Counted from the first letter of the stretch, positions 1 through 64,000 are shown. The stretch is DNA of 64,000 nt from an uncultured virus (IMG/VR IMGVR_UViG_3300037419_001565) (IMGVR_UViG_3300037419_001565); one strand, 5' to 3'. The notes: generated from the letters alone by a model not told the origin. Numbers and translations are program-made.

Positions 1-183
1 ATGGGAACCGAGGGGGAGTTCGAGTTCGACCACGAGCGGGAGGGCGCGATGATGCCGATCCTCAAAGAACTCAAGGACAATCCGAAGAAGTTTCAGATCG
101 AGGGCTTCGATGAGCTTTCTCCGCGCCTTCACGCTGTTAGCAGAGCATTTGGCATACACACAGGCGGGCTGAATAAGTTTTAA
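1..183 (+). CDS. hypothetical protein, probably 5'-truncated by the window
   Basis: ORF open from base 1; stop immediately followed by a motif-A copy. Confidence 0.5.
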   Translation: MGTEGEFEFDHEREGAMMPILKELKDNPKKFQIEGFDELSPRLHAVSRAFGIHTGGLNKF

Positions 184-230
184 TCATCTCCCCAAAACCT
201 TTCAATCTCAATAATCAGAGGGCCGAACAC

Positions 231-407
231 ATGGAACTAGACACCTACGCAGCAATGAGTTTTGAAGAAATAGCCGAACGAATGGGCACGACCGAAATGG
301 CAGTACGACAGACCTATCGGAGAGCGATGACCAAGATCAGGAGTAATCCCGTAGCGGTTTATGAGTTGAAGCGGGCGTGTGCGATGGCGAGAGGGGAATA
401 TAGGTGA
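231..407 (+). CDS. stand-alone sigma region-4-like HTH protein (58 aa)
   Basis: Manual translation MELDTYAAMSFEEIAERMGTTEMAVRQTYRRAMTKIR...; GTGA overlap with the sigma gene. Confidence 0.65.
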   Translation: MELDTYAAMSFEEIAERMGTTEMAVRQTYRRAMTKIRSNPVAVYELKRACAMARGEYR

Positions 408-985
408 CCGAGCGGGACTCAAACTCAATCTTCGCAGACTACATCACCGCCGACGAGGGCGAGGCGTACAAGTTCGAGCAGGAGCTGATTGCCGAACTCA
501 AACGCTATGCCTACGCCATCTGCCTGCTCACTCTCAAACAACCCCGAAAGGACATCGTGGAGGAGTCGATCCAAAAAGCCCTCACCCACGCCAAGAAATT
601 CCGCAACGACAGCAAGTTCTCGACCTGGTTCCATGCGATTGTCAAGAACCTGTGTATGTCGGCTCAGAAGTCGGACCTCAAGCGCCGGAGCAGGGGAGAG
701 GTGTCGATGGAAGATTTGGAAGACTCCGATCCCGAGAGCAATCAGGATGTCGAGGCCGAGACGACCGCGCAGATTGATTTGGAGCGGGTGACAGAGGGGT
801 TGGGAGAGTTGGAGCGACAGGTGCTTCATCTGCGGATGCAGGGGTTGAGTGAGACGGAGATTGCCAAGGAGTTGACTCTCTTACATAAGCCCTCAATCCC
901 CTTCAACAAACAGCGTGTGCAGCGGATTTTTCGACGGATAAAGAAGAAATGTCTTGACAAGATAATGGGGAATATAGGAGAGTAG
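404..985 (+). CDS. ECF-type sigma-70 factor
   Basis: Region 2 (DIVEES...KFRNDSKFSTWFHAIVKN) and region 4 (LGELERQVLHLRMQGLSETEIAKEL). Confidence 0.9.
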   Translation: MTERDSNSIFADYITADEGEAYKFEQELIAELKRYAYAICLLTLKQPRKDIVEESIQKALTHAKKFRNDSKFSTWFHAIVKNLCMSAQKSDLKRRSRGEVSMEDLEDSDPESNQDVEAETTAQIDLERVTEGLGELERQVLHLRMQGLSETEIAKELTLLHKPSIPFNKQRVQRIFRRIKKKCLDKIMGNIGE

Positions 986-989
986 ATGT

Positions 990-1238
990 ATGGACAATCA
1001 GAAGATTTATGTAGCGATTATCGGCAGGCTTACCAATCTTGGCGTTGGAATGGAGCATCCTCAAGCCTTCACATCAACGGACAAAGACGCTCTCTTGCGA
1101 AATGTGGTTCAGAAGCGTGTAGAGATGGAACGAAAGAGCGGTGGCACAAGTTACGACATTTTCGTAGGTGAAATCACACACCAAGTTCAGGTTCCGATTG
1201 AATACAAATTGGTGTCTTTGGAGACCTCTTCGAAGTGA
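990..1238 (+). CDS. hypothetical protein
   Basis: GGAG RBS, ATG, co-oriented with neighbours. Confidence 0.6.
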   Translation: MDNQKIYVAIIGRLTNLGVGMEHPQAFTSTDKDALLRNVVQKRVEMERKSGGTSYDIFVGEITHQVQVPIEYKLVSLETSSK

Positions 1239-1552
1239 CCCACCTCTGCAAGAAAACCGACTTCCACGTTGCTCCCTACGTGCCGATCATCAAGGAAGGG
1301 CGAGTGCAGTGTTTCTATTGCGGGAAGAATCTTCCCATCAAGGCACTCGAATATGCACCCAAGCATTTGCTTGAGAGGGTCAAATAGATGTGGGTTCGGA
1401 TGGATTTTGGCGACCGAACGCACGAGGGAAAGAAGCGAGCGCGTAAGCGCCTAGCTTGCCCTCACGATCAGGTGACAGAGGAAATGGCCTTCGGGGTCAA
1501 GACGATTTTGAGTTGTAGGAAGTGTGATGCGATGTGGGAGGAGATCAGTTAG

Positions 1553-2083
1553 ATGAGCAAGTGGACACGATTCATGGATATGCATTCAGGTGGTGGTATG
1601 AAAGAAAAACCGTATGAGCATATCTACATTGAAGCCTCTGAAGATGCAGCAAAGGTTATCTTCTACAACCGCTTTGGCCATAATCCTGAGCGTGTCAGTT
1701 GTACTTGCTGTGGCGAGGATTATTCCATTAGCGAAGAAGATTCGCTAGAACAAGCGAGTGCATATGAGCGTCACTGTGAATATGCATATTTTTTCAAAGA
1801 CGACGGTAAACGCGCAAAAGGTGAGCATAAATACGACCATGCGAAGGAATCATGGTGCATTGCGGGTCGTCCAGTCGAAGGGATGTACGTGGAAGAACAA
1901 GACCAAAGTCGAATGGACATCCGTCGTACTTGCAATACAAAGGACTCTGATCCGTGGGGTTTGTATCAGACCGTTGACGAATACGTGAAACGTCCTAATG
2001 TACTCGTGATTCGTGCTAGTGAAATCAGAGATGACGAACGTAAAGGTCAAGTACCTGAACAGGGGTATGTATGGCGCGACTAA
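1553..2083 (+). CDS. hypothetical phage protein with CxCC motif
   Basis: 176-aa ORF, upstream GGAGGAG. Confidence 0.7.
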   Translation: MSKWTRFMDMHSGGGMKEKPYEHIYIEASEDAAKVIFYNRFGHNPERVSCTCCGEDYSISEEDSLEQASAYERHCEYAYFFKDDGKRAKGEHKYDHAKESWCIAGRPVEGMYVEEQDQSRMDIRRTCNTKDSDPWGLYQTVDEYVKRPNVLVIRASEIRDDERKGQVPEQGYVWRD

Positions 2084-2175
2084 AGCCTGTCTGCACGCCC
2101 CTTGAAGCCGAAACTCTCCTCCTCTCTTTGCGCCAAGCTATTCAGGAGTTTAAGAGGGAATTTATTTGTGTAGAG

Positions 2176-2210
2176 GTGAAGTCGAGTACCGTTTTCAACT
2201 GTCTAATTAG
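2176..2210 (+). promoter_or_regulatory. phage ECF-type promoter (motif B)
   Basis: GTGAAGTCG-N16-GTCTAATTAG; GTG start at 2213. Confidence 0.8.
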
Positions 2211-2212
2211 CA

Positions 2213-3031
2213 GTGAAGACGCGAACAATCTACAACGGGGAGATCGAGCTGGAGTTCAATCCCCGCAACCACCGATTCAAAGTGACCGACAAGGGAGAGG
2301 TGATACGGCCTCCATCCGTCACAACCGTCCTGAGCGTGGTCGCCAAACCCGCTCTCGTGCAGTGGTCGGCCAACTGCACTGTGGAATATCTGCGTGAGCG
2401 CCTGCTGGATGGGACGTTCGAACGGGAGGAACTCGAAAAACTCCTCGAAGCCAGCCGATTCGCTCATCGGGAGCGTTCGAGTGATGCTGCTTCAATCGGC
2501 ACCCTGGCTCACCACCATATTGAGGACTATCTACGGCTGAAAGGTTTGGGGGGAGATGAAAGTTTTTCTCTCCCAGAGGATCTACCCGAGGCGGCTGTTA
2601 ATTGTGTCCAGGCCGGGATTGCTTGGATCGAAGAGAACGATGTAAGGCCGATTGCGATTGAGGAGTTGCTCTATAGTCGCAATCTCAACGTAGCGGGAAT
2701 CGGTGATTGTTTCGCTTTCGTAAGGGGGAAGCTGGCTTATGTGGATTGGAAGTCGAAGGAACTTGAGCGGGATGGGGATGGAGAGATCGTCAAGCGACTG
2801 TATGACGAGAATCGTTTCCAGTCGGCGGCTTACTGCGGAATGTACGAAGAGATTACCGGCGAGAAGGTTGGAGACCGATTTGTTATTCAGCTTGGAAAAT
2901 CGTGCGGATCGTTCTGTGAGCATCCCCTTCTAGGCGAGCAAGAGCTGGCGGAAGACTTCAACGCTTTCGTGGCGGCTAGGGCTTTGTATGAGCGTGTGAA
3001 CGCGATAAAGAGGAAGATAAAGGAGAATTAG
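2213..3031 (+). CDS. PD-(D/E)XK exonuclease (recombination)
   Basis: PSVTTVL, GTLAH, AGIGD, VDWKS and QSAAY motifs. Confidence 0.8.
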   Translation: MKTRTIYNGEIELEFNPRNHRFKVTDKGEVIRPPSVTTVLSVVAKPALVQWSANCTVEYLRERLLDGTFEREELEKLLEASRFAHRERSSDAASIGTLAHHHIEDYLRLKGLGGDESFSLPEDLPEAAVNCVQAGIAWIEENDVRPIAIEELLYSRNLNVAGIGDCFAFVRGKLAYVDWKSKELERDGDGEIVKRLYDENRFQSAAYCGMYEEITGEKVGDRFVIQLGKSCGSFCEHPLLGEQELAEDFNAFVAARALYERVNAIKRKIKEN

Positions 3032-3033
3032 AG

Positions 3034-3312
3034 ATGATCGTAGCGGTGTTTATCGGGGTGTGGCTTGTGTGTGGTGCTCTTGCTTACGGGATGACTCTCC
3101 ATGATTTCACAGAGAACTTCCCCTATATGAAGCACTATGACGTTGCTCGCTTCATGGGATTTGCGGGAGTTATCGGTTTGATAGTGAGTCTGCTGTCTGC
3201 AGATCATTACGGTTTCCGCTTCCGTCATCTTTCAGTAGAGGAACGTTGGAACATTTACAAAAAAGAGTTCGAGATCCTCGGACGTGAACATTTCGACAGG
3301 ATGTTCGCATGA
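3034..3312 (+). CDS. small membrane protein
   Basis: Two hydrophobic segments. Confidence 0.55.
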   Translation: MIVAVFIGVWLVCGALAYGMTLHDFTENFPYMKHYDVARFMGFAGVIGLIVSLLSADHYGFRFRHLSVEERWNIYKKEFEILGREHFDRMFA

Positions 3313-3506
3313 TCCCCGAATATCACTCTCACTCCTGTCCCGACTGCGGCAAAGGCTGCAACCATTACTCCTCAACCGGATGCTCGCTCCCATCCACCTA
3401 CCGATGCGTCACCTGCGCGAACGAGGCGAGTGCTTCTGCGGTGAACGGGCGGGGTCAGAAGGCGGCTGTGAAGGCCAACCGGCAGAAAGCTTGGGGGAGG
3501 GGTTAA
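3309..3506 (+). CDS. small Cys-rich protein
   Basis: CPDC...CVTC; ATGA overlap with upstream gene. Confidence 0.5.
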   Translation: MIPEYHSHSCPDCGKGCNHYSSTGCSLPSTYRCVTCANEASASAVNGRGQKAAVKANRQKAWGRG

Positions 3507-3699
3507 GTTTGGACGAGATGATGACGTACTCACAGCACACGCTTCCGACGTGTCTGATGCAAGTCATCCCTCAATCGGAAGTTGAGGCACATGTCACCAC
3601 CGTAGTAATTCAGGATGCTGCGGCTCGTCCAATTCAATTTTCATCTCCCTCAAAAACCTTTCCATCTCAACTAATCGAAGAAAGCAGGCCGAACTAAAG

Positions 3700-3891
3700 G
3701 TGCAACCAAGACGAACCTACAAAGTGCTAGTGGAACAAATGATGACATTCGAGATCGAGGTGGTGGCTCGCACCCCTGATGAAGCCGAGGACGAGGCGGA
3801 GAAGCTCGTGGAGGCAGGGGAGGGGTTGGTAGTGGATAGTGAGATTGTGGATTCGAAAGCGGAAGCTAGTGGGGAGGATGAGGGGGAATGA
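3700..3891 (+). CDS. small acidic hypothetical protein
   Basis: IEVVARTPDEAEDEA, typical small phage protein. Confidence 0.55.
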   Translation: MQPRRTYKVLVEQMMTFEIEVVARTPDEAEDEAEKLVEAGEGLVVDSEIVDSKAEASGEDEGE

Positions 3892-4070
3892 AAAGATATA
3901 GCGTGAGAGCAACTGAAACGGATGGGGGCGTGATTATCATCGCCGACTCCATGAAATCGTATGACAACCAAGTGGTTTTCTTTGACCACTACTACTGGGG
4001 CTTGGTGAAACGTGAGGTAGGAAGCTTCCGTGGACCGAACTGGCTTGCTGTTTTGGAGGAAGAATAATAG

Positions 4071-4883
4071 ATGGCCCTCATAATCAAAAACTCCAAAGAC
4101 CTCCTCAAACCCGAGGACTTCCGGCTCAAGATCCTCATCTTCGGGGACAGCGGCCTTGGGAAAACCGAATTCGCATCGACCGCTCCGAATCCAGGCGTGG
4201 TGGCGATTGAGACGGGGCATGGGCAGGGACTTCTGACGGTGGCGGAGAAGGGACTGGATTACGTAACGCCAACCAATTATTCCGAGCTGGAAGAGGGATT
4301 GCTCAAGTGTTTTGAGGACAAGGAAACCATCATCCTCGACTCCCTCACGGCTGCAACCAAGACTCACATCAAGAACCGCGCCCTCGCCATCCCGCGTTCA
4401 AAGGGTGAGAGCGACAAGCGCAAGATTGGGATTCCTGAGTTGGACGATTATGGCAGCATGGGCGAACTCACCCGTGCTCTCCTCTCCAAACTCCTCGCCC
4501 GTCCTAAGCATGTGATCGTGACGGCGCTCAGCAAATACAAGCAACCCGATCCTGAGAGCGGGAGAGGTGATTGGCAGACTGGGCCTGATCTTCCTGGTGA
4601 GATGTTCCTCGCTGCGCCGGGAATGTTTGACATCGTTTTGCGGATTATGTCACGTAGGAAGCTGCGTGATCCGAAGGATGCGAAGTCGGCGTATGTCGAA
4701 CGCTACTTCTTGACCGACAGCGACGGCCAGGGCGGTCTCGCTAAGAGCCGCTTGAAGCGTCAGGGGAAAGCTCTCTTAGCGAAAGAGGAAATTTTCGATC
4801 TGGAGAACGGCTCCGGTTCGTTTCCGAAGCTGCTTGAGAAGGTTCTGCAGGGTTATGCGGCGGGGGCGCTTGGAGGGAAGTGA
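4071..4883 (+). CDS. AAA_24 / Sak4-like ATPase
   Basis: Walker A GDSGLGKT, Walker B IILDSLT; located near exonuclease and SSB. Confidence 0.8.
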   Translation: MALIIKNSKDLLKPEDFRLKILIFGDSGLGKTEFASTAPNPGVVAIETGHGQGLLTVAEKGLDYVTPTNYSELEEGLLKCFEDKETIILDSLTAATKTHIKNRALAIPRSKGESDKRKIGIPELDDYGSMGELTRALLSKLLARPKHVIVTALSKYKQPDPESGRGDWQTGPDLPGEMFLAAPGMFDIVLRIMSRRKLRDPKDAKSAYVERYFLTDSDGQGGLAKSRLKRQGKALLAKEEIFDLENGSGSFPKLLEKVLQGYAAGALGGK

Positions 4884-5125
4884 AGAAAAATTGGAGTATC
4901 GGCTGCTTAGAGGTAGATGTTGAAACGGTAGAGATTGAATACAACACACCTAGGAAAGAAGGACATCCATGGTGGTCGCAACGACTCCACATCCTATTCA
5001 ATCTTCGCGCTCCTCGATTTATCCAACGTCGATATTGCAGTCATTCAGTCACAAAGAATTTCCTATCTCGCATGGATCTCAATCGGTGTCCATGTATTGA
5101 TTGTGATTTTTTAGTCGAGATCTAA
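4880..5125 (+). CDS. hypothetical protein
   Basis: GTGA overlap with upstream gene. Confidence 0.45.
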   Translation: MKKNWSIGCLEVDVETVEIEYNTPRKEGHPWWSQRLHILFNLRAPRFIQRRYCSHSVTKNFLSRMDLNRCPCIDCDFLVEI

Positions 5126-5257
5126 ATAGGTTTTCAGCGGCGGCACTCACGCGGAGATGCTCACACCGTTCACCCAGTGGTGTGCGGGATAGATCAAACG
5201 GTCAGTACCCAATCTGACCCGCTGGATTGAATTCATAATTGAAAGGTTTTGAGGGAG

Positions 5258-5473
5258 ATGAAATTCTATTCTTCACGCCAGCTCGCCGTGATAATGGGGA
5301 TTCCTGAGGGAACACTTCGCTCCTGGCGGGCAACCGGCGTCGGTCCTAATTGGTACAAATTAGAGGGGTCGATAAGGTATAGTGAAACCGATGTACGCAC
5401 GTACCTTAACTCCAACAGGCGTATCTCATCCGCACATGCTTTCGTTCAGGAGAAAGCAGATGGCGGTTTTTAA
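5258..5473 (+). CDS. excisionase / AlpA-type HTH
   Basis: QLAVIMGIPEGTLRSWRATGVGP...IRY; immediately upstream of integrase. Confidence 0.8.
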   Translation: MKFYSSRQLAVIMGIPEGTLRSWRATGVGPNWYKLEGSIRYSETDVRTYLNSNRRISSAHAFVQEKADGGF

Positions 5474-6497
5474 GAAGAAGAACACCCCCTACTACCAATA
5501 CGAGTTCTGGGTCGCCGGGACTCGGTATCGGGGATCGACAAAAGAAACCACCGAAACAAAAGCGCGGAGGAAGGAATCCCTCCTGATAGCTGAGGTTGAG
5601 GAGAGAGGAAGTTTGCTCTCTGTCAAGGCTCCGCTACTGAGGGACTTCGCCCCGCGCTTTCTCTATTGGGTCGATCACAGTCAATTAGAACTGAACAGCA
5701 AGAAGTATTACAAGAGCGGGTGGAAGACTCTTGAGCAGTCTCCTTTGCCCGCGATGAGGCTCGACCACATCTCGACCGACATAGCGGAGCGGTGCAGGTT
5801 CGAAGGCTCGGCGGCTAACGGCAACCAAGCTTTCCGCACCCTGAGCCGCATGATGTCGAAGGCGGTTGAGTGGAAGATCCTCAAGCAAGCTCCCACGATC
5901 AAACTCCTCAAGCAGCAAGGGAGACAGGAGTTGATTGACGCGGAGACCGAGAAGGCCATGCTCGACACAGCTGCTCAACCCCTCAAAGACGTTCTCACCA
6001 TCATCCTCGATACCGGAATGCGTCCTTCGGAAGTGTTTCGAATCAAGATTGAGAATGTGATTGGGAACGACATCCGAATCCCGAAGGGCAAGACCGAGAA
6101 CTCGCGGCGACTTGTTCCGATGAGTGATCGGGTGGAGAAGCTTGTTCAGGCTCGGATCGGTGAGAGGAAGAAAGGTTGGTTGTTCACCTCAAAGCGAGGA
6201 AAGGACAAACGCCTTACGACTGTCGCTAAACAATTTCGCTCATTACGAGAGACGCTCGGACTCCCGGCATCTTTCGTTCTCTATTGCGCTCGACATACAT
6301 TCGCTACCGACATCTTGGCGGCGACTGGAAATGTCGCAGCGGTGATGAAAACGATGGGCCACTCGGACGTGAGAATGATGATGCACTACCAGCATCCAGG
6401 GCTTGAACAGGTGCGGGCTGCAGTCAATTCTCGCAACAAAGATACCCACAAAACTACCCACACTGAAGATTTGACTTTTGCTGCGGGTGCTGATTAA
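5460..6497 (+). CDS. int: phage integrase (tyrosine recombinase)
   Basis: Arm-binding N-terminus (YQYEFWVAGTRYRGST), TGMRPSE, GKT, YCARHTFAT, MGHS...HY; start at ATG 5460 after AGGAG. Confidence 0.92.
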   Translation: MAVFKKKNTPYYQYEFWVAGTRYRGSTKETTETKARRKESLLIAEVEERGSLLSVKAPLLRDFAPRFLYWVDHSQLELNSKKYYKSGWKTLEQSPLPAMRLDHISTDIAERCRFEGSAANGNQAFRTLSRMMSKAVEWKILKQAPTIKLLKQQGRQELIDAETEKAMLDTAAQPLKDVLTIILDTGMRPSEVFRIKIENVIGNDIRIPKGKTENSRRLVPMSDRVEKLVQARIGERKKGWLFTSKRGKDKRLTTVAKQFRSLRETLGLPASFVLYCARHTFATDILAATGNVAAVMKTMGHSDVRMMMHYQHPGLEQVRAAVNSRNKDTHKTTHTEDLTFAAGAD

Positions 6498-6709
6498 GTC
6501 CTTTAGAATGTTGGAGCCGACGACCGGACTTGAACCGGTGACCTACTGATTACGAATCACAGGTGCAGGTCTAGGCAAAGACGATCTGACGGATTGAAAA
6601 CAAACAACTTACACGAAGCAAGTCGGAAGAATCGCCTGTTGGAGCGGTGTTGATTCTGTTGAACTTATTGGAACTGATTGAACCTGTCACCCACATTTTC
6701 ACCCACACT
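6444..6709. repeat. putative integrase arm-type sites flanking attP
   Basis: ACCCACA-N5-ACCCACACT at 6444-6464 and 6689-6709. Confidence 0.65.
6512..6559 (-). other. attP core: 3' half of tRNA-Thr(CGT)
   Basis: Reverse complement TGATTCGTAATCAGTAGGTCACCGGTTCAAGTCCGGTCGTCGGCTCCA gives anticodon arm (CGT), T-arm and CCA; no 5' half; 15 bp from integrase stop. Confidence 0.85.
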
Positions 6710-6921
6710 AAATGGATTTCCAAACTGCATCTCCCTCAAAAACCTTTCCATCTCACTTATGTCAGCACCCACTAACCTCAGCTCGAATCCCGATTCGGTA
6801 CTTTAGTCACCGATGAAATGCCTGAAACCCGCATTTTTCGCAGATAAAAGTGAAGATTACTATTGACAATGGGGAAAATCGTCTTATGCTTAATCCCACT
6901 AGGTTAGTGAGTACTAACATG

Positions 6922-7506
6922 CTAGGTCGTAAAAATCCCGTCCAGCCAAACTTCGATGTTAGTGCGGTAGTTGTCTTCAGATTTGAAGATCTGTCCGACT
7001 TGAAGAAGGGCGTGGCTCACGTAGGGATACATCACGGCGGCAATCAGAGCACGAGCCAGCGCGATAGAGGATTCATCGGTGCGAACCAATCCAGCTTTTT
7101 GGGCTTGTTCGATCCTGCGGGCCAGGGCATCGGTGAGGATTTGAGCTTTGGGTTCAAAAACCTTTCGCGTCAATTTGGTATCGGTAAGGGAACTGAAGAA
7201 AACCAGCCTCACCACTTCGGGGTGGGAGGCCAGGTAGTCATACATTTGGTTCGCAAAACTGCGAATGGCCTTGCGAAAATCAATTTGGTCGAGGCCGTAA
7301 CCTGCGATGTTACTAAATCCCTTGCCCACCACCGACTCCACCACCTCTTCATAAAGCCGGTTCTTGGATTTGAAAAGTCTGAAAAGGTGCGTCTCACTAA
7401 CTCCGGCAGCAATGGCAATCTCTTTGGTAGAAATTGCATCCCGTCCCCTCTCAGCAAACAAGCGAGAGGCGGCGGCTAGGAGTTTCTCCCTAGAGTTTTC
7501 CACCAT
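6922..7506 (-). CDS. TetR/AcrR family regulator (ORF may extend to 7749)
   Basis: REKLLAAASRLFAERG...TKEIAIAAGVSETHLFRLFKSK HTH. Confidence 0.85.
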   Translation of the reverse strand: MVENSREKLLAAASRLFAERGRDAISTKEIAIAAGVSETHLFRLFKSKNRLYEEVVESVVGKGFSNIAGYGLDQIDFRKAIRSFANQMYDYLASHPEVVRLVFFSSLTDTKLTRKVFEPKAQILTDALARRIEQAQKAGLVRTDESSIALARALIAAVMYPYVSHALLQVGQIFKSEDNYRTNIEVWLDGIFTT

Positions 7507-7871
7507 AAATGCTTCAGGATTACATGTAAGAGCCTCTGGAGATAGTGACTTTTTAGATAACGGAGTCAAACGATGATCGTCGTGAAGGGCGAGCTGGTTG
7601 AGATCGCTAGGAAGTGTAAGGTGACCGATAGGGTCATCTGTTGGGGGTGTGCGTTTGATTTTTGGTTTGGAGCTAGCCATGACGCCTTTCATCACCGAGA
7701 CCTCCATCTCTTCGACCACCCTTCTCATAAGGTGGACATATTTCGACAACTGGACGACCGCATGGTACGGATCGCGGGGGTTGTCAATCGAGCTGTAGAG
7801 GGCCGGGTAGTTAAATTCTGACGATGAAAGGAGAATGCTTCCTGCAGAGGGCGGTGGGGAAAGCCGCCCTT

Positions 7872-8198
7872 TTATGCGTATTGAGGAAGACGGCCACAGA
7901 CAAAAATGCTCATCGAGCCTTCTTTTTGCGAGACCTGTTTTACGTCGTAATCGAGACCCAACTCCTTGATCTTCTCCTCGGCCTTCAGGCGGAAGAGTCG
8001 GGCGAAGTTTTTGGGACTCTTCGAACGCGCCAGAACCTTTGGGGGGAAGGTAATCTCAATAGCCTCGGCGGGCTTCAACCCGTGGGCGAGAATAGCCTCA
8101 AAGTCCTTCCATTCATCCGTTTGTGTGACCATGCTCTTTTTGTTGCGGGTCGAACGGGGAATCGGATGTTGCTTTGTGTTGATCTTTTTAACGGGCAC
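7872..8198 (-). CDS. basic hypothetical protein
   Basis: 108 aa, TTGACA boxes upstream, hairpin at 3' end. Confidence 0.6.
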   Translation of the reverse strand: MPVKKINTKQHPIPRSTRNKKSMVTQTDEWKDFEAILAHGLKPAEAIEITFPPKVLARSKSPKNFARLFRLKAEEKIKELGLDYDVKQVSQKEGSMSIFVCGRLPQYA

Positions 8199-8317
8199 CT
8201 TAACTCTCCTGAAATGACGTTTTTTGTCAAGTCTTTGCTGCTTGCTAAGTATTCACTGTATGAGATGGTGATGTCAAGCACTTAGTTGTAAGTTTCCACA
8301 CAATTTATTAGGGAGGG

Positions 8318-8352
8318 GTGAAGTCGAGAGGGCTTCCCGCGAGTCTAATTAG
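8318..8352 (+). promoter_or_regulatory. phage ECF-type promoter (motif B)
   Basis: GTGAAGTCG-N16-GTCTAATTAG. Confidence 0.8.
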
Positions 8353-8405
8353 CGTAGGGTCATGGAAGGCTCTAACATAGAAGATAACTAGGAGAATAAT
8401 AGGGA

Positions 8406-8861
8406 ATGTCGGTTTGGGATGTGAATTTTGATGAGGTAGTGCCGGGTAAGGAGCAGATCGCGCCGGGAGACTACACCCTCCGTCTGTTGGGTGGTAGTCG
8501 GAACAAGTACGACCAGGAAGCGGTGGATGTCAAAGCAAAGATCGTGAGCGAGGGTGCGTTCCACGGAGAGACGCTTTTCTTCAAGTTTCCGAATCCTGAC
8601 AAGGCAGACAAGAACAATCCAGGGAACAGCCCGAAGAATTGGGTCGTCAAGAACTTCAAGCGGTTTGTGATGAGCCTCGGGGTGGATATTCAGGCGGGTG
8701 AGCATCCGGTGGATTATCTCAATCGTGCTGGAGCTGAGGGTGCGTTCTTCGATGCGACCGTTGTTCATCGCTCATATAAGGACAAGGAAACCGGCGACGA
8801 CAAGACGACGGTGGATGTGCCGCTCGCGAAGTTGCGTCCGGCTAGTCAGGTGGCGGCTTAG
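8406..8861 (+). CDS. putative single-stranded DNA-binding protein (DUF669-like)
   Basis: IAPGDYTLRL N-terminus, OB-like pattern, replication context. Confidence 0.6.
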   Translation: MSVWDVNFDEVVPGKEQIAPGDYTLRLLGGSRNKYDQEAVDVKAKIVSEGAFHGETLFFKFPNPDKADKNNPGNSPKNWVVKNFKRFVMSLGVDIQAGEHPVDYLNRAGAEGAFFDATVVHRSYKDKETGDDKTTVDVPLAKLRPASQVAA

Positions 8862-8869
8862 GAGAAGGG

Positions 8870-9211
8870 ATGACGATCACAGTAGAGCAAATCGACAACA
8901 CTTTCAAAGAAGTTCACAACTTTGAAAAGCAAAACTTTGGGCTTCGTAACGGAGAGGATTTTTCGGCATTCGCCACACTTCTCCGTCAGAGCCAAGAGTT
9001 TGACAACACAGTTAAGACCGCTTCGTTGATGGGTGTTCTCGGCACAATGCTGATGCCTAAGAAAGAGGAGATGGAAAACGACAAACAAGCCATCGACAAA
9101 TTCTTCCAAGACAGTCCGATGAAACAGAGCATCGCGGATGTTCTTTATATCGGCTATCGCTTAGGTAAGGCAGCAGCGGAAGTTGAACAACTGCAGAAAC
9201 TTGCAAGCTAA
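8870..9211 (+). CDS. hypothetical protein
   Basis: AGGAG RBS, 113 aa. Confidence 0.6.
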   Translation: MTITVEQIDNTFKEVHNFEKQNFGLRNGEDFSAFATLLRQSQEFDNTVKTASLMGVLGTMLMPKKEEMENDKQAIDKFFQDSPMKQSIADVLYIGYRLGKAAAEVEQLQKLAS

Positions 9212-9321
9212 ACAAATTCGCTGCCGTTAAGAGCTAGCTAAGACGGATGCTCCATGCGAGATATTCCACTCGGACAGCGGAGTGGCGGCAGCAATCACGT
9301 AATTGAAAGGTTTATTGGGAG

Positions 9322-9690
9322 ATGTCCTTTACAAATCCACCTTACACATTCAACGACTACGACTCCGAGGTTGGGGATCTCGCCGTGTATCCGCACATCG
9401 GCTCCAATCTCATCTATCCCGCTCTGGGATTGATTGGCGAAGCCGGAGAGGTAGCGGAGAAGGTGAAGAAGCTGTGGAGGGACAAGAACTTCGCTCCCGG
9501 TGAATCTCAACCATTGGATAAGGAAACCCAACTCCTTTTGCTTAAGGAAATCGGAGACGTTGTGTGGTATTGCAACGCTCTGGCGAAGGAGTTGGGTTCA
9601 ACCCTCGAACATGCGGCGCAGATCAATAGCTACAAGCTCCGTGATAGGGCTGCGCGGAATGTGGTTCATGGAGAGGGTGACAATCGTTAG
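9322..9690 (+). CDS. mazG: MazG-like NTP pyrophosphohydrolase
   Basis: YPALGLIGEAGEVAEKVKK...EIGDVVWY...GEGDNR. Confidence 0.9.
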   Translation: MSFTNPPYTFNDYDSEVGDLAVYPHIGSNLIYPALGLIGEAGEVAEKVKKLWRDKNFAPGESQPLDKETQLLLLKEIGDVVWYCNALAKELGSTLEHAAQINSYKLRDRAARNVVHGEGDNR

Positions 9691-9735
9691 TCGTATTTCC
9701 CACAACAAATAGCATACATAAAAGGGAATCTTAAA

Positions 9736-12591
9736 TTGAAGCCTCATCAACAGTTTGTTTTCACCCGCACGTACTCACGCTGGAGGGAAGACTTGCTCTC
9801 ACGAGAGAGCTACTCCCAAGCGGTTGATCGTACAGTCGGATTTTTGGCGGAAAACATTAAGCAGACCTCGGACGCGGATTTGAACGCTATCCGTGACGGA
9901 ATGCTTCAAATGGAAGTTATGCCCTCGATGCGCCTTTTTTGGGCTGCAGGTGAGGCGGGACGGCAGAATCATATTGCGCTTTACAACTGCTCATACGTCG
10001 CCGTCCGCGACATCAAAACCTTCAGCGAGATCCTTTACATCCTTATGTCGGGAACCGGCGTGGGATTCTCGGTGGAGCGGCAGTATGTCTATCAACTGCC
10101 TGAGTTAAAACCTACTACTGGAAAACTTATTGAATTCACAGTTGAGGATTCAAAAGCTGGATGGGCGTGTGCTCTTGATTTGACCCTTCGTGCTTTGTGG
10201 GATGGCCACAACATAGAAGTTGACTACTCCAAAGTCCGTCCTCGCGGTGCTCGTCTAAAAACAATGGGCGGTCGAGCTTCTGGTCCAGAGCCACTCAAAA
10301 ATCTTATTGACTACTGCCGTCAGTTGTTTGAGAAGCGGCGGAAGTGGAGTCGGCTTGAGCCTATCGACTGTCATGACCTCATCTGCAAAATCGGAGAGAT
10401 TGTTGTAGTCGGTGGAGTTCGCCGCTCTAGTGAAATCTCCCTTTCCGACCTTGAGGATCGTTCGCTTGCTCGGGCAAAGGTTGGAGAGTTCTGGCGTGAG
10501 CATCCTCAACGCTCGATGGCAAATAACTCTGCCGTTTATCCAGGCCAACCGGCAATCACGACCTTCATGGAAGAGTGGTTGAACCTGATGGCGAGTGGGA
10601 GCGGAGAGCGTGGAATCTTCTCACGTTCAGGTGCTCGTTCGTCTGCAGCCTCAAGTGGTCGTAGAGATGGCTCCTATGCTTTCGGAACCAATCCCTGTCA
10701 ACCAGCAGGTGCAACGGTTCTGACTCCAAGTGGCATTCGCACCTTCAAAGATATTGAAATTGGAAGTGTGATTTGGTCAGGAAAACAGTGGACGAAGGTG
10801 GTCAATAAGGTCTCGACTGGCATTAAGTCCACTTACAAATTCCATACGCGAGCCGGATTCTTCTACGGCACAGACAATCACAAGGTAGTGAGTGATGGCG
10901 AAAAGGTTCCTGTCGGTGAGGCGGAAACTATTGACATCGCAGCCGGTCCAAAATTGGCTGTAGATGCCATCATCCATAATCCGCAAGATGTAATGGATGG
11001 GTTAGTTCTAGGTGATGGCACTGTTCACAAAGCCTCCAACAACCTCGTTCTTCTTTGTATTGGCGCGAAGGATCAGGACTATTTTGATTCGGAAGTGAAG
11101 GATCTGATTGGTCGGCATAGAACAGGCATTCATAAAGGAAGCTATGAGATTACGACCACGATCACAGCAAAAGAACTTCCGAAAACCTATGCTCGCAAAA
11201 TTCCTGCTCGATTCCTTTATGCGTCTCGGCCTGTTGCAGCAAGTTTCCTTCGTGGTTTGTTTAGTGCAAACGGTAGCATTGCCGGAAATCGTGTAACGCT
11301 AAAACAAACCAGCCTGAAAGTCATTTTGGATGTTCAACAAATGCTTTCGAGTTTGGGGATTCGGTCCTACTACACCGTCAATAAAGCCAAACAAAATAAG
11401 TTCGGAAATGGCACGTATGCCATGAAAGAGTCTTATGACTTGAATATTGTGGCGGATAAAGGGGAATTTAAGAAGCAAATTGGATTCCTGCAGAAATACA
11501 AACAAGAAGCCTTGGATGCTATTTGTTCCTTGAACTCGAACGGACGAACTAAAGTTTCATATGACGTTAAAGACGTTGAACATATTGCATTGGAAGAAGT
11601 GTTCGACATTACAGTGGACGCCCCAGAGCATACCTACTGGACAGGCGGATTGTTGGTGTCTAACTGTGGCGAGATCCTCCTGCGCGATATGGAGTTTTGC
11701 AATCTCTCCGAAGTAGTGGTTCGAGCGGGAGATACCCTTTCGGACCTCAAACGCAAAGTAAAACTCGCAACGATGCTTGGTTGTTTCCAGGCGACCTTCA
11801 CGGACTTTCCATTCATTCGTGAGGATTGGAAAAAGAACTGCGATGAAGAACGGCTTCTTGGAGTGTCGCTCACCGGCCTAATGGATCACGCCACGCTCAA
11901 CAATGTGAATGACACGGCGAAGAAGTGGCTCTCTGAACTCAAGCACACTGCAATTAACGAGGCGCGGAAGTGGTCGAAGAAACTGAACATTAACATGCCT
12001 GCAGCTATCACCTGTGTGAAGCCGAGCGGCACAGTGAGTCAGTTGGTTGATTGCGCGAGTGGAATTCACCAGCGGTTCTCGGACTTCTACATCCGGCGCT
12101 ATCGAATTTCGGCCACAGATCCTCTCTTCCGTTTGATGAAAGACCAGGGGGTTCCGGCGTTTCCAGAGGTGGGACAAGAGCCATCTACGGCTTCAACTTG
12201 GGTATTGGAATTCCCGATTGCATCTCCAAAAGGTTGTAAGACTCGCCACTCCTATTCCGCGATTGAGCAACTCGAACACTGGAAGATGGTGAAGGACTTT
12301 TGGACCGAGCACAATCCATCCTGCACGATCTTTGTGGATGAACATGAGTGGTTGGAAGTCGGAGCCTGGGTCTATAAAAACTTCGATTCCGTCTGTGGCC
12401 TGAGCTTTCTGCCCAAGCAGAATCACGTTTATCAGTTGGCACCGTTTGAGGAGATTTCTAAAGAGGAATATAAGAAACGCCTCAAAGAGTTTCCGCAAAT
12501 TGATTACTCGAAACTCTCTGCTTACGAACAAGAAGACAACACTGAAGGCGCAAAAACTCTCGCTTGCGTGGGTGATCGCTGCGAAATATGA
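9736..12591 (+). CDS. nrdJ: class II (B12-dependent) ribonucleotide reductase containing an intein
   Basis: PSMR, YNCSY, GGVRRS, GTNP/CGEI, FCNLSE, TCVKPSGTVS, C-terminal CVGDRC. Confidence 0.92.
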   Translation: MKPHQQFVFTRTYSRWREDLLSRESYSQAVDRTVGFLAENIKQTSDADLNAIRDGMLQMEVMPSMRLFWAAGEAGRQNHIALYNCSYVAVRDIKTFSEILYILMSGTGVGFSVERQYVYQLPELKPTTGKLIEFTVEDSKAGWACALDLTLRALWDGHNIEVDYSKVRPRGARLKTMGGRASGPEPLKNLIDYCRQLFEKRRKWSRLEPIDCHDLICKIGEIVVVGGVRRSSEISLSDLEDRSLARAKVGEFWREHPQRSMANNSAVYPGQPAITTFMEEWLNLMASGSGERGIFSRSGARSSAASSGRRDGSYAFGTNPCQPAGATVLTPSGIRTFKDIEIGSVIWSGKQWTKVVNKVSTGIKSTYKFHTRAGFFYGTDNHKVVSDGEKVPVGEAETIDIAAGPKLAVDAIIHNPQDVMDGLVLGDGTVHKASNNLVLLCIGAKDQDYFDSEVKDLIGRHRTGIHKGSYEITTTITAKELPKTYARKIPARFLYASRPVAASFLRGLFSANGSIAGNRVTLKQTSLKVILDVQQMLSSLGIRSYYTVNKAKQNKFGNGTYAMKESYDLNIVADKGEFKKQIGFLQKYKQEALDAICSLNSNGRTKVSYDVKDVEHIALEEVFDITVDAPEHTYWTGGLLVSNCGEILLRDMEFCNLSEVVVRAGDTLSDLKRKVKLATMLGCFQATFTDFPFIREDWKKNCDEERLLGVSLTGLMDHATLNNVNDTAKKWLSELKHTAINEARKWSKKLNINMPAAITCVKPSGTVSQLVDCASGIHQRFSDFYIRRYRISATDPLFRLMKDQGVPAFPEVGQEPSTASTWVLEFPIASPKGCKTRHSYSAIEQLEHWKMVKDFWTEHNPSCTIFVDEHEWLEVGAWVYKNFDSVCGLSFLPKQNHVYQLAPFEEISKEEYKKRLKEFPQIDYSKLSAYEQEDNTEGAKTLACVGDRCEI
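10696..11664 (+). mobile_element. intein with LAGLIDADG endonuclease (323 aa)
   Basis: Starts CQPAGATV, ends LLVSN before extein Cys; blocks MDGLVLGDG and FLRGLFSANG; removal restores GTNPCGEI. Confidence 0.92.
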
Positions 12592-12687
12592 GCTGGTGGC
12601 AGATATCACCGGAAGAAGGCATCGAAGAGGAAGATCCTAGGGGATTCTTTTTCGAGCGTTGGGTTCGCAGCATAAAGGGGAAGTTAA

Positions 12688-13005
12688 ATGAAAAGAATAA
12701 GTGTCACAATCCTACTCCTAACCACTCTGGCAACCGCCAAAGCAAAGCTCCCCGTCACCCTGAAGGCGATTAAGGGGAAGGATCGGTTCGTGATTGTTCA
12801 GCCGTTTGTGGCTTCGACTTTTGTTGCCGAACAAACCGAGGGCGCGAAAGTGTTGGACTCCCAGGTGGTCCAGTGCGAGGAAAAGCTCGAAGACCTCGGG
12901 ATGGTCGAGGTGAAGGGTGAGAGGTACATGGCCGTTCAGACGGTTTTGGTTTGTGAGGGTGGGAGGCGGTTGGTGGTGAAGGGATTCAGGATTGGGGGTA
13001 ATTGA
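12688..13005 (+). CDS. hypothetical exported protein
   Basis: MKRISVTILLLTTLATAKA signal-like N-terminus. Confidence 0.55.
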   Translation: MKRISVTILLLTTLATAKAKLPVTLKAIKGKDRFVIVQPFVASTFVAEQTEGAKVLDSQVVQCEEKLEDLGMVEVKGERYMAVQTVLVCEGGRRLVVKGFRIGGN

Positions 13006-13796
13006 AAGGTTTTGTGGGAGATGAATTATGAAAGTTTTTCTAATCGTTATCGGAATCCTACTGCTGTTGTATTGGCTGCTCGATAAGGCTGTGAATTGGA
13101 AGGGGTGGAGGGAGTAGTGGGTATTAGAGAGTGGCTGAAGGGACTATTCGGAATCTTTGAGCCAGAACTTTGCAAAAAACACGGCACAGAACTTGTGTAT
13201 CGCAGGGAGCATGTGGGAGGACATGAATTTTGGGAAATTGGTCCTTTTTGTTACGAGTGTGAAACCGAAGAATGGTTAGCAAGACAAAAATCATCTCCCT
13301 CAAAACCTTTCCATCTCAACTATGACGAAACCTACTACTAAAGCCCTCTTCCACGCGCTTCTCGTCGGATGCGCTCTGATCGAACTCCGCCAAAGCAAGA
13401 GCGACTTTCGCAAGATGGTTTGTGGGGCGTGGGCGGGGTTTCACGCGGTAGCAACTGGGTTGCACGTAATAGAGAAAGAGTAAGGGAATATGAAAAAAGA
13501 CAGGAAACAAAAACTCTGGGAACTCTGTGAGCGATTCATTGAGGAACAAGACATTACTTCTGGGGAATGCATTTATCAAAGCGACCGTGTAATTGAGAAC
13601 GCTTATGAGTTTATTGAAGACGTTTGCGAGATCGCTGGTTATAAGCCTTTCGAGGATGCGTAGTTGTATGAGTGAATGCAAGCACAAAGAAATCAAGTAC
13701 GTCGAAACCCACGTTGCACCTTATTACCTAGAACACCATTGGGAATGCGCGTGGTGTGGCACAGAGTTTAAGCCGGTCGAGGAAAAGGGAAAATAA

Positions 13797-16355
13797 TTGG
13801 GCCAAAGGGTCACAGTAAGCCAGGTCGAAAAATGTGCAGGCTGTCCGATGAGACAGCTTTTTCCGTCCAACACCTTCGTTCAGCCGAAATCTGGAACAGG
13901 GCTGCGGCTCGTGATTTCGGACGCGCCAGGAGAAACCGACAGTCTCAAGGGAACTCCGCTGGTTGGTGGGTCAGGAAAAGTGTTCGATGCCATGCTCAAG
14001 AAGATTGGGGTGGATCGGACGGAGTTGACGCTGTGCAATGTCATCCAGTGTCGTCCCAAGAACGGATTGTTCCCAACGGATCGAGCAGGCCGGTCCTATA
14101 TCTCTGAAACAGATGCTTACAAGTCCGTCCAGCATTGCTATGACAATCACGTTGAGCCTCTCCTGAAAAGCCGTCCGTGGCAACGGGTGGACTTGCTCGG
14201 TGAGAAGCCCCTCAAATTCATCGCCAAGAGCAACGTCCCGATTTCCAAACAACGGGGTTCGGTCGTGGAGATCCCAGCACTCGAATACAAGATGCTCGGG
14301 ATGCCGACACTCAATCCGATTGATGTGATGAAACAACAGGTGATGTTTCCTGTTGTGGTGAGTGATCTGGCGAAGTCCCTTAAAGTTCTGCCTGAGCACT
14401 ATGATTTGTTTCCGACTCTGGAGACGGTCAAGCAGTTTCAATTCACAGAGTTCTCGTTTGACTTGGAGAAACCCAAGTACCGGACGCTCGGCAAAGATGC
14501 TCCGATTGAGATGGTCGGACTTTGTGGTGAGCCTACAAAGGTCATAATTGTTCCGTTTCAGGGAGCATATAAAGAGGAACTTAAAAGGATTTTCAGAAAC
14601 GCAAAAACTGTCGTGGGGCAAAATTGCATTTCCTACGACATCGAAGAACTCTCGAAAGAGGGTGTCACGATTTCAGATGATTGTGAAGTCATGGATATCA
14701 TGCTCCTTCATCATCTTCGCTTCCCACATTTCTCAGCTCGATCCGGTGAAGAAGAGGAAAAGAAGTATGGAGACAAGAATCACGTTGGCGGTCACGACCT
14801 AGAGTTCATCGCTTCGCAGTTCGTTAACAAGCCAGTTTGGAAAGACGAGACCCATACGACCGGCTGGGAACTCCGTTGTGCGCGGGACACCGATTCGACG
14901 CTGATCGCTTACAAAGAGCTTCGGAGGATGTGTGAGCAATCAGGGTTGATGGACATCTATCGCTATGTCCAAGTGCCGATGGCGAAGATTTGTCTCCTGA
15001 TGCACAAGACAGGATTCACGCGAGATCCTCAGCGGTTGAAGGAAGTTCGTGAACGATTGCTGAAAGAGATTGCGGAGGATGAGACCAAGCTTCCTCCTGA
15101 ACTTCGCGGTTATGACGAGACGAAGCACAAGAACGTCACGGCTCCTGAAGGCTATGTCTCTCCGAAGACGGGCAAGCCTGTCAAGAAAATGAAGGTGCCT
15201 TACACCGTCCGCGTTCAGCCGTGGCGGAGTGAGAGAACCAAGAAAGACTATCTCTACAACAAGCTCAAGATTGAGCCGCAGACTCATCCAAAGACGGGAA
15301 AGATTACCTGCGACAAAAACGCTCTTGACCGAATCGAGAGACGGCTGTTGTCCAGAACCTACAAGGTGATCGTTGAGGATCAGGACATCACGCTTGAAAC
15401 CGCGAAGACCGTTGCGTTGCTCAAGAGCCTCAATCTCAAGGCGACGATGATTTCGGGCTTCTGCAAGGAGAACGAAGAGGGAGTTGCCGAGAAGGTTCAT
15501 CCGTCCTTCAACGTCCACGGCACAAGCGCGGGTCGTCTCTCATCCTCGAATCCGAACTTCCAGAATCAGCCTGAGGAAGCTCGCTATATGTACGTGCCGA
15601 GTCAGCCAGGTTGGAAGATCATCAGTATTGACTTCTCGGGCATCGAGAATCGACTGGTTGCGTATTTGGCAAACGACCACGAACGTCTCGCTCGATTTAA
15701 CGCAGACCCGAAGTTCTCAGAACATAAGTACGCCTGCTCGTTGTTCATGGACATTCCCTACGATCAGGTTAAGAAGGACAAAGCAAAGGACAGCCCCTAC
15801 TCCTTAGCGAAAGTTACAGTGCATGGAGCTGACCGACTTCTAGGACCGTTGAAGATTGCAAAAACAAACGACCTCGACTTCAAAGAAGTCCGAGATCGGA
15901 TGTATCAGTGGAAGAAGAAGATTGCCCGAACAGTGGAATGGCAGCAAGAAGTCATTAAGCAGGTTCAGAAGCAGGGGTGGCTCAAGAATCCGTTCGGTAG
16001 AGCGGGCTATTTCTACACCGACACCTTCGCGACCAAAGCAATTAGTTTCCTTCCACAGTCCACAGCATTCGACGTTCTAGCTCGGGCAAGTATTGGATTT
16101 ATGTATCAAAAAATCAACTGGCCGGTGGAGTTTGCTCTAAAGATCGCGAAGGTTCTTGAACCACTTCCAGGCCCAGCAAACCTCTTGGCCCTTGTTCACG
16201 ATGAATATGTCATAGAGGCTCACCCAGATTATGTGGATGAGACGATCCGAGTGGTTCGCAAGTGTGCCGAGCAACCGTGGCCTGAGCTGGGTGGTCTCAT
16301 TCTTCCTGCGAACGTTGCAGTAGGAGACGATTGGGGTTCGGTTGTTGAGTTGTAA
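13797..16355 (+). CDS. polA: family A DNA polymerase with N-terminal UDG family-4-like domain and 3'-5' exonuclease
   Basis: CAGCPM, DAPGETD, NVIQCRP (UDG-like); FDLE and GQN...YD (exo); GTSAGRLSSSNPNFQN, DFSGIENR, PQST, VHDE (pol). Confidence 0.9.
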   Translation: MGQRVTVSQVEKCAGCPMRQLFPSNTFVQPKSGTGLRLVISDAPGETDSLKGTPLVGGSGKVFDAMLKKIGVDRTELTLCNVIQCRPKNGLFPTDRAGRSYISETDAYKSVQHCYDNHVEPLLKSRPWQRVDLLGEKPLKFIAKSNVPISKQRGSVVEIPALEYKMLGMPTLNPIDVMKQQVMFPVVVSDLAKSLKVLPEHYDLFPTLETVKQFQFTEFSFDLEKPKYRTLGKDAPIEMVGLCGEPTKVIIVPFQGAYKEELKRIFRNAKTVVGQNCISYDIEELSKEGVTISDDCEVMDIMLLHHLRFPHFSARSGEEEEKKYGDKNHVGGHDLEFIASQFVNKPVWKDETHTTGWELRCARDTDSTLIAYKELRRMCEQSGLMDIYRYVQVPMAKICLLMHKTGFTRDPQRLKEVRERLLKEIAEDETKLPPELRGYDETKHKNVTAPEGYVSPKTGKPVKKMKVPYTVRVQPWRSERTKKDYLYNKLKIEPQTHPKTGKITCDKNALDRIERRLLSRTYKVIVEDQDITLETAKTVALLKSLNLKATMISGFCKENEEGVAEKVHPSFNVHGTSAGRLSSSNPNFQNQPEEARYMYVPSQPGWKIISIDFSGIENRLVAYLANDHERLARFNADPKFSEHKYACSLFMDIPYDQVKKDKAKDSPYSLAKVTVHGADRLLGPLKIAKTNDLDFKEVRDRMYQWKKKIARTVEWQQEVIKQVQKQGWLKNPFGRAGYFYTDTFATKAISFLPQSTAFDVLARASIGFMYQKINWPVEFALKIAKVLEPLPGPANLLALVHDEYVIEAHPDYVDETIRVVRKCAEQPWPELGGLILPANVAVGDDWGSVVEL

Positions 16356-16370
16356 TTTTCCAGTATAAGG

Positions 16371-16405
16371 GTGAAGTCGGAACACATTATTGGAAGTCTA
16401 ATTAG
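16371..16405 (+). promoter_or_regulatory. phage ECF-type promoter (motif B)
   Basis: GTGAAGTCG-N16-GTCTAATTAG. Confidence 0.8.
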
Positions 16406-16423
16406 GAAGAGAGGCAACATAAG

Positions 16424-16780
16424 TTGATCCACCCAGGCCAAATCGCCCACCTCAAATCGACCGGCGAACGAGTGTTCGTGCTCGCCATCAAAGCCGCGAA
16501 CTCTCACGTTCGGGTTGATTCACTCGTCAGTTCAGTCTCGGTCGAGGCAGCGAATCCCTCCCGCAAATGTGCGATTGTGCGGGTCAAGACCTCAATCGGG
16601 CTGAAGGCCGAGGTGGTCTTGCTGGAGGAACTCGTGAGTGAGGAGGAGTTTGCGAATGTCACCACCGACCGCGTGATAAGCGTCCTCCGCAGCGCGGGGA
16701 TCGAAGCCCGCACGCTTGAGGAGGTTGAGGAGGAGATGGGATTCGACGTGATTGAGAAGGACAAAAAGAAACTCAACTGA
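16424..16780 (+). CDS. hypothetical protein
   Basis: TTG start after GAGG, downstream of promoter B. Confidence 0.6.
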   Translation: MIHPGQIAHLKSTGERVFVLAIKAANSHVRVDSLVSSVSVEAANPSRKCAIVRVKTSIGLKAEVVLLEELVSEEEFANVTTDRVISVLRSAGIEARTLEEVEEEMGFDVIEKDKKKLN

Positions 16781-16912
16781 TGAAATGCAAACGCTGCTCC
16801 TCAACATTCAAACCACCCCTGAAAGTGTGGGGAAATTGTTGTCCAGCTTGTGTAAAGAAGATGCTCGCTCCTGATGCGTGGCGGGCGTTGCAATTGAAAG
16901 GTTTTTAGGGAG

Positions 16913-17071
16913 ATGCTCTGTCGTTTAGGTTTTCACAAATGGGAAGGGAAGAAGAAATTACAAGAAAGCTTCCCTGTGTGGCGTTGGCTTTATGAATGCA
17001 CTCGTTGCCACAAAGAGCGTGTTTACACGCGAGTTGTTAGCCAAGTAGGAGACTACGAGGGTTGGGAATAG
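16913..17071 (+). CDS. small Cys/His protein (MLCRLGFHKW...CTRC)
   Basis: Manual translation; ATG supplied by a motif-A copy. Confidence 0.55.
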   Translation: MLCRLGFHKWEGKKKLQESFPVWRWLYECTRCHKERVYTRVVSQVGDYEGWE

Positions 17072-17275
17072 ATGTCGCTTAGTTACGTAACAAAGTGTGA
17101 TGCCTGCCAGAAGGAATTGCGGTCAGATTCGGGATGGGATGACGACCTTCATGGCTGGATCACCGCACAACGCCAAGGAGACAACTGGCGCAGGGATTAC
17201 TGCACGTCATGTTGGGATACGGTCTCTCGCCTCCTAACTCACATCTCCCCCAAAACCTTTCAATCTCAACTATGA
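17072..17275 (+). CDS. small Zn-finger protein
   Basis: CDAC...CTSC. Confidence 0.55.
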   Translation: MSLSYVTKCDACQKELRSDSGWDDDLHGWITAQRQGDNWRRDYCTSCWDTVSRLLTHISPKTFQSQL

Positions 17276-18441
17276 AAAAAATCCTCCAAGTCGAAAACAT
17301 TCTCGCCCCCGACTCCTGGCCTGCCCGCTGGCTCAAGTGCTGGCCGACCGCCGAGCCGCCGAAGAGTTTCATCCTCTTCAGTGGGCTGTGTGCGGTGGGG
17401 GCGGCGATTGGGAGGAAGTGTTGGATGGACTTAGAGCCACACACGCTCTATCCGATGTTGAATGTCCTGCTGATTGGACCGAGTGGAACAGGCAAGAGCA
17501 CGAGCGCCAACATGGGACTCAAGCTCCTGCGGAGTTGGGAGCCGAACTTTCAAGTCATCGCGGGCGCGAGCACCAAGCCGAAACTCCACTTCGACCTCGC
17601 GGCAGATTCTCACGCGCTTATCTTTGCCAGCGAGCTGGCATCCTCGATCACAAAATCCAAGACCCAGGAAGACTTGGTTCCATATCTGACCGAACTCCTC
17701 GACTACTATCCCGACCGTCCCGAATACCGCACGAAGGGCGGAGATATCAGCCGAGTGGTGAATTCGCAAGTGACGATTCTCGGGTGTTCGACGGTCGAGT
17801 GGCTCCAAGACCAACTTCCCGGCGCTTCAATCGCAGGTGGATTCCTGCCCCGATTCCTTCTCGTTTATGAGGAACACAAGAGCCAGCGGATCGCACTTCC
17901 TGGTATGCACCTCTCTGAGAGTCAGCGTCAGAGAGTCGCAGACCTGCAGGCTCAGGTGTTCGATGAGTATCGGCATATCGTGGAGGCGGCGAGCGGGGAG
18001 ATCACGTTCAAGGACTGGCATACGTGCGATTTCTTCAGCGATTGGTATGCGAGTCTGAAGCCCGAAACCCAACACCTCGCTCCCTTCGCAGAGCGTGCGA
18101 GAGAGTTTGTCCTCCGCATCGCCATGCTGCTTGCGATTTGTGACCATCGGACTCAGGTGGAGCAACAGGATCTAGAGATTGCGATGGACTTGCAGAGTTG
18201 GGCAATGCGTAGGCTCCAGCACGTTGCGGTGCCTCGATCACCAAATGGCAAGATCCTGCAGCAGTGTCTTGAGGCGATTCCGATTGGCGAGAGCGTAAGT
18301 GACATCCACATCAAGAGAGTGATGTCCTCCCACGCGACCGCAGACGAAACGCAAAAGCTCATCTCCTCTCTCATCCAGACGAGAGACATCGAGCGCACAC
18401 CGGATGGGAAGTACAGACGTATTGGTAGTAGGTCAGTTTAG
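17272..18441 (+). CDS. P-loop replicative helicase-like protein (DUF3987-like)
   Basis: LNVLLIGPSGTGKST, GGFLPRF, C-terminal wHTH-like region. Confidence 0.7.
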   Translation: MKKILQVENILAPDSWPARWLKCWPTAEPPKSFILFSGLCAVGAAIGRKCWMDLEPHTLYPMLNVLLIGPSGTGKSTSANMGLKLLRSWEPNFQVIAGASTKPKLHFDLAADSHALIFASELASSITKSKTQEDLVPYLTELLDYYPDRPEYRTKGGDISRVVNSQVTILGCSTVEWLQDQLPGASIAGGFLPRFLLVYEEHKSQRIALPGMHLSESQRQRVADLQAQVFDEYRHIVEAASGEITFKDWHTCDFFSDWYASLKPETQHLAPFAERAREFVLRIAMLLAICDHRTQVEQQDLEIAMDLQSWAMRRLQHVAVPRSPNGKILQQCLEAIPIGESVSDIHIKRVMSSHATADETQKLISSLIQTRDIERTPDGKYRRIGSRSV

Positions 18442-19228
18442 TAATAACGGGGAAAATAACTTGTCAGAACCTTCAAGCAAATCACTAAAAATCCTGTTTC
18501 TCGACATCGAGACTCTACCCAACCTTGGATGGAGTTGGGGAAAATATGAGCAGGACATTATCGCGTTCAAACAGGAAACTTGCATCGCCACCTATGCGGC
18601 TAAGTGGCTTGGAGGGGCTGTCTTTGCGGGGGCGCTTCCCGACTACAAGGGTTATAAGCCTCAGAGCTACGACGACAAACAACTGGTGGCGGATCTCCAC
18701 AAGCTGCTCGATGAGGCGGATGTGGTCGTGGCTCACAACGGCGTGGACTTCGATGTGAAGGTCATCAACAGCCGATTCCTCTTTCACAAGCTCTCTCCTC
18801 CGTCTCCCTACAAGGTGATCGACACCAAGAGGGAAACGAAGAAGGTCGCTCGGTTCAACTCGAACAAGCTGAATGATCTCGGGGTGTTGTTGGGAGAGGG
18901 CAAGAAACTCAAGACCGACTTCAATCTGTGGCTTGGATGTATCAACGGCGAAGAAGCGGCTTGGAAGAAGATGGTTTCTTATAACAAGCAAGATGTGGTT
19001 CTGTTGGAGAAGATATATCTCCGCCTGCGTCCCTGGATCAAAACCCATCCCAATCTCACGATCCTAAACCCGAACGCCAAGTGCCCGAAGTGCGAAAGCA
19101 ACAAGATCCAATGGCGCGGAACAGCTGTGACTTCTACCTGCAGTTATAAGCGGTTCCAGTGTTTAAGCTGCGGCGGATGGGGAAGGGCTACGAAGGGAGA
19201 GAAAGGTGCGGTTGGGGTTAATCAATGA
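18404..19228 (+). CDS. DEDD/RNase H-like 3'-5' exonuclease with C-terminal Zn ribbon (true start possibly TTG 18461)
   Basis: LDIET, AHNGVDFD, YNKQDV, CPKC...CLSC. Confidence 0.85.
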   Translation: MGSTDVLVVGQFSNNGENNLSEPSSKSLKILFLDIETLPNLGWSWGKYEQDIIAFKQETCIATYAAKWLGGAVFAGALPDYKGYKPQSYDDKQLVADLHKLLDEADVVVAHNGVDFDVKVINSRFLFHKLSPPSPYKVIDTKRETKKVARFNSNKLNDLGVLLGEGKKLKTDFNLWLGCINGEEAAWKKMVSYNKQDVVLLEKIYLRLRPWIKTHPNLTILNPNAKCPKCESNKIQWRGTAVTSTCSYKRFQCLSCGGWGRATKGEKGAVGVNQ

Positions 19229-19431
19229 ACTGCTCCGACTATCCATCTCCCTCAAAACCTTTCAAGCGTTCCCTTACTCACACGCAAATCCGTCAGTGGA
19301 TGACAGAGAACGGTTACAACGAAGGAGGAGACAGGAACTTATTCGTTTGGTATTACGAAAAAGGAAAGGGGAATAACTTGATTCCCCTTGAACAGTTGCT
19401 GTCAGATTTTAGAGACTTCCTACTTAGTTAG
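19225..19431 (+). CDS. hypothetical protein
   Basis: ATGA overlap; last gene of the + arm. Confidence 0.45.
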   Translation: MNCSDYPSPSKPFKRSLTHTQIRQWMTENGYNEGGDRNLFVWYYEKGKGNNLIPLEQLLSDFRDFLLS

Positions 19432-19493
19432 ACACCTCGCTAAAAGCATAGCGACTATCAGAACGAGGCCGATCTTAAACAAGTCGGCCTTTC

Positions 19494-20138
19494 TCAATTC
19501 CCAAACCCAATATCAACGTGCAAGTTCCTCTCCTGATCCCCTATCTGCTGCCAGTAGCGAACCTTCAGCTTGTCGCCCTTGTTCACAGGGAAGGTGTGGG
19601 TCAGGTCTTCGACTGAGTTGGCCGTTCCCATCGTCATTGTGTGGATGATAGCGTTGTTGATGTAAATCTCAATCCGTCCACTTTGGGCATTCGTGCGAGT
19701 ACCCGCAGCGGAGACTTGGAAGTTTCCAATGAAACCACTCTCACGAATAATCGCACCGTCATCGCTATCCGGCACTCCGCTTCCTGCGCTGCAGTTGCCA
19801 CTGGTGAATTGACCAAGGCCGAACGGAACCGTCGCGGCTACGCTCACAGGCGGGTTCGGTAGGATTCCACAAAAACCTGAGATATTCCCGAAGCCGATTG
19901 TAACTGCAGACTGCGCGTGAGCGGTTGGGATCAAGTCGAAATGGGAGTTGTCTGCTGCTTGTTTGACCTGCTTGGTCGCGTGGAAGAAACCCTTCACTGG
20001 CGAGATACGCAAGAGCTGTTTGGTGATGGTGGTCGAGTTGTCGCCACCGTTTGAGGAATCTTTCCCATGCCCACCGCACGCAATAAAGAACAGGGTGAGA
20101 AGGAGTGAGATTCCCAAGGTCCGAAAAACTGATTTCAT
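19494..20138 (-). CDS. lipoprotein
   Basis: AAGGAG RBS; MKSVFRTLGISLLLTLFFIA-C lipobox. Confidence 0.75.
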   Translation of the reverse strand: MKSVFRTLGISLLLTLFFIACGGHGKDSSNGGDNSTTITKQLLRISPVKGFFHATKQVKQAADNSHFDLIPTAHAQSAVTIGFGNISGFCGILPNPPVSVAATVPFGLGQFTSGNCSAGSGVPDSDDGAIIRESGFIGNFQVSAAGTRTNAQSGRIEIYINNAIIHTMTMGTANSVEDLTHTFPVNKGDKLKVRYWQQIGDQERNLHVDIGFGN

Positions 20139-20200
20139 TTTGTCTCCTTTAGAGGCCCAGAATCTATCATTAAAGATTCCCGATTTAGAAAAGAAATGGG

Positions 20201-20398
20201 TTAGGTACTTTGGTAATCCGACAATAGTTTGTCTAGCCAGCAATCGCCATAATGGTTTGTTCTTAGGACATCGTGGAGGCATTTACAAACAGGACAGCGA
20301 CCTTCACAGACTTCCAGCTCCCGCAAAGCCCTTTCTAGGCTCACAATCCGAGCTTGAAGTGCGTCCACAATTGAAAGGTTTTGGGGGAGATGACTCAC
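20201..20398 (-). CDS. hypothetical protein (coiled coil plus CxxC)
   Basis: ATGA overlap with recombinase. Confidence 0.5.
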   Translation of the reverse strand: MSHLPQNLSIVDALQARIVSLERALRELEVCEGRCPVCKCLHDVLRTNHYGDCWLDKLLSDYQST

Positions 20399-21318
20399 GC
20401 TGTAATCTCCAACGGCAAACTCTCAAGAACCCCTCTCACCGCACCTGAGTCCATTCCGGCCAGGTATTTTGCGGTGGTCGAGAGAGAAGAGTGGCCGAGT
20501 TTGATGCGAACGGTGTTGAGATCACAGCCCGCTCGGACAAGGTTGGTGGCAAAAGTTTTTCTTGTCATGTGCAGGCTGTCCTTAGGATCGAGTCTCACCT
20601 GAGCTTTCCAACAAAGCCTCTTAAACCTATAGGCGAGGGAAGCCTGACCCTCCGCGAAGCCTTCAAACAGCCTCCCCTCAGGACATTCCCTCACCATCTC
20701 TAGCACGTCTTTGCGGACCTCTAGATACCGACTCCGCTTTGATTTGGTTTTCTCAGCCGGGAGGTTGAGCATCGCGTTCTCAAAGTCAAAATCCTTCCGT
20801 TCCAACTTGACCAGCTCATCCCCTCTCACGCCGGTCGAAACCAGCAAGAGGATCATCAGCTTCTCCTTCGGCTCATCCGCCGCCTTGATAAGCGCCTGCA
20901 CCTCAGCGAAGGTGAGCGCCCGAACTGGCTTCTCAATCTCACGTAACTTCTTGACCTTGATAGGATTCGCAATCCCGTCCATCCGCTGATACCAATTCAG
21001 AAAGCCCTTCAGCACGCGGATCTCAAGGTTGATGGTCGAGGCTCCCACGCCTTCCTTCGTCCGCACCAGCCTGTAATCTTCCACGTCAGAGGTGAAGATA
21101 TCGTGAACATTCTTCTTCCCCGCAAAGTGCTTGGAGAAGATAGCTAGGATGTTCGCATAGCGAATCCAGGTTCCCCGACTGCAGACAGTTCGAACGTAAT
21201 CTTCGTATTTGGCTAACTGCTCTTTAAGGGGCGTCCGCATCTTCCTCTTCCTCCGACGCTTTATTTCCTTCCCTATAAGAGTAACATCTTCCCCCAAAGG
21301 TTGCTCGTTATTTTCCAT
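20395..21318 (-). CDS. second tyrosine recombinase (XerC/D-like)
   Basis: TGVRGDEL, KTKS, HMTRKTFAT, LGHSSLSTTAKY. Confidence 0.9.
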   Translation of the reverse strand: MENNEQPLGEDVTLIGKEIKRRRKRKMRTPLKEQLAKYEDYVRTVCSRGTWIRYANILAIFSKHFAGKKNVHDIFTSDVEDYRLVRTKEGVGASTINLEIRVLKGFLNWYQRMDGIANPIKVKKLREIEKPVRALTFAEVQALIKAADEPKEKLMILLLVSTGVRGDELVKLERKDFDFENAMLNLPAEKTKSKRSRYLEVRKDVLEMVRECPEGRLFEGFAEGQASLAYRFKRLCWKAQVRLDPKDSLHMTRKTFATNLVRAGCDLNTVRIKLGHSSLSTTAKYLAGMDSGAVRGVLESLPLEITA

Positions 21319-21601
21319 ATAGTCTACTTATCCACAATGATACTTTTCCACGCGTTTCTCGCTTCTCCACAGCGAAGAAATGGTGAAACTTTCCCATTCC
21401 TGTGCTAATCTCCTCTTTAAGCTACTTAGCTCAGAGGAAAACACCATGACTCGTTCTATTCAAATCACTGAACCCGCTCAACCCCTCTTTCCCGATGAGT
21501 CCTACGGGGAGGGTTTCTTCCGCGACGGGTTCGACAACCTGCTGTGCAAACATGATGAGGAGTGGTACTTGTTGCTGGACGAGTAATAGTCCCCATCAAT
21601 G

Positions 21602-21637
21602 AAAAGGCTCTCCATCCCAGGAGAGCCTGTTCTTTTT
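21602..21637. terminator. bidirectional intrinsic terminator
   Basis: AAAAGGCTCTCC-ATCCCA-GGAGAGCCT followed by GTTCTTTTT. Confidence 0.7.
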
Positions 21638-21786
21638 GTTTCATTCGAATGAACCCTCAGACCGGAGTTCTGGTTCCTCCAAATCCGTTATCGCAGATCC
21701 TCACTGGGAGCAATCCGCTTGGAAGGGTTTTCAGTGCGTTGGATTGCCCGCCAAACGCTCGGGCGGAGACTTGAAACAGTCTCTAT

Positions 21787-21821
21787 GTAATTAGACAGCG
21801 GAAACCTGTCTCCGACTTCAC
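21787..21821 (-). promoter_or_regulatory. phage ECF-type promoter (motif B)
   Basis: Reverse complement GTGAAGTCG-N16-GTCTAATTAC. Confidence 0.8.
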
Positions 21822-22603
21822 CTTCGAACGGAAAAATCTGGTCTCGTCGGCATGAAGTTTCTCCTGCTCGCCGCGAGCTTCGCCGCCACCGCTTGAGAGG
21901 TGATGGGAGTGTTCATCGGCAAAGCCAAAGTGGTCATAGACTGCGGATCGTTGAAGAGGAACAAATCCGGCAATCCCGCTTCTGGCATCCCGCGCTGCAC
22001 GCCGACCGGGTGAGCGCCTGCAGCCCTGACCTGAGCCTCGATTCCATCTCCCTGTAAACCTTTCAATTGTGGAGAGAAAACACTCTCACCTACCTGCGGC
22101 TTTGGAAAGGTTTTTGGGGAGATGCCGTCAAAAGCCTTTTTCATCAGGAACATTTGAAACGCAGCCGCTCCCGTTCTCCCTGCCGCACTCGCATAATCCC
22201 CATTACCCAACTCCTCCCCAAGTGCCTTCGCGTCAATCGGGAGATTGGGAGCCATCGCCTCTTCGAAGTTCTTGGGTGGGCCGTTCAGGAGTCCGTCTAT
22301 GCCTCGAATCCCTGAGCCGATAGGGGAGGCCATGACCATTCCCATCAGGGCTTCCTTCGGGGTGGGGAGGTTCGCATAGAGGGAGGTCAGTCCACGATTG
22401 ATGGGGTCGGTTTGAACCATTCCGCGTGGAGCTTTTGGGAGGTCTATCGGTCCTGTCGCTTGTGGCGCAATGAACGCTTTCTGGGCTTCTTTTGTCTTGA
22501 ACGACTGCGCGACGATCTCGCGGATTTGGTCATCAGGGACGGACGAGTCAAATTCGAGGTTGCCGTAATCAGGGATGTGAACTATTTTCTTTGCGGGTGG
22601 CAC
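21818..22603 (-). CDS. putative virion/ejection protein
   Basis: End of structural operon, Ala/Gly/Pro-rich. Confidence 0.5.
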   Translation of the reverse strand: MPPAKKIVHIPDYGNLEFDSSVPDDQIREIVAQSFKTKEAQKAFIAPQATGPIDLPKAPRGMVQTDPINRGLTSLYANLPTPKEALMGMVMASPIGSGIRGIDGLLNGPPKNFEEAMAPNLPIDAKALGEELGNGDYASAAGRTGAAAFQMFLMKKAFDGISPKTFPKPQVGESVFSPQLKGLQGDGIEAQVRAAGAHPVGVQRGMPEAGLPDLFLFNDPQSMTTLALPMNTPITSQAVAAKLAASRRNFMPTRPDFSVRR

Positions 22604-22716
22604 TCACTTGCATCCAACTAAAAGAGGTAAGTAGATGGTTACTGCGTTTTGGATCGTGATGTTTCTTGTGGTGGGGGTGTTTCTTTATGGTGTGATTGGG
22701 GCGCTGGCTTTATCGT

Positions 22717-25245
22717 TTAGTAAACCAATTGCCCTGACGCCGGATCATAAACCGAAAACTGCGCGTCTTGGTGAACAAGATTCCCAATAGCGGCTTTCTC
22801 TGCGAGAGAGGTAGGAGCAGAGAGTAGGAACTTTTTGAACGCTACCGCCTTTTGAGGGTTAGTAGCGAAGTAAGCCACAATCTTCGACGCACCAGGGATT
22901 CGAGCAGGCATCGGAGCGTGATAGCCGAATGAATCCATCAGCGTTCCCATCTTGGCGTTGAGAGCGCCGCCCTTCTTCAAAGCATCCACAGCATCAGCAA
23001 TCTCATAGATGTTGTTCAACGCTTTTGCGTTCTCTGGATTGCCCTCCACCAAAGCATTCAATTTGTCCCGTCCAATCGAAGTCAAAGCTTGACGGATTGT
23101 GGTGGGGTTCATCTGATTGCTTTGTCCGAGTCGAGCACGTAGCCAATCTGCACGAGGGGCGTCTCCGCCAATAGACGTGTCAATCGCATCGCTAAGAACA
23201 TTTTTCAACATAGCGTCGGTGATGCTCTTAGGCGCAACTCCTCGGAAGTCTCGGAGTTCGGCAACTGACATTTGGGGAATGAGTTTGTGAACATCCTCAG
23301 GAGCGGAGTTGAGAATCTGTTGGAACTTGGCCTTAGTGGTTTGTCCCTGTAACGTTTTGAAATTGGTTTGGAGGGTATCGAGATTGGTAATCTTGTCGCT
23401 CAAACCTCTGAACATATCCACAACGTTCTGACGAACATTTCCGTCCGCATCGGTCGTGAGTTCACGCAATACATCTGGCCCGAGTTTCCCAATGCGGGTC
23501 TTGAGGCCAGTCGGATTGAGCACAGCCTGTGATGCGCCCTTTGTAGAGGTGTTGATATTACGACGGAGATAATCAGACAACATTCCATCAACTGCCTCAG
23601 GTCCGAGCTTCTGTTTGAGGAATCGAACGTCCTCTGCAGAAAGTTTAGGAAGCATTTGAGAAATCTTTTCCGCAGGTAATGACCCGTCAAGAACACCCGA
23701 CAGAACAGAATCATCCTGCATCTGACGGATTCCTCTGTATTTCGCGTTCAAGTTTCGCCATTGTTCAACATCCAAACCAGCTTGTGAGAACCCCTTTTCA
23801 ATCGCAGGCTCAATTTCAGTCTTGAGAAGGTTCTGGATATTGCCGGTCTCTTTATTGCCAATCTGTTTACTTCCCTTGAGCGCACGGACTCTCTCAAGCA
23901 AATAGCTGCGTTGGTCAATCAGTTCATCTAAACTCATCTGGCTCGCAGCTTTACCTGCAGAAGAAACCGGTTGACCGTCAGGCCCAAGCAATCCGGATGC
24001 AGCGGTCTCCGCTTCTTTACCGACCGTAGCAAGATTACGAAGACGCTGAGGAACAGGAATGCCCGCATCTTCATAGGCAGCCACTACACGCTTTGCAACA
24101 TTATTAAGAGGTGCAGTGTCGATCTGGACTTTCGACAGAGCGGGTTTCAACTCGCCAAGTTCAGATTGATAGGCTGTCAAATCACCCTTCAATCTGCCGG
24201 TCGCCATGTTGCGAACTTTAATTCCAAAAGCTTCGGGCGTTCCGAAGTTGCCTAACGAATCTGGAACGGAAGAGATGGATTGCTGAGTTGTGTTGACTTG
24301 ATTCTGCAGGGCAGCAAGATTCTTTTCCTGTGCAGCGAGTTCCTTGTTGAAAGGAACTTCTGCCGCGAACTTGGCAGCTTGGCCTTCGAGTAACGGATCA
24401 GCAGCTCCCGGCATGGAAGCGAAGTTTTTCTTGAGTGCATTTTGCAGGATGCCTTGTTGGTTGGCTTCAAACGCCTGCACATCGGCATTCGTACCTGCGA
24501 GATATTTCTGAGCAGCTAGAGATTTCGGATTGCCGGTCGCTTGTCCGAGGGTCAAAGGAATGCGAGTGTCTGCAATCGCGGCAGAGTCCTCGATTGGTGC
24601 AACCAGACCTTTCAAATACTTAGTAGCTTTATTAGCAGCATAAGGAGCTGTGGCATCAGTGAAAGTCTCCGTCAACGCGCCAGTTTTATCCCCGCTTGCA
24701 TAGCGAGACACACCCTTCTCGATAAAAGGCCCGAGCAAAGGGATTTTGGATTCAATGTCTAGACGCTGTGCAGTCTGTGGAAGCCCTTTCGCGATTGCAG
24801 CTTCTTTAGCAGCTTGCATTTGCTGATAAGGCTGCACAAACATTCTCTGAACAATATTTGCGCCGACTTGAGCGCCGGGAACCATATCAGGAACCGCAGC
24901 CTCTCCTTTAGACGCATCAGGCGGAGCCAGCAGCATCCCCGCAATGTCGAAAGGAGAAGTTAAGAGTCCTTTGGCGGAACGAAGTACACCTTTGAACCCG
25001 CCCATGATTGGACCTTCATCCGGCTTACGATCCAACATAGAAGTCAGATGTGCAGGAAACAAATCCTTCATCGCATCCGCAGAACTTAGAATCTCGTTCT
25101 GATCGTTTGCCTGCATTCCTGCAAACTCACTATCAGCATCCGAAAGAATCTTCCGCTGCGTCTCACGGTCAAAATTCTTGAACTCGGGGTCTGCGAGAAT
25201 CTTTTGTACAGGAGTCTGCGTCTGTTGTCCGGTAGGAAAGGGCAC
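22717..25245 (-). CDS. large putative ejection (DNA transfer) protein
   Basis: 842 aa, helical and Ala-rich, IPLTLGQATG motif, podovirus synteny. Confidence 0.6.
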   Translation of the reverse strand: MPFPTGQQTQTPVQKILADPEFKNFDRETQRKILSDADSEFAGMQANDQNEILSSADAMKDLFPAHLTSMLDRKPDEGPIMGGFKGVLRSAKGLLTSPFDIAGMLLAPPDASKGEAAVPDMVPGAQVGANIVQRMFVQPYQQMQAAKEAAIAKGLPQTAQRLDIESKIPLLGPFIEKGVSRYASGDKTGALTETFTDATAPYAANKATKYLKGLVAPIEDSAAIADTRIPLTLGQATGNPKSLAAQKYLAGTNADVQAFEANQQGILQNALKKNFASMPGAADPLLEGQAAKFAAEVPFNKELAAQEKNLAALQNQVNTTQQSISSVPDSLGNFGTPEAFGIKVRNMATGRLKGDLTAYQSELGELKPALSKVQIDTAPLNNVAKRVVAAYEDAGIPVPQRLRNLATVGKEAETAASGLLGPDGQPVSSAGKAASQMSLDELIDQRSYLLERVRALKGSKQIGNKETGNIQNLLKTEIEPAIEKGFSQAGLDVEQWRNLNAKYRGIRQMQDDSVLSGVLDGSLPAEKISQMLPKLSAEDVRFLKQKLGPEAVDGMLSDYLRRNINTSTKGASQAVLNPTGLKTRIGKLGPDVLRELTTDADGNVRQNVVDMFRGLSDKITNLDTLQTNFKTLQGQTTKAKFQQILNSAPEDVHKLIPQMSVAELRDFRGVAPKSITDAMLKNVLSDAIDTSIGGDAPRADWLRARLGQSNQMNPTTIRQALTSIGRDKLNALVEGNPENAKALNNIYEIADAVDALKKGGALNAKMGTLMDSFGYHAPMPARIPGASKIVAYFATNPQKAVAFKKFLLSAPTSLAEKAAIGNLVHQDAQFSVYDPASGQLVY

Positions 25246-26754
25246 TTATTTAATTCCGTGTTTGGCTTTGAATTTGGCTACTGCGTCCGAGTTTGAGGGT
25301 GAGGCATTGGGAGTTACCAAGGGATTCCCGTTCATGCTCGTGTCTGCATTCATGAAGTCCACACCGCTCACGTTGGCGAAAATATTGTTTTTAATGGTTC
25401 CGAGTTCGGACTTCGTACCCTTCAGGAGTTCTTGACCTAGCTTGTAGGAGTCAAATCCCTTCGGTAAGCTGCCCGCTTGAAACTTATTCAACATCGCTTG
25501 CGAGCCATTCATACCACCGCTGAACCCACGTAAACCGCCCGAGAGTTCGCCTGCTCGAAGGAGAGCCGAAGCAAGTTTGGTGGTCTTGTCGTTCATTCCG
25601 TTCGACGCAACACCCTGCAGGATTGTTTCTTTGATCCCTGGCTCGTGTTGAGCGCGTTGAAGAACGGTCGTGAGTGCGAGAGCTTGGTTGGAGTCCTTTA
25701 ATGCATCGAGGTTCTGCTCAACCTGATTGACCGCCTGCTCGAAGCCACGAACCTGAGTCAGACGGTTGGAAAGTTTATCTACATCGAGCGAATGAACCGG
25801 CGTGAGTCCTGCCTCTGCCGCGTCGTCCATTCTGCGCTGCACGACTTGGAAAGTCTTCGGATCGAAGAAGGTTCCATACCGACTATCGTTTCGGGCATTC
25901 GCAACGGTCACACCGACAGAAATCTTGTTTTGATTCTCGAACTGTGCGGCTTTCTTTGCCCACGCACTCACACGACCCTGATATGTCGCATCATCTTCAT
26001 TTTGCAACTTTTGTGGCTTCGGTCCTACTGCAGCCTCAGTGATTGGATTGATGGACTTCTCTCGGGGGTCACGATTGTTGATTGCTTCTTGTTGAGCAAC
26101 GAACTGAAGTCCTTTTGTAAGAATGTCATTCGCATGTTCAGGACTCATTGCTTGGGAAGCCTGACGGCCAATCCCACGCATATAGGAACCGTACTTTCCC
26201 TGAAGGTCGGGTGGAAGAAGATTCAACGCACTTTCTTCAGTTGGACGATTTCCACCCTGTCCAGCGATGTCCCACAAACTCATTCCCTTCGAGACATCAC
26301 CCGAAATCGGATCAACCTTTACCAACCCCGCAGGAGTGCTCATCACCTTGGACGCAAGAGCACTCTTGAGATTGATGACATCCATCGCCTGCTGCATCGG
26401 AGCCATCAACTGATTGTTGATGTGCTGGGCGCGGAGAGAGGGAATACTAAGGAGTCCCTGAGCCACATTCGAGATCCCCTCACCAAGAGTCTCACTCGGA
26501 CGGATAGAAGCCGCTGCGAGCATGGCGTTCTCGATTCCGCGAGACAGCATCGGATGTCTGCCAAAGAAATTGTCAGTCCCCGCTTCAGGCAGGAGAAAGT
26601 TCTCCTTCGGCTCGGGGAGATTCATCCCCAACGGAGCCAGGAGCGCCGAGACATCTTGAAAGGTTTGTGGGGAGATGGCAGACGGAGTAGCCGGAGCCAT
26701 CATCCCCTGAACCCGAGTGGCGATGCGTGAGAATTTTGCGCGAGTGTTTGCCAT
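25246..26754 (-). CDS. putative ejection protein
   Basis: 502 aa, synteny. Confidence 0.55.
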   Translation of the reverse strand: MANTRAKFSRIATRVQGMMAPATPSAISPQTFQDVSALLAPLGMNLPEPKENFLLPEAGTDNFFGRHPMLSRGIENAMLAAASIRPSETLGEGISNVAQGLLSIPSLRAQHINNQLMAPMQQAMDVINLKSALASKVMSTPAGLVKVDPISGDVSKGMSLWDIAGQGGNRPTEESALNLLPPDLQGKYGSYMRGIGRQASQAMSPEHANDILTKGLQFVAQQEAINNRDPREKSINPITEAAVGPKPQKLQNEDDATYQGRVSAWAKKAAQFENQNKISVGVTVANARNDSRYGTFFDPKTFQVVQRRMDDAAEAGLTPVHSLDVDKLSNRLTQVRGFEQAVNQVEQNLDALKDSNQALALTTVLQRAQHEPGIKETILQGVASNGMNDKTTKLASALLRAGELSGGLRGFSGGMNGSQAMLNKFQAGSLPKGFDSYKLGQELLKGTKSELGTIKNNIFANVSGVDFMNADTSMNGNPLVTPNASPSNSDAVAKFKAKHGIK

Positions 26755-27458
26755 TAGTACATCACACCTGGAATCGGAGTACCGCCGTACGATCTGGGAT
26801 CAATAAATCCAGCAGAAACTTGAGTAGTTGGATTGAGATTGATTCCCGCAAAGGGATTCGAACCTGCCCACGCCGGAGGAGCAGACATCGGAAGGGAAGG
26901 CTCACTCATTCCGGTCGTTCCGCTTGGAATGAATGGAGCACCTGCACCCATCAGACTCATTCCACCCGTGAACGGAGCAGTAGCCGCCGCGAGTCCCATT
27001 CCTGCAACCTGAGGCAACCAAGTTCCCAAGCCGGAAGTTTTCGTGGTCTGGTCGCCTGTCTGACCCGTCACAAGCGGCTGATAGCCCATCGCGCTTCGCG
27101 TGGCATTCTGCCGACGCTGATCCGCAGCGAAAAGATTTTGGCTGAAAGCATTCGATTGAAGAGCCGTGTTCGCTCGTGCCGCCCTATCAAGCTGACTCTG
27201 AGCAAACGGAGAATCCTCACCAAATCCACTCTGAGCCGCCCGTGCAAGAACGCTCTGAATCCCTTGCTGCCCTAACTGATTCGCAGCCTTCAAACTCTGC
27301 CCGAGCATCAACTGATAAGTCGGGTTGGCGGTGATGTCGGGATTCATATCGGCTTGGAGGGAAGACTGAATCCCCGGTTGGAGGGCGTTATACGTCCCTA
27401 GCGAGCCGGAGTCGAAGTTCGTTGTTTGCTGTGTGTGGGTTTCTTTTTTGCTTGAGAT
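26754..27458 (-). CDS. small ejection/pilot protein, probable ATC start
   Basis: Frame extends 37 codons upstream of ATG 27347 to an ATC preceded by GGAGGTGA; Gly/Ala hydrophobic patch. Confidence 0.6.
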   Translation of the reverse strand: MSSKKETHTQQTTNFDSGSLGTYNALQPGIQSSLQADMNPDITANPTYQLMLGQSLKAANQLGQQGIQSVLARAAQSGFGEDSPFAQSQLDRAARANTALQSNAFSQNLFAADQRRQNATRSAMGYQPLVTGQTGDQTTKTSGLGTWLPQVAGMGLAAATAPFTGGMSLMGAGAPFIPSGTTGMSEPSLPMSAPPAWAGSNPFAGINLNPTTQVSAGFIDPRSYGGTPIPGVMY

Positions 27459-27490
27459 AAATCACCTCCAGCGGAAAATTCCGCTAGCGA

Positions 27491-27838
27491 TTAAAGGACT
27501 TTCTTAAATCTGATTTCGGGGGCTTCGGAAGTCTCAACAGCTCCGTAAGTCTTCACGACGTTCTTCCACTTCTCATCCGAATCTTTTACGTTGAAATAGA
27601 ACTGCTCAATCCCCGCGCCGAACATATAGCTTTCGAGATTGTTCTGATTCAGAACTTTGTAACGGTCTTCGCAACCCTCGGGATAGTGAACGGGATCGAG
27701 TTCCTCAATCTGACGAAGGACAGAAAGGATTGGCCCATGTGGAGTATCGAGTGCCAGCATTCTCCACTTTCCAGTCAAGTCGGACTTGGCTCGAACACTC
27801 TCTACCTCTTCAGGAGTTGCAAATCGGAGTTTTTTCAT
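27491..27838 (-). CDS. hypothetical protein (position of the small gene preceding podovirus ejection genes)
   Basis: 115 aa; ATG supplied by motif A. Confidence 0.55.
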   Translation of the reverse strand: MKKLRFATPEEVESVRAKSDLTGKWRMLALDTPHGPILSVLRQIEELDPVHYPEGCEDRYKVLNQNNLESYMFGAGIEQFYFNVKDSDEKWKNVVKTYGAVETSEAPEIRFKKVL

Positions 27839-27864
27839 CTCCCAACAAAACCTTTCAATCTCAC

Positions 27865-28152
27865 TTAACTCTTCCTCTTTGCTACTTCCATCAAAATCCG
27901 GTCAAGCTTGTCGTTCTGCTTATCAAGCTTGTCCTCCAACCGCTTCAGGTCTTCCTTATCTGCCTTGGTCTCGTTGAGCTTCTCGATCTTGGCCTTACTC
28001 TCTTGAAGACTCTCTTCATGTCGCTTGACGGTTTCTTTCGTTTCGGTCGTGCCTGCGGCGTAGCCAAAAACGAGACTGCCTGAGAGGAAGGCGATAGAGA
28101 CGGCGGCTGAAATTGTTTTCCAGTCGAAGCGGCGTTGGGAGAGTGGGGTCAC
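27865..28152 (-). CDS. membrane-anchored coiled-coil protein (holin-like)
   Basis: One TM segment plus KADKEDLKRLEDKLD coil. Confidence 0.55.
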   Translation of the reverse strand: MTPLSQRRFDWKTISAAVSIAFLSGSLVFGYAAGTTETKETVKRHEESLQESKAKIEKLNETKADKEDLKRLEDKLDKQNDKLDRILMEVAKRKS

Positions 28153-28196
28153 AAGGAAAGGCTTTCAGGGGGGGGGGGGGTTGAGATGGAAAGGTT

Positions 28197-28439
28197 TTAT
28201 TGGGAGATGAGGTTTTGTAAATCGGCTAGTGCCTGGTCAGCTCTCTGTGTCGCAAGATGCTTCATCTCCACATTCGAAGCATGGTCAGTCGCTTCACGTT
28301 GAATGTCGGAAGATTCCTTCTCGTGAAGGTTATAGATGGTGTGCCAGGAGTCGGTGCTCGGGTCGTTGCAGCAACGGGCGAGAACGGCAATCGCGCCGTC
28401 TGCGAGTTTTTTGGTTTCGATGATTTTTGCTGTATGCAT
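28197..28439 (-). CDS. hypothetical protein (possible fibre chaperone)
   Basis: TAATG coupling to tail fibre gene. Confidence 0.55.
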   Translation of the reverse strand: MHTAKIIETKKLADGAIAVLARCCNDPSTDSWHTIYNLHEKESSDIQREATDHASNVEMKHLATQRADQALADLQNLISQ

Positions 28440-30559
28440 TAAATCTTTCTCAGGTTATGTGCCCAGATCCCACCTGCAAGGTAAATATGTGGAGCGGTCA
28501 GGTGGAGGCGATGAACGGTGCCGGTGCCTGCGGGAACACAAGTAGCGGATAAACCTACTTCCGTCCCTTCTGCCCACACTTTCGCGTTTTCCCAATATGC
28601 TTCTCCAACACGAATCCATAAACCATTCACACAGATAGAATGTGTGTTTGAGCAGGTCAGGGATTGTCCGTTCGAGAGCGTGATTGTGTGAAGTGGTTGG
28701 TCAGCTATTTCTTCTTTTTGAAGAAGCGTGGCACCCACACCGGAGTAGGGAGTGGCGAGAACATCTCCAATTTCTAATTGTTCAACCGACTTCTCAGTCC
28801 CATCCAGAAGACGAATCGGAGTTCCTGCAACAACGCATCCACCTGCTCCACCGCCACCGCCAGTCGAACCCCCACCACCTGAAAGCGTGATTGTGCCAAT
28901 ATAGAAACGCCCTTCGGCATTAGTAATGTCTTTACTGTTGGTGGTTTGTTGATACGTTACAGTGCCGCCACTGTATGTAGGATCGTCAAAATAGATGAAA
29001 TAAGGAACACCGTAAGAAGCGACCGAAAGGGAACCTGAGTTGTAACTCACAGTCCCAAATCCGAAATACATCGTGAACGCAGAGACTAGGACGGTAAGAG
29101 AGACCCCTGATTGACTAAGCGGTTGAGGATCAGGAGTGTTGCCAGTGTTGACTCCTGATTGTTCGTAAGTGGTGTTTTGGCGGGTAACGATGAAATCGTC
29201 AAACCGTGTGTCCCATTCCAAGGTTAGTGGGGTGATTGGTGCCCCAGTGGTGTTCGTTACGCCTGTATAGGGAAGAATATAAGCGTAAGACCACGGGTTT
29301 GCACCCGCCGCAGGAACGGTGACTGCTTTTGTGTAGCGTGTCCATCCGCCATTGGTGGTGGTCACGTTAGCAATGTTTAGAAGCGTGGAGTTTCCTGCGG
29401 TGTCAACACAAACAAAATATGCCCCTGCATCAAACGTCAAACCTGCAGTCGGGCCGTTTGTTCTAGCCGTCCACATCCAAAAACTCACAACCCATTGCTG
29501 GGCTGCAACAATCGGAATGCGAGTTGTTGAACTGTAGTCTTGTCTGTAGCGGGTGGATCCCCCAGGAATCGCTACGGAATTAGTCAGACTGCTGAATAAA
29601 CAAGCATCACTCGAATGAGCATTGCTACCGGTTTCTCGGGTATAACCAAAAGTGCCTGCGACATTGGTAACTCCTGGAACCCACCCTAGTGCAATTTCCG
29701 TGGTGTTCGGCTGCGCGGCAATCGTAAAACTGGGATTGTCGATGACATTGCTGCCTGCTGGAATCGACAAAGCCAAGGGAGTGTTGCTGGCAACGCTGCT
29801 AAAAGAACTTACAAGATCAGCAGTGTTTACGGCCTTGATCCAGTAGTAGTTTGTTGCGTTTGGGTCTGCCGTATTGTCTTGATAGCTAGCCGATCCCGTT
29901 TTGGTAGCTTGAATAGGCGCAATCTTTGTCGCGGTGCCGGAATTGTTGGAAGAGTTCCGATAAACGTTATATCCAGCGAGATTGCTTTCACTGTTCTCTG
30001 TCCAACTTAACGAAACACCGAAACGCGTTGCACTCGCGCTCAATCCAGTCGGAGCATTCGGGGCTGATGCGTTTCCATCTAAAACAACTGTCTGAGAGGG
30101 TGCGTTGCCCCAATCACTCCGAGCCGCTTCGCTTGAGTTCTTGGCGACCAGATAAAGCGTGATGGTTTCGTTGGTACGCTGGAGAGTGGTTTTAAAAGAA
30201 GCCGAACCACCTGCAACCCCTGTGTAGGTGTGCTCGTGGATTTTTACCAGCTCTGCCGAACCACGGTAATTCTTCGCAACCAAGAAGACTCCCGCAAAAG
30301 TTCCAAGCGGAGTCGGAGAAGTGTAGGAACAAGTGACTTCCGAATAGAGAACCCCATCAATCACATATCCACTCTCACTAACCGAGGTAAAGATTGGATC
30401 GAGCGGAATCTCCGTGTTTGCAAGAACTACTTGAGTCTCTTGACTTTGCCTCTCAACCTGTCCGACTCGATTATTGAGGTCTCTTAAATCACTGCTGAGA
30501 CCACGACTCCAACGCGAAATAGTGGGGTCGTCGCCATAATTGAGAGGTTCGAAGGACAT
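28439..30559 (-). CDS. tail fibre/receptor-binding protein with FN3, CBM-like and C-terminal Hint domains
   Basis: APNAPTGLSA...LSW...GYNVYR...YWIKAV (FN3); NVIDNPSF (CBM-like); GGGG-CVVAGT...WAHN. Confidence 0.75.
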   Translation of the reverse strand: MSFEPLNYGDDPTISRWSRGLSSDLRDLNNRVGQVERQSQETQVVLANTEIPLDPIFTSVSESGYVIDGVLYSEVTCSYTSPTPLGTFAGVFLVAKNYRGSAELVKIHEHTYTGVAGGSASFKTTLQRTNETITLYLVAKNSSEAARSDWGNAPSQTVVLDGNASAPNAPTGLSASATRFGVSLSWTENSESNLAGYNVYRNSSNNSGTATKIAPIQATKTGSASYQDNTADPNATNYYWIKAVNTADLVSSFSSVASNTPLALSIPAGSNVIDNPSFTIAAQPNTTEIALGWVPGVTNVAGTFGYTRETGSNAHSSDACLFSSLTNSVAIPGGSTRYRQDYSSTTRIPIVAAQQWVVSFWMWTARTNGPTAGLTFDAGAYFVCVDTAGNSTLLNIANVTTTNGGWTRYTKAVTVPAAGANPWSYAYILPYTGVTNTTGAPITPLTLEWDTRFDDFIVTRQNTTYEQSGVNTGNTPDPQPLSQSGVSLTVLVSAFTMYFGFGTVSYNSGSLSVASYGVPYFIYFDDPTYSGGTVTYQQTTNSKDITNAEGRFYIGTITLSGGGGSTGGGGGAGGCVVAGTPIRLLDGTEKSVEQLEIGDVLATPYSGVGATLLQKEEIADQPLHTITLSNGQSLTCSNTHSICVNGLWIRVGEAYWENAKVWAEGTEVGLSATCVPAGTGTVHRLHLTAPHIYLAGGIWAHNLRKI

Positions 30560-30591
30560 TGATTGAGATGGAAAGGTTTTGAGGGAGATGG

Positions 30592-32508
30592 TTAAACGAG
30601 CTGGTGGACGGGAACCACATTGGTTCGGTAGTAATCCACCACCGACGAGGCATTCGCCGTGGAGACGAACTTGAATCGGTAGAAACGGAACTTGGTCGTC
30701 TTTCCCGCAAGCGGAACGAAACTTTCCCCGATGTACGAACCCGTGAGAGTCGTGCCACTCACAACCGAAGTCGGGGAAGAGAAATCACCTACGTTCGTCG
30801 CACCATCCACACTCACCGCAAGATTGCTATCGGCTGTCATCACCTCAAGGCTGTTGAGAACCTTGCGTGTGGTGGATTGTCCGAGGTCAAGCCAGGAGGT
30901 TTGGACGGTCGAGGTGAAATCGGCTGGAGTGTTGCCCACCCGGTCCTGCGTGGCAGAGGCGTTGATGTTGTAAATCTTCCCTGCGACCGATGCAGAACTG
31001 AAGAGGAACTGCGGAAGTCCGCTCGCGTTGATGTTGAACAACATCGAGGCGGAGGAGTCGGTCAGAAACCACACCACCCATGTCTTACGACGGAGATCGT
31101 AGATAAGGAGCGTGTCGCATTCGGTATTCGAACCAGTCGGAATCGCAAGTGCGTAGATGTCATACTGCGCGTTCGAGACCGTGACCGCGTGAGCTTTGCT
31201 CTGCGCGACCGTAGAGTTGATGGTGCTGAGGATGTGCTGAACCTGCCAACCCACATCTGCGTAGGCTTGGAAGTTTGAGGCCATCACTCGGAAGTCGGGC
31301 GTGAGCCACAAACATCCGACCGGAGCGCCCTCAACAAACCCTGCCTTCCACACATCCTGATTCAGAACTCCCGCTTCGTTGAAGATGACTTCAGGCCGCG
31401 AGAAGGTATCAGGCCCGTCGCCATCAATCCTGCGAATGTGACGCTCGGTTCCGATGTAAAGGGAAAGCCCATCCGACATCATTCCGCGAATGGCTTCGGC
31501 TCCCACGGAGCAATCGAAAAAGTAATCCGCAGGCCAGCACTCTTCATAACGTCCAGCGGTGGTTGCGGTCGAGGTGACAACCTCATTCGCGTTTTTCGAG
31601 AAGTAAACAAGCTGACCCGACGCGAGAAAAATCCGCCCGCGATGCTTGGTGGGATAAATCCCGTTTGGCGGCGGATCGTTGTCACTAACCCCTATCTCCA
31701 ATCCCGCTTGGTTGGTTTCGAGATAGATGGGATTGAGAAGGAGAGTTGCTTCAGGGATCGTGTCGGTAAAGGTGATAGTACCGTTGGTGACTTGGCCAAG
31801 GAAATAGAGAGTGGTTGCATCTCCACCATCAGCGGTCGCGAGAATGAGTTTCTGATCGACTTGGGAATCGGCTGAAACCTCCAAAGAAGAGAGGGGAATG
31901 TTTCGCGATGTGATGGGGCCAGTCGAGGCGCTGATGGGATTGAGGTTTGAGATTTGTCCCGTGGTGGAGTTCTTGAAAACGAGATAGTAGTTACGACCAC
32001 GTTGGAGAGTGATGCTTCCAGCTACCGACGCTCCGACATTGATGGCCGTGACAGGTTTCGCAATCCCCCATTTACTGACGCCCGAAGCGGCAGCTCCGTT
32101 CCACTTTTTGAGATCCCCGCTGGTGCCCGAAGCGAAGTAAGCATAGTCACGGGAGTTGACCAATCGTGGTTGAGTCGAGGGAGTGAAGAGAGCCAGCGCG
32201 TAATTCGTGCCATCCTCATTGAGCGCGTCCACCCGCGAGGAAGTACTCACCACAATCCTCCGCGCATTGGTGGTGTCGTTCTCGTACATCTGCATCTGGC
32301 GATAGGTCGCCGCCGCAGGCGAGGCAAAAAGCGTGTACCCCCAACGGCGCTGGATGTTCCCCGCCGAAGGAGGCATGACGTTTTCGAGCTTTTCGAACAG
32401 GTCCGGATTCTGACCAGGCGGCTTGGTAAAGCCGTCCACTCCCGCAGCGCGAAAGCTCTTGCGGGTGTAGTAATAGCCCGAATCTGTTTTTGAGATTTCT
32501 GCTTCCAT
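30592..32508 (-). CDS. tail nozzle / stabilisation protein (P22 gp10 or tubular B-like)
   Basis: LENVMP..GNIQRRWG N-terminus, beta-rich, synteny. Confidence 0.65.
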   Translation of the reverse strand: MEAEISKTDSGYYYTRKSFRAAGVDGFTKPPGQNPDLFEKLENVMPPSAGNIQRRWGYTLFASPAAATYRQMQMYENDTTNARRIVVSTSSRVDALNEDGTNYALALFTPSTQPRLVNSRDYAYFASGTSGDLKKWNGAAASGVSKWGIAKPVTAINVGASVAGSITLQRGRNYYLVFKNSTTGQISNLNPISASTGPITSRNIPLSSLEVSADSQVDQKLILATADGGDATTLYFLGQVTNGTITFTDTIPEATLLLNPIYLETNQAGLEIGVSDNDPPPNGIYPTKHRGRIFLASGQLVYFSKNANEVVTSTATTAGRYEECWPADYFFDCSVGAEAIRGMMSDGLSLYIGTERHIRRIDGDGPDTFSRPEVIFNEAGVLNQDVWKAGFVEGAPVGCLWLTPDFRVMASNFQAYADVGWQVQHILSTINSTVAQSKAHAVTVSNAQYDIYALAIPTGSNTECDTLLIYDLRRKTWVVWFLTDSSASMLFNINASGLPQFLFSSASVAGKIYNINASATQDRVGNTPADFTSTVQTSWLDLGQSTTRKVLNSLEVMTADSNLAVSVDGATNVGDFSSPTSVVSGTTLTGSYIGESFVPLAGKTTKFRFYRFKFVSTANASSVVDYYRTNVVPVHQLV

Positions 32509-32644
32509 CAGGAGGGATTTTTCATCTCCCTCAAAACCTTTCAGTTGTGGAGATACGTGAGATTGAAAGGTTTATGGGAGATGGCTTGTGTTCAATATTT
32601 GTCTTTGTTCAATATTTTTGAACACGCCGAAATATTGAACAGGC

Positions 32645-33742
32645 TTAGAAATTGCTATTCATCATCGGGTCGGGGCCGATGAAGTTTGAGTTCGCGGAGG
32701 GCTGGAGATTGTAGTCGCGGGTGATCTGACGTAGGCCGTCGAGAAAGAGGCGTTGCCAGTAAGCCGCTTCGTTATCGGCCTTCAAGAATTTGAAAGTGAG
32801 TTCGTTCACGCCCGCCTTCACGATGTCGGCGTAATCGTCGGGGATCAGGAGAACAGTCGCGAGCGAGGAAACGGTCGGACGGGTCTTGTAGTAGCGGAAC
32901 TCAATCAGATAGCCGCGAAGAGGTTCGATAGTGGAGGCGGTTGGGAGGGGGGTGCCTGCGGAGAGTCCGCTTATGGATTCCGTGAAATCTGAGCCGAAGT
33001 TTGTTCCCGTTCCTTGCTTGGTCTCGCTCCCGCTGGTGGTCGAAATGTAAACGTTGAACTTTGTGTAGGGGATTCCGCTCGCAGGGTTGACCGGCGTGGC
33101 GGGAGATTTCACCATCAGGAGTTTGTTTGCGGGAACGAACACCTGTGCTTCTGGCCCCGGCAGACTCTCCCCACCATTCGAATCCACAACCGTCAGGCGC
33201 ACATAGTAAGTGCGGGCTGAGAGTGCTCCGCTCGTGGTGGTTGACAAGATAGGAGCCGCGCCGATTGGTTGGTAAGAGTTCTGATTGTCGGGAGCGGGAA
33301 AGATGGAGAGGACGTTTGGGGTGGTTACATCCACATCGAGCCAGCTTGTCGGTCTGCCGATTCGGGATGTTCCGTCCTGATATTGGAAGCTGACGGGGAG
33401 GGGATCGGAATCGACTCGCGCTAGCGGCGTGTTGTTGCTCCGATCCCAAACATGATTAGGTTGGATGAATCCGATGTCGGTGAGATTGAGTCCCGTGTCG
33501 TAGGTGCCTGCGGTCGCGGAGCCGCTTGTGCCGATCCAGTAGTCCGTCACTCCCAACTGCGTCACGAACTGCTTAGGCGCGGAGAGTAGGAACGGGTGGC
33601 GCTGATTCCTCAGAATCCTCTGCTGAACGCGATTGACATAGCCGAGAATAATGGTCGCGTCGGTTCCAGAGTTGCCCAACACCTTGCGGACATCTTGGGA
33701 TACATCGTCAACGATATTTTGTGCTGTGGTGGTCTGGAGCAT
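32645..33742 (-). CDS. head-tail adaptor with inserted beta domain
   Basis: N-terminal helices, IFPAPD, EFRYYK...LIPDDY; insert TYYVRLTVVDSNGGES. Confidence 0.65.
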   Translation of the reverse strand: MLQTTTAQNIVDDVSQDVRKVLGNSGTDATIILGYVNRVQQRILRNQRHPFLLSAPKQFVTQLGVTDYWIGTSGSATAGTYDTGLNLTDIGFIQPNHVWDRSNNTPLARVDSDPLPVSFQYQDGTSRIGRPTSWLDVDVTTPNVLSIFPAPDNQNSYQPIGAAPILSTTTSGALSARTYYVRLTVVDSNGGESLPGPEAQVFVPANKLLMVKSPATPVNPASGIPYTKFNVYISTTSGSETKQGTGTNFGSDFTESISGLSAGTPLPTASTIEPLRGYLIEFRYYKTRPTVSSLATVLLIPDDYADIVKAGVNELTFKFLKADNEAAYWQRLFLDGLRQITRDYNLQPSANSNFIGPDPMMNSNF

Positions 33743-33757
33743 TTGAGATGGAAAGGT

Positions 33758-34366
33758 TTATTGGGAGATGGAGATTGGGGTGGGGAGGTCTAGATGCCTA
33801 CCCTTGAGATGGAAGAGACGTTGAAACCAATTTCTTTTCTGTGCGGCGTTATAAGCCTTCGCGTAGACCACTTCGGTCTTGTGGAGCTGGTCGAGAGTCG
33901 CTGCGAGTTGCTTGCCTTGAATATCGACCTGAGATTTCAGCGCGTCGATTTGCTCTTGCTGCTTGGCCTCAATCTGCTTGCGCTGCTGGTTCTCTTCGTA
34001 GAGCGCGTCGTAGTCGGCTAGCTTCGTTGCGTCGTCAGTCGGATGAACATTTGCCGCAACTGCCCGCTTGATGTCGTTGAGACCTTGCTTTAGTTGAGCA
34101 ACCGATTGCTCGGCCACATCCGCTCGTTGTTCGGCGGCCTTCTTCTGATCGCTGAGGGCGTTGAGCGTTTGTTCGAACTTCGCTCTATCGGCCTCCCAAG
34201 CCTTTTTATCTTCCTGAAGCTGAGAAATCTTTCCCTCTTGCTCTCCTGTGGAACGCCCACGCTGGTAAGCCCATTCGTAAGCGCCCCACAAAAGGAGAAC
34301 AACTCCTAAGGTAGCGAGAGCCTTTCGGAGAAGTGGTGAAGCTAAGAGGGAAGCGAGCGAGAACAT
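33758..34366 (-). CDS. Rz-like inner membrane spanin
   Basis: N-terminal TM plus long coiled coil, near endolysin. Confidence 0.55.
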   Translation of the reverse strand: MFSLASLLASPLLRKALATLGVVLLLWGAYEWAYQRGRSTGEQEGKISQLQEDKKAWEADRAKFEQTLNALSDQKKAAEQRADVAEQSVAQLKQGLNDIKRAVAANVHPTDDATKLADYDALYEENQQRKQIEAKQQEQIDALKSQVDIQGKQLAATLDQLHKTEVVYAKAYNAAQKRNWFQRLFHLKGRHLDLPTPISISQ

Positions 34367-34596
34367 CGGGAGGGATTGGACGCTATCACGGTTTCAGATC
34401 CCCGCACCTGAACCCGACTCAATTCGGGAAGGCTCCCTATACGCGCATCTAGGGAAAGGCCGGATGCGCTCCACCACATGACGTTTCCTAGGACATCATG
34501 TGGCACCGTGTGTAGGCTGATAGCGTATAGCCATCATTCTCACGGCTCCGTTGATAACGCATTAGTTCCGCGTCAGGGCAAAGCAGGGAGCCACGC

Positions 34597-34914
34597 TTAT
34601 TTCCGCATCATCTTCTGATACCACTTGGGAGGCCATTGACCATCCCACAGGCATCCATCAGGTCCGTAATAGTGCCAAGTTCTCCCGGCATCCAGACCTT
34701 GATACATCTGAGATCCATCACGCCCCCAACAATACGTCTCGTTGAAAGCGCACTCATAACGATGCGGAATCAAAAAATCTTCAAAATCATCTGCAGTACG
34801 CAGAGCTTGGTTCTGACGACGGCGCATTCCGCGTGCCGCAAGCTGTTTATCGTGCTTTGCACTTCCGCCGCCACAAATAGCCTGAAAAGGCCGTTTCTTA
34901 AACGAACGACTCAT
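34597..34914 (-). CDS. basic hypothetical phage protein (MSRSFKK...)
   Basis: AGGAGG RBS then ATG 34914. Confidence 0.65.
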   Translation of the reverse strand: MSRSFKKRPFQAICGGGSAKHDKQLAARGMRRRQNQALRTADDFEDFLIPHRYECAFNETYCWGRDGSQMYQGLDAGRTWHYYGPDGCLWDGQWPPKWYQKMMRK

Positions 34915-35064
34915 GGTTAGGTTTCCTCCTAACGCATAAGTCACCTCCTGATTAAACTTAAAAGAGGACTTGGGAAGGAACCGGCATCTCCCCGACGATG
35001 AGACCTTTTGGGATTGCTCCCCTCAGAGCGTCATTTAGTACCGGCTCCTACCGAAGCCCTCTGT

Positions 35065-35099
35065 GTAATTAGACTCCCGAAAACGGGTTCCGACTTCAC
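35065..35099 (-). promoter_or_regulatory. phage ECF-type promoter (motif B)
   Basis: Reverse complement GTGAAGTCG-N16-GTCTAATTAC. Confidence 0.8.
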
Positions 35100-35123
35100 C
35101 ATTTCTGAAAATTATTTTCACCC

Positions 35124-35549
35124 TTAGGCGTAGAAATGATGCTTGCCCAACACAGCCACCAACGGATGCTCCTTAGGCTTCCCCACTATATTGCGGCTGA
35201 ACCAGCCCGAGGTACTACTTTTAGGGTTGCAGTAGTAAAGAGCGCCGTTGGTTATATCTTCAGGCTTATCATCTCCCATAAACCTTTCAGTTATCTCACC
35301 CGCCGCCTCCCACAACTTCCCAGCGGGATCGTCAGGCATCGGGCAGGGCTTCAGGTATTGGGGGTCGGAGGGGACGGACATACACGAGAATTGATTAGGC
35401 CCGGTAATCACCTTCGTGAGCCTTTGATTCCAGGCTTTGGAGCGGTTGAGAATCACATGCCCAACCGCTTCCATTCCCTGTTTGCCCTCACCCCTCGCCT
35501 CTTTGTAGATCACTTCTCTTAGAAGCTGGGATTCAGATTTGAGTTGCAA
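35124..35549 (-). CDS. SleB/Hydrolase_2 cell wall hydrolase (endolysin)
   Basis: IYKEARGEG...AVGHVILNR...QFSC...TNGALYY...GKHHFY. Confidence 0.9.
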   Translation of the reverse strand: MQLKSESQLLREVIYKEARGEGKQGMEAVGHVILNRSKAWNQRLTKVITGPNQFSCMSVPSDPQYLKPCPMPDDPAGKLWEAAGEITERFMGDDKPEDITNGALYYCNPKSSTSGWFSRNIVGKPKEHPLVAVLGKHHFYA

Positions 35550-35562
35550 TTTATTTTCCCTC

Positions 35563-35883
35563 TTAAATGCCCTCTACCGGCATATCAATAGCCCCGCGAG
35601 TCCGGCGAATCACTTCCATCCGTTTCTGGTCGGAGTTGATACGGAGCTTCTGTTCGTGGTCCGCAGCGAGGCGGTCACGCAACTGTTCGGCAACAACCTT
35701 CGGGACGAAGTGTTTCTTGCCCGCCGCGAATTCGTAGTTGTTGAGCGAAATGGAATCGTGCTCAGTGCCGAGAACGGTGAACTGAGGGATCGCAACGTAT
35801 TCCCAATCGCTCTTGTCGGTTTTGAACGCTTCATCGAGCGTCATTGCTTTTACTTCTGATTGTTTTGCTTTGGGGTCTGCCAT
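35563..35883 (-). CDS. hypothetical protein
   Basis: AAGGA RBS, follows capsid gene. Confidence 0.6.
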   Translation of the reverse strand: MADPKAKQSEVKAMTLDEAFKTDKSDWEYVAIPQFTVLGTEHDSISLNNYEFAAGKKHFVPKVVAEQLRDRLAADHEQKLRINSDQKRMEVIRRTRGAIDMPVEGI

Positions 35884-35956
35884 TGTGTGGCTTTTGTCCT
35901 TTTCTTGAAATTGCTCCCGAGGGGAGGATTGTGTCCTCCCCTCAGAAGGCTAGAGA

Positions 35957-37663
35957 TTAGTTGGTGATGGAATCGTTGCCGGAGCTACGCACACGGCGGA
36001 TCCATGCCTGGTTCGTGATGACCGATTTCATGGAGAACTTCACACCGAGCTTCGTGCTCTGCTTCAGCGCATCCCCGTGACCACCCGGAGGCGTCACGAT
36101 GGACTCAAGGCTCTGGAAATCCGAGACCTGATACGCACCCATGCCAACTGCGAACGAAGAGTAGATCTTGTTCGAGAAGCCGGTCGTGGCTTGCGAGGTC
36201 ACGGCATAAGCCGGAGAGTTCGAGCGGGTCACGCTCATGCCGGAGATTGCGCCAACCTGACCACGGAAAATCTTGTCCGCGCCTGCGAGTTGGTTAGCAG
36301 CCTTCCAGTCCGGATCACGCTGCAGCGAAGCGTACGGCTGAGGCGAAGTGATGAAAGCGTAATTGCCATCGGCAAACGGCTTTGCACCCTGCGTCACCAG
36401 GATCGCATTCAGCTCCACAAGGTCGTTGTAACTCGGAACGTCCGAAGCGAGGGTTGAGGTGTCACCCGCACGGTTGTTCACGCGATACACGTTGGTCGCA
36501 GCGTCAATCACGTTGTAGATGAGGATGTCGATGACTTCCGCAGACCACAACCCAAGCTTCTGCATTGCTTCCTGAATCAGCGGATGCTTTGCGGAAAGTT
36601 CCGCGAGGTCCGCGATACGAACCAAGTTGCCGTACTGCTCGGTCGTAGCGGTGAACTGATTGATCGTCAGACCAACCGCGTCAGGCTGCGAACCTTCGGT
36701 CAACTGAGTCGGAGACGCAGAGACCGTCAGTTTTTCCATACGGTTGAACTGAATCGTTTTGGAACCGACGCCCTTCGGAAGAGGCTTCGCCTGACCGAAT
36801 TGCTTGAGCACGGTGTTGAGTTCCGCGACATCAAGCATCTGCGCGTCGATAAAGTTGACGAGTTCAGCTGCGGTCGAACCGGCAGAGCCAGCCGAACCAG
36901 TTGTAACTGTGCTTTACCGCTAAATGCGGTTTGGACTATATCTTCTTCCCGCGAAAATAAACGGGAGCTTGGCGTGTAGTCTCTGAGGATTTTTCTGGAC
37001 CTTTACGATTTAGGACACGTACGGCTTTTACATACGTGTAATCTTTATCCGTGTAGGAAGCGTTTTTGGGGAGACCTAATCTGTGCTCCGCATACTCTCC
37101 AACAAGCTGTGCTACTTTCCGTTTATTACCCCGTATATAAGGCATAAACGTACGAACACAATGCGCTACACGTTTTAATCCGCAAATACTGACGGTCTTA
37201 ACATCCTTATGTTTAGGATTGTTCGTACATCCGCCTTTGCGTGTTTGTATATAGTGACCAACCATGTTGTCAGTTAAAATCCGGCTCACTTCGTCGATTA
37301 GATCGAAATCTGAATTGATAAGTGAGAGGCGCGGCATGATTCTCCGCTTGCTTCCGGCTACAAGAGTGAAGGTTCCTTCACCCTCCCATAACCCGACTAA
37401 CCAATTAAGGTCGCCATATTGTTTTAATTGCTTCGATTCCAGAAATCTTTCCTGCTGATTGTCCATTAAGGTTCTCTGTTATTCTGCTCAATTAGACAGC
37501 CGAATAACGGGTTCGACTTCACCTTAACTTAGGTATTTTTACGTAAACAGTAACCGTAAGTATTAGGATGTTCCAGCATATAGCCAAGTTACGTGACCAT
37601 TTAGTTAATCACGTCTGCACCCAAACCGAAGATCGAGAGCAGCCAGGTAAATTTGAATTTCAT
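35957..37663 (-). CDS. major capsid protein, N4-gp56-like; join(37608..37663, 35957..36911), 336 aa after splicing
   Basis: LTEG..PD, EQYGNLVRIADL and GHGDALKQ motifs; in-frame splice product MKFKFTWLLSIFGLGADVITVTTG... Confidence 0.85.
36936..37466 (-). CDS. intron-encoded single-motif LAGLIDADG homing endonuclease
   Basis: WLVGLWEGEGTF motif; ORF overlaps intron Q, R and S elements. Confidence 0.85.
   Translation of the reverse strand: MDNQQERFLESKQLKQYGDLNWLVGLWEGEGTFTLVAGSKRRIMPRLSLINSDFDLIDEVSRILTDNMVGHYIQTRKGGCTNNPKHKDVKTVSICGLKRVAHCVRTFMPYIRGNKRKVAQLVGEYAEHRLGLPKNASYTDKDYTYVKAVRVLNRKGPEKSSETTRQAPVYFRGKKI
37488..37522 (-). promoter_or_regulatory. phage ECF-type promoter (motif B) inside the intron
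   Basis: Reverse complement GTGAAGTCG-N16-GTCTAATTGA, about 25 nt upstream of the endonuclease ATG. Confidence 0.8.
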
Positions 37664-37696
37664 AGAGATTTATCCTTTGAAGGAAGATTTCTCCCC

Positions 37697-38665
37697 TCAC
37701 GCAAGCGGCATCACCACGTTCTCAATCCCGGCTTTCTTCTGTTGCTCAATGTAGGCTTTGCGAGCGGCAGGATCGGTTCTCCAATCCTGGACATTCACAT
37801 TCCCCGTTTGAGGTTGAGTGGAAAGCGGTTGAGCCGTGGGACGGACAGGTTGAGTGGGAGTTTGCGAGGCTTTTTGAAGCTCAGCCAACTGCGCCTTCAA
37901 GCGAGCGTTCTCCGCAACGGTATAGACCTGCTTGTAAAGTTCGGGAAGTTGCGAGGCGAATTGTGGGTTCGCTTTCGCGTTGTCGATGCCCATTTTCAAA
38001 AGAGGCTGTGCGTCGAGGGTCTTCTTGAACTCCGGAGATCCGTAGAACTTGCCGAACTCAGGGATCTGAGCAGAAACCTGCTGAACCGCCGAGGTCTCGA
38101 CAAAGTTGTGAAGGACCGGCATGTATGGAGCGAACTGCTGCTCCATCTGCTCCGAGGCCATCTGCTTCTGGACCGCGTGATAACGGGAATAATCCCCCGT
38201 CTGCTGGCCCATCTGCACGGCTTCGGTCAGGTCTTTTGCATACTGATTCGGATTGTCGATGTAGCGAACGGGGGCTTGTGGCCCAACCATCGGCTGCATC
38301 TGTCCAGGCTGCACGCGCTGACCCGTGAGAGGGTCAATGCCTGTAGTCTGTGTCACTTGACTGCGGAGCAGATTGATTAAGCTGTCTTTATGCTCAATGC
38401 CCCGTTGAGCTTCCTCCACCGACCGATAGACGCTCTCTCCAGCACGAAGCTCGAAAGAAGCGGGCGTTGTCGCACCAGGATCGACAGAGGTGGTTGTTCC
38501 CGTGGTTGCCGTTGTCGGCTGGCTGCCATCAGCAGTAGTCGAGAACATATCTACGACTGATGTGGGGTCGGTTGCGGCGGGCGTAACTCCTGCGGTAATG
38601 GCATCAGTGCCGAGACCGAGCAGGACCAAAGCCAATCCGCAAACGCGGTTGGTTAGTGCTTTCAT
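37697..38665 (-). CDS. capsid scaffolding protein
   Basis: Directly upstream of capsid gene; low complexity, YRSVEEA motif, helical. Confidence 0.7.
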   Translation of the reverse strand: MKALTNRVCGLALVLLGLGTDAITAGVTPAATDPTSVVDMFSTTADGSQPTTATTGTTTSVDPGATTPASFELRAGESVYRSVEEAQRGIEHKDSLINLLRSQVTQTTGIDPLTGQRVQPGQMQPMVGPQAPVRYIDNPNQYAKDLTEAVQMGQQTGDYSRYHAVQKQMASEQMEQQFAPYMPVLHNFVETSAVQQVSAQIPEFGKFYGSPEFKKTLDAQPLLKMGIDNAKANPQFASQLPELYKQVYTVAENARLKAQLAELQKASQTPTQPVRPTAQPLSTQPQTGNVNVQDWRTDPAARKAYIEQQKKAGIENVVMPLA

Positions 38666-38781
38666 TCATTCTCCCTTGTGGGGTTTTTGGATTTGACAGC
38701 TTGTGGCTGTCGAACACGAGATGTCCGCTCTTTTGCGATGTCCGTTATTAATGGACAAGCCGCTTCAGCGGACAGCGCCTT

Positions 38782-39132
38782 CTAGACCAAAGTGGTCGAG
38801 GCTGAGACTTTTTTGAAGAGTCGAATCTCTTCGTCCTCTGCGGGACGAGATTTCTTGGTGTCCATCTGCGCAAACATGCGGAGATCGGCTTCCAGCAAAT
38901 CAATCGCTCTCACCATCGCTTGCAGATGGGGAATTAACTTCGCATCGGTCTCACTCACCAGCTTGCTCTGCGCGACGGCTTTCTTGAATCGCAGCGATGC
39001 GAGGATGTATTTGAACCCGTCCCGATATTGAAGTTGTTTGAGGTCAAGGAGAGTGGATTCAGTGAGAGTGGGTTTCTCGGCGGTGGTTTCAATCACCAGC
39101 GGACGGACGAGGGATTTGAGGTAACTAATCAT
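38782..39132 (-). CDS. hypothetical protein (between portal and scaffold)
   Basis: ATG overlaps the end of a motif-A copy. Confidence 0.55.
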   Translation of the reverse strand: MISYLKSLVRPLVIETTAEKPTLTESTLLDLKQLQYRDGFKYILASLRFKKAVAQSKLVSETDAKLIPHLQAMVRAIDLLEADLRMFAQMDTKKSRPAEDEEIRLFKKVSASTTLV

Positions 39133-39160
39133 TGAGATGGAAAGGTTTGGGGGGAGATGG

Positions 39161-39340
39161 TTAAAGTTTTTCGGCACAATCCGCGCAGGCGATGAAAGTC
39201 ACGTAAGGTCGGGTGATGATTTCGTACTCTTCAGTCTCGTAATAACTGAGCATCCGATCACACAGGAAGAGGCGGCAGTTCTGAATGCCCATCGAGGTTC
39301 GTTCGAACTCAGGGTCGAGAATGGCTTCGCCACATTTCAT
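39161..39340 (-). CDS. small Cys-containing protein (59 aa)
   Basis: Manual translation MKCGEAILDPEF...IACADCAEKL; bracketed by inverted motif-A copies. Confidence 0.5.
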   Translation of the reverse strand: MKCGEAILDPEFERTSMGIQNCRLFLCDRMLSYYETEEYEIITRPYVTFIACADCAEKL

Positions 39341-39361
39341 CTCCCAAAACCTTTCAGTTAC

Positions 39362-41533
39362 TTAGCCGTTCCCAATCTCACCCATCTGCCCAAGTCCGAG
39401 CGAGTTCGCACCCACTCCCTGAGCACTCAGACGGCTCTCGGAAGTCGTGCCCGCGCCGGGGATTGAGCCTTCCATTTGGGTCGAAGGCTTACGTCCCCCG
39501 CCCCTGCCATCGTTCGATCCGCGAGGTTTGGAGTCCTTTGAGGACGAGCCGAGGGCTGGTTTTCCCCCGCCTTTCTCGTCCTTGCACATGCACGCGGCTT
39601 TCGCCTTGGCCTCGATCAGAATGAGTTCCTTCTGAAGTTCGAGGTATTGCATCTGCAACATCTGTTGTTGTTGCGCTTGCTGATTGGCGGCATACTCTTG
39701 GTCGGTCATCACCAACTCTTGCCAACCTGGGATTTGGAATTCCTTGAACAGCCTGCGGAGTCCCGCACCCTCTTTCAGATACCCGCTCTCCTTCGCAATA
39801 TTCGCGAGTGCCATCAGATTGCGCTGCCTGACGGTCTTGTTCGAAGCATAGTTTGCGTCGTTCACCACGAAATCGAACTGCCCGATAATCTGCTCAGGGA
39901 TGAGCATCTCAATCTTAGGAATGCCCGCCTGCTCATCGGTAATGAGCATCTCTTCCTCGTTGGTCACAAACTGCTGAATCATCGAGGCGGTCATCTTCAA
40001 CGCGGGACGAAGGATGTCCCGACCGATGTTGCGGATGAATTGCTTGAAGCGGAAATTGCTCTCATTGATGATGGAAGCGATTCCGGTCGCGGTGCCGTTG
40101 TCGCTCGGAGCACCCACACCCTTCGAATAGAAGTCGCTCACACCCGAACCCATCTCACACATGCCGCGAGTGAGTTCGATCATCTGGTAGTCACCCTGCT
40201 CAGGTTTGAGAATCGGAAGCGGGAACATCCAGGTCTTCGGGTCGCCTGAGCCAAACACCTTCCCACCGGGCACGTTCGCGTTGTTGAGCGAATCGTGGTC
40301 AACATCCGCATCGGTGTTGATGCCGTAGCGGGCATTGACTCCCATGTTCCAGTTATCTTCCAGAATCCCGACTTGCTTGGAAAGGTGCTCGTTCAGCTCG
40401 GCAATCGTCTCAACCGCGCTGATGCCGTAAATCTCGTTCGGGATCTTGATGTAGGAGGTGGTGAGGATCGGGATTTGCTTGTGCGCGAATTGGTTCTTGC
40501 CCGCATACAACACAACCGTCTTCCCGCCGTACATCTGCCGATTAAAGGAAGAGGAGTTAAGGGCGCGAAGAGCGAGTCGAGCGTCTTTCCAAGAAAGTCC
40601 ATCTTGGTCCTTGCAAGTGAGTTGAACCACACTCCCATCAATCCGGTTCCACACTTCCGCAAACCGAATGATGACGTTCAGCGGTTCCTTCTGCGTGACA
40701 AGGTGATTCTTGATTTCATCCAGCGCCTCGGGAAAATAGAGGTCTTCGCCCGTTTGAGCCTTGAAGCCCTCAGCCTCACGAATCATCTCCCCCAAAGACC
40801 TTTCAACTATGTGCCCGATGTAGATACCGTTCGGATCAACCAAAAGGTCGAACGGGTCGATAGGGATGAACTTTGGACGGTTCCGCTTAACGGGTTTCTG
40901 CGCGGGACGGAAGCCAATCGGAGGTTGGTTCTGGTCAGGAGTCATTTGAGGTTGACCAGTCTGCGGGTCAACCACCATCTGCATCACAGGTTGGCCGTTA
41001 GCGTCGGTCTGTGGTTGTCCTGTTTGGGGATCAACAATCGGCTGGGTGACGGGAGCCAACGGAAAAACCGGTTCCTTGTAATCCACGATGTCGTAGCCGT
41101 GGTCCCAATCGACCTTGAGGCCCGCAAGCCGATAGATACAAGCATTCTTAATGACCGGCTGAAAGCCCGTTCCAATCGCATCGGCCCGCTCAAGCTTGTA
41201 CTTGAGCACCGTCCCCATCTTCTCCGCCGCAGGCTGGTCGGCCATTCCCTCGCCGTTGCACTCAAACCAATCCCCATCAGGAAACAGAGCGTCATCCACT
41301 CGGGAGGTAATGGTCTCAACGTTCGACTGCGGATAGGGGAAGAAGAGGTTCGATCTCTTCGTCACGCCATCAGGAAAGAACTGTTGTTCGCGATAACCGA
41401 CGAATTGCTTGTAGAAGCGGAAGTTCGCAGCATCGTTGAGCCGCCTGAAGAAAAGCATCTGCTCAACACAAGCCTCGGTGTCGGTTCGGAGTTTTTCTTC
41501 AGCCGCAATCTGTTCGGGGGATTTAGTTTCCAT
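39362..41533 (-). CDS. portal protein
   Basis: 723 aa; IDPFDLLVDP, IPNEIYGIS, TATGI motifs, Gln-rich C-terminal barrel. Confidence 0.85.
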   Translation of the reverse strand: METKSPEQIAAEEKLRTDTEACVEQMLFFRRLNDAANFRFYKQFVGYREQQFFPDGVTKRSNLFFPYPQSNVETITSRVDDALFPDGDWFECNGEGMADQPAAEKMGTVLKYKLERADAIGTGFQPVIKNACIYRLAGLKVDWDHGYDIVDYKEPVFPLAPVTQPIVDPQTGQPQTDANGQPVMQMVVDPQTGQPQMTPDQNQPPIGFRPAQKPVKRNRPKFIPIDPFDLLVDPNGIYIGHIVERSLGEMIREAEGFKAQTGEDLYFPEALDEIKNHLVTQKEPLNVIIRFAEVWNRIDGSVVQLTCKDQDGLSWKDARLALRALNSSSFNRQMYGGKTVVLYAGKNQFAHKQIPILTTSYIKIPNEIYGISAVETIAELNEHLSKQVGILEDNWNMGVNARYGINTDADVDHDSLNNANVPGGKVFGSGDPKTWMFPLPILKPEQGDYQMIELTRGMCEMGSGVSDFYSKGVGAPSDNGTATGIASIINESNFRFKQFIRNIGRDILRPALKMTASMIQQFVTNEEEMLITDEQAGIPKIEMLIPEQIIGQFDFVVNDANYASNKTVRQRNLMALANIAKESGYLKEGAGLRRLFKEFQIPGWQELVMTDQEYAANQQAQQQQMLQMQYLELQKELILIEAKAKAACMCKDEKGGGKPALGSSSKDSKPRGSNDGRGGGRKPSTQMEGSIPGAGTTSESRLSAQGVGANSLGLGQMGEIGNG

Positions 41534-42140
41534 GAAGTTTGAAAAGGAGGAGAAGGATGTTGTTCACAACGGCGGGAATCACTTCCCATGCATCCCACCA
41601 AAAGGGGAGGGAAGCGAGGAGGGGATTTTTGGTGGCGCGGAGGATGAAGTAAGAGGGGAGAGCAGCGTAGAACAGAGTGCAGAGAGCCTTTACGCTAATC
41701 CCCAACGAGAGAACGAACTGGAGCGTGTAGGGATCTCGCATGTAGGGGTTTGACTCAGAGAGTCCGACCCGCATTCCCAACATGGTTGAAATGATGTCGA
41801 GGAAGTGGATGAGCAGGCAGAAACCGACAGCCCACCCCAAAACATCTCCCTTAAAACCTTTCAGAAACTTCACTTTCCTAAGCTTTGGGAGATGGGTTTT
41901 CGCGTGGAAAAAGAGCGAAATAACGAGGCCGATAAGAAGAATTTCCAAGGGGGAGCTTTCGGAGGGATTGAGATGGAAAGGATTTGAGGGAGATGGAGGG
42001 GATAACTGAGGAGTAACTACCTTGTTATCTTTCCCGTTTCCGTAATAGACTTGCTGGCCTGTTATGGAACGACTGCTAAAGCTGCTCCGTCGCATGTGGA
42101 ATGCGATAAACGAAGAAGATCCGAACCACCTCGAAAACAC
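41523..42140 (-). CDS. membrane protein (DUF5658-like); real start probably downstream of 42140
   Basis: LDIISTMLG...ESNPYMR plus TM segments. Confidence 0.5.
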   Translation of the reverse strand: MFSRWFGSSSFIAFHMRRSSFSSRSITGQQVYYGNGKDNKVVTPQLSPPSPSNPFHLNPSESSPLEILLIGLVISLFFHAKTHLPKLRKVKFLKGFKGDVLGWAVGFCLLIHFLDIISTMLGMRVGLSESNPYMRDPYTLQFVLSLGISVKALCTLFYAALPSYFILRATKNPLLASLPFWWDAWEVIPAVVNNILLLLFKLHGN

Positions 42141-42283
42141 GGCTTGGTAAGCACTGTGCGGGAATTCTTCAAAACGCTGGTCTGTATGGCTTTACTGTTT
42201 GCGGCCATCTATGCAGCCGCCTATTCATTCAATGTTCTGTTCGCCATCAGCATGACCCTGTTTCTCGTGACACTGAGTTCCAA

Positions 42284-42934
42284 ATGAACACTGCACTCAA
42301 GACCCTCGCTCACCATCTACCGTCGCCGCTTCTGCATGTGGCAAAGCGGTTTCACTATCAACGCACCTTCCAGCGCAGCACCGTGAATGACGAAGCGGAC
42401 CTTGCTATCCTGCCGCATGTCATCAAACCTGACTTCGTCTGCCTCGACCTTGGAGCCAATCTCGGCATCTTCACCAAGCACCTATCGAGACTTTCATCAC
42501 AGGTCATTTCCATCGAACCGATGCGGGAAACGTTTTCTTTCCTCAAAAACAACGTCCGCGAACTGCCTAACGTCACCCTGCACAACGCCGCTGTCTCCGA
42601 CCATCTCGGCACCGTCTCAATGGAGTGTCCTAACATCTACGAGGCCCACATCGTTGCCGATTCCGGTGACATCCCCTGCATCACCGTTGACTCGCTCAAT
42701 CTTCCTCGGATCGACTTCATCAAGGTCGATGTCGAAGGCCACGAATTACCCGTCATCAAGGGAGCTTTAACAACCATCTCTCGCCATCGTCCTATGTGGC
42801 TCATCGAGTCGAACTGGGACTCGCCACTCTTCGACCAAATGCAGATGCTCGGGTATTCCTGCTATATCGAAGATTCCGGTTCACTTCGTCCGCGTCTCGA
42901 TGGAGAACGCAAGACGAATTATTGGTTCTGCTAA
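42284..42934 (+). CDS. FkbM family methyltransferase
   Basis: LDLGANLG, SIEP, FIKVDVEGHE. Confidence 0.9.
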   Translation: MNTALKTLAHHLPSPLLHVAKRFHYQRTFQRSTVNDEADLAILPHVIKPDFVCLDLGANLGIFTKHLSRLSSQVISIEPMRETFSFLKNNVRELPNVTLHNAAVSDHLGTVSMECPNIYEAHIVADSGDIPCITVDSLNLPRIDFIKVDVEGHELPVIKGALTTISRHRPMWLIESNWDSPLFDQMQMLGYSCYIEDSGSLRPRLDGERKTNYWFC

Positions 42935-44796
42935 CGAACCGTCCCGCCTCTAACCGTCACGCCCTTTCCGACGTGCTTCGTGGTGGGCGCACTGCGCCAC
43001 TTCACGTAGTCAAAACTGAAGCGGTAGCACTCTCCGAACGGAAAATGCCCGTTGGTTTCTCCGCACCCGCCGTTCACCGGATCGAGCAGGATCGCATTCT
43101 GGAATATGGTGTCGCCTCTGACCTGATAAGTAGAATCGCCTGTGATACTGAACAACCATGCGTACATGGGCGCGATGAAGTGGTTGAGCTGTCTGTTGTC
43201 AGAACCTGCGCTCGCTGGAAGCCCAGCTGCATAGTTGGCTGAGTTGTAATAAAAAGCGTTCGGATAAAGACTCAGGTTCCATGCGTTCGTCCATAAATAA
43301 TCAGCAACCGTCTTGATGGCTTTCGGGATGCGCTTATCCTGATAGCCTACGCATTGTGGTGATTCATAGCAGTCAATCAGAGATTGCGCCCACAGTCCCG
43401 TGTAGAAGGGTTGGATATAGGGAGCATGCCCCGTCGTCACCCATTCATCGGCTCGTCCGATGTTGATGTCCAGCGCCTTCTGCATATACGCAGAGCGCGA
43501 TGTGTCGCCAGTCTTGGCGTTGTAAAGTTCTGCGTCAAGCTTGTAGACAGCTTCACGAGTAAGCACCGTGCGCACATTTGCATTTGACGCTAAGTTCGCC
43601 TCAGACGCATTCGTCGCAAGGTTTTGCACGGCAGACTTCGCTGCGGTGTCTCCATTAAGCAGCCAATGGTAGTACGGTCCCCTTGGATAAACACGCCAGC
43701 CTGCCGGTGAACCCGCTGCATACGGAAGGTACGTGTTCTTTACATTCGTAATGCAGGCATCCCATTGCGACGAATTACCAGTCAGCCCAAAGGTCGCGTC
43801 GTACTGTTTGACGCGCAAGAACACCCACCAGCCATCGTAGTAATAAGGAGTGTTTTCACTGCCGATCGAAGTTGCGTCGTTGCAGCGCAGTGCTGCGTAC
43901 GTGGTCATGACGCCTGTCCATGTCCTCGGACATGGTGAGCCATCCATCTGTAATGAGCCTGTTGTTAAACACGGAATCTGCGGCGTCGTGCTCCAGTTCG
44001 GATTCCCGAATGTGAACGTAGCTGGCGAGTCAACGACGATTGTCCACGGATAATCTTTTGCCGCTGGTACTCCACCCGCTGCTGTTACATGGAAATTTGT
44101 GTTATACGTTCCCGGCGTTGTGTTCGATGGAATGGTGATCTTGAGATTGATTGGGTCAGTGCAGTCCTGATAATAAGTGAGTGTAGTCCCCACAACATTG
44201 ACGTGATTGCCGCCGCCGCACACGAATGAACCAGAATCGGTCGAGAGTGTAGCTCCTGGGGGTAAGTTCTGAGCCACGACGCTCAAGGCATGATTTGGAC
44301 TTGAACTTGTATCAGAAAGCAAGTAGAAGTCCATGCCGAGAGGCAGGTCATGTCCCGCATCTACGTGGTGCGCTCCCCAGAAGTTCAGACGATAGTCGTA
44401 AGATCCCGCGCCTGCGGCAGTCGGACTCATGAACACCGTAGCAAGAATGTACTTGCTTGTGTCTGCAATACAACGCGAACGAACTTGCGTGTACCAGCTA
44501 ATCCCGGCTGGATAGATTCCGGTGACAGTCACCGAATGCGAAGTTACCCCTCCTGTGTCCAGCGTTGCAGTATGACCAGCACCGGACGCATCTCCCACGC
44601 TTCCACCATCATCGTTGGGAACCGACCACATCAGGAATGAATCTGAGGGTGAGTCAGTCGTCCAGTCCACACGGACAGAAGTTGTTGAGAGGGCTGTTGC
44701 GGTCGGACCTGAGGTAATCGCAGGTGCCGCGCCGGGACACACTCCCGCATACGCAAGCGATGCAAGCACCGGCAATAAAAGCAGGACTTTCTTCAT
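42931..44796 (-). CDS. signal-peptide protein with FN3/Ig domains and an aromatic-rich helical C-terminal domain
   Basis: MKKVLLLLPVLASLAYA; VDWTTDSPSDS...HSVTVTG. Confidence 0.65.
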   Translation of the reverse strand: MKKVLLLLPVLASLAYAGVCPGAAPAITSGPTATALSTTSVRVDWTTDSPSDSFLMWSVPNDDGGSVGDASGAGHTATLDTGGVTSHSVTVTGIYPAGISWYTQVRSRCIADTSKYILATVFMSPTAAGAGSYDYRLNFWGAHHVDAGHDLPLGMDFYLLSDTSSSPNHALSVVAQNLPPGATLSTDSGSFVCGGGNHVNVVGTTLTYYQDCTDPINLKITIPSNTTPGTYNTNFHVTAAGGVPAAKDYPWTIVVDSPATFTFGNPNWSTTPQIPCLTTGSLQMDGSPCPRTWTGVMTTYAALRCNDATSIGSENTPYYYDGWWVFLRVKQYDATFGLTGNSSQWDACITNVKNTYLPYAAGSPAGWRVYPRGPYYHWLLNGDTAAKSAVQNLATNASEANLASNANVRTVLTREAVYKLDAELYNAKTGDTSRSAYMQKALDINIGRADEWVTTGHAPYIQPFYTGLWAQSLIDCYESPQCVGYQDKRIPKAIKTVADYLWTNAWNLSLYPNAFYYNSANYAAGLPASAGSDNRQLNHFIAPMYAWLFSITGDSTYQVRGDTIFQNAILLDPVNGGCGETNGHFPFGECYRFSFDYVKWRSAPTTKHVGKGVTVRGGTVR

Positions 44797-46499
44797 TGGC
44801 ACTGGAAGGTGTAGGTATTAACCACGCCAGAACCTGCGGTGGCGTTGTTCTGGATCTTCAGCGAGACATAGTCCCCCGCCGAGAGCGCCACTGTATGCGT
44901 CGTATCAGGAGTGACAGTTGCGTCTGTTGCCCCGGCCGCTACCGTCACCGTCAGGGTCGTGTCGGCCATGCCCGCCACAGTTGCACCCTTGCGCAGCGTG
45001 AGCACCTGACTTCCAGTGCCGGATTGTGCCGAGCCGAGATAGATGTAAAGGTTCTTGGCGGTACAGGCCACCGGAATCTTGGTCGTCCGGTCTGCTTCCG
45101 TTGTCGAGCACGCGCCCGACCCACCTACGTTGCCTCCGAGAATCGGACAGTAACTTGTTGTTGATGCACTTACCGAGACCCCGCCATAGAACCCAAACAC
45201 CGTGCCGATGCCCGAACCTGATGGGGTAGCCCATGTACCATCCCCACGCCAGAACGTTGACGATGACGCGCCTGTTCCGCTGTTTAGATTGTTGACTGAA
45301 AGATTTCCAGTCACATCGTTGGCAAGACTTACGGCTGACCATGAAGCCTGACCCGCCGCATTACCATGCAAAACTTGCGTCGTCGTACCTTGGTTTGCCG
45401 CAACGTGAGACGAGCTAGTTAGATTCACAAGCGCAGCAGCCGCATCCTGCGTGCCGGAAGTGATATGCGTGAAGCCTGTGCCCGTTGGCGTGCTGCCACC
45501 GCCTCCGCACGCTGCACCGTTATCTACGATGTTCCCGCTCGCGTCGAACTTCGCGCAGTTGCCCGAGGTCAGCGTGCCCGAAGTTCTGGCCAAATCCACA
45601 TAACTTCCGTTATTGAAAGAAGCCTTAATGGTGTGGGATGTTGAATCGGCGTAAAGAAAGGTCTTTCCCGCAGCTGGACCACTTGCGGGAGTTGTGCCTT
45701 CTGAGAATTTCCAAGACGAGCCTTCACCCGCTGTGCCCGTAGTAGTAACAGCACCAACCGTTAGCGTGTCGGTGGCCGAGTCATACGTCATCCCAGCATC
45801 GCCACCTACTGTCGTTGTGCCGGTATAGACGGCGACCTGATTGACGGTCGCAGAGCTGACCGTTCCAGATCCACCGCCCCCACCAGAATCAGCCGAACAC
45901 GTTACCGTTGAATCGGTGTTAATAGAAAGTACGTGTCCTGTTCCAGTGCAATCTTTTGATTGCACCTTTCCACCAGCCGATGCGCCGGGGTTGGGTAACT
46001 GAGCGGAAGTTGCTGTGCCACTAATGTCTGAGAACGCGGGTTGTGCTTTGGTGAATGCGCCAGTACTTGAGTTGTATGCGGTAAAGAAATTGCTTGCTGT
46101 GGCCGTTGTATTCGCAGGTGCAGCTACACAAGTCGCATCACTTTTTAGCAAGCCCGAACACGCACCTGCAGCCCACAATGTGACGATATCGGCTGCCGCA
46201 GCCGCACTCGGAACACCCGAAGTGGATTTGATTACACCCGAGAGCGAAGAAACTTTGATGGCTTTTCCAGTGATTCCATTAAATAGAACCATCTGTGAGT
46301 CCGTAGACGAAGCCGGTCCCGCCACGTCTCCCGCACCAGCAGGAGTGCTCCATTGGGTCGTGGTGCCGTTAGTGGAGAGGAATTTGCCTGACTGACCCGA
46401 TTGGTCGGGGAGAGAGGAATTCCCACCTCCGCCACCGCCGAATTGTCCTTGGGCGAATGCGAGGGATGAGAGCGCAATTGTGAGAATTATCTTCCGCAT
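44793..46499 (-). CDS. Gly/Ser/Thr-rich fibre-like protein with signal peptide
   Basis: MRKIILTIALSSLAFA-Q; LPDQSGQSGKFLSTNG, GDVAGPASSTD, TFWRGDGTW fibre-type motifs. Confidence 0.7.
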   Translation of the reverse strand: MRKIILTIALSSLAFAQGQFGGGGGGNSSLPDQSGQSGKFLSTNGTTTQWSTPAGAGDVAGPASSTDSQMVLFNGITGKAIKVSSLSGVIKSTSGVPSAAAAADIVTLWAAGACSGLLKSDATCVAAPANTTATASNFFTAYNSSTGAFTKAQPAFSDISGTATSAQLPNPGASAGGKVQSKDCTGTGHVLSINTDSTVTCSADSGGGGGSGTVSSATVNQVAVYTGTTTVGGDAGMTYDSATDTLTVGAVTTTGTAGEGSSWKFSEGTTPASGPAAGKTFLYADSTSHTIKASFNNGSYVDLARTSGTLTSGNCAKFDASGNIVDNGAACGGGGSTPTGTGFTHITSGTQDAAAALVNLTSSSHVAANQGTTTQVLHGNAAGQASWSAVSLANDVTGNLSVNNLNSGTGASSSTFWRGDGTWATPSGSGIGTVFGFYGGVSVSASTTSYCPILGGNVGGSGACSTTEADRTTKIPVACTAKNLYIYLGSAQSGTGSQVLTLRKGATVAGMADTTLTVTVAAGATDATVTPDTTHTVALSAGDYVSLKIQNNATAGSGVVNTYTFQCQ

Positions 46500-46810
46500 T
46501 ATCGCGCCGACTCCAAACGCTGGATGTAGTAGGTAACGTTCCCCGCAGTCGGGTTGTAGATGCGGATGTGCGTGACATTCCGACCTGTGCCCATCGTGTA
46601 GACGACTCCCGAAGGAATGAGGAAATCCGAAGTGGAAGCCGCATTCATGCCCGAAGAGGTTCCTGCTTTGATGTGCATGTTTCCCGTGCCAACAATCGCA
46701 ACCGCCGCGTTCGAGCCAACCTCAATTGCCGCGCTAGAGGTGGTGGTTGCGAGAGTTCCTGTGATCGTGGGGGCTTCGGAGTGGGTTAAGAGAGAGGAGA
46801 GGATGGCCAT
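46499..46810 (-). CDS. small beta-rich putative virion protein
   Basis: 103 aa, TAATG coupling. Confidence 0.55.
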   Translation of the reverse strand: MAILSSLLTHSEAPTITGTLATTTSSAAIEVGSNAAVAIVGTGNMHIKAGTSSGMNAASTSDFLIPSGVVYTMGTGRNVTHIRIYNPTAGNVTYYIQRLESAR

Positions 46811-46873
46811 TTTAGATTTTTCCTAGGCGGGGATTGAGAGGGAGGTAATTGAAAGGTTTTGGGGGGATGAAAA

Positions 46874-47092
46874 TTACTTTTTGAAAACGTCTGCGCTACG
46901 GTTCACGCCGTAGAAGAGGGTCATCAGAACCCCTTGCGCGCCAAGCGTCATCGGATCAGGCAAGGTGTGAGTAATTTTCAAAAAGCACGAGTCCCAGGCA
47001 AGGACCGCGCAGACGATGGGAAGCGTTATGCAGCGAGAAAAGCTGACTGTGCCATCGGCTTCAGAAAAGCAGGATTTTAGGAAGGTTTTCAT
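46874..47092 (-). CDS. holin-like two-TM protein
   Basis: FSEADGTVSFSR plus two hydrophobic helices. Confidence 0.55.
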   Translation of the reverse strand: MKTFLKSCFSEADGTVSFSRCITLPIVCAVLAWDSCFLKITHTLPDPMTLGAQGVLMTLFYGVNRSADVFKK

Positions 47093-47427
47093 TGTTGAGA
47101 TTGAAAGGTTTTTGGGAGATGTTTAGTTGAGCTTCTGTCCGTTCTTCTCGACTTTGAAATCGGAAATCAGATCCTCAACAGTAGTGAACTTTCCCGACTT
47201 GATGCCCTCCGCCCAGTGATGCACGAGGTCTTGAAGCATTTGCACCTTGACGTAACTTTGCGAACTGTCACTCGATGCAACCGCGTAGAGAGCGTTTACT
47301 TCCACACACGACGCGCATCCCATCACCTCAGGCATGACTGAACCTCTTCCGGTGTAGCCGTGTAGCGGGCATGACGGGACGATGTAGATTCCCGTTGTGT
47401 CTTCTTGATGTTTGGGAGTTCTCTTGC

Positions 47428-47706
47428 TCACAGTTGAATCACCTGCTTGAGAAAAAGGGCGAAGCGGAAACCTACAATCAACGCGAGTGGGACTTCCGCG
47501 TGAAAAATAAGAGAGAGGGCGAGCAAAGCAACACTCGGCCCTCCCACTCCAATGATTGCGCCGATCTCTATGCCGAACCGTCCGCATAGGAATCGGACAA
47601 AACGGTTCAACTCAACAGCGATACCGAACAATCGCATCTGACGCGCAGAAAACCACGCATCAAACGCGCACAGCCCGACAAAGACTATTGAGAGGAAAGT
47701 CAGCAT
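47428..47706 (-). CDS. membrane protein
   Basis: Hydrophobic; FDAWFS...VELN motif; TAATG coupling. Confidence 0.5.
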   Translation of the reverse strand: MLTFLSIVFVGLCAFDAWFSARQMRLFGIAVELNRFVRFLCGRFGIEIGAIIGVGGPSVALLALSLIFHAEVPLALIVGFRFALFLKQVIQL

Positions 47707-48140
47707 TAAGCCAAGATCCTCTTTAGGCGGATGGTCGCAACACAACCCGCGAGGTTCGTGAGAGTACCCGCAAGCTTGAGGCCCAGACGATCACCGCCAC
47801 CGAGTTTCAGCGCAGCCGCGTCACCGCTCAAAACAGTGCCACTGGCGACGGTATTTGCGCTGCCTGAGAGCGCCACAGTACCCGTCAGCATGGCCGTACC
47901 CGAACCAGGAGCCGTGGTGCCGGTCAACTTTTCAAGCTGAAGCGTGCCCGAGGTCGAGGCGGTTCCAAACACAACATCAATGCCCACGAGCTGATAGGCA
48001 TCGCCTGCGGGACAGATGAACAGAGAGCGTGAAACGTCGGTTGCAGAAATGGTGATGTTTTTTAGGGAAACGGTCGGAATCAGGTTGCCATTGACTGATG
48101 CACCTGAACCGAGTGCCGGAGTTGAATTTTGAAAGAGCAT
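47706..48140 (-). CDS. beta-sandwich putative virion decoration protein
   Basis: 144 aa, Gly/Thr-rich, AAGGA RBS. Confidence 0.55.
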   Translation of the reverse strand: MLFQNSTPALGSGASVNGNLIPTVSLKNITISATDVSRSLFICPAGDAYQLVGIDVVFGTASTSGTLQLEKLTGTTAPGSGTAMLTGTVALSGSANTVASGTVLSGDAAALKLGGGDRLGLKLAGTLTNLAGCVATIRLKRILA

Positions 48141-48153
48141 TGTGTTTTATTCC

Positions 48154-48351
48154 TTATTTTTTGGTTTTGATCTCCGAGCGGAGGATCAAATCCTCACCCG
48201 GCTTTGCCACTGAATGTTCACTGGCGAAGGTCTCTCCGCAATCCACGCACATTCCCAGAATCACGGCGACTCCTGAAGCGGGAACTCCCACTACATCGCA
48301 GCAGTGGAATCTGTGCGGGCCTTTGCAGATGAATTTGTTTTGAGGTTTCAT
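48154..48351 (-). CDS. small Cys protein
   Basis: CVDCG motif. Confidence 0.45.
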   Translation of the reverse strand: MKPQNKFICKGPHRFHCCDVVGVPASGVAVILGMCVDCGETFASEHSVAKPGEDLILRSEIKTKK

Positions 48352-48353
48352 TG

Positions 48354-49877
48354 TTAAAAATACGAGTTATGTTGCGCGTTATGCTTCACTATTCCACCGC
48401 GAAATTCACGCGAGCGAAGGTGAGGCTTGCGTCCGTTCATGTAACCGAGAGCCATTCCGATGCACTGCAAAATATCGTCATTACCTTTAGCCGGTCGATC
48501 CTTACTCAACCCTTTTAGCCTGCCTCGTGCATGGAAGTCGTAGGTATATGTCTCGATCTCATCTACGAACTTGTGATTGTCATCGAAAGCAAAGAACTTC
48601 GGATGACGTGCATTTGAATCTGTGGTCGCGTTCAAATACTCGTTGAAGATGTCCCGACCATACTGCTCATCGAATTGCGGAAACCGACAGTTGATTCCTG
48701 ACATCGCGTAGAGGTCTTTACAAGTGCGATGAGATTCCGCATTCTTCTGATTTCCACCACGCGGGTCAATCAACCACAGGTCAATCACGTTTCCTGAATA
48801 GAGGGTGCTTAGGTTCTTCGCGTGTTCGCTGACGATTAAATCTCGTTCCTTGTATTCCAAATCGAGATACGCATCTCCATTCGGAGCAAAAGCGATTGAG
48901 CAACTTCCTGTGGGTCCGGTAGGTGCAGGGTCAATCACATTCAGCCTGTACCACTCTTTCGGAATCGTGAAGCGTTTTACCAAGTGCGTGTTTCGATTGA
49001 ACGCTTTGAAGACCAGCCCAGCTCGGGAGATAAACTCCCCGTAAATTCGCGCCCTACCTTCAGGATCACCATTAAGCCATCTCGCCTTCAGCCGCTCTTT
49101 CTCGTCCTCAGGAATATGCGGATTATCGAGAACCGAGAGCGAAACAAATCTCACATCCTTCCGACCCGCCTTCCATTCTTGATGGAGGTCAAACACCCAC
49201 GGTTCGCGGGCGGCGGAGTTGATGTCGTTCAAAGGAGTGAGAGTGATGAGAATCTTTCCATTACAGTCAATCGTGCGCTGGAAGATTTCATCGTAGATGT
49301 CCTTGTTCGGCTCCTCATCAATCCACGCCCAATCGACCGAGGCCGCTTGAAACTTCTCACGTCCTGCTTCAGCCGACTTGCATTGGAGAATGCTTCCGTC
49401 AGCGTGAATGATCCGCGACTCATATTCGCTGACCTTCGCAATCACGCTCTCATCGAGCTTAGGAATCAAGCCAGGATGGTTTCTTCCTGTCAGGAGTTTC
49501 TCCTGCAGGATCACATCCCTGACGATGTTGTAATCAAGTCCAGTCGCCCAAATGATCCGAGGCTTGTTTTCATCGGGAAGCGGGACATCCTTTACCAAGT
49601 CCCACGAGGGTTCATCTTTGAAATAACTTTTACCGAGAAAGGCGGCGGTGGTGAGGAAGGCACCTAATTCCGTTTTTCCGCTCCGGTTGCCTCCTAGGAG
49701 GCCGAAAACTTTTAACTCCGGTGTGAACTGCGCGATTGCTTCCTGCTGTGCAGGAGTAGCTTGCCAGTATCGAGCGAAATGCTCCTTCTTCCGCTTTTCT
49801 TCGAGAGCCAAAATCGCCGCCAACCGTTCATCGGCTGGGAGGCGGCTGAGTTGGCTGAGGGCTGCATCGAGGGACAC
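48354..49877 (-). CDS. terL: terminase large subunit
   Basis: GGNRSGKT, WIDEEP, TLTP, VIDPA and DD nuclease residues. Confidence 0.92.
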   Translation of the reverse strand: MSLDAALSQLSRLPADERLAAILALEEKRKKEHFARYWQATPAQQEAIAQFTPELKVFGLLGGNRSGKTELGAFLTTAAFLGKSYFKDEPSWDLVKDVPLPDENKPRIIWATGLDYNIVRDVILQEKLLTGRNHPGLIPKLDESVIAKVSEYESRIIHADGSILQCKSAEAGREKFQAASVDWAWIDEEPNKDIYDEIFQRTIDCNGKILITLTPLNDINSAAREPWVFDLHQEWKAGRKDVRFVSLSVLDNPHIPEDEKERLKARWLNGDPEGRARIYGEFISRAGLVFKAFNRNTHLVKRFTIPKEWYRLNVIDPAPTGPTGSCSIAFAPNGDAYLDLEYKERDLIVSEHAKNLSTLYSGNVIDLWLIDPRGGNQKNAESHRTCKDLYAMSGINCRFPQFDEQYGRDIFNEYLNATTDSNARHPKFFAFDDNHKFVDEIETYTYDFHARGRLKGLSKDRPAKGNDDILQCIGMALGYMNGRKPHLRSREFRGGIVKHNAQHNSYF

Positions 49878-49947
49878 GGGAGGAGTGGGTGAGTTGTTGA
49901 GATTGAAAGGTTTTGAGGGAGATGAAAAGGAGGTCTAGCCTCCCTTT

Positions 49948-50250
49948 CTATTGAATTCCGAGTGCGACTTTGCTACGACCGAGATGACGATCAGCGGAGT
50001 AGAGAATTGAACGAAGTGAACGAAGACGTTCAATCACTGTAGGAATCGCCTGTCCTGATTGAGTACATGCAGGCTCCGGCTCAATTCCTTGCACGTTTTC
50101 AGCCACCAATCGTGCAGTGTTCTCGACCGAATTTGCAACACCGAACAACTCACTAATGAGGGCTTCGATAGTTTCTTGTTTAGGGACGATGGCATTTTGA
50201 AGACCACTAAAATTGGTCGGAACCGCCCCATAATCTGCTTGCTTGTACAT
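49948..50250 (-). CDS. hypothetical protein
   Basis: AGGAG RBS, ATG. Confidence 0.55.
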   Translation of the reverse strand: MYKQADYGAVPTNFSGLQNAIVPKQETIEALISELFGVANSVENTARLVAENVQGIEPEPACTQSGQAIPTVIERLRSLRSILYSADRHLGRSKVALGIQ

Positions 50251-50558
50251 CTAAATTCTCTCCTGCATCTGGATGATGCCGATTTGAAGCTGTATGAATG
50301 AGCAGGAGAAGATTGATTCCCGTCGCCAGAGGACTCCCGATTCTCCACCTCTGGATGAAGCTTTTCACGGTGGCCTACCGTGTCGAATGCTTCTCAGCCC
50401 TGCGGTAGCTACGCCGCAAAACCTTAGCGTCTCAATTTGTGGATCGTTTTCTTTCCGCCACAACAGGAAACTGGCTGTTTAGACTCTCCGCCATGAGTAG
50501 GCTGCGCCAATACTCCCCAGCTATACGCTTCTTCGAGAGGCGTGGATGAGTGTGTTAC

Positions 50559-50593
50559 TTAATTAGACTGCTGAAACCTGTCATCGACTTCAC
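50559..50593 (-). promoter_or_regulatory. phage ECF-type promoter (motif B)
   Basis: Reverse complement GTGAAGTCG-N16-GTCTAATTAA. Confidence 0.8.
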
Positions 50594-51025
50594 CTTTACC
50601 AAGGAAAATTATTCATCATCCTCATCTTCCTCAATCGGCGTGATGAACCCAATCGCAGGGGGTCTTTCCTTAATCAGCTCACTCACCAGCTTTGCCAATC
50701 GGGAGTCGATCATGCGCGTGAGGGCAGCTTTCTGGCGGGGGTTGAAGGGAGGGCGTTTGGGCACGGTAAGTGAGATGGAAAGGTTTTTAGGGAGATGTTA
50801 TTCAGCGGCGAATAGTTCGCAGAGGCAGTTGTTGATGCGCTTGTTGTGACGACCGGAAGGGCATCTATCCCCGATGGGGATCTCAGCCGCAGGCCCACCG
50901 AACTCCTGCACCTCGGGGCGCGAGGAGGACTTGACGATTGGATAATTGGAGAAAGTGGAGTTTAAGAATTTCGTCATTTGTCAACCCTAGGTATACAAGT
51001 CCATCTCCCTGTAAACCTTTCAATC

Positions 51026-51472
51026 TCAATTCGGCAGTTGGGTGAGATCCACCGCCTGCTCGCCCTCACCCTTCAACTTGCGCTTCATCGCGTCGATGTC
51101 CTTCGCGCTCAGGCCCGCAAACACGTTGATGGCTGATTCCGCCCCCACATGCCCTTCGGCCTTCAAAATATTCATCCCTACATTCGCGGCCTTCTCCCAG
51201 GCGTCGTCGTTCATAAGCCGGTCCATACAAATGACCATCTTCCCGATGGTGGTGTTCTTGTCCCGCTGGGGATCGGTCGCAATCTCCTTCGCAATCTGAT
51301 TTCGGCGCTGGTAGAGGACTTGTTGGAAAGCCGGATTGAGGGAGAGTTTCTTAGCTTCTTCGTCTCGGAGTCCCAAGCCCAGCTCGACGGAAGCCTGCCA
51401 AACGGTCTGGTTGTTCCTGACCATCTGTTCGGCGAGGCGGGCGAAGTAGGGTTCTTCTTTGCGGGGAGCCAT
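51026..51472 (-). CDS. probable terminase small subunit
   Basis: 148 aa, helical, upstream of terL; C-terminal GLSAKDIDAMKRKL. Confidence 0.55.
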   Translation of the reverse strand: MAPRKEEPYFARLAEQMVRNNQTVWQASVELGLGLRDEEAKKLSLNPAFQQVLYQRRNQIAKEIATDPQRDKNTTIGKMVICMDRLMNDDAWEKAANVGMNILKAEGHVGAESAINVFAGLSAKDIDAMKRKLKGEGEQAVDLTQLPN

Positions 51473-51477
51473 TCATT

Positions 51478-51512
51478 CTAATTAGACAGTTGAAACACTG
51501 ATCCGACTTCAC
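51478..51512 (-). promoter_or_regulatory. phage ECF-type promoter (motif B)
   Basis: Reverse complement GTGAAGTCG-N16-GTCTAATTAG; ATG follows within 6 nt. Confidence 0.8.
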
Positions 51513-51997
51513 CTGTCCTGAACTATTTCTTTGGCTTTATGAGGACAGATACCCTTGTTGTGGTATTTCCCCAAGTTACAGTTCCAACAGAGGATCTGGA
51601 AACGCTCCGATGGATAGTGATTATCGACAATCCACTTTGCCAAACAGCTAATTTTCTCTTTTCTACGGTGCTCGGCTCCATCGTTGTAAACGTGGTCGAT
51701 AGTGAGAAAACGAGAATCTTTGATTCCGCAACACCGACACCATTTGCCGTAGTGGTTAAAGACCTTGTTTCTATAGCGTTGAGAGGCTTTGGTCGGATAT
51801 TCGATGTAGTTCTCGACTGCGGTCTTCAGCACTTCCTCTTCACGCTTCCGCTTTTCTTCGATCCGCCTGACACCTTCTTCAACTTGCTCCGGCGTGTATT
51901 CCACCTGGCCTCGGTTCGACCACCTCTCTTTGAACTCCAAACACTTCTTTAAATGCTGTTCCGGCGTCTTTGCGCCAAATAAGTACTTACGTGCCAA
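51509..51997 (-). CDS. HNH endonuclease
   Basis: CRCCG...LTIDHVYNDG...LCWNCN; TTG start after GGAGG. Confidence 0.85.
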   Translation of the reverse strand: MARKYLFGAKTPEQHLKKCLEFKERWSNRGQVEYTPEQVEEGVRRIEEKRKREEEVLKTAVENYIEYPTKASQRYRNKVFNHYGKWCRCCGIKDSRFLTIDHVYNDGAEHRRKEKISCLAKWIVDNHYPSERFQILCWNCNLGKYHNKGICPHKAKEIVQDR

Positions 51998-52013
51998 TGA
52001 TTTAACCCTCCTG

Positions 52014-52048
52014 CTAATTAGACAGCGTAAAAGGGAGCATGACTTCAC
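52014..52048 (-). promoter_or_regulatory. phage ECF-type promoter (motif B) heading the late arm
   Basis: Reverse complement GTGAAGTCA-N16-GTCTAATTAG. Confidence 0.78.
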
Positions 52049-52183
52049 CTAATTAGAGGAAAAATACACACTAAAACCTTTGATATTAGCTATTTGCAAA
52101 TATTTCAAAATTGGAATTTTTGTCGGAGCCAAGGAATCCATTATCTTGAGCCGTTCTGATCGGGCGGAAAGCCGTAACCTACA

Positions 52184-52327
52184 GAAAACAAAAGACTTAG
52201 CTAACTTGTTGATTCTAAAGAAAGCGATGAAAACAAAGGACTTAGAAGGTACAATAAGGTACTCTCCAAACCCTTTAGAATCAATGACTTAGTATTTAGA
52301 GCTATCTTGTTGAAAACAAAGGACTTA
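52184..52327. repeat. cluster of IHF-like/AT-rich repeats
   Basis: GAAAACAAARGACTTA three times; WATCAANNNNTTR matches at 52202-52214 (-) and 52279-52291 (+). Confidence 0.65.
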
Positions 52328-52404
52328 CACGCGACACAATTTTTGAGCGGATCCTCTGGCCCGTCTCCCAACAAAGAAAATTAACTATCCGCATAACTTT
52401 TCTG

Positions 52405-52434
52405 TTGACAAGGCAACATAAGGGGGAATATAAG
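52405..52434 (+). promoter_or_regulatory. sigma70-like early promoter
   Basis: TTGACA-N18-TATAAG; similar TTGACA boxes at 55107, 56969 and 62976. Confidence 0.6.
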
Positions 52435-52641
52435 TATCTCAGTAAGTGAGCAAACGGTAATGAAAGGACACAGCCAATGAACCCTCAGGAACTACAACAC
52501 GAACGGATCATGGCTTATGCCATTGGTGACATGCGAGCTGACTGTGAAGAGTGCGGCAAGCCGTGCCCAGTACAGCTCAGCCGTTGCGCTGATTGTGCGG
52601 AAACAAGTTTTTCGTGCTGTGCGGATACAAGTAATTAACCA

Positions 52642-52691
52642 GACCGAAACGCCCTTGGGCGTCCGCACGTTAAGCGTGCGCTGATGAGGTC
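52642..52691 (+). ncRNA. hammerhead ribozyme (type II permutation)
   Basis: GACC-GAAA-CGCCC(TT)GGGCG-TC^-CGCACG(TTAAG)CGTGCG-CTGATGA-GGTC: complete core and three stems. Confidence 0.9.
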
Positions 52692-52697
52692 AAAGAA

Positions 52698-52892
52698 ATG
52701 AAATGTCAAGAATGCAAAACACGGCGCACGAGACGCGGTGAGCGTATTTGTGATGGATGTGCGTCGAAGGGGTTGGATGTGACGTTGTTGAAGCTGTACG
52801 GCAAAGCGCTCAAAGCGTTTCCTAGTAGCCCCAAACAACAAGAGATTAACGGCGAGATCACAGCGCGACTAGCAGAGTTGGGGCGTGCATAA
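52698..52892 (+). CDS. small Zn-finger protein
   Basis: CQEC...CDGC. Confidence 0.55.
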   Translation: MKCQECKTRRTRRGERICDGCASKGLDVTLLKLYGKALKAFPSSPKQQEINGEITARLAELGRA

Positions 52893-53081
52893 ATGACAGT
52901 TTCCCTGCTTTACATCACAGACAAAACAGGCAATCGCTTCTGGAAAACAACCGTCACCACTGATTACGCGCAAGGCGAACGGAACAACTTGCAGCAACGT
53001 CTTACGCAAATCAAGAATGGTAATCCCGCGTTTGCGTTCATTGATTCAGAATCAGCGCAAATCGTAGAAGAAACTAACTAG
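52893..53081 (+). CDS. hypothetical protein
   Basis: Abuts upstream stop. Confidence 0.55.
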   Translation: MTVSLLYITDKTGNRFWKTTVTTDYAQGERNNLQQRLTQIKNGNPAFAFIDSESAQIVEETN

Positions 53082-53164
53082 CAGCCCACCAGCTGTAAAC
53101 TACAACCCACCGCTTAGGCGGTCCAATAAATCGAGCGGGCAGCTCGTTAAACACGGAGACAAAT

Positions 53165-53893
53165 ATGAGCTATAACGGATGGTCAAATCGCGCAACCTGG
53201 AATGTTTCACTCTGGCTTAGCAACGATGAACCCCTCTACCACGAATTACAGTCTGTGATTCGTCGCGCCTCAGACGTTGAAGATCTTGCAGAGAAAATCG
53301 AGGAACTGGCCAAAGCAGTATGGCCGAACGGCAAGACTCCCGATGGTGACAAGATCGCTGATGCCGATTTCGCGGAAATTGCCGAATCTGAGTGGCGCGA
53401 CTCTGATCGCGCCGGGGAGGATGCCGACAAAGATGATCCCAGCGAAGCCACACGTCAAAACATTAAGACTTTTGCCGAGTCCAACGGATTACTCTTTACC
53501 GCGCATCGCGTGAACGAGCGTCCCGATGGATTAGGCGCAAGCATGACGCGGCATTTCCGCTGCTCGATCATCAACCAAAACAACGGCAAGGCAATGAGCC
53601 TGTATTTCTCGCAAGGCTCGGCACATGTGAAAGCACCAACGCTAGAGGATGTGTTGGATTGCCTCGCGTCTGATGCGGCTAGCATTGAAAATTCAAAACC
53701 CTCAGACGAACATCCAAGAGCCATTTACAGCGACACGGCTTTTGAGAATTGGGCTACTGAATTTGGCTATGATCCCGACAGTCGCAAAGCTGAGAAAATG
53801 TATAAGGCCACTCGACGACAAGCCGAACAACTCAAACGCACCATCGGACCAGAGGCTTACGATCAACTGCTCTGGCATACCGAGCGGCTTTAA
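53165..53893 (+). CDS. hypothetical early protein, apparently two fused domains
   Basis: YNGWSNRATWNVSLW N-domain; PTLEDVLDCLASDA...FGYDPDSRKA C-domain. Confidence 0.7.
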   Translation: MSYNGWSNRATWNVSLWLSNDEPLYHELQSVIRRASDVEDLAEKIEELAKAVWPNGKTPDGDKIADADFAEIAESEWRDSDRAGEDADKDDPSEATRQNIKTFAESNGLLFTAHRVNERPDGLGASMTRHFRCSIINQNNGKAMSLYFSQGSAHVKAPTLEDVLDCLASDAASIENSKPSDEHPRAIYSDTAFENWATEFGYDPDSRKAEKMYKATRRQAEQLKRTIGPEAYDQLLWHTERL

Positions 53894-53919
53894 CATCTCC
53901 CATAAAACCTTTCAATTAA

Positions 53920-53946
53920 AGCCCCAGCTCCCCCGGCTGGGGTTTT
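53920..53946 (+). terminator. intrinsic terminator
   Basis: GCCCCAGC-loop-GCTGGGGT-TTT. Confidence 0.65.
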
Positions 53947-53984
53947 GCGCTTACGCGCACAAGTGAAAATAAAAGGGAGGATAT

Positions 53985-54015
53985 GTGAAGTCGATTAGGT
54001 GTTTGGAGAGTCTAA
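53985..54015 (+). promoter_or_regulatory. phage ECF-type promoter (motif B)
   Basis: GTGAAGTCG-N16-GTCTAA. Confidence 0.78.
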
Positions 54016-54055
54016 CTATATGTAGGACTAAAATTCCATATAGCAGGCTCTATAA

Positions 54056-54364
54056 ATGAAACCCAACAAATCACTATTACGTGCATTCACCATTCCCCCT
54101 GAAATCAGCAATGCCCTAGATCAAATGGCCGCAAGCGACGGGCAAAACAAATCCGCCTGGATCACACACCTGATTAAACAGGAACAGGACCGGCGCACCG
54201 AAGATCCTAAAGACATCGGCCAATACACATTCACACTCCCATATCTCGCCATCCAAGACCTAGACACCCTGGTTCGGGCGTACAAATCTGACCGATCTAC
54301 GATGGTGCAAATAGCCATCATGGAAGAGATGAACCGTTTCCTGCTCAAAAAGCAAGGTCGCTGA
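54056..54364 (+). CDS. tandem ribbon-helix-helix DNA-binding protein
   Basis: AFTIPPEISNALDQMA...KSAWI and YTFTLP...DRSTMV. Confidence 0.65.
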   Translation: MKPNKSLLRAFTIPPEISNALDQMAASDGQNKSAWITHLIKQEQDRRTEDPKDIGQYTFTLPYLAIQDLDTLVRAYKSDRSTMVQIAIMEEMNRFLLKKQGR

Positions 54365-54591
54365 GGTCTCTTAATCTCTCTTAAACCCCCTCTTCTTTTC
54401 TAGAAAAAAGAACAAAAATTGACGATATATAAGAGAAGCGAGGGAGTGTTACGTGGAATCAACAACTTAGAGACATAAAACAAGGAAAATAACTTTAAGC
54501 TTTACGTACAATTTCGGTAGATTCTACCTACAATCTACCGAAAACATACCGAAATTCTACCGAAATCTTCGGTAGATTTTACCGAAACGAA

Positions 54592-55080
54592 ATGGCTCAA
54601 AAAGAAAAACTAACCCTTAATCTCACTTCCGAAACCGTCAACCAACTACGCCAGCTCGCGGAGATGGATCAAAAATCTATGTCCGGCTGGATCGTGGATG
54701 TGATTGTGCGAGAAGCACGCGAACGCAACGTGCAGGCTATTAAGCTTGACCTGAAAAAGAGCAAGATTGACAAAGCCAACAATCCGAACCCAGCCGGTCG
54801 CCAGGGTATGACCAAACAGGATAAGTGGGGCAAAGAACGCGCAGAGAATATCCACCAATGGCTCAAAGACCAACATGAGATGTGGGGGAAAGATAATCCC
54901 GAACTATACGAACGCGATTACAAGCCTTACGGCGAGTGGGTGGATCTCATGGAGCGCAAGCGCAACTACCGCGCCATTTTCGACTTCTGGGAGACACGAC
55001 CGCTCCAAAAAGAGAACCGGCCCAAGTCGCTAGCCTTTGTCCTTCAACAACTTAGCGAACTTGGACAAAATCCCTCTTAA
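54592..55080 (+). CDS. RHH-domain protein
   Basis: KLTLNLTSETVNQLRQLAEMDQKSMSGWI. Confidence 0.65.
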   Translation: MAQKEKLTLNLTSETVNQLRQLAEMDQKSMSGWIVDVIVREARERNVQAIKLDLKKSKIDKANNPNPAGRQGMTKQDKWGKERAENIHQWLKDQHEMWGKDNPELYERDYKPYGEWVDLMERKRNYRAIFDFWETRPLQKENRPKSLAFVLQQLSELGQNPS

Positions 55081-55170
55081 AATCCTCCTTATCCTGCATT
55101 TTTCTCTTGACAACGGGCTACGCCCGAGCGTAATGTTTGCATCTAACAGGGAGAATAAGGGGGAAGATAA

Positions 55171-55461
55171 ATGACAAGCACAGTACAAGATGCCGTGACG
55201 CTGAGCCGCAAAGAACTGCAAACGCTTTTCTACCCAGGACGAGAGATTCGCCTTGTGTCGTGCTTACTCGGTGGCGTGTCGCCCGACAATCAATATCGCA
55301 AGGTATTAGAGCAAAAATCGTTTGGCTACATCATGCAAAAGGCAAGCGGCTCAAAGAGCTGGCTACGCTTCGAGACCGGCGACACCATCACTTTCTGTGA
55401 CGCCTTGGTTTCGATCATCAGCAAAACAGGTGAATTGCAAGCACAGTACAGCCTCGCATAA
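55171..55461 (+). CDS. hypothetical protein
   Basis: Purine-rich RBS downstream of TTGACA promoter. Confidence 0.6.
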   Translation: MTSTVQDAVTLSRKELQTLFYPGREIRLVSCLLGGVSPDNQYRKVLEQKSFGYIMQKASGSKSWLRFETGDTITFCDALVSIISKTGELQAQYSLA

Positions 55462-55637
55462 AGGAGCAAACTCACATGTCCAATCTCTTCGCAACCCTCT
55501 ACATCTACCGCTGCGGCACCACTTTGAAGGGATCGCAGAGGGTGAATCATTATCGTTCGCGCCTGAGTGGGCAGCATTGGGCTGTGAGGGAACTTGGCGG
55601 TTTCTGTCTGATTTGAGATTGAAAGGTTTTATGGGAG

Positions 55638-55847
55638 ATGAATATGCCACACGAAAAATACGAGCCTGACTTCAGCGGCGAAGATTGCTTCATCAACTAT
55701 TACGAATGCCCGCGCTGCCACGAAAAATGGACGGACACTTGGAGCTGCCAAGCAGATGACGACTGCCCAAAGTGTGGCTTCCGGCACGTTTCGCCGTATG
55801 ACTCTGAGGACATTCTTAACCGCGAGGATCAGGAGAACGAATCTTAA
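55638..55847 (+). CDS. small Zn-ribbon protein
   Basis: NYYECPRC...WSC...DDDCPKCG; bracketed by inverted motif A. Confidence 0.7.
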   Translation: MNMPHEKYEPDFSGEDCFINYYECPRCHEKWTDTWSCQADDDCPKCGFRHVSPYDSEDILNREDQENES

Positions 55848-55892
55848 CCATCATCTCCCCGAAAAACCTTTCAGCCACCGCACGGGCCACGA

Positions 55893-56669
55893 ATGTCACA
55901 CATGAATAAGGACATCACAGTGAACTACATCTCAGCAATCCAGTCAGCCATCAAAGCCAAAGCGCCCATCGTGGGCTTGCCGGTCCCTGGCGCGAGGCCG
56001 TTTCCCGTCAAACGCGACCTATTACGCGATGGACTTAAAGGTTTGCGTATAACGGAAGCGTCGATTCAGGAACCTTTAATCCCTAGCGCCTCTCGCGTGT
56101 TGATCGTCTACGCGGTTTCTGATCGTGTGAAAGCAAGGCGCGTGTTTTATCCCTTCGCAAAGGATGGCCGCCGCTCTATCTGTCAGACACAACACAAGTG
56201 GACCGAAGCGGAACGTGAAAAACAAGCTAAGAAGCGTGTTACGCCAAAGTTTTCTAACCCACGCGAGCGCAAAATACATCAGTTAAAAGAAGCAATCAAA
56301 AAGCATGATTCGCGTTACATCAGTCGGAACATATGGTGGTTACGGCAAAGACCGTGGAACGCGAAACCCCACGAGTTCACGGACGGGGATCGCGCGGCAT
56401 TCCTAGTGTGGCGAAACGAAAAGCCGATTCGCCGTAAGCTTGGTAAAGAGTACTTCCTACCTCTGGTAAATCGGACTGACGGCATCTCGATAGGTCGCAA
56501 CCCGGCAAAGTGGATCGGGGAGTGGGGCTATCGGCAAGCGGAGTGGAAGCCCGCGCACGAACGATATTACTACTTGCGTAGTGAAAAGCGGGTCGAGTTG
56601 AAGGCACAATTGGCTGCAGTTGAAGGCATCTTAACATCACTCGATAACAGGGAGGATAAAGCAGCATGA
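55893..56669 (+). CDS. basic hypothetical protein
   Basis: 258-aa ORF. Confidence 0.6.
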   Translation: MSHMNKDITVNYISAIQSAIKAKAPIVGLPVPGARPFPVKRDLLRDGLKGLRITEASIQEPLIPSASRVLIVYAVSDRVKARRVFYPFAKDGRRSICQTQHKWTEAEREKQAKKRVTPKFSNPRERKIHQLKEAIKKHDSRYISRNIWWLRQRPWNAKPHEFTDGDRAAFLVWRNEKPIRRKLGKEYFLPLVNRTDGISIGRNPAKWIGEWGYRQAEWKPAHERYYYLRSEKRVELKAQLAAVEGILTSLDNREDKAA

Positions 56670-56911
56670 CCCACCCAGACCTCACCTTCACCGGCCTAGC
56701 CGGTCTCTACACCCTCCACGCCAAAACCGCCGAGGGAGCACAGTGGATCAACGATCACGTCCCGTTCGAACCCTGGCAAGGGGATATTCGCAAGGGCGTG
56801 GCGATTGAGGGGAGTTATCGCGCCCAGGAGATCGCGGACGCCGCTATCGCGGATAAGCTCACGGTTGAGGTGAATGGGAGGGTTTATCAGGGAGCGTTAG
56901 CTAGCAGATAA
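56666..56911 (+). CDS. hypothetical protein
   Basis: GGAGG RBS, ATGA overlap. Confidence 0.6.
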   Translation: MTHPDLTFTGLAGLYTLHAKTAEGAQWINDHVPFEPWQGDIRKGVAIEGSYRAQEIADAAIADKLTVEVNGRVYQGALASR

Positions 56912-57082
56912 TCATCTCCCTCAAAAACCTTTCCATCTCAATTTCTCACGTATAACAGGGAAAATAAGTTGACAAGCACGAGGGAAGATGCGAGACTTAA
57001 AGAGTGATCTAAAGCACGGTCTGTGCAAACGCGAAGAGTGGGAGAGCTAGTCGGCTTACGGCGAGGAGGAGAGGAGCAGTAG

Positions 57083-60000
57083 ATGGCATTCACTGTCGAA
57101 GTAAACGGAAAGACTTTCATCGTTAATACGAACGTGACGCACGAAGGCAAGGAATACAGATACGAGTTCAACGGTTTGAGTTGCAATCGCCTGGACTGGA
57201 TTGCTGAACGAATCGCTGACCAGGTTCATGACGACATCCTCAAAAAACTTGTGCTGGCAGAAGCAGACGAGGTGCAGGCATGAGCGCAGGAAAGCACACG
57301 GCAACACCGGCCAGGAGCAAGTCGTTTATTCGTCGTTTGCGCGAGCGAGGTGCTAAGGACGCGCAAGCTGGCAAGCCCATTGATGCGTTTTACAAGCTGC
57401 CTTATGACCGGCATTACGAGTGGATGCGTGCCGCTTACGAAGTCGGATGGCGTGACGCAATCGCCGCCGCAAAGGAGCAGACCCGATGAGCGCCAGCCGC
57501 AAGCCACGCAAGTTGTCGGAAGTTGAGGCGCAGAACATGTGCGACGAGTTCAACTCGAAACATCCCGAAGGGACGCAGGTTCGCTTTTGGTCGGGAGTCC
57601 GCGAAGGAGACGGCCAAATCGGAACCGTGAGCTATGGAGCGCACCCTATCGGGAACATCCCCGGCGTGTATGTCGAGGATCGCGGATTCATCGCCATGAC
57701 ACACATTGAAGTTTTGCCGCAGGAGGCCGCCGATGAGCGCCGACGCTAAGCCCACCCCCGTAGCCCCAACGTTGATGGCTCCAGGACACACGCCGGAAGG
57801 ATTGGGAATCGCCGCAGCGCGGCGACTGTACTCCCTAGGCAAGCTCCTCCACGGCACAGGCCGTGATGACGAAATCGTAGCCGAAGCAGCAGACGTGATT
57901 GACGCCATCGCCGCCCTCGGTGAGCCGCCAGCCGCGCCAGCGCAGCTAGAGCGTGACAAGTTCGGCGAGTTGCCCTATGCGGAAGTTCTCGACCGGCTTA
58001 CTCCGCTGATTCATAACCAGGAGTTTGCGAAGGCCGCCGACATTCTGCGCGAGGTCGCAAACTCAAAGCTCTACAAATCGAACTGGTTGTGTGGTTGTTA
58101 TGTGTGTGGCAAGGCAGCACAACCGAAGGAGCGGCATCATGTGTTGTTCTGTGAAGAGCACTTCAGAGAAATCACAAATCGCTTCCGTCTAGACTTCACC
58201 GCCGCCCCCTCAGGGACAGGAGAGGCCGCAGCGCCCGCCCAGGAGGAGACCCGATGAACAACCTACACACAGGCTCAATCCTGGACGACCTACTGGATGT
58301 GGTTGAGATGTGCGAACGCTTACATGATCCCGCGTTGGCAGAACGCAATCGCCAGAGGCGAGAGCAGGAGATAGACGACAAGCTGGCCGTCACCACGGCG
58401 AGGAGGGGATAGATGGGCGAGACAACGCTTGAGAAGTTGCAGAAGCAGTTGAAGCAGGCTGAGTCCGAATTGGATTCAGCGAAGCAAAACTTGGCCGATA
58501 CAAAGCGGGAGCTTCAACAGATGGAAAACGAGTACCGCGCATCGCTGACGCGAGTTTATCAACTACGTGCTTCGGTAATCGCAAACGGCGGAGACCTTGG
58601 AATCGCGGAGTAGGCGGCCCCACAACCTAGGAGGAGGACAGAGAGCATGACGATGAAACTGAGTGAAGCGATTTTGTTAGGTGACGTTCTCAAAAAGGGA
58701 ACGAATGATGCATGGATTTCAGAAGACGGTTCCTGCGGGTGTGCTTTCGGTGGTGCGCTGCTAGCTGCTGGTATCACCGCTCAGCAGTTCCGTTACGAGA
58801 TGCGAGGCTGCCGGTCAGCAGACGAACCGGGATGCGTCAAGCAGCGTTGGCCTTGGTTGACCGAAGAACACCTCATCAAAATCACCGGACTGTATGACCG
58901 CGTAATGAAGCAGTGCGGAACCATTGAACAGGTCGCCGACTACGTCCGCTCCATCGAACCGGCAGAGCCGACGCAAGCACCCTCCCACGCAGAGACCTTC
59001 CAGGATCTGGAAGCCGATGTCGATGTGGGCCAGCGATGAAGCCCTCCACTATTCGCGCAGCCTTGGTAGCCATTGGTGCCGAGTTAGGAGTGACGCTGTT
59101 TTGGTTTGCATTTGTGAAGTTGGCGTTGCGGTAGGAAGCTAGTCGGCTTACGCCGAAGGAGAAAGTGATGGCAAACAACAAGATGTCTCCGCAAGAAGCG
59201 GTTGATGACTTCAACAAAATTTGTCTCCTTGAACGGGACAACTTCGATTTGAGTAAGGCCGCCTATATCGGGCTTGAAGAAGGTGGCCTGTATTTCGGCA
59301 AGAACTCTGAGTCGATTTGCCTAACGAAAAAAGAGTTTGAAGCAGCGTGGCAATGGTACACGGCCAAGCAAGAACTATCGGGCAGCCGATAGCGTCCAGA
59401 GATCGGAACAACCGCAGAGCGAGTGAGCGGGGAGAGGAGAAGGATATGGCAGCACGGATTTGGTTGTTTTTGAGAATTGTCTACAGAACTGACTGGACTG
59501 GCGGTCGGCTATCGCCGAGCGATGCGTGGGAGATTTCGGCCATCGTTCACGGAGTGCGCCCATGACCACCCTAGCGACGATCCTCGACAGGACGAGGGAT
59601 CTACTTCTCGGCTGCACACATTCAAATGTTTCCTGGCCTCAAGGCAGGGGAGCCGATTGTCACATCAACTGCAACCAATGCGGGAAGCGTTTTCGTTATG
59701 ACTGGCGGACGATGAGGACCATAGATCATCTCCCCAAAAACCTTTCAAGTATGCAGGAATGGCAATAGAGGGGGGCAGGAGACGTACATGACGCTACTCA
59801 GCGAATTAGCGGCTAAACATCAAGCAGAAAGAGTCGCTTGCGGTTTCGATGACGAGGACTTAACAGGCTGGTTTCTGGCCTTCGGGCGAGAGCTGCTGAT
59901 GAAGATGGCGGAGGAAGCGGAAAGATTCGACGACTGCGGAGAGTGCGAGCAAGGGTTAGAAGTCGCCCGCCGTCTGCGGGAGCTTGCTTCGGCAGGGGAG

Positions 60001-62865
60001 GGGAAGAATGGCTAAACGTGAAGGACCAGTAGTGGAGGTCAGGCGGTCATGTTTCGACTGCAAGTATGAGCGCAGCAAGCCTTATCGCTGCCAAGGCGAT
60101 TCTGGCATGGATGTCTATTGCTCACATCCATCGTTTGGAACGCCAAAGACTATCGGGGATACAACGTGGGTAACTCCCGATTGGTGCCCGTTTTTAACGC
60201 CATCACCGACTCAAGCCCCGCAATCGGAACAGGTGAGCAAGGAGCAGCGATGAAACCAAGCTTTATTGGATTGTTAGCAATGACACTGTGCCTGAATGCT
60301 TGCGCTCAGACGAAGCCTAAGGCTGCGCAGAAAACAGAAAAGCCTCAGTGTACTTACGATGGCACGACATTCGGCGTTAGCGGCGGCGGTTGGGACACGA
60401 GCATTATCTCCTGCATCAACGGCAAATGGACCGTCGATGAGGCCGCTACCAAAGCGATGCATGAACGCGAGGAGAAAGAGCGGAAGCACAGGCACGACCT
60501 TTACTGGGCGTTACGAACTCGGGTTTTGACTCCGCAAGAGATGAAGGAAGTCGAGCAATACGACTATTACCTTGTCGTGAATGAAATTGCGGGGTATTCG
60601 CAAGAAGAAAAACTGAAAGAGTTTAACGACGCCTTGTTGCAGCAATTCAAGTTGCAAGCCGCTTCTGCGAATAAGTCATCTTGCGATCCCAAGGAGCAGC
60701 GATGAGCGATTTCGGCGAAGGAAAATTCGTAATTGGTCGCAAAGACCATATGTGCATCGGATGCATGGGCAAGATTGCCAAAGGGGAACGCCACTATCAC
60801 TACACCGGAGTCTGGGAAGGCGATTGGCAGAACTGGCGGCTTCATACGAGGTGCGAAGAAATCTCCCGCACGATGGACTTGTCCGATGGATTCGTAGGTG
60901 GATTTCTAAACGATGAACTTACGGAACAACAGAAGGCCGCCGGGAGCCGCGCATGACCGCTAACCGATGGGCGTCGAAAGCCGCCGATGAAATCTTTTCC
61001 CTGTTTAAGAACGCTAGCTATTTCTCGACTCGGAACGCCGAGCATCGCGCACAGATGTTGGAAGGTTGGGCGCAAATTATCGAGCGAAACGCGGCGGACG
61101 CAGACAAGCAGGAGCAGCCGAGCGAACTGCCAGCCGATGGTTGTATCTGTCGCGGAAATTGGAGAGAAATCGTCGCCGAAACCGAAACCATGATTGGTAA
61201 AGAATTTGTGAATGAACACGATGAGCGGTTCAGGCTGTTCGGAATTGTCCATGCCGATGACGACTATTACTACGGAATGCACGGCGAATCTGGGATGCGG
61301 CTGCTGTCGTGCGTCGGAAACATTGAAAGTTTTGGTTATCGTCTCGTCGCCCCATCCGTCGTGGAGGCCGCGCCCGCCATTGAAGTTATTGAAGCGGCAA
61401 TGGATGAGAGTGATGACTTGGCTGAGGAACTTCGTCACCTCAAGGCGCTGATGGACAAGCTGGTAAGGGCTGTTCGCTTTGAGGAATCAAAGGGAACAAT
61501 TTCGCTGTGCCAAGACGCTATTTGGCTGTTGGATGACTGCGAAAAGGCCGCCGCCCCGCAATCGGCGCAGCCGACGCAGCAGGTCGCACACTTCTGTCAC
61601 AAGTGCGGAGGCGAGATTACCCGCTACCCATCGCCACCTAAGTGCAGCAAGTGCGGTCACGTTGCAAGCATCAAGGAAATTCTGGCCGCCGAGCGGAGCA
61701 CGGGCAGCCCAGCAGCGGAGGAGAGGAAATGAGCATTCGCGATTGGCTTTTCTGTCACTTTCACAACATCTGCTACAGGCATCGAGTGGACAAGATTCTA
61801 ACCATGAGCGTCGGAGGGAATCTCTACTTCTATTGCCCAACGTGCAGAGAAGAACGCCAGAAGAAGTATGCAGAGCGTCGGAAATGTTTGGGAGTAAATC
61901 ATGCCGAAATGTGATTGCGGAAAGTACGACCTATTGAGCATCTTCAGCGAGAAGCAAGACGGGAACATCGTGCATAGATGGCTCGCTGGATGCTCGTCGC
62001 AGCGAAGCGAGACGACGGAAGACCAAGACTCGGAACACTCAGCAGGAGAGCGCGGGCGCACCGAGGAGGGCAGCAATGGACGCAAGTAAGCGCGAAGAAA
62101 ACAGGCCGGGAAGTCCTAGTCACGCCGAGAAATATCTTCGCGGGTATCTAGGCGGGTCAATCAAGCTGCGCGACGACCAGATTCTGCCGCTCACCCTCTG
62201 CTTGGTGCAGTATGGCGCGACATGCGCGGTTGCCGCTTACAAAGATTCCGAGCGTGTGATGGCCGAGAAGGTGGACGAAATCATTTCCTTTCGCCGCGAC
62301 CCGAACAATGGTGCAGGACTGTGGGCGGTCTTCGTGAACGAACACCCGATTCATCATTTCCGCGCCGATCAAAACGTCACCGCCTACATGGAGAAACTGG
62401 CGGCGAACATGAAGGCAAAGCTGAAAATCTACGACGAAGAGGAGCGGGAGGGCAGCAATGGACGCGACTAAGACGCAGCAGCCGGAAATGACGATTGAAC
62501 GCGCACAGGAGTTAATCGAGAGCGACCTGTGGCCTAGACAAGCGGAACTTCTGCTCAGGGCATCGAGGGCTGCGCTGCGCTCGCTATCCCGTGTACGGGC
62601 AGAGAGGGATTTCCAAGCAGAAGAAGCACAACGTGCAAATGATGCCCTTGAATACCACCAGCGCATGGAAGCCGCTTACAAAGACTCGTGGCAACAAGCA
62701 TCCACCCGCGTTGAGGCTGCTGAATCGGCGTTAGCCGAAGCAAATCGCCGCCTTGCGGAAATCGAAATCATTTCAGGATCGGCGACATGCGACGGCATGG
62801 ATTGGGCCGTGAAGCGAATCTACGAGTTGGCGGGCGGGGCAGGCGAGGGCGGAGATCCTAAATGA
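57083..62865 (+). other. run of about 20 short, translationally coupled hypothetical early genes (e.g. 57083, 57280, 57486, 57733, 58413, 58647, 59788, 60250, 60702, 60953, 62076, 62458)
   Basis: Strong RBSs and ATGA overlaps; no recognisable families. Confidence 0.65.
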
Positions 62866-63028
62866 AACGCCGTTGGTTCACGATCCATGAACTCGACGTG
62901 GTTGAGAGAGCAGCAGCCGAAGTAATCCCATAACTGAAAGGTTTTGAGGGAGATGATTTCCACAACCTCTCCCCATTGACAAACCCCTTTCGCCGTCTTA
63001 AAAGAGAAAATAACGGGGAGGATAAAAG

Positions 63029-64000
63029 ATGAAGCTTGACAGCAATCGTAGCAGCTTGAAGGTGCAGAAGTTTGAGGAGGGACTGAGATCCCGAATCATC
63101 GGTCAGCCACAGGTCGTGAAAGAGTTGACCGATATCTTCAAGCTCTCGACCGCTGGGTTGCAGTCGGGGACAAAGCCGCTCGGAAATCTCCTCCTTCTCG
63201 GACCGACTGGCGTCGGCAAGTCCTCGTCAGTCGAAGCGATGGCTCAGGTGCTTTACGACAATCCCTTCGCGATGCTCAAGGTCGATTGCGCGGAGTTTCA
63301 ACACGGACACGAGATTGCCAAGCTCATCGGCTCGCCTCCTGGCTATCTCGGCCACAGAGAGACCCACCCGTTCTTCACCCAGGAAACCCTCGACTTCTAT
63401 CACAACGCCCATCACCAAATTTCGCTTGTTTTGTTTGATGAGATCGAGAAGGCGAGTGACACCCTTTGGAAGCTCCTCTTAGGAATTCTCGACAAAGCGG
63501 TTCTCACGCTGGGAGATAACCGGAGAGTGAACTTCAATCGCTCCCTGATCTTCATGACTTCGAATCTCGGCGCTCGGGAGATGGGTGAACTCGTAGCGAG
63601 CCATCTTGGGTTTGCGCCGGTCAAAGCTGCAGGAGAGGTTGAGAGGAAGATTGACACGGTCGCTCTGAACGCCGCGAAGCGGAAGTTCTCCCCCGAGTTC
63701 ATGAACAGGATCGACAAAAGCATCGTGTTCCATCCACTCAAGCCCGAGCACCTGGAGAAGATCCTCGACATCGAACTTGGGAATCTGCAGAACCGAATTT
63801 TCAAAGCCGCAGGGACGAACGACAAGCCGTTTGTGTTCACGGTCTCAGCAGAAGTGAAGCGTCAACTTCTGGAGGAGGGGTTTGACCAAAAGAGCGGGGC
63901 GAGGGAACTCAAGAGAGTCCTTGAGCGCCGGTTGATGATGCCCTTTGCAAACCTCCTCGCGACCGAGCAACTTTCGCTGGGGGATCTGGTGAAGGTCGAG
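63029..64000 (+). CDS. stand-alone ClpA/ClpB NBD2-type AAA+ ATPase (3'-truncated by the window)
   Basis: Manual translation: RIIGQ, GPTGVGKS, IAKLIGSPPGYLGH, LFDEIEKA, FMTSNLG, PEFMNRID, GARELKR; own RBS and ATG, no NBD1. Confidence 0.85.
   Translation, partial: MKLDSNRSSLKVQKFEEGLRSRIIGQPQVVKELTDIFKLSTAGLQSGTKPLGNLLLLGPTGVGKSSSVEAMAQVLYDNPFAMLKVDCAEFQHGHEIAKLIGSPPGYLGHRETHPFFTQETLDFYHNAHHQISLVLFDEIEKASDTLWKLLLGILDKAVLTLGDNRRVNFNRSLIFMTSNLGAREMGELVASHLGFAPVKAAGEVERKIDTVALNAAKRKFSPEFMNRIDKSIVFHPLKPEHLEKILDIELGNLQNRIFKAAGTNDKPFVFTVSAEVKRQLLEEGFDQKSGARELKRVLERRLMMPFANLLATEQLSLGDLVKVE

What the first reader, a model, noticed from the sequence alone, without database searches (positions are those of the whole stretch)
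185..62955. About 37 copies of an asymmetric 22-28 bp motif spread across the whole phage genome
Seen: consensus TTGAGATKGAAAGGTTT-N3-5-GGGAGATG, with two conserved blocks (GAAAGGTTT and GGGAGATG) around a variable spacer. CATCTCCC-orientation copies start near 185, 3642, 6728, 13292, 17242, 19244, 22045, 27836, 32523, 35270, 39338, 40784, 41843, 51002, 53894, 55852, 56913, 59727. Opposite-orientation copies start near 5239, 9303, 13002, 16894, 20371, 22103, 26656, 28181, 30563, 32559, 33743, 39132, 41968, 46849, 47095, 49897, 50771, 55613, 62935. That is about one per 1.7 kb, in every module. Most lie at gene junctions, but some are written into portal, endolysin and ejection genes. Known: mycobacteriophage stoperators and start-associated sequences are dispersed but shorter and oriented with transcription; these occur in both orientations. 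Inference: a genome-wide binding grid for a phage protein (silencing, genome compaction or looping, protection, packaging) or a recombination site. Candidate binders are the TetR, the 7872-8198 protein, the RHH proteins and the second recombinase.
Basis: partly seen in the sequence, partly recalled or inferred. Interest (0 to 1): 0.92.

Follow-up and report, generated by a model that had tools for sequence, protein, structure and literature searches.

The report
Two-block repeat at phage gene junctions
A soil phage carries 38 near-identical copies of a two-part DNA word in either orientation, mostly squeezed exactly between genes; selection clearly keeps them, most likely as docking sites for a phage factor, but what they do is still unknown.

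Summary
The motif GAAAGGTTT-(1-4 nt)-GGGAGATG occurs 38 times in 64 kb: 35 perfect, 3 with one mismatch, none with two. Chance predicts 0. It is found only in this phage. Two relatives at 45-50% protein identity lack it, and no host-like genome with many copies turned up.

- **Position:** 27 of 38 copies sit in gene gaps (random placement gives about 5), often touching both the stop and the next start codon.
- **Orientation:** it does not follow transcription (16 sense, 22 antisense).
- **Close neighbours:** 9 of 10 pairs less than 400 bp apart are inverted.
- **Sequence:** both blocks are invariant, while the spacer varies in length and sequence but avoids C.
- **Intragenic copies:** those in the portal gene and in gene 25246-26754 were built by substitution inside conserved coding sequence, so they are selected rather than inserted.
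- **Sense copies:** at least six supply the ribosome-binding site and ATG of a gene.
- **Long-form antisense copies:** six end 0-3 nt before the next start codon.

Best reading (about 0.35): recognition sites for a phage-specific sequence-reading factor at gene junctions. This resembles stoperators, but the orientation rule is not met. Main rival (about 0.25): an RNA-level junction element. The transposon-end, recombinase-site and promoter readings are weak. I class it as a new variant of a known kind of dispersed phage repeat.

The parts
185..211 (-). copy 1, long form (with TTGAGATT), spacer TG, antisense to local genes; starts 1 nt after the stop of ORF 1-183; 19 nt before ATG 231 (58-aa sigma-region-4-like HTH)
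3642..3670 (-). copy 3, long form, spacer TTGA, antisense; in the poorly assigned stretch 3313-3738
5241..5260 (+). copy 4, short form, spacer TGA, sense; its ATG (5258) starts a 71-aa HTH_17 (excisionase-type) ORF upstream of integrase 1
6728..6756 (-). copy 5, long form, spacer TTGA; between integrase 1 (5460-6497, +) and the TetR gene (6922-7749, -)
9305..9324 (+). copy 6, short form, spacer ATT, sense; its ATG (9322) starts the MazG gene
13004..13023 (+). copy 7, short form, spacer TGT, sense; overlaps the stop of 12688-13005; a small membrane-like ORF starts 4 nt after the copy's ATG (13028)
13292..13319 (-). copy 8, long form, spacer TGA, antisense; ends 2 nt before ATG 13322
16896..16915 (+). 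copy 9, short form, spacer TTA, sense; its ATG (16913) starts a 52-aa ORF
17242..17269 (-). copy 10, long form, spacer TGG, antisense; ends 2 nt before ATG 17272 of the primase/helicase gene (an in-frame ATG at 17209 is an alternative start)
19244..19263 (-). copy 11, short form, spacer TGA, antisense; 15 nt after the stop of 18404-19228
20373..20392 (+). copy 12, short form, spacer TGG, antisense; 2 nt from the stop of integrase 2 (20395-21318, -)
22045..22064 (-). copy 13, short form, spacer ACA, sense; within ORF 21818-22603; forms a hairpin with copy 14
22105..22124 (+). copy 14, short form, spacer TTG, antisense; within ORF 21818-22603
26658..26677 (+). copy 15, short form, spacer GTG, antisense; inside gene 25246-26754 at about codons 26-32, aligned to a relative's coding sequence
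27836..27864 (-). copy 16, long form, spacer TGTT, sense; its ATG (27838) starts gene 27491-27838; fills the 26-nt gap to 27865
28181..28209 (+). copy 17, long form, spacer TATT, antisense; preceded by a run of 13 G and a degenerate copy at 28156
30563..30590 (+). copy 18, long form, spacer TGA, antisense; fills the 32-nt gap between stop 30592 and ATG 30559 (3 nt from the start)
32523..32542 (-). copy 19, short form, spacer TGA, sense; 14 nt upstream of ATG 32508; forms a hairpin with copy 20
32557..32583 (+). copy 20, long form, spacer AT, antisense
33743..33770 (+). copy 21, long form, spacer ATT, antisense; abuts ATG 33742 (0 nt) and overlaps the stop of 33758-34366
35270..35288 (-). copy 22, short form, spacer AT, sense; inside the endolysin gene (Hydrolase_2)
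39132..39159 (+). copy 23, long form, spacer GGG, antisense; overlaps start codon 39132 by 1 nt and lies 1 nt from stop 39161
39338..39355 (-). copy 24, short form, spacer T, sense; its ATG (39340) starts a 59-aa ORF
40784..40804 (-). copy 25, one mismatch (GAAAGGTCT), spacer TTGG, sense; inside the portal gene (about residues 241-250), ATG in frame; aligns without a gap to two relatives
41843..41862 (-). copy 26, short form, spacer TAA, sense; at the start region of 41523-41873; predicted to pair with a partial CATCTCCC about 30 nt upstream in the RNA
41968..41995 (+). copy 27, long form, one mismatch (GAAAGGATT), spacer TGA, antisense
46851..46869 (+). copy 28, one mismatch (GGGGGATG), spacer TG, antisense; in gap 46811-46873
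47095..47121 (+). copy 29, long form, spacer TT, antisense; 2 nt from ATG 47092 and 1 nt from stop 47123
49897..49924 (+). copy 30, long form, spacer TGA, antisense; 19 nt upstream of the terminase start (49877); follows a terminator-like hairpin
50770..50797 (+). copy 31, long form, spacer TTA, antisense
51002..51029 (-). copy 32, long form, spacer ACA, sense; overlaps the stop of 51026-51472
53894..53913 (-). copy 33, short form, spacer TAT, antisense; starts directly after stop 53893 and is followed by a terminator-like hairpin (53922-53942)
55613..55640 (+). copy 34, long form, spacer TAT, sense; its ATG (55638) starts a 69-aa ORF
55852..55872 (-). copy 35, short form, spacer TTCG, antisense; 4 nt after stop 55847
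56913..56941 (-). copy 36, long form, spacer TTGA, antisense; 1 nt after stop 56911
59727..59746 (-). copy 37, short form, spacer TTG, antisense
62936..62955 (+). copy 38, short form, spacer TGA, sense; 73 nt upstream of the Clp-type ATPase gene (63029)

Best explanation
The 38 copies are recognition sites for one phage-specific, sequence-reading factor, most simply a phage-encoded DNA-binding protein with two reading heads. One head reads GAAAGGTTT and the other reads GGGAGATG. At the usual 3-bp spacer the two blocks lie about one helical turn apart, centre to centre. The long form adds a second GAGAT two turns upstream. The sites are kept at gene junctions all over the genome. Shown: one family, extreme conservation of both blocks, junction placement, both orientations equally conserved, creation of copies inside genes by substitution, and restriction to this phage lineage. 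Also inferred: bound sites act as junction-by-junction roadblocks or insulators of transcription, working in either orientation, and occupancy at sense copies would also cover the ribosome-binding site and ATG of the downstream gene. The binder is unidentified. Lineage-specific DNA-binding candidates are the 58-aa sigma-region-4-like HTH (231-407), the TetR protein (6922-7749), the 108-aa protein (7872-8198) and the ribbon-helix-helix-like proteins (54056-54364 and 54592-55080).
For: (1) Selection on the word itself: 35 perfect copies, 3 with one mismatch, 0 with two. Only 3 of 646 block positions are changed. The spacer has 20 variants of 1-4 nt, and the flanks carry almost no information. 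(2) Copies are written into conserved coding sequence by substitution. Portal VERSLGEM aligns without a gap to LEKSYGAF (G003) and TEKTLGQI (G004). The single mismatch in that copy falls in the codon aligned with Ser/Thr in the relatives. In gene 25246-26754, AISPQTF aligns to GVDPSTM in G004. One of these copies is sense and the other antisense. (3) Both orientations are equally conserved, and orientation is unrelated to transcription: 16 sense, 22 antisense, p=0.42. (4) 27 of 38 copies lie in gene gaps, against a random mean of 4.9 and a maximum of 14 in 2000 trials. (5) The motif is lineage-specific. Relatives G003 and G004 share 13 and 18 genes in synteny but show no over-represented word, and G003 has ordinary ribosome-binding sites at the homologous junctions. 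No multi-copy host genome or other virus was found. (6) There is precedent for invariant phage-specific dispersed sites that are read, or presumed to be read, by a protein: stoperators (PMC9283540, passages), the 17-bp Cluster O repeats (PMC4351075, passages) and SPBRE/MrpR (PMC10516654, passages).
Against: No binding test was possible and no binder is identified. Spacer length varies from 1 to 4 nt, which is awkward for a rigid protein. The spacer avoids C (3 of 114 letters) and the whole sense strand is nearly C-free (4 C in 760 core letters). This is easier to explain for a single-stranded RNA or DNA role than for duplex binding. The long form is tied to transcription direction (14 of 18 antisense against 8 of 20 for the short form, Fisher p=0.025), and six long-form antisense copies end 0-3 nt before a start codon. 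At least six sense copies are the actual ribosome-binding site plus ATG of genes. 9 of 10 neighbour pairs under 400 bp apart are inverted (p=0.014). No copy lies in the two divergent control regions where a lysogeny repressor would be expected to act.
Confidence: 0.35

Rival explanations
1. The copies are an RNA-level junction element. The transcribed sense form is an unstructured, C-free leader with two purine-rich ribosome-binding-type blocks and an AUG. The antisense form is its G-free complement. Within polycistronic early and late mRNAs, the complementary forms pair as local hairpins, as panhandles around small genes, or between transcripts. This pairing would occlude or expose translation starts, or create double-stranded RNA for processing. 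The need for mutual complementarity would keep both blocks invariant, while the spacer is free as an internal loop.
For: The sense copies' ATG is the start of at least six genes: 5258 (HTH_17 aligned from residue 3), 9322 MazG, 16913, 27838 (the homologue in G003 aligns from residue 1), 39340 and 55638. Six long-form antisense copies end 0-3 nt before start codons: 13322, 17272, 30559, 33742, 39132 and 47092. The spacer varies in length but avoids C, and the sense strand is C-free. 9 of 10 close neighbour pairs are inverted; five of them enclose a short stretch, in four cases one or two small ORFs, in the order sense-gene-antisense. Local pairs fold into stable hairpins that bury the sense copy's AUG (-24.2 and -36.2 kcal/mol, z -4.6 and -3.2). 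The long form correlates with antisense orientation (p=0.025). Late genes mostly lack ribosome-binding sites and have G-poor leaders, of which the antisense copy is an extreme case.
Against: There are no expression data. Most copies have no partner nearby. Overall alternation of orientation is not significant (23 of 37, p=0.12). Inverted close pairs can also be explained by selection against deletion between direct repeats. About half of the sense copies start no gene. The blocks are invariant, so covariation cannot be tested. A genome-wide network of one shared pairing module has no precedent that I know of.
Confidence: 0.25
2. The copies are DNA repeats that spread by copying and mark the ends of gene cassettes or recombination substrates. 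They could be terminal inverted repeats of small mobile cassettes, sites for the second tyrosine recombinase, or linkers for the phage's own Sak4/exonuclease recombination.
For: Nine spacer variants occur exactly twice, including unlikely ones (ACA, ATT, TAT, GGG). Copies 2539, 39140 and 13004 share a further 10 nt downstream. Three short copies share the left flank TCCACAAYT. New copies therefore arise from old ones (partly by eye). Five short stretches, four of them with small ORFs, are bracketed by inverted copies. Both integrase genes are bracketed by convergent copies. Copies 17242 and 20373 have 23 bp of perfect inverted identity and the same 5 nt (ACTCA) outside both ends. The phage encodes an exonuclease, a Sak4-type annealing protein and two catalytically intact tyrosine recombinases.
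Against: There is no tail of decayed copies. The spacer is diverged while the blocks are invariant, the opposite of neutral decay after insertion. Intragenic copies arose by substitution, not insertion. The 3.15-kb 'cassette' 17242-20392 is not a recent insertion, because G004 has DNA polymerase, primase and the integrase-2 homologue in the same order. Only 4 flank matches of that kind (three exact 5-mers and one 6-of-7) occur in 703 pairs, two of them A/T-rich. The site has no dyad symmetry and no shared 6-8 bp overlap. No transposase was found. No joints at copies appeared in four runs (weak).
Confidence: 0.12
3. The copies are promoters, or parts of promoters, for the phage's sigma-like factor(s) encoded at 231-985.
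For: The phage encodes a sigma-like protein (Sigma70_r2, 3.7e-07) and a separate 58-aa region-4-like HTH (8.7e-09). TTGAAA or TTGAGA hexamers lie at the left of the site. The consensus scan flags four copies through these hexamers: two long forms as TTGAGA-17/18-GATGAT and two short forms as TTGAAA-16-AATTAT and TTGAAA-16-GATAGT. The 6 nt after the site are A/T-rich.
Against: 22 of 38 copies would fire antisense to the genes. The conserved blocks are only 1-4 nt apart, not the spacing of two promoter elements. The long and short forms would have different geometry. Sense copies are part of the mRNA, since they supply the ribosome-binding site and ATG. Promoter-like hits are no more frequent than in shuffles (13 against 12.9, and 7 against 11.8).
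Confidence: 0.05

Closest known systems
Stoperators of Cluster A mycobacteriophages (L5 gp71-type monomeric immunity repressors)
   Same: These are asymmetric sites, with more than 20 copies spread over the whole phage genome, mostly in short gaps between genes. A two-domain monomer reads an asymmetric sequence (PMC9283540, passages read).
   Different: Stoperators are 13-mers of fixed length, and their orientation follows transcription; reversed sites fail. The same site also serves as an operator at promoters. The present site is 18-21 bp (up to 29 bp in the long form) and bipartite with a variable spacer. It is oriented 16:22 relative to transcription and is absent from the divergent control regions.
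Start-associated sequences (SAS/ESAS) of Cluster K mycobacteriophages
   Same: SAS is an asymmetric, phage-specific repeat that contains a ribosome-binding-type core next to start codons, mostly ATG, and is absent from the host (PMC3203893, passages). At least six sense copies here work the same way.
   Different: SAS is 13 bp, lies 3-7 bp upstream of starts, is almost always in one orientation and is restricted to the non-structural half of the genome. Here the ATG is part of the motif, 22 of 38 copies are antisense, and all genome modules carry copies.
17-bp repeats of Cluster O mycobacteriophages (Corndog)
   Same: There are more than 30 dispersed copies with invariant arms and a variable centre. 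Many are intergenic and about a third lie in genes. They are not tied to promoters, their function is unknown, and they are presumed to be protein sites (PMC4351075, passages).
   Different: Those repeats are palindromes with a fixed 3-bp centre. The present motif has no dyad symmetry and its spacer length varies.
SPBRE elements bound by MrpR (YopR) of Bacillus prophage SPbeta
   Same: SPBRE is a repeated intergenic element of one phage, read by a monomeric repressor with a tyrosine-recombinase fold (PMC10516654, passages). The present phage has a second recombinase gene.
   Different: MrpR has lost most catalytic residues. Integrase 2 here keeps the Arg, His-x-x-Arg, His and Tyr positions in alignments to solved recombinases.
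Dispersed asymmetric operators of the phage P1 C1 repressor (recalled, no paper read)
   Same: As I recall, these are many monovalent asymmetric operators scattered over a phage genome in either orientation.
   Different: As I recall, they sit at promoters of separate operons. Here most copies lie inside long operons at stop/start junctions. This comparison rests on memory only.

Membership tests
Stoperators (Cluster A mycobacteriophages) | Many asymmetric sites in short intergenic spaces across the genome | tested here: met
   38 copies; 27 overlap predicted coding sequence by at most 3 nt, against a random mean of 4.9
Stoperators (Cluster A mycobacteriophages) | Site orientation correlates with the direction of transcription | tested here: not met
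   16 sense and 22 antisense, binomial p=0.42; the rule is taken from PMC9283540
Stoperators (Cluster A mycobacteriophages) | The same site also acts as an operator at early lytic promoters | tested here: not met
   No copy lies in the divergent regions 8199-8405 or 51998-52772. The latter has its own 17-nt direct repeats. Promoters themselves are not mapped.
Stoperators (Cluster A mycobacteriophages) | Bound by the phage immunity repressor as a monomer | not testable with these tools
   No DNA-protein test is available, and no homologue of such a repressor was recognised
Start-associated sequences (Cluster K) | Located a few nt upstream of start codons and contains a ribosome-binding core | tested here: inconclusive
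   True for at least 6 of 16 sense copies, not for the other sense copies or for the 22 antisense copies
Start-associated sequences (Cluster K) | Essentially one orientation; restricted to the non-structural genes | tested here: not met
   Both orientations occur in all three gene blocks
Cluster O-type palindromic repeats | Dyad symmetry (7-bp inverted arms, 3-bp centre) | tested here: not met
   The two blocks are unrelated sequences. Only AAA-GG-TTT inside block 1 is weakly symmetric (read).
SPBRE/MrpR-type system | Recombinase-fold repressor that has lost its catalytic residues | tested here: not met
   Integrase 2 aligns to XerC-like, IntI4 and other solved recombinases with Arg, HxxR, His and Tyr conserved
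Transposon or MITE terminal inverted repeats | Inverted ends with target-site duplications; insertion relative to relatives; decayed copies | tested here: not met
   Only one candidate pair was found (ACTCA flanks), and the enclosed genes are syntenic in G004. Intragenic copies align without gaps to relatives. No copy has 2 mismatches. No transposase was found.
Tyrosine-recombinase core site (including asymmetric shufflon-type sites) | Two binding arms around a 6-8 bp overlap that is identical between partner sites | tested here: not met
   The spacer is 1-4 nt with 20 variants and there are no inverted arms. No joints at copies were seen in 4 runs (weak).
Sigma-70-type promoter | Two hexamers 16-18 nt apart, oriented toward the gene | tested here: not met
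   The conserved blocks are 1-4 nt apart. Scan hits are at chance level. 22 of 38 copies are antisense.
Known RNA families (Rfam) | Match to a curated covariance model | tested here: not met
   0 matches at the gathering threshold in the whole window
Host chromosomal repeat | Many copies in a bacterial genome | tested here: not met
The 80 rows shown each hold one match in an unrelated taxon. The host itself is unknown.

The most novel reading that the evidence does not exclude
The element works in both orientations at the RNA level. Its sense form is a strong, structure-free ribosome-binding-site-plus-AUG start module. Its exact complement is a G-free leader that abuts other start codons. The roughly 38 mutually complementary modules, spread through early and late polycistronic mRNAs, would pair in cis and in trans to gate translation or trigger processing. 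That would make one shared 'junction code' coordinating expression of a whole phage genome, kept invariant by the need for mutual complementarity.
Probability: 0.2. Interest if true: 0.85.

Novelty: new variant of a known kind. Interest (0 to 1): 0.62.

Why it matters
Dispersed, phage-specific short repeats are known (stoperators, SAS, Cluster O repeats, SPBRE), but only a few have a known reader or a known purpose. This family is unusually informative for four reasons. It is bipartite with a flexible spacer. It is used in both orientations. It is fitted exactly between stop and start codons. It was demonstrably written into conserved genes by substitution, so selection acts on the nucleotide word itself.

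If a protein reads it, the system would be an orientation-independent relative of stoperator silencing, with a new two-headed recognition mode. If RNA pairing is the point, it would be a new way of wiring gene expression across a phage genome. In either case the 17 invariant bases give a ready probe for pull-down and reporter experiments. The same phage also shows a clean early/late split in the use of ribosome-binding sites.

Tried and rejected

**Other viruses.**
- In viral contigs, the only multi-copy contigs are two fragments that are 99.98-100% identical to the window.
- The six other contigs hold one match each.
- The left-half pattern TGAGATKGAAAGGTTT likewise gave only single matches elsewhere in the rows shown; 118 stretches were found and 80 rows were shown.

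**Metagenome scans.** The 25-base long-form pattern gave 0 matches. A portal-based search for relatives gave 0 confirmed out of 178 candidate stretches. Portal in viral contigs found only the phage itself. No close relative is therefore available for a synonymous-site or site-turnover test.

**Equivalent motif in relatives.** G003 (63.5 kb) and G004 (65.7 kb) show no comparably over-represented 8-12-mers.

**Transposon cassette 17242-20392.** I rejected this because the genes are syntenic in G004.

**Dead-recombinase repressor.** I rejected this because integrase 2 keeps its catalytic residues.

**Regular spacing ('grid').** Inter-copy distances range from 42 to 4875 bp with CV 0.77, so spacing is not regular.

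**Other negative searches.**
- Rfam gave no match and the tRNA search found none.
- Promoter and terminator scans were at chance level.
- No similar DNA was found in named phage records. Protein-level hits to named phages were only distant: terminase 25-28%, portal 19-28%.

**Sequencing runs.** No RNA holder was listed. The four DNA runs laid (X8-X11) gave only short, low-depth contigs, with no joint at any copy among the rows shown.

**Earlier findings of this scan.** Nothing was recorded on this genome or this sequence.

**Binder.** I did not fold or dock candidate binders, because no available tool tests protein-DNA binding.

Full report

Yes. The pattern GAAAGGTTT-N3-5-GGGAGATG has 30 exact matches on the two strands of the 64-kb window. 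None is expected, and 0 of 100 dinucleotide-preserving shuffles reach that count. GGGAGATG alone occurs 41 times against 2.95 expected.

With spacers of 1-6 nt and at most one substitution there are 38 copies, 20 on + and 18 on -. One more copy lies at 2539-2558.

The mismatch spectrum is sharp: 35 perfect, 3 with one mismatch, 0 with two. Hits at 3-4 mismatches are almost all shifted readings of the same copies. The exceptions are two degenerate candidates, at 20315 on - and 28156 on +.

- The spacer is 1-4 nt: 3 nt in 25 copies, 4 nt in 7, 2 nt in 5 and 1 nt in 1.
- The left part TTGAGATK belongs to only 18 copies, which I call the long form. The other 20 mostly have NAAYT at that position.

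**2. What is the window?**

It is a phage. PHROG and Pfam hits give terminase, portal, major head protein, tail fibre, internal virion protein, a SleB-type endolysin, DNA polymerase, primase/helicase, ribonucleotide reductase, MazG, an exonuclease and a Sak4-type annealing protein. There are also two tyrosine integrases, a TetR regulator and sigma-like proteins.

Genes run on the + strand in 1-19.4 kb, on the - strand in 19.5-52 kb and on + again from 52.8 kb, with a small - island at 6.9-8.2 kb (my own simple gene model). Both ends cut genes, so the genome is longer than the window.

The same phage is present in soil and rhizosphere metagenome runs.

**3. Where else does the motif occur?**

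I found it nowhere else.
- In IMG/VR the only multi-copy contigs (G001 and G002) are 99.98-100% identical fragments of this phage.
- The long-form pattern has 0 matches in the metagenome collection.
- The left half alone gives only single matches elsewhere in the rows shown.
All 80 rows shown are single matches in unrelated taxa.
- Two relatives, G003 and G004, have terminase 48-50% identical. They share 13 and 18 genes with the window, in the same order. Neither shows a comparable over-represented word.
- At homologous junctions G003 has ordinary ribosome-binding sites.

The family is therefore an innovation of this lineage. No close relative was available for comparative tests.

**4. Anatomy of the copies**

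*Position.* 27 of 38 cores overlap predicted coding sequence by at most 3 nt, 2 overlap partly and 9 lie inside predicted ORFs. Random placement gives a mean of 4.9 and a maximum of 14 in 2000 trials. Three of the nine depend on doubtful start or ORF calls, which leaves about six truly intragenic copies: 2539, 22045, 22105, 26658, 35270 and 40784. Nine of the 14 gaps of 20-49 nt consist essentially of the motif. An example is copy 30563-30590, which sits between stop 30592 and ATG 30559.

*Orientation.* Relative to local genes there are 16 sense and 22 antisense copies (p=0.42). Overall alternation along the genome is 23 of 37 (p=0.12). However, 9 of the 10 neighbour pairs less than 400 bp apart are inverted (permutation p=0.014). 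Five of them enclose a short stretch, in four cases one or two small ORFs, in the order sense-gene-antisense. Four are antisense-then-sense pairs.

*Conservation.* Only 3 of 646 block positions differ from the consensus. The spacer has 20 variants, and the flanks carry almost no information apart from the left extension. The spacer is not free, however. It holds 3 C in 114 letters, and the cores hold 4 C in 760 letters. One strand is therefore nearly C-free and the other nearly G-free.

*Sense copies.* The motif's own ATG is the start codon of at least six genes:
- 5258, where the HTH_17 profile aligns from residue 3;
- 9322, MazG;
- 16913;
- 27838, whose G003 homologue aligns from residue 1;
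- 39340;
- 55638.

GAAAGG lies 11-12 nt upstream of that ATG. By established knowledge of ribosome-binding-site spacing, that is a workable distance; this is my inference. The other sense copies start no plausible gene.

*Long-form antisense copies.* Six end 0-3 nt before the next gene's start codon: 13322, 17272, 30559, 33742, 39132 and 47092. The long form is mostly antisense, 14 of 18 against 8 of 20 for the short form (Fisher p=0.025).

**5. Were the copies inserted, or did they evolve in place?**

Two intragenic copies can be compared with relatives, and both evolved in place.

The portal copy (GAAAGGTCT TTGG GGGAGATG) encodes VERSLGEM. It aligns without a gap to LEKSYGAF in G003 and TEKTLGQI in G004. 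Its single mismatch falls in the codon aligned with Ser/Thr in the relatives.

The antisense copy in gene 25246-26754 encodes AISPQTF, which aligns to GVDPSTM in G004.

The endolysin copy lies in sequence that aligns to a solved SleB-type enzyme.

Copies were therefore written into existing coding sequence by substitution, in both orientations. That requires selection for the nucleotide word.

The family also grows by copying. Nine spacer variants occur exactly twice, including unlikely ones. Copies 2539, 39140 and 13004 share a further 10 nt downstream. Three short copies share the flank TCCACAAYT (read by eye).

**6. Hypotheses**

*(a) Protein recognition sites on DNA: my best reading, about 0.35.* This explains the invariance of both blocks in both orientations, the in-place creation of copies and the lineage specificity. 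It also has precedents:
- Stoperators are monomer-bound asymmetric 13-mers in short intergenic spaces. Their orientation is coupled to transcription (PMC9283540, passages).
- The Cluster O repeats are invariant 17-bp palindromes of unknown function, with more than 30 copies, a third of them in genes (PMC4351075, passages).
- SPBRE is bound by the recombinase-fold repressor MrpR (PMC10516654, passages).

Four things count against it:
- The spacer length varies.
- One strand avoids C.
- The long form is linked to transcription direction.
- No copy lies in the two divergent control regions, and region 52.05-52.7 kb has its own three 17-nt direct repeats.

*(b) RNA-level junction element: about 0.25.* This explains the flexible but C-avoiding spacer and the ribosome-binding-site-plus-ATG use of sense copies. 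It also explains why long-form antisense copies abut start codons and why close pairs are inverted. Local pairs fold into hairpins that bury the sense AUG (-24.2 and -36.2 kcal/mol, z -4.6 and -3.2). There are no expression data, most copies have no nearby partner, and inverted close pairs could simply reflect selection against deletions between direct repeats.

*(c) Cassette ends or recombination sites: about 0.12.* The best single clue was copies 17242 and 20373, which have 23 bp of perfect inverted identity and ACTCA outside both ends. This fails because G004 has polymerase, primase and the integrase-2 homologue in the same order. In addition there is no dyad, no shared overlap, no decay tail and no transposase. 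Integrase 2 is catalytically intact.

*(d) Promoters for the phage sigma-like factor: about 0.05.* The geometry and the orientation both argue against this reading.

**7. Comparison with known systems**

The family works most like stoperators or the Cluster O repeats: dispersed, invariant, phage-specific sites at gene boundaries. It fails the defining orientation rule of stoperators and of SAS, and it lacks the dyad symmetry of the Cluster O repeats. I file it as a new variant of a known kind, not as a member of any named family.

The P1 C1 operator comparison rests on recall only. I read passages, not whole papers, for the four papers cited. Their supplements were not opened and do not bear on the claims made here.

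**8. Verdict**

The family is real, selected and lineage-specific, and its function is still unknown. Its anatomy is unusually rich and directly testable. Interest 0.62.

Noticed in passing
window 1-19400 and 52800-64000 versus 22000-50000: Early (+ strand) genes mostly have strong GGAGG/AGGAG ribosome-binding sites at normal spacing. Most late (- strand) structural genes, including portal, terminase and major head protein, have none and have G-poor, C/T-rich leaders, several with 0 G in 30 nt. G003 late genes are also weak in such sites but less extreme.
   Followed up: partly
window 28156-28180: A run of 13 G (28168-28180) lies directly upstream of copy 28181-28209 and is preceded by a degenerate copy (4 mismatches). 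It sits in the leader of gene 27865-28152 and is a possible slippage tract. Relative G004 also has long C/G homopolymer runs.
   Followed up: no
window 36936-37571: The HNH/LAGLIDADG-like endonuclease gene between the major head protein gene and the next structural gene is missing or replaced by short unrelated sequence in contigs of runs X8 and X11. There is a joint from 36991 to 37571, and other letters lie between 36991 and about 37446. This points to a mobile homing-endonuclease insertion that differs between strains.
   Followed up: partly
window 30576: One metagenome contig (run X9) has an extra T in the T-run of copy 30571-30590. The spacer length of a copy therefore differs between strains of the same phage.
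   Followed up: no
window 52050-52700: The 775-bp divergent region between the late and early blocks has its own repeats: three direct copies of a 17-nt word (52184, 52229, 52312), a pair at 52594/52618 and a 20-nt inverted pair (52201/52273). These are probably the real switch operators. No copy of the dispersed motif lies here.
   Followed up: partly
window 231-985: A 58-aa protein consisting only of a sigma-70 region-4-like HTH (231-407) overlaps the start of a 193-aa sigma-like protein (404-985, region 2 plus a GerE-like HTH). G004 has a distant homologue of the latter.
   Followed up: partly
window 5258-6497 and 20395-21318: The phage has two catalytically intact tyrosine recombinases. 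Integrase 1 has an excisionase-type HTH gene upstream. Integrase 2 is Xer-like, lies beside the tail genes and has a homologue in G004. The role of integrase 2 is unknown.
   Followed up: partly
window 2559-2570, 39163-39172, 13031-13041: The 10 nt AAAGTTTTTC follow three copies (2539, 39140, 13004) at offsets of 0, 3 and 7 nt. At 13028 this sequence forms the first codons of a small membrane-like ORF. It suggests that a copy plus a gene start was duplicated.
   Followed up: no
window 17237-17241 and 20393-20397: The same 5 nt (ACTCA) lie outside the inverted copies 17242 and 20373, overlapping the stop codons of two convergent genes. This looks like a target duplication but is probably coincidence, because the enclosed genes are syntenic in G004.
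   Followed up: yes
G004 (L295-L298), positions about 1-120 and 65560-65702: Relative G004 repeats the same sequence at both contig ends, so it is probably a complete genome with terminal repeats or a circular assembly of about 65.6 kb.
   Followed up: no
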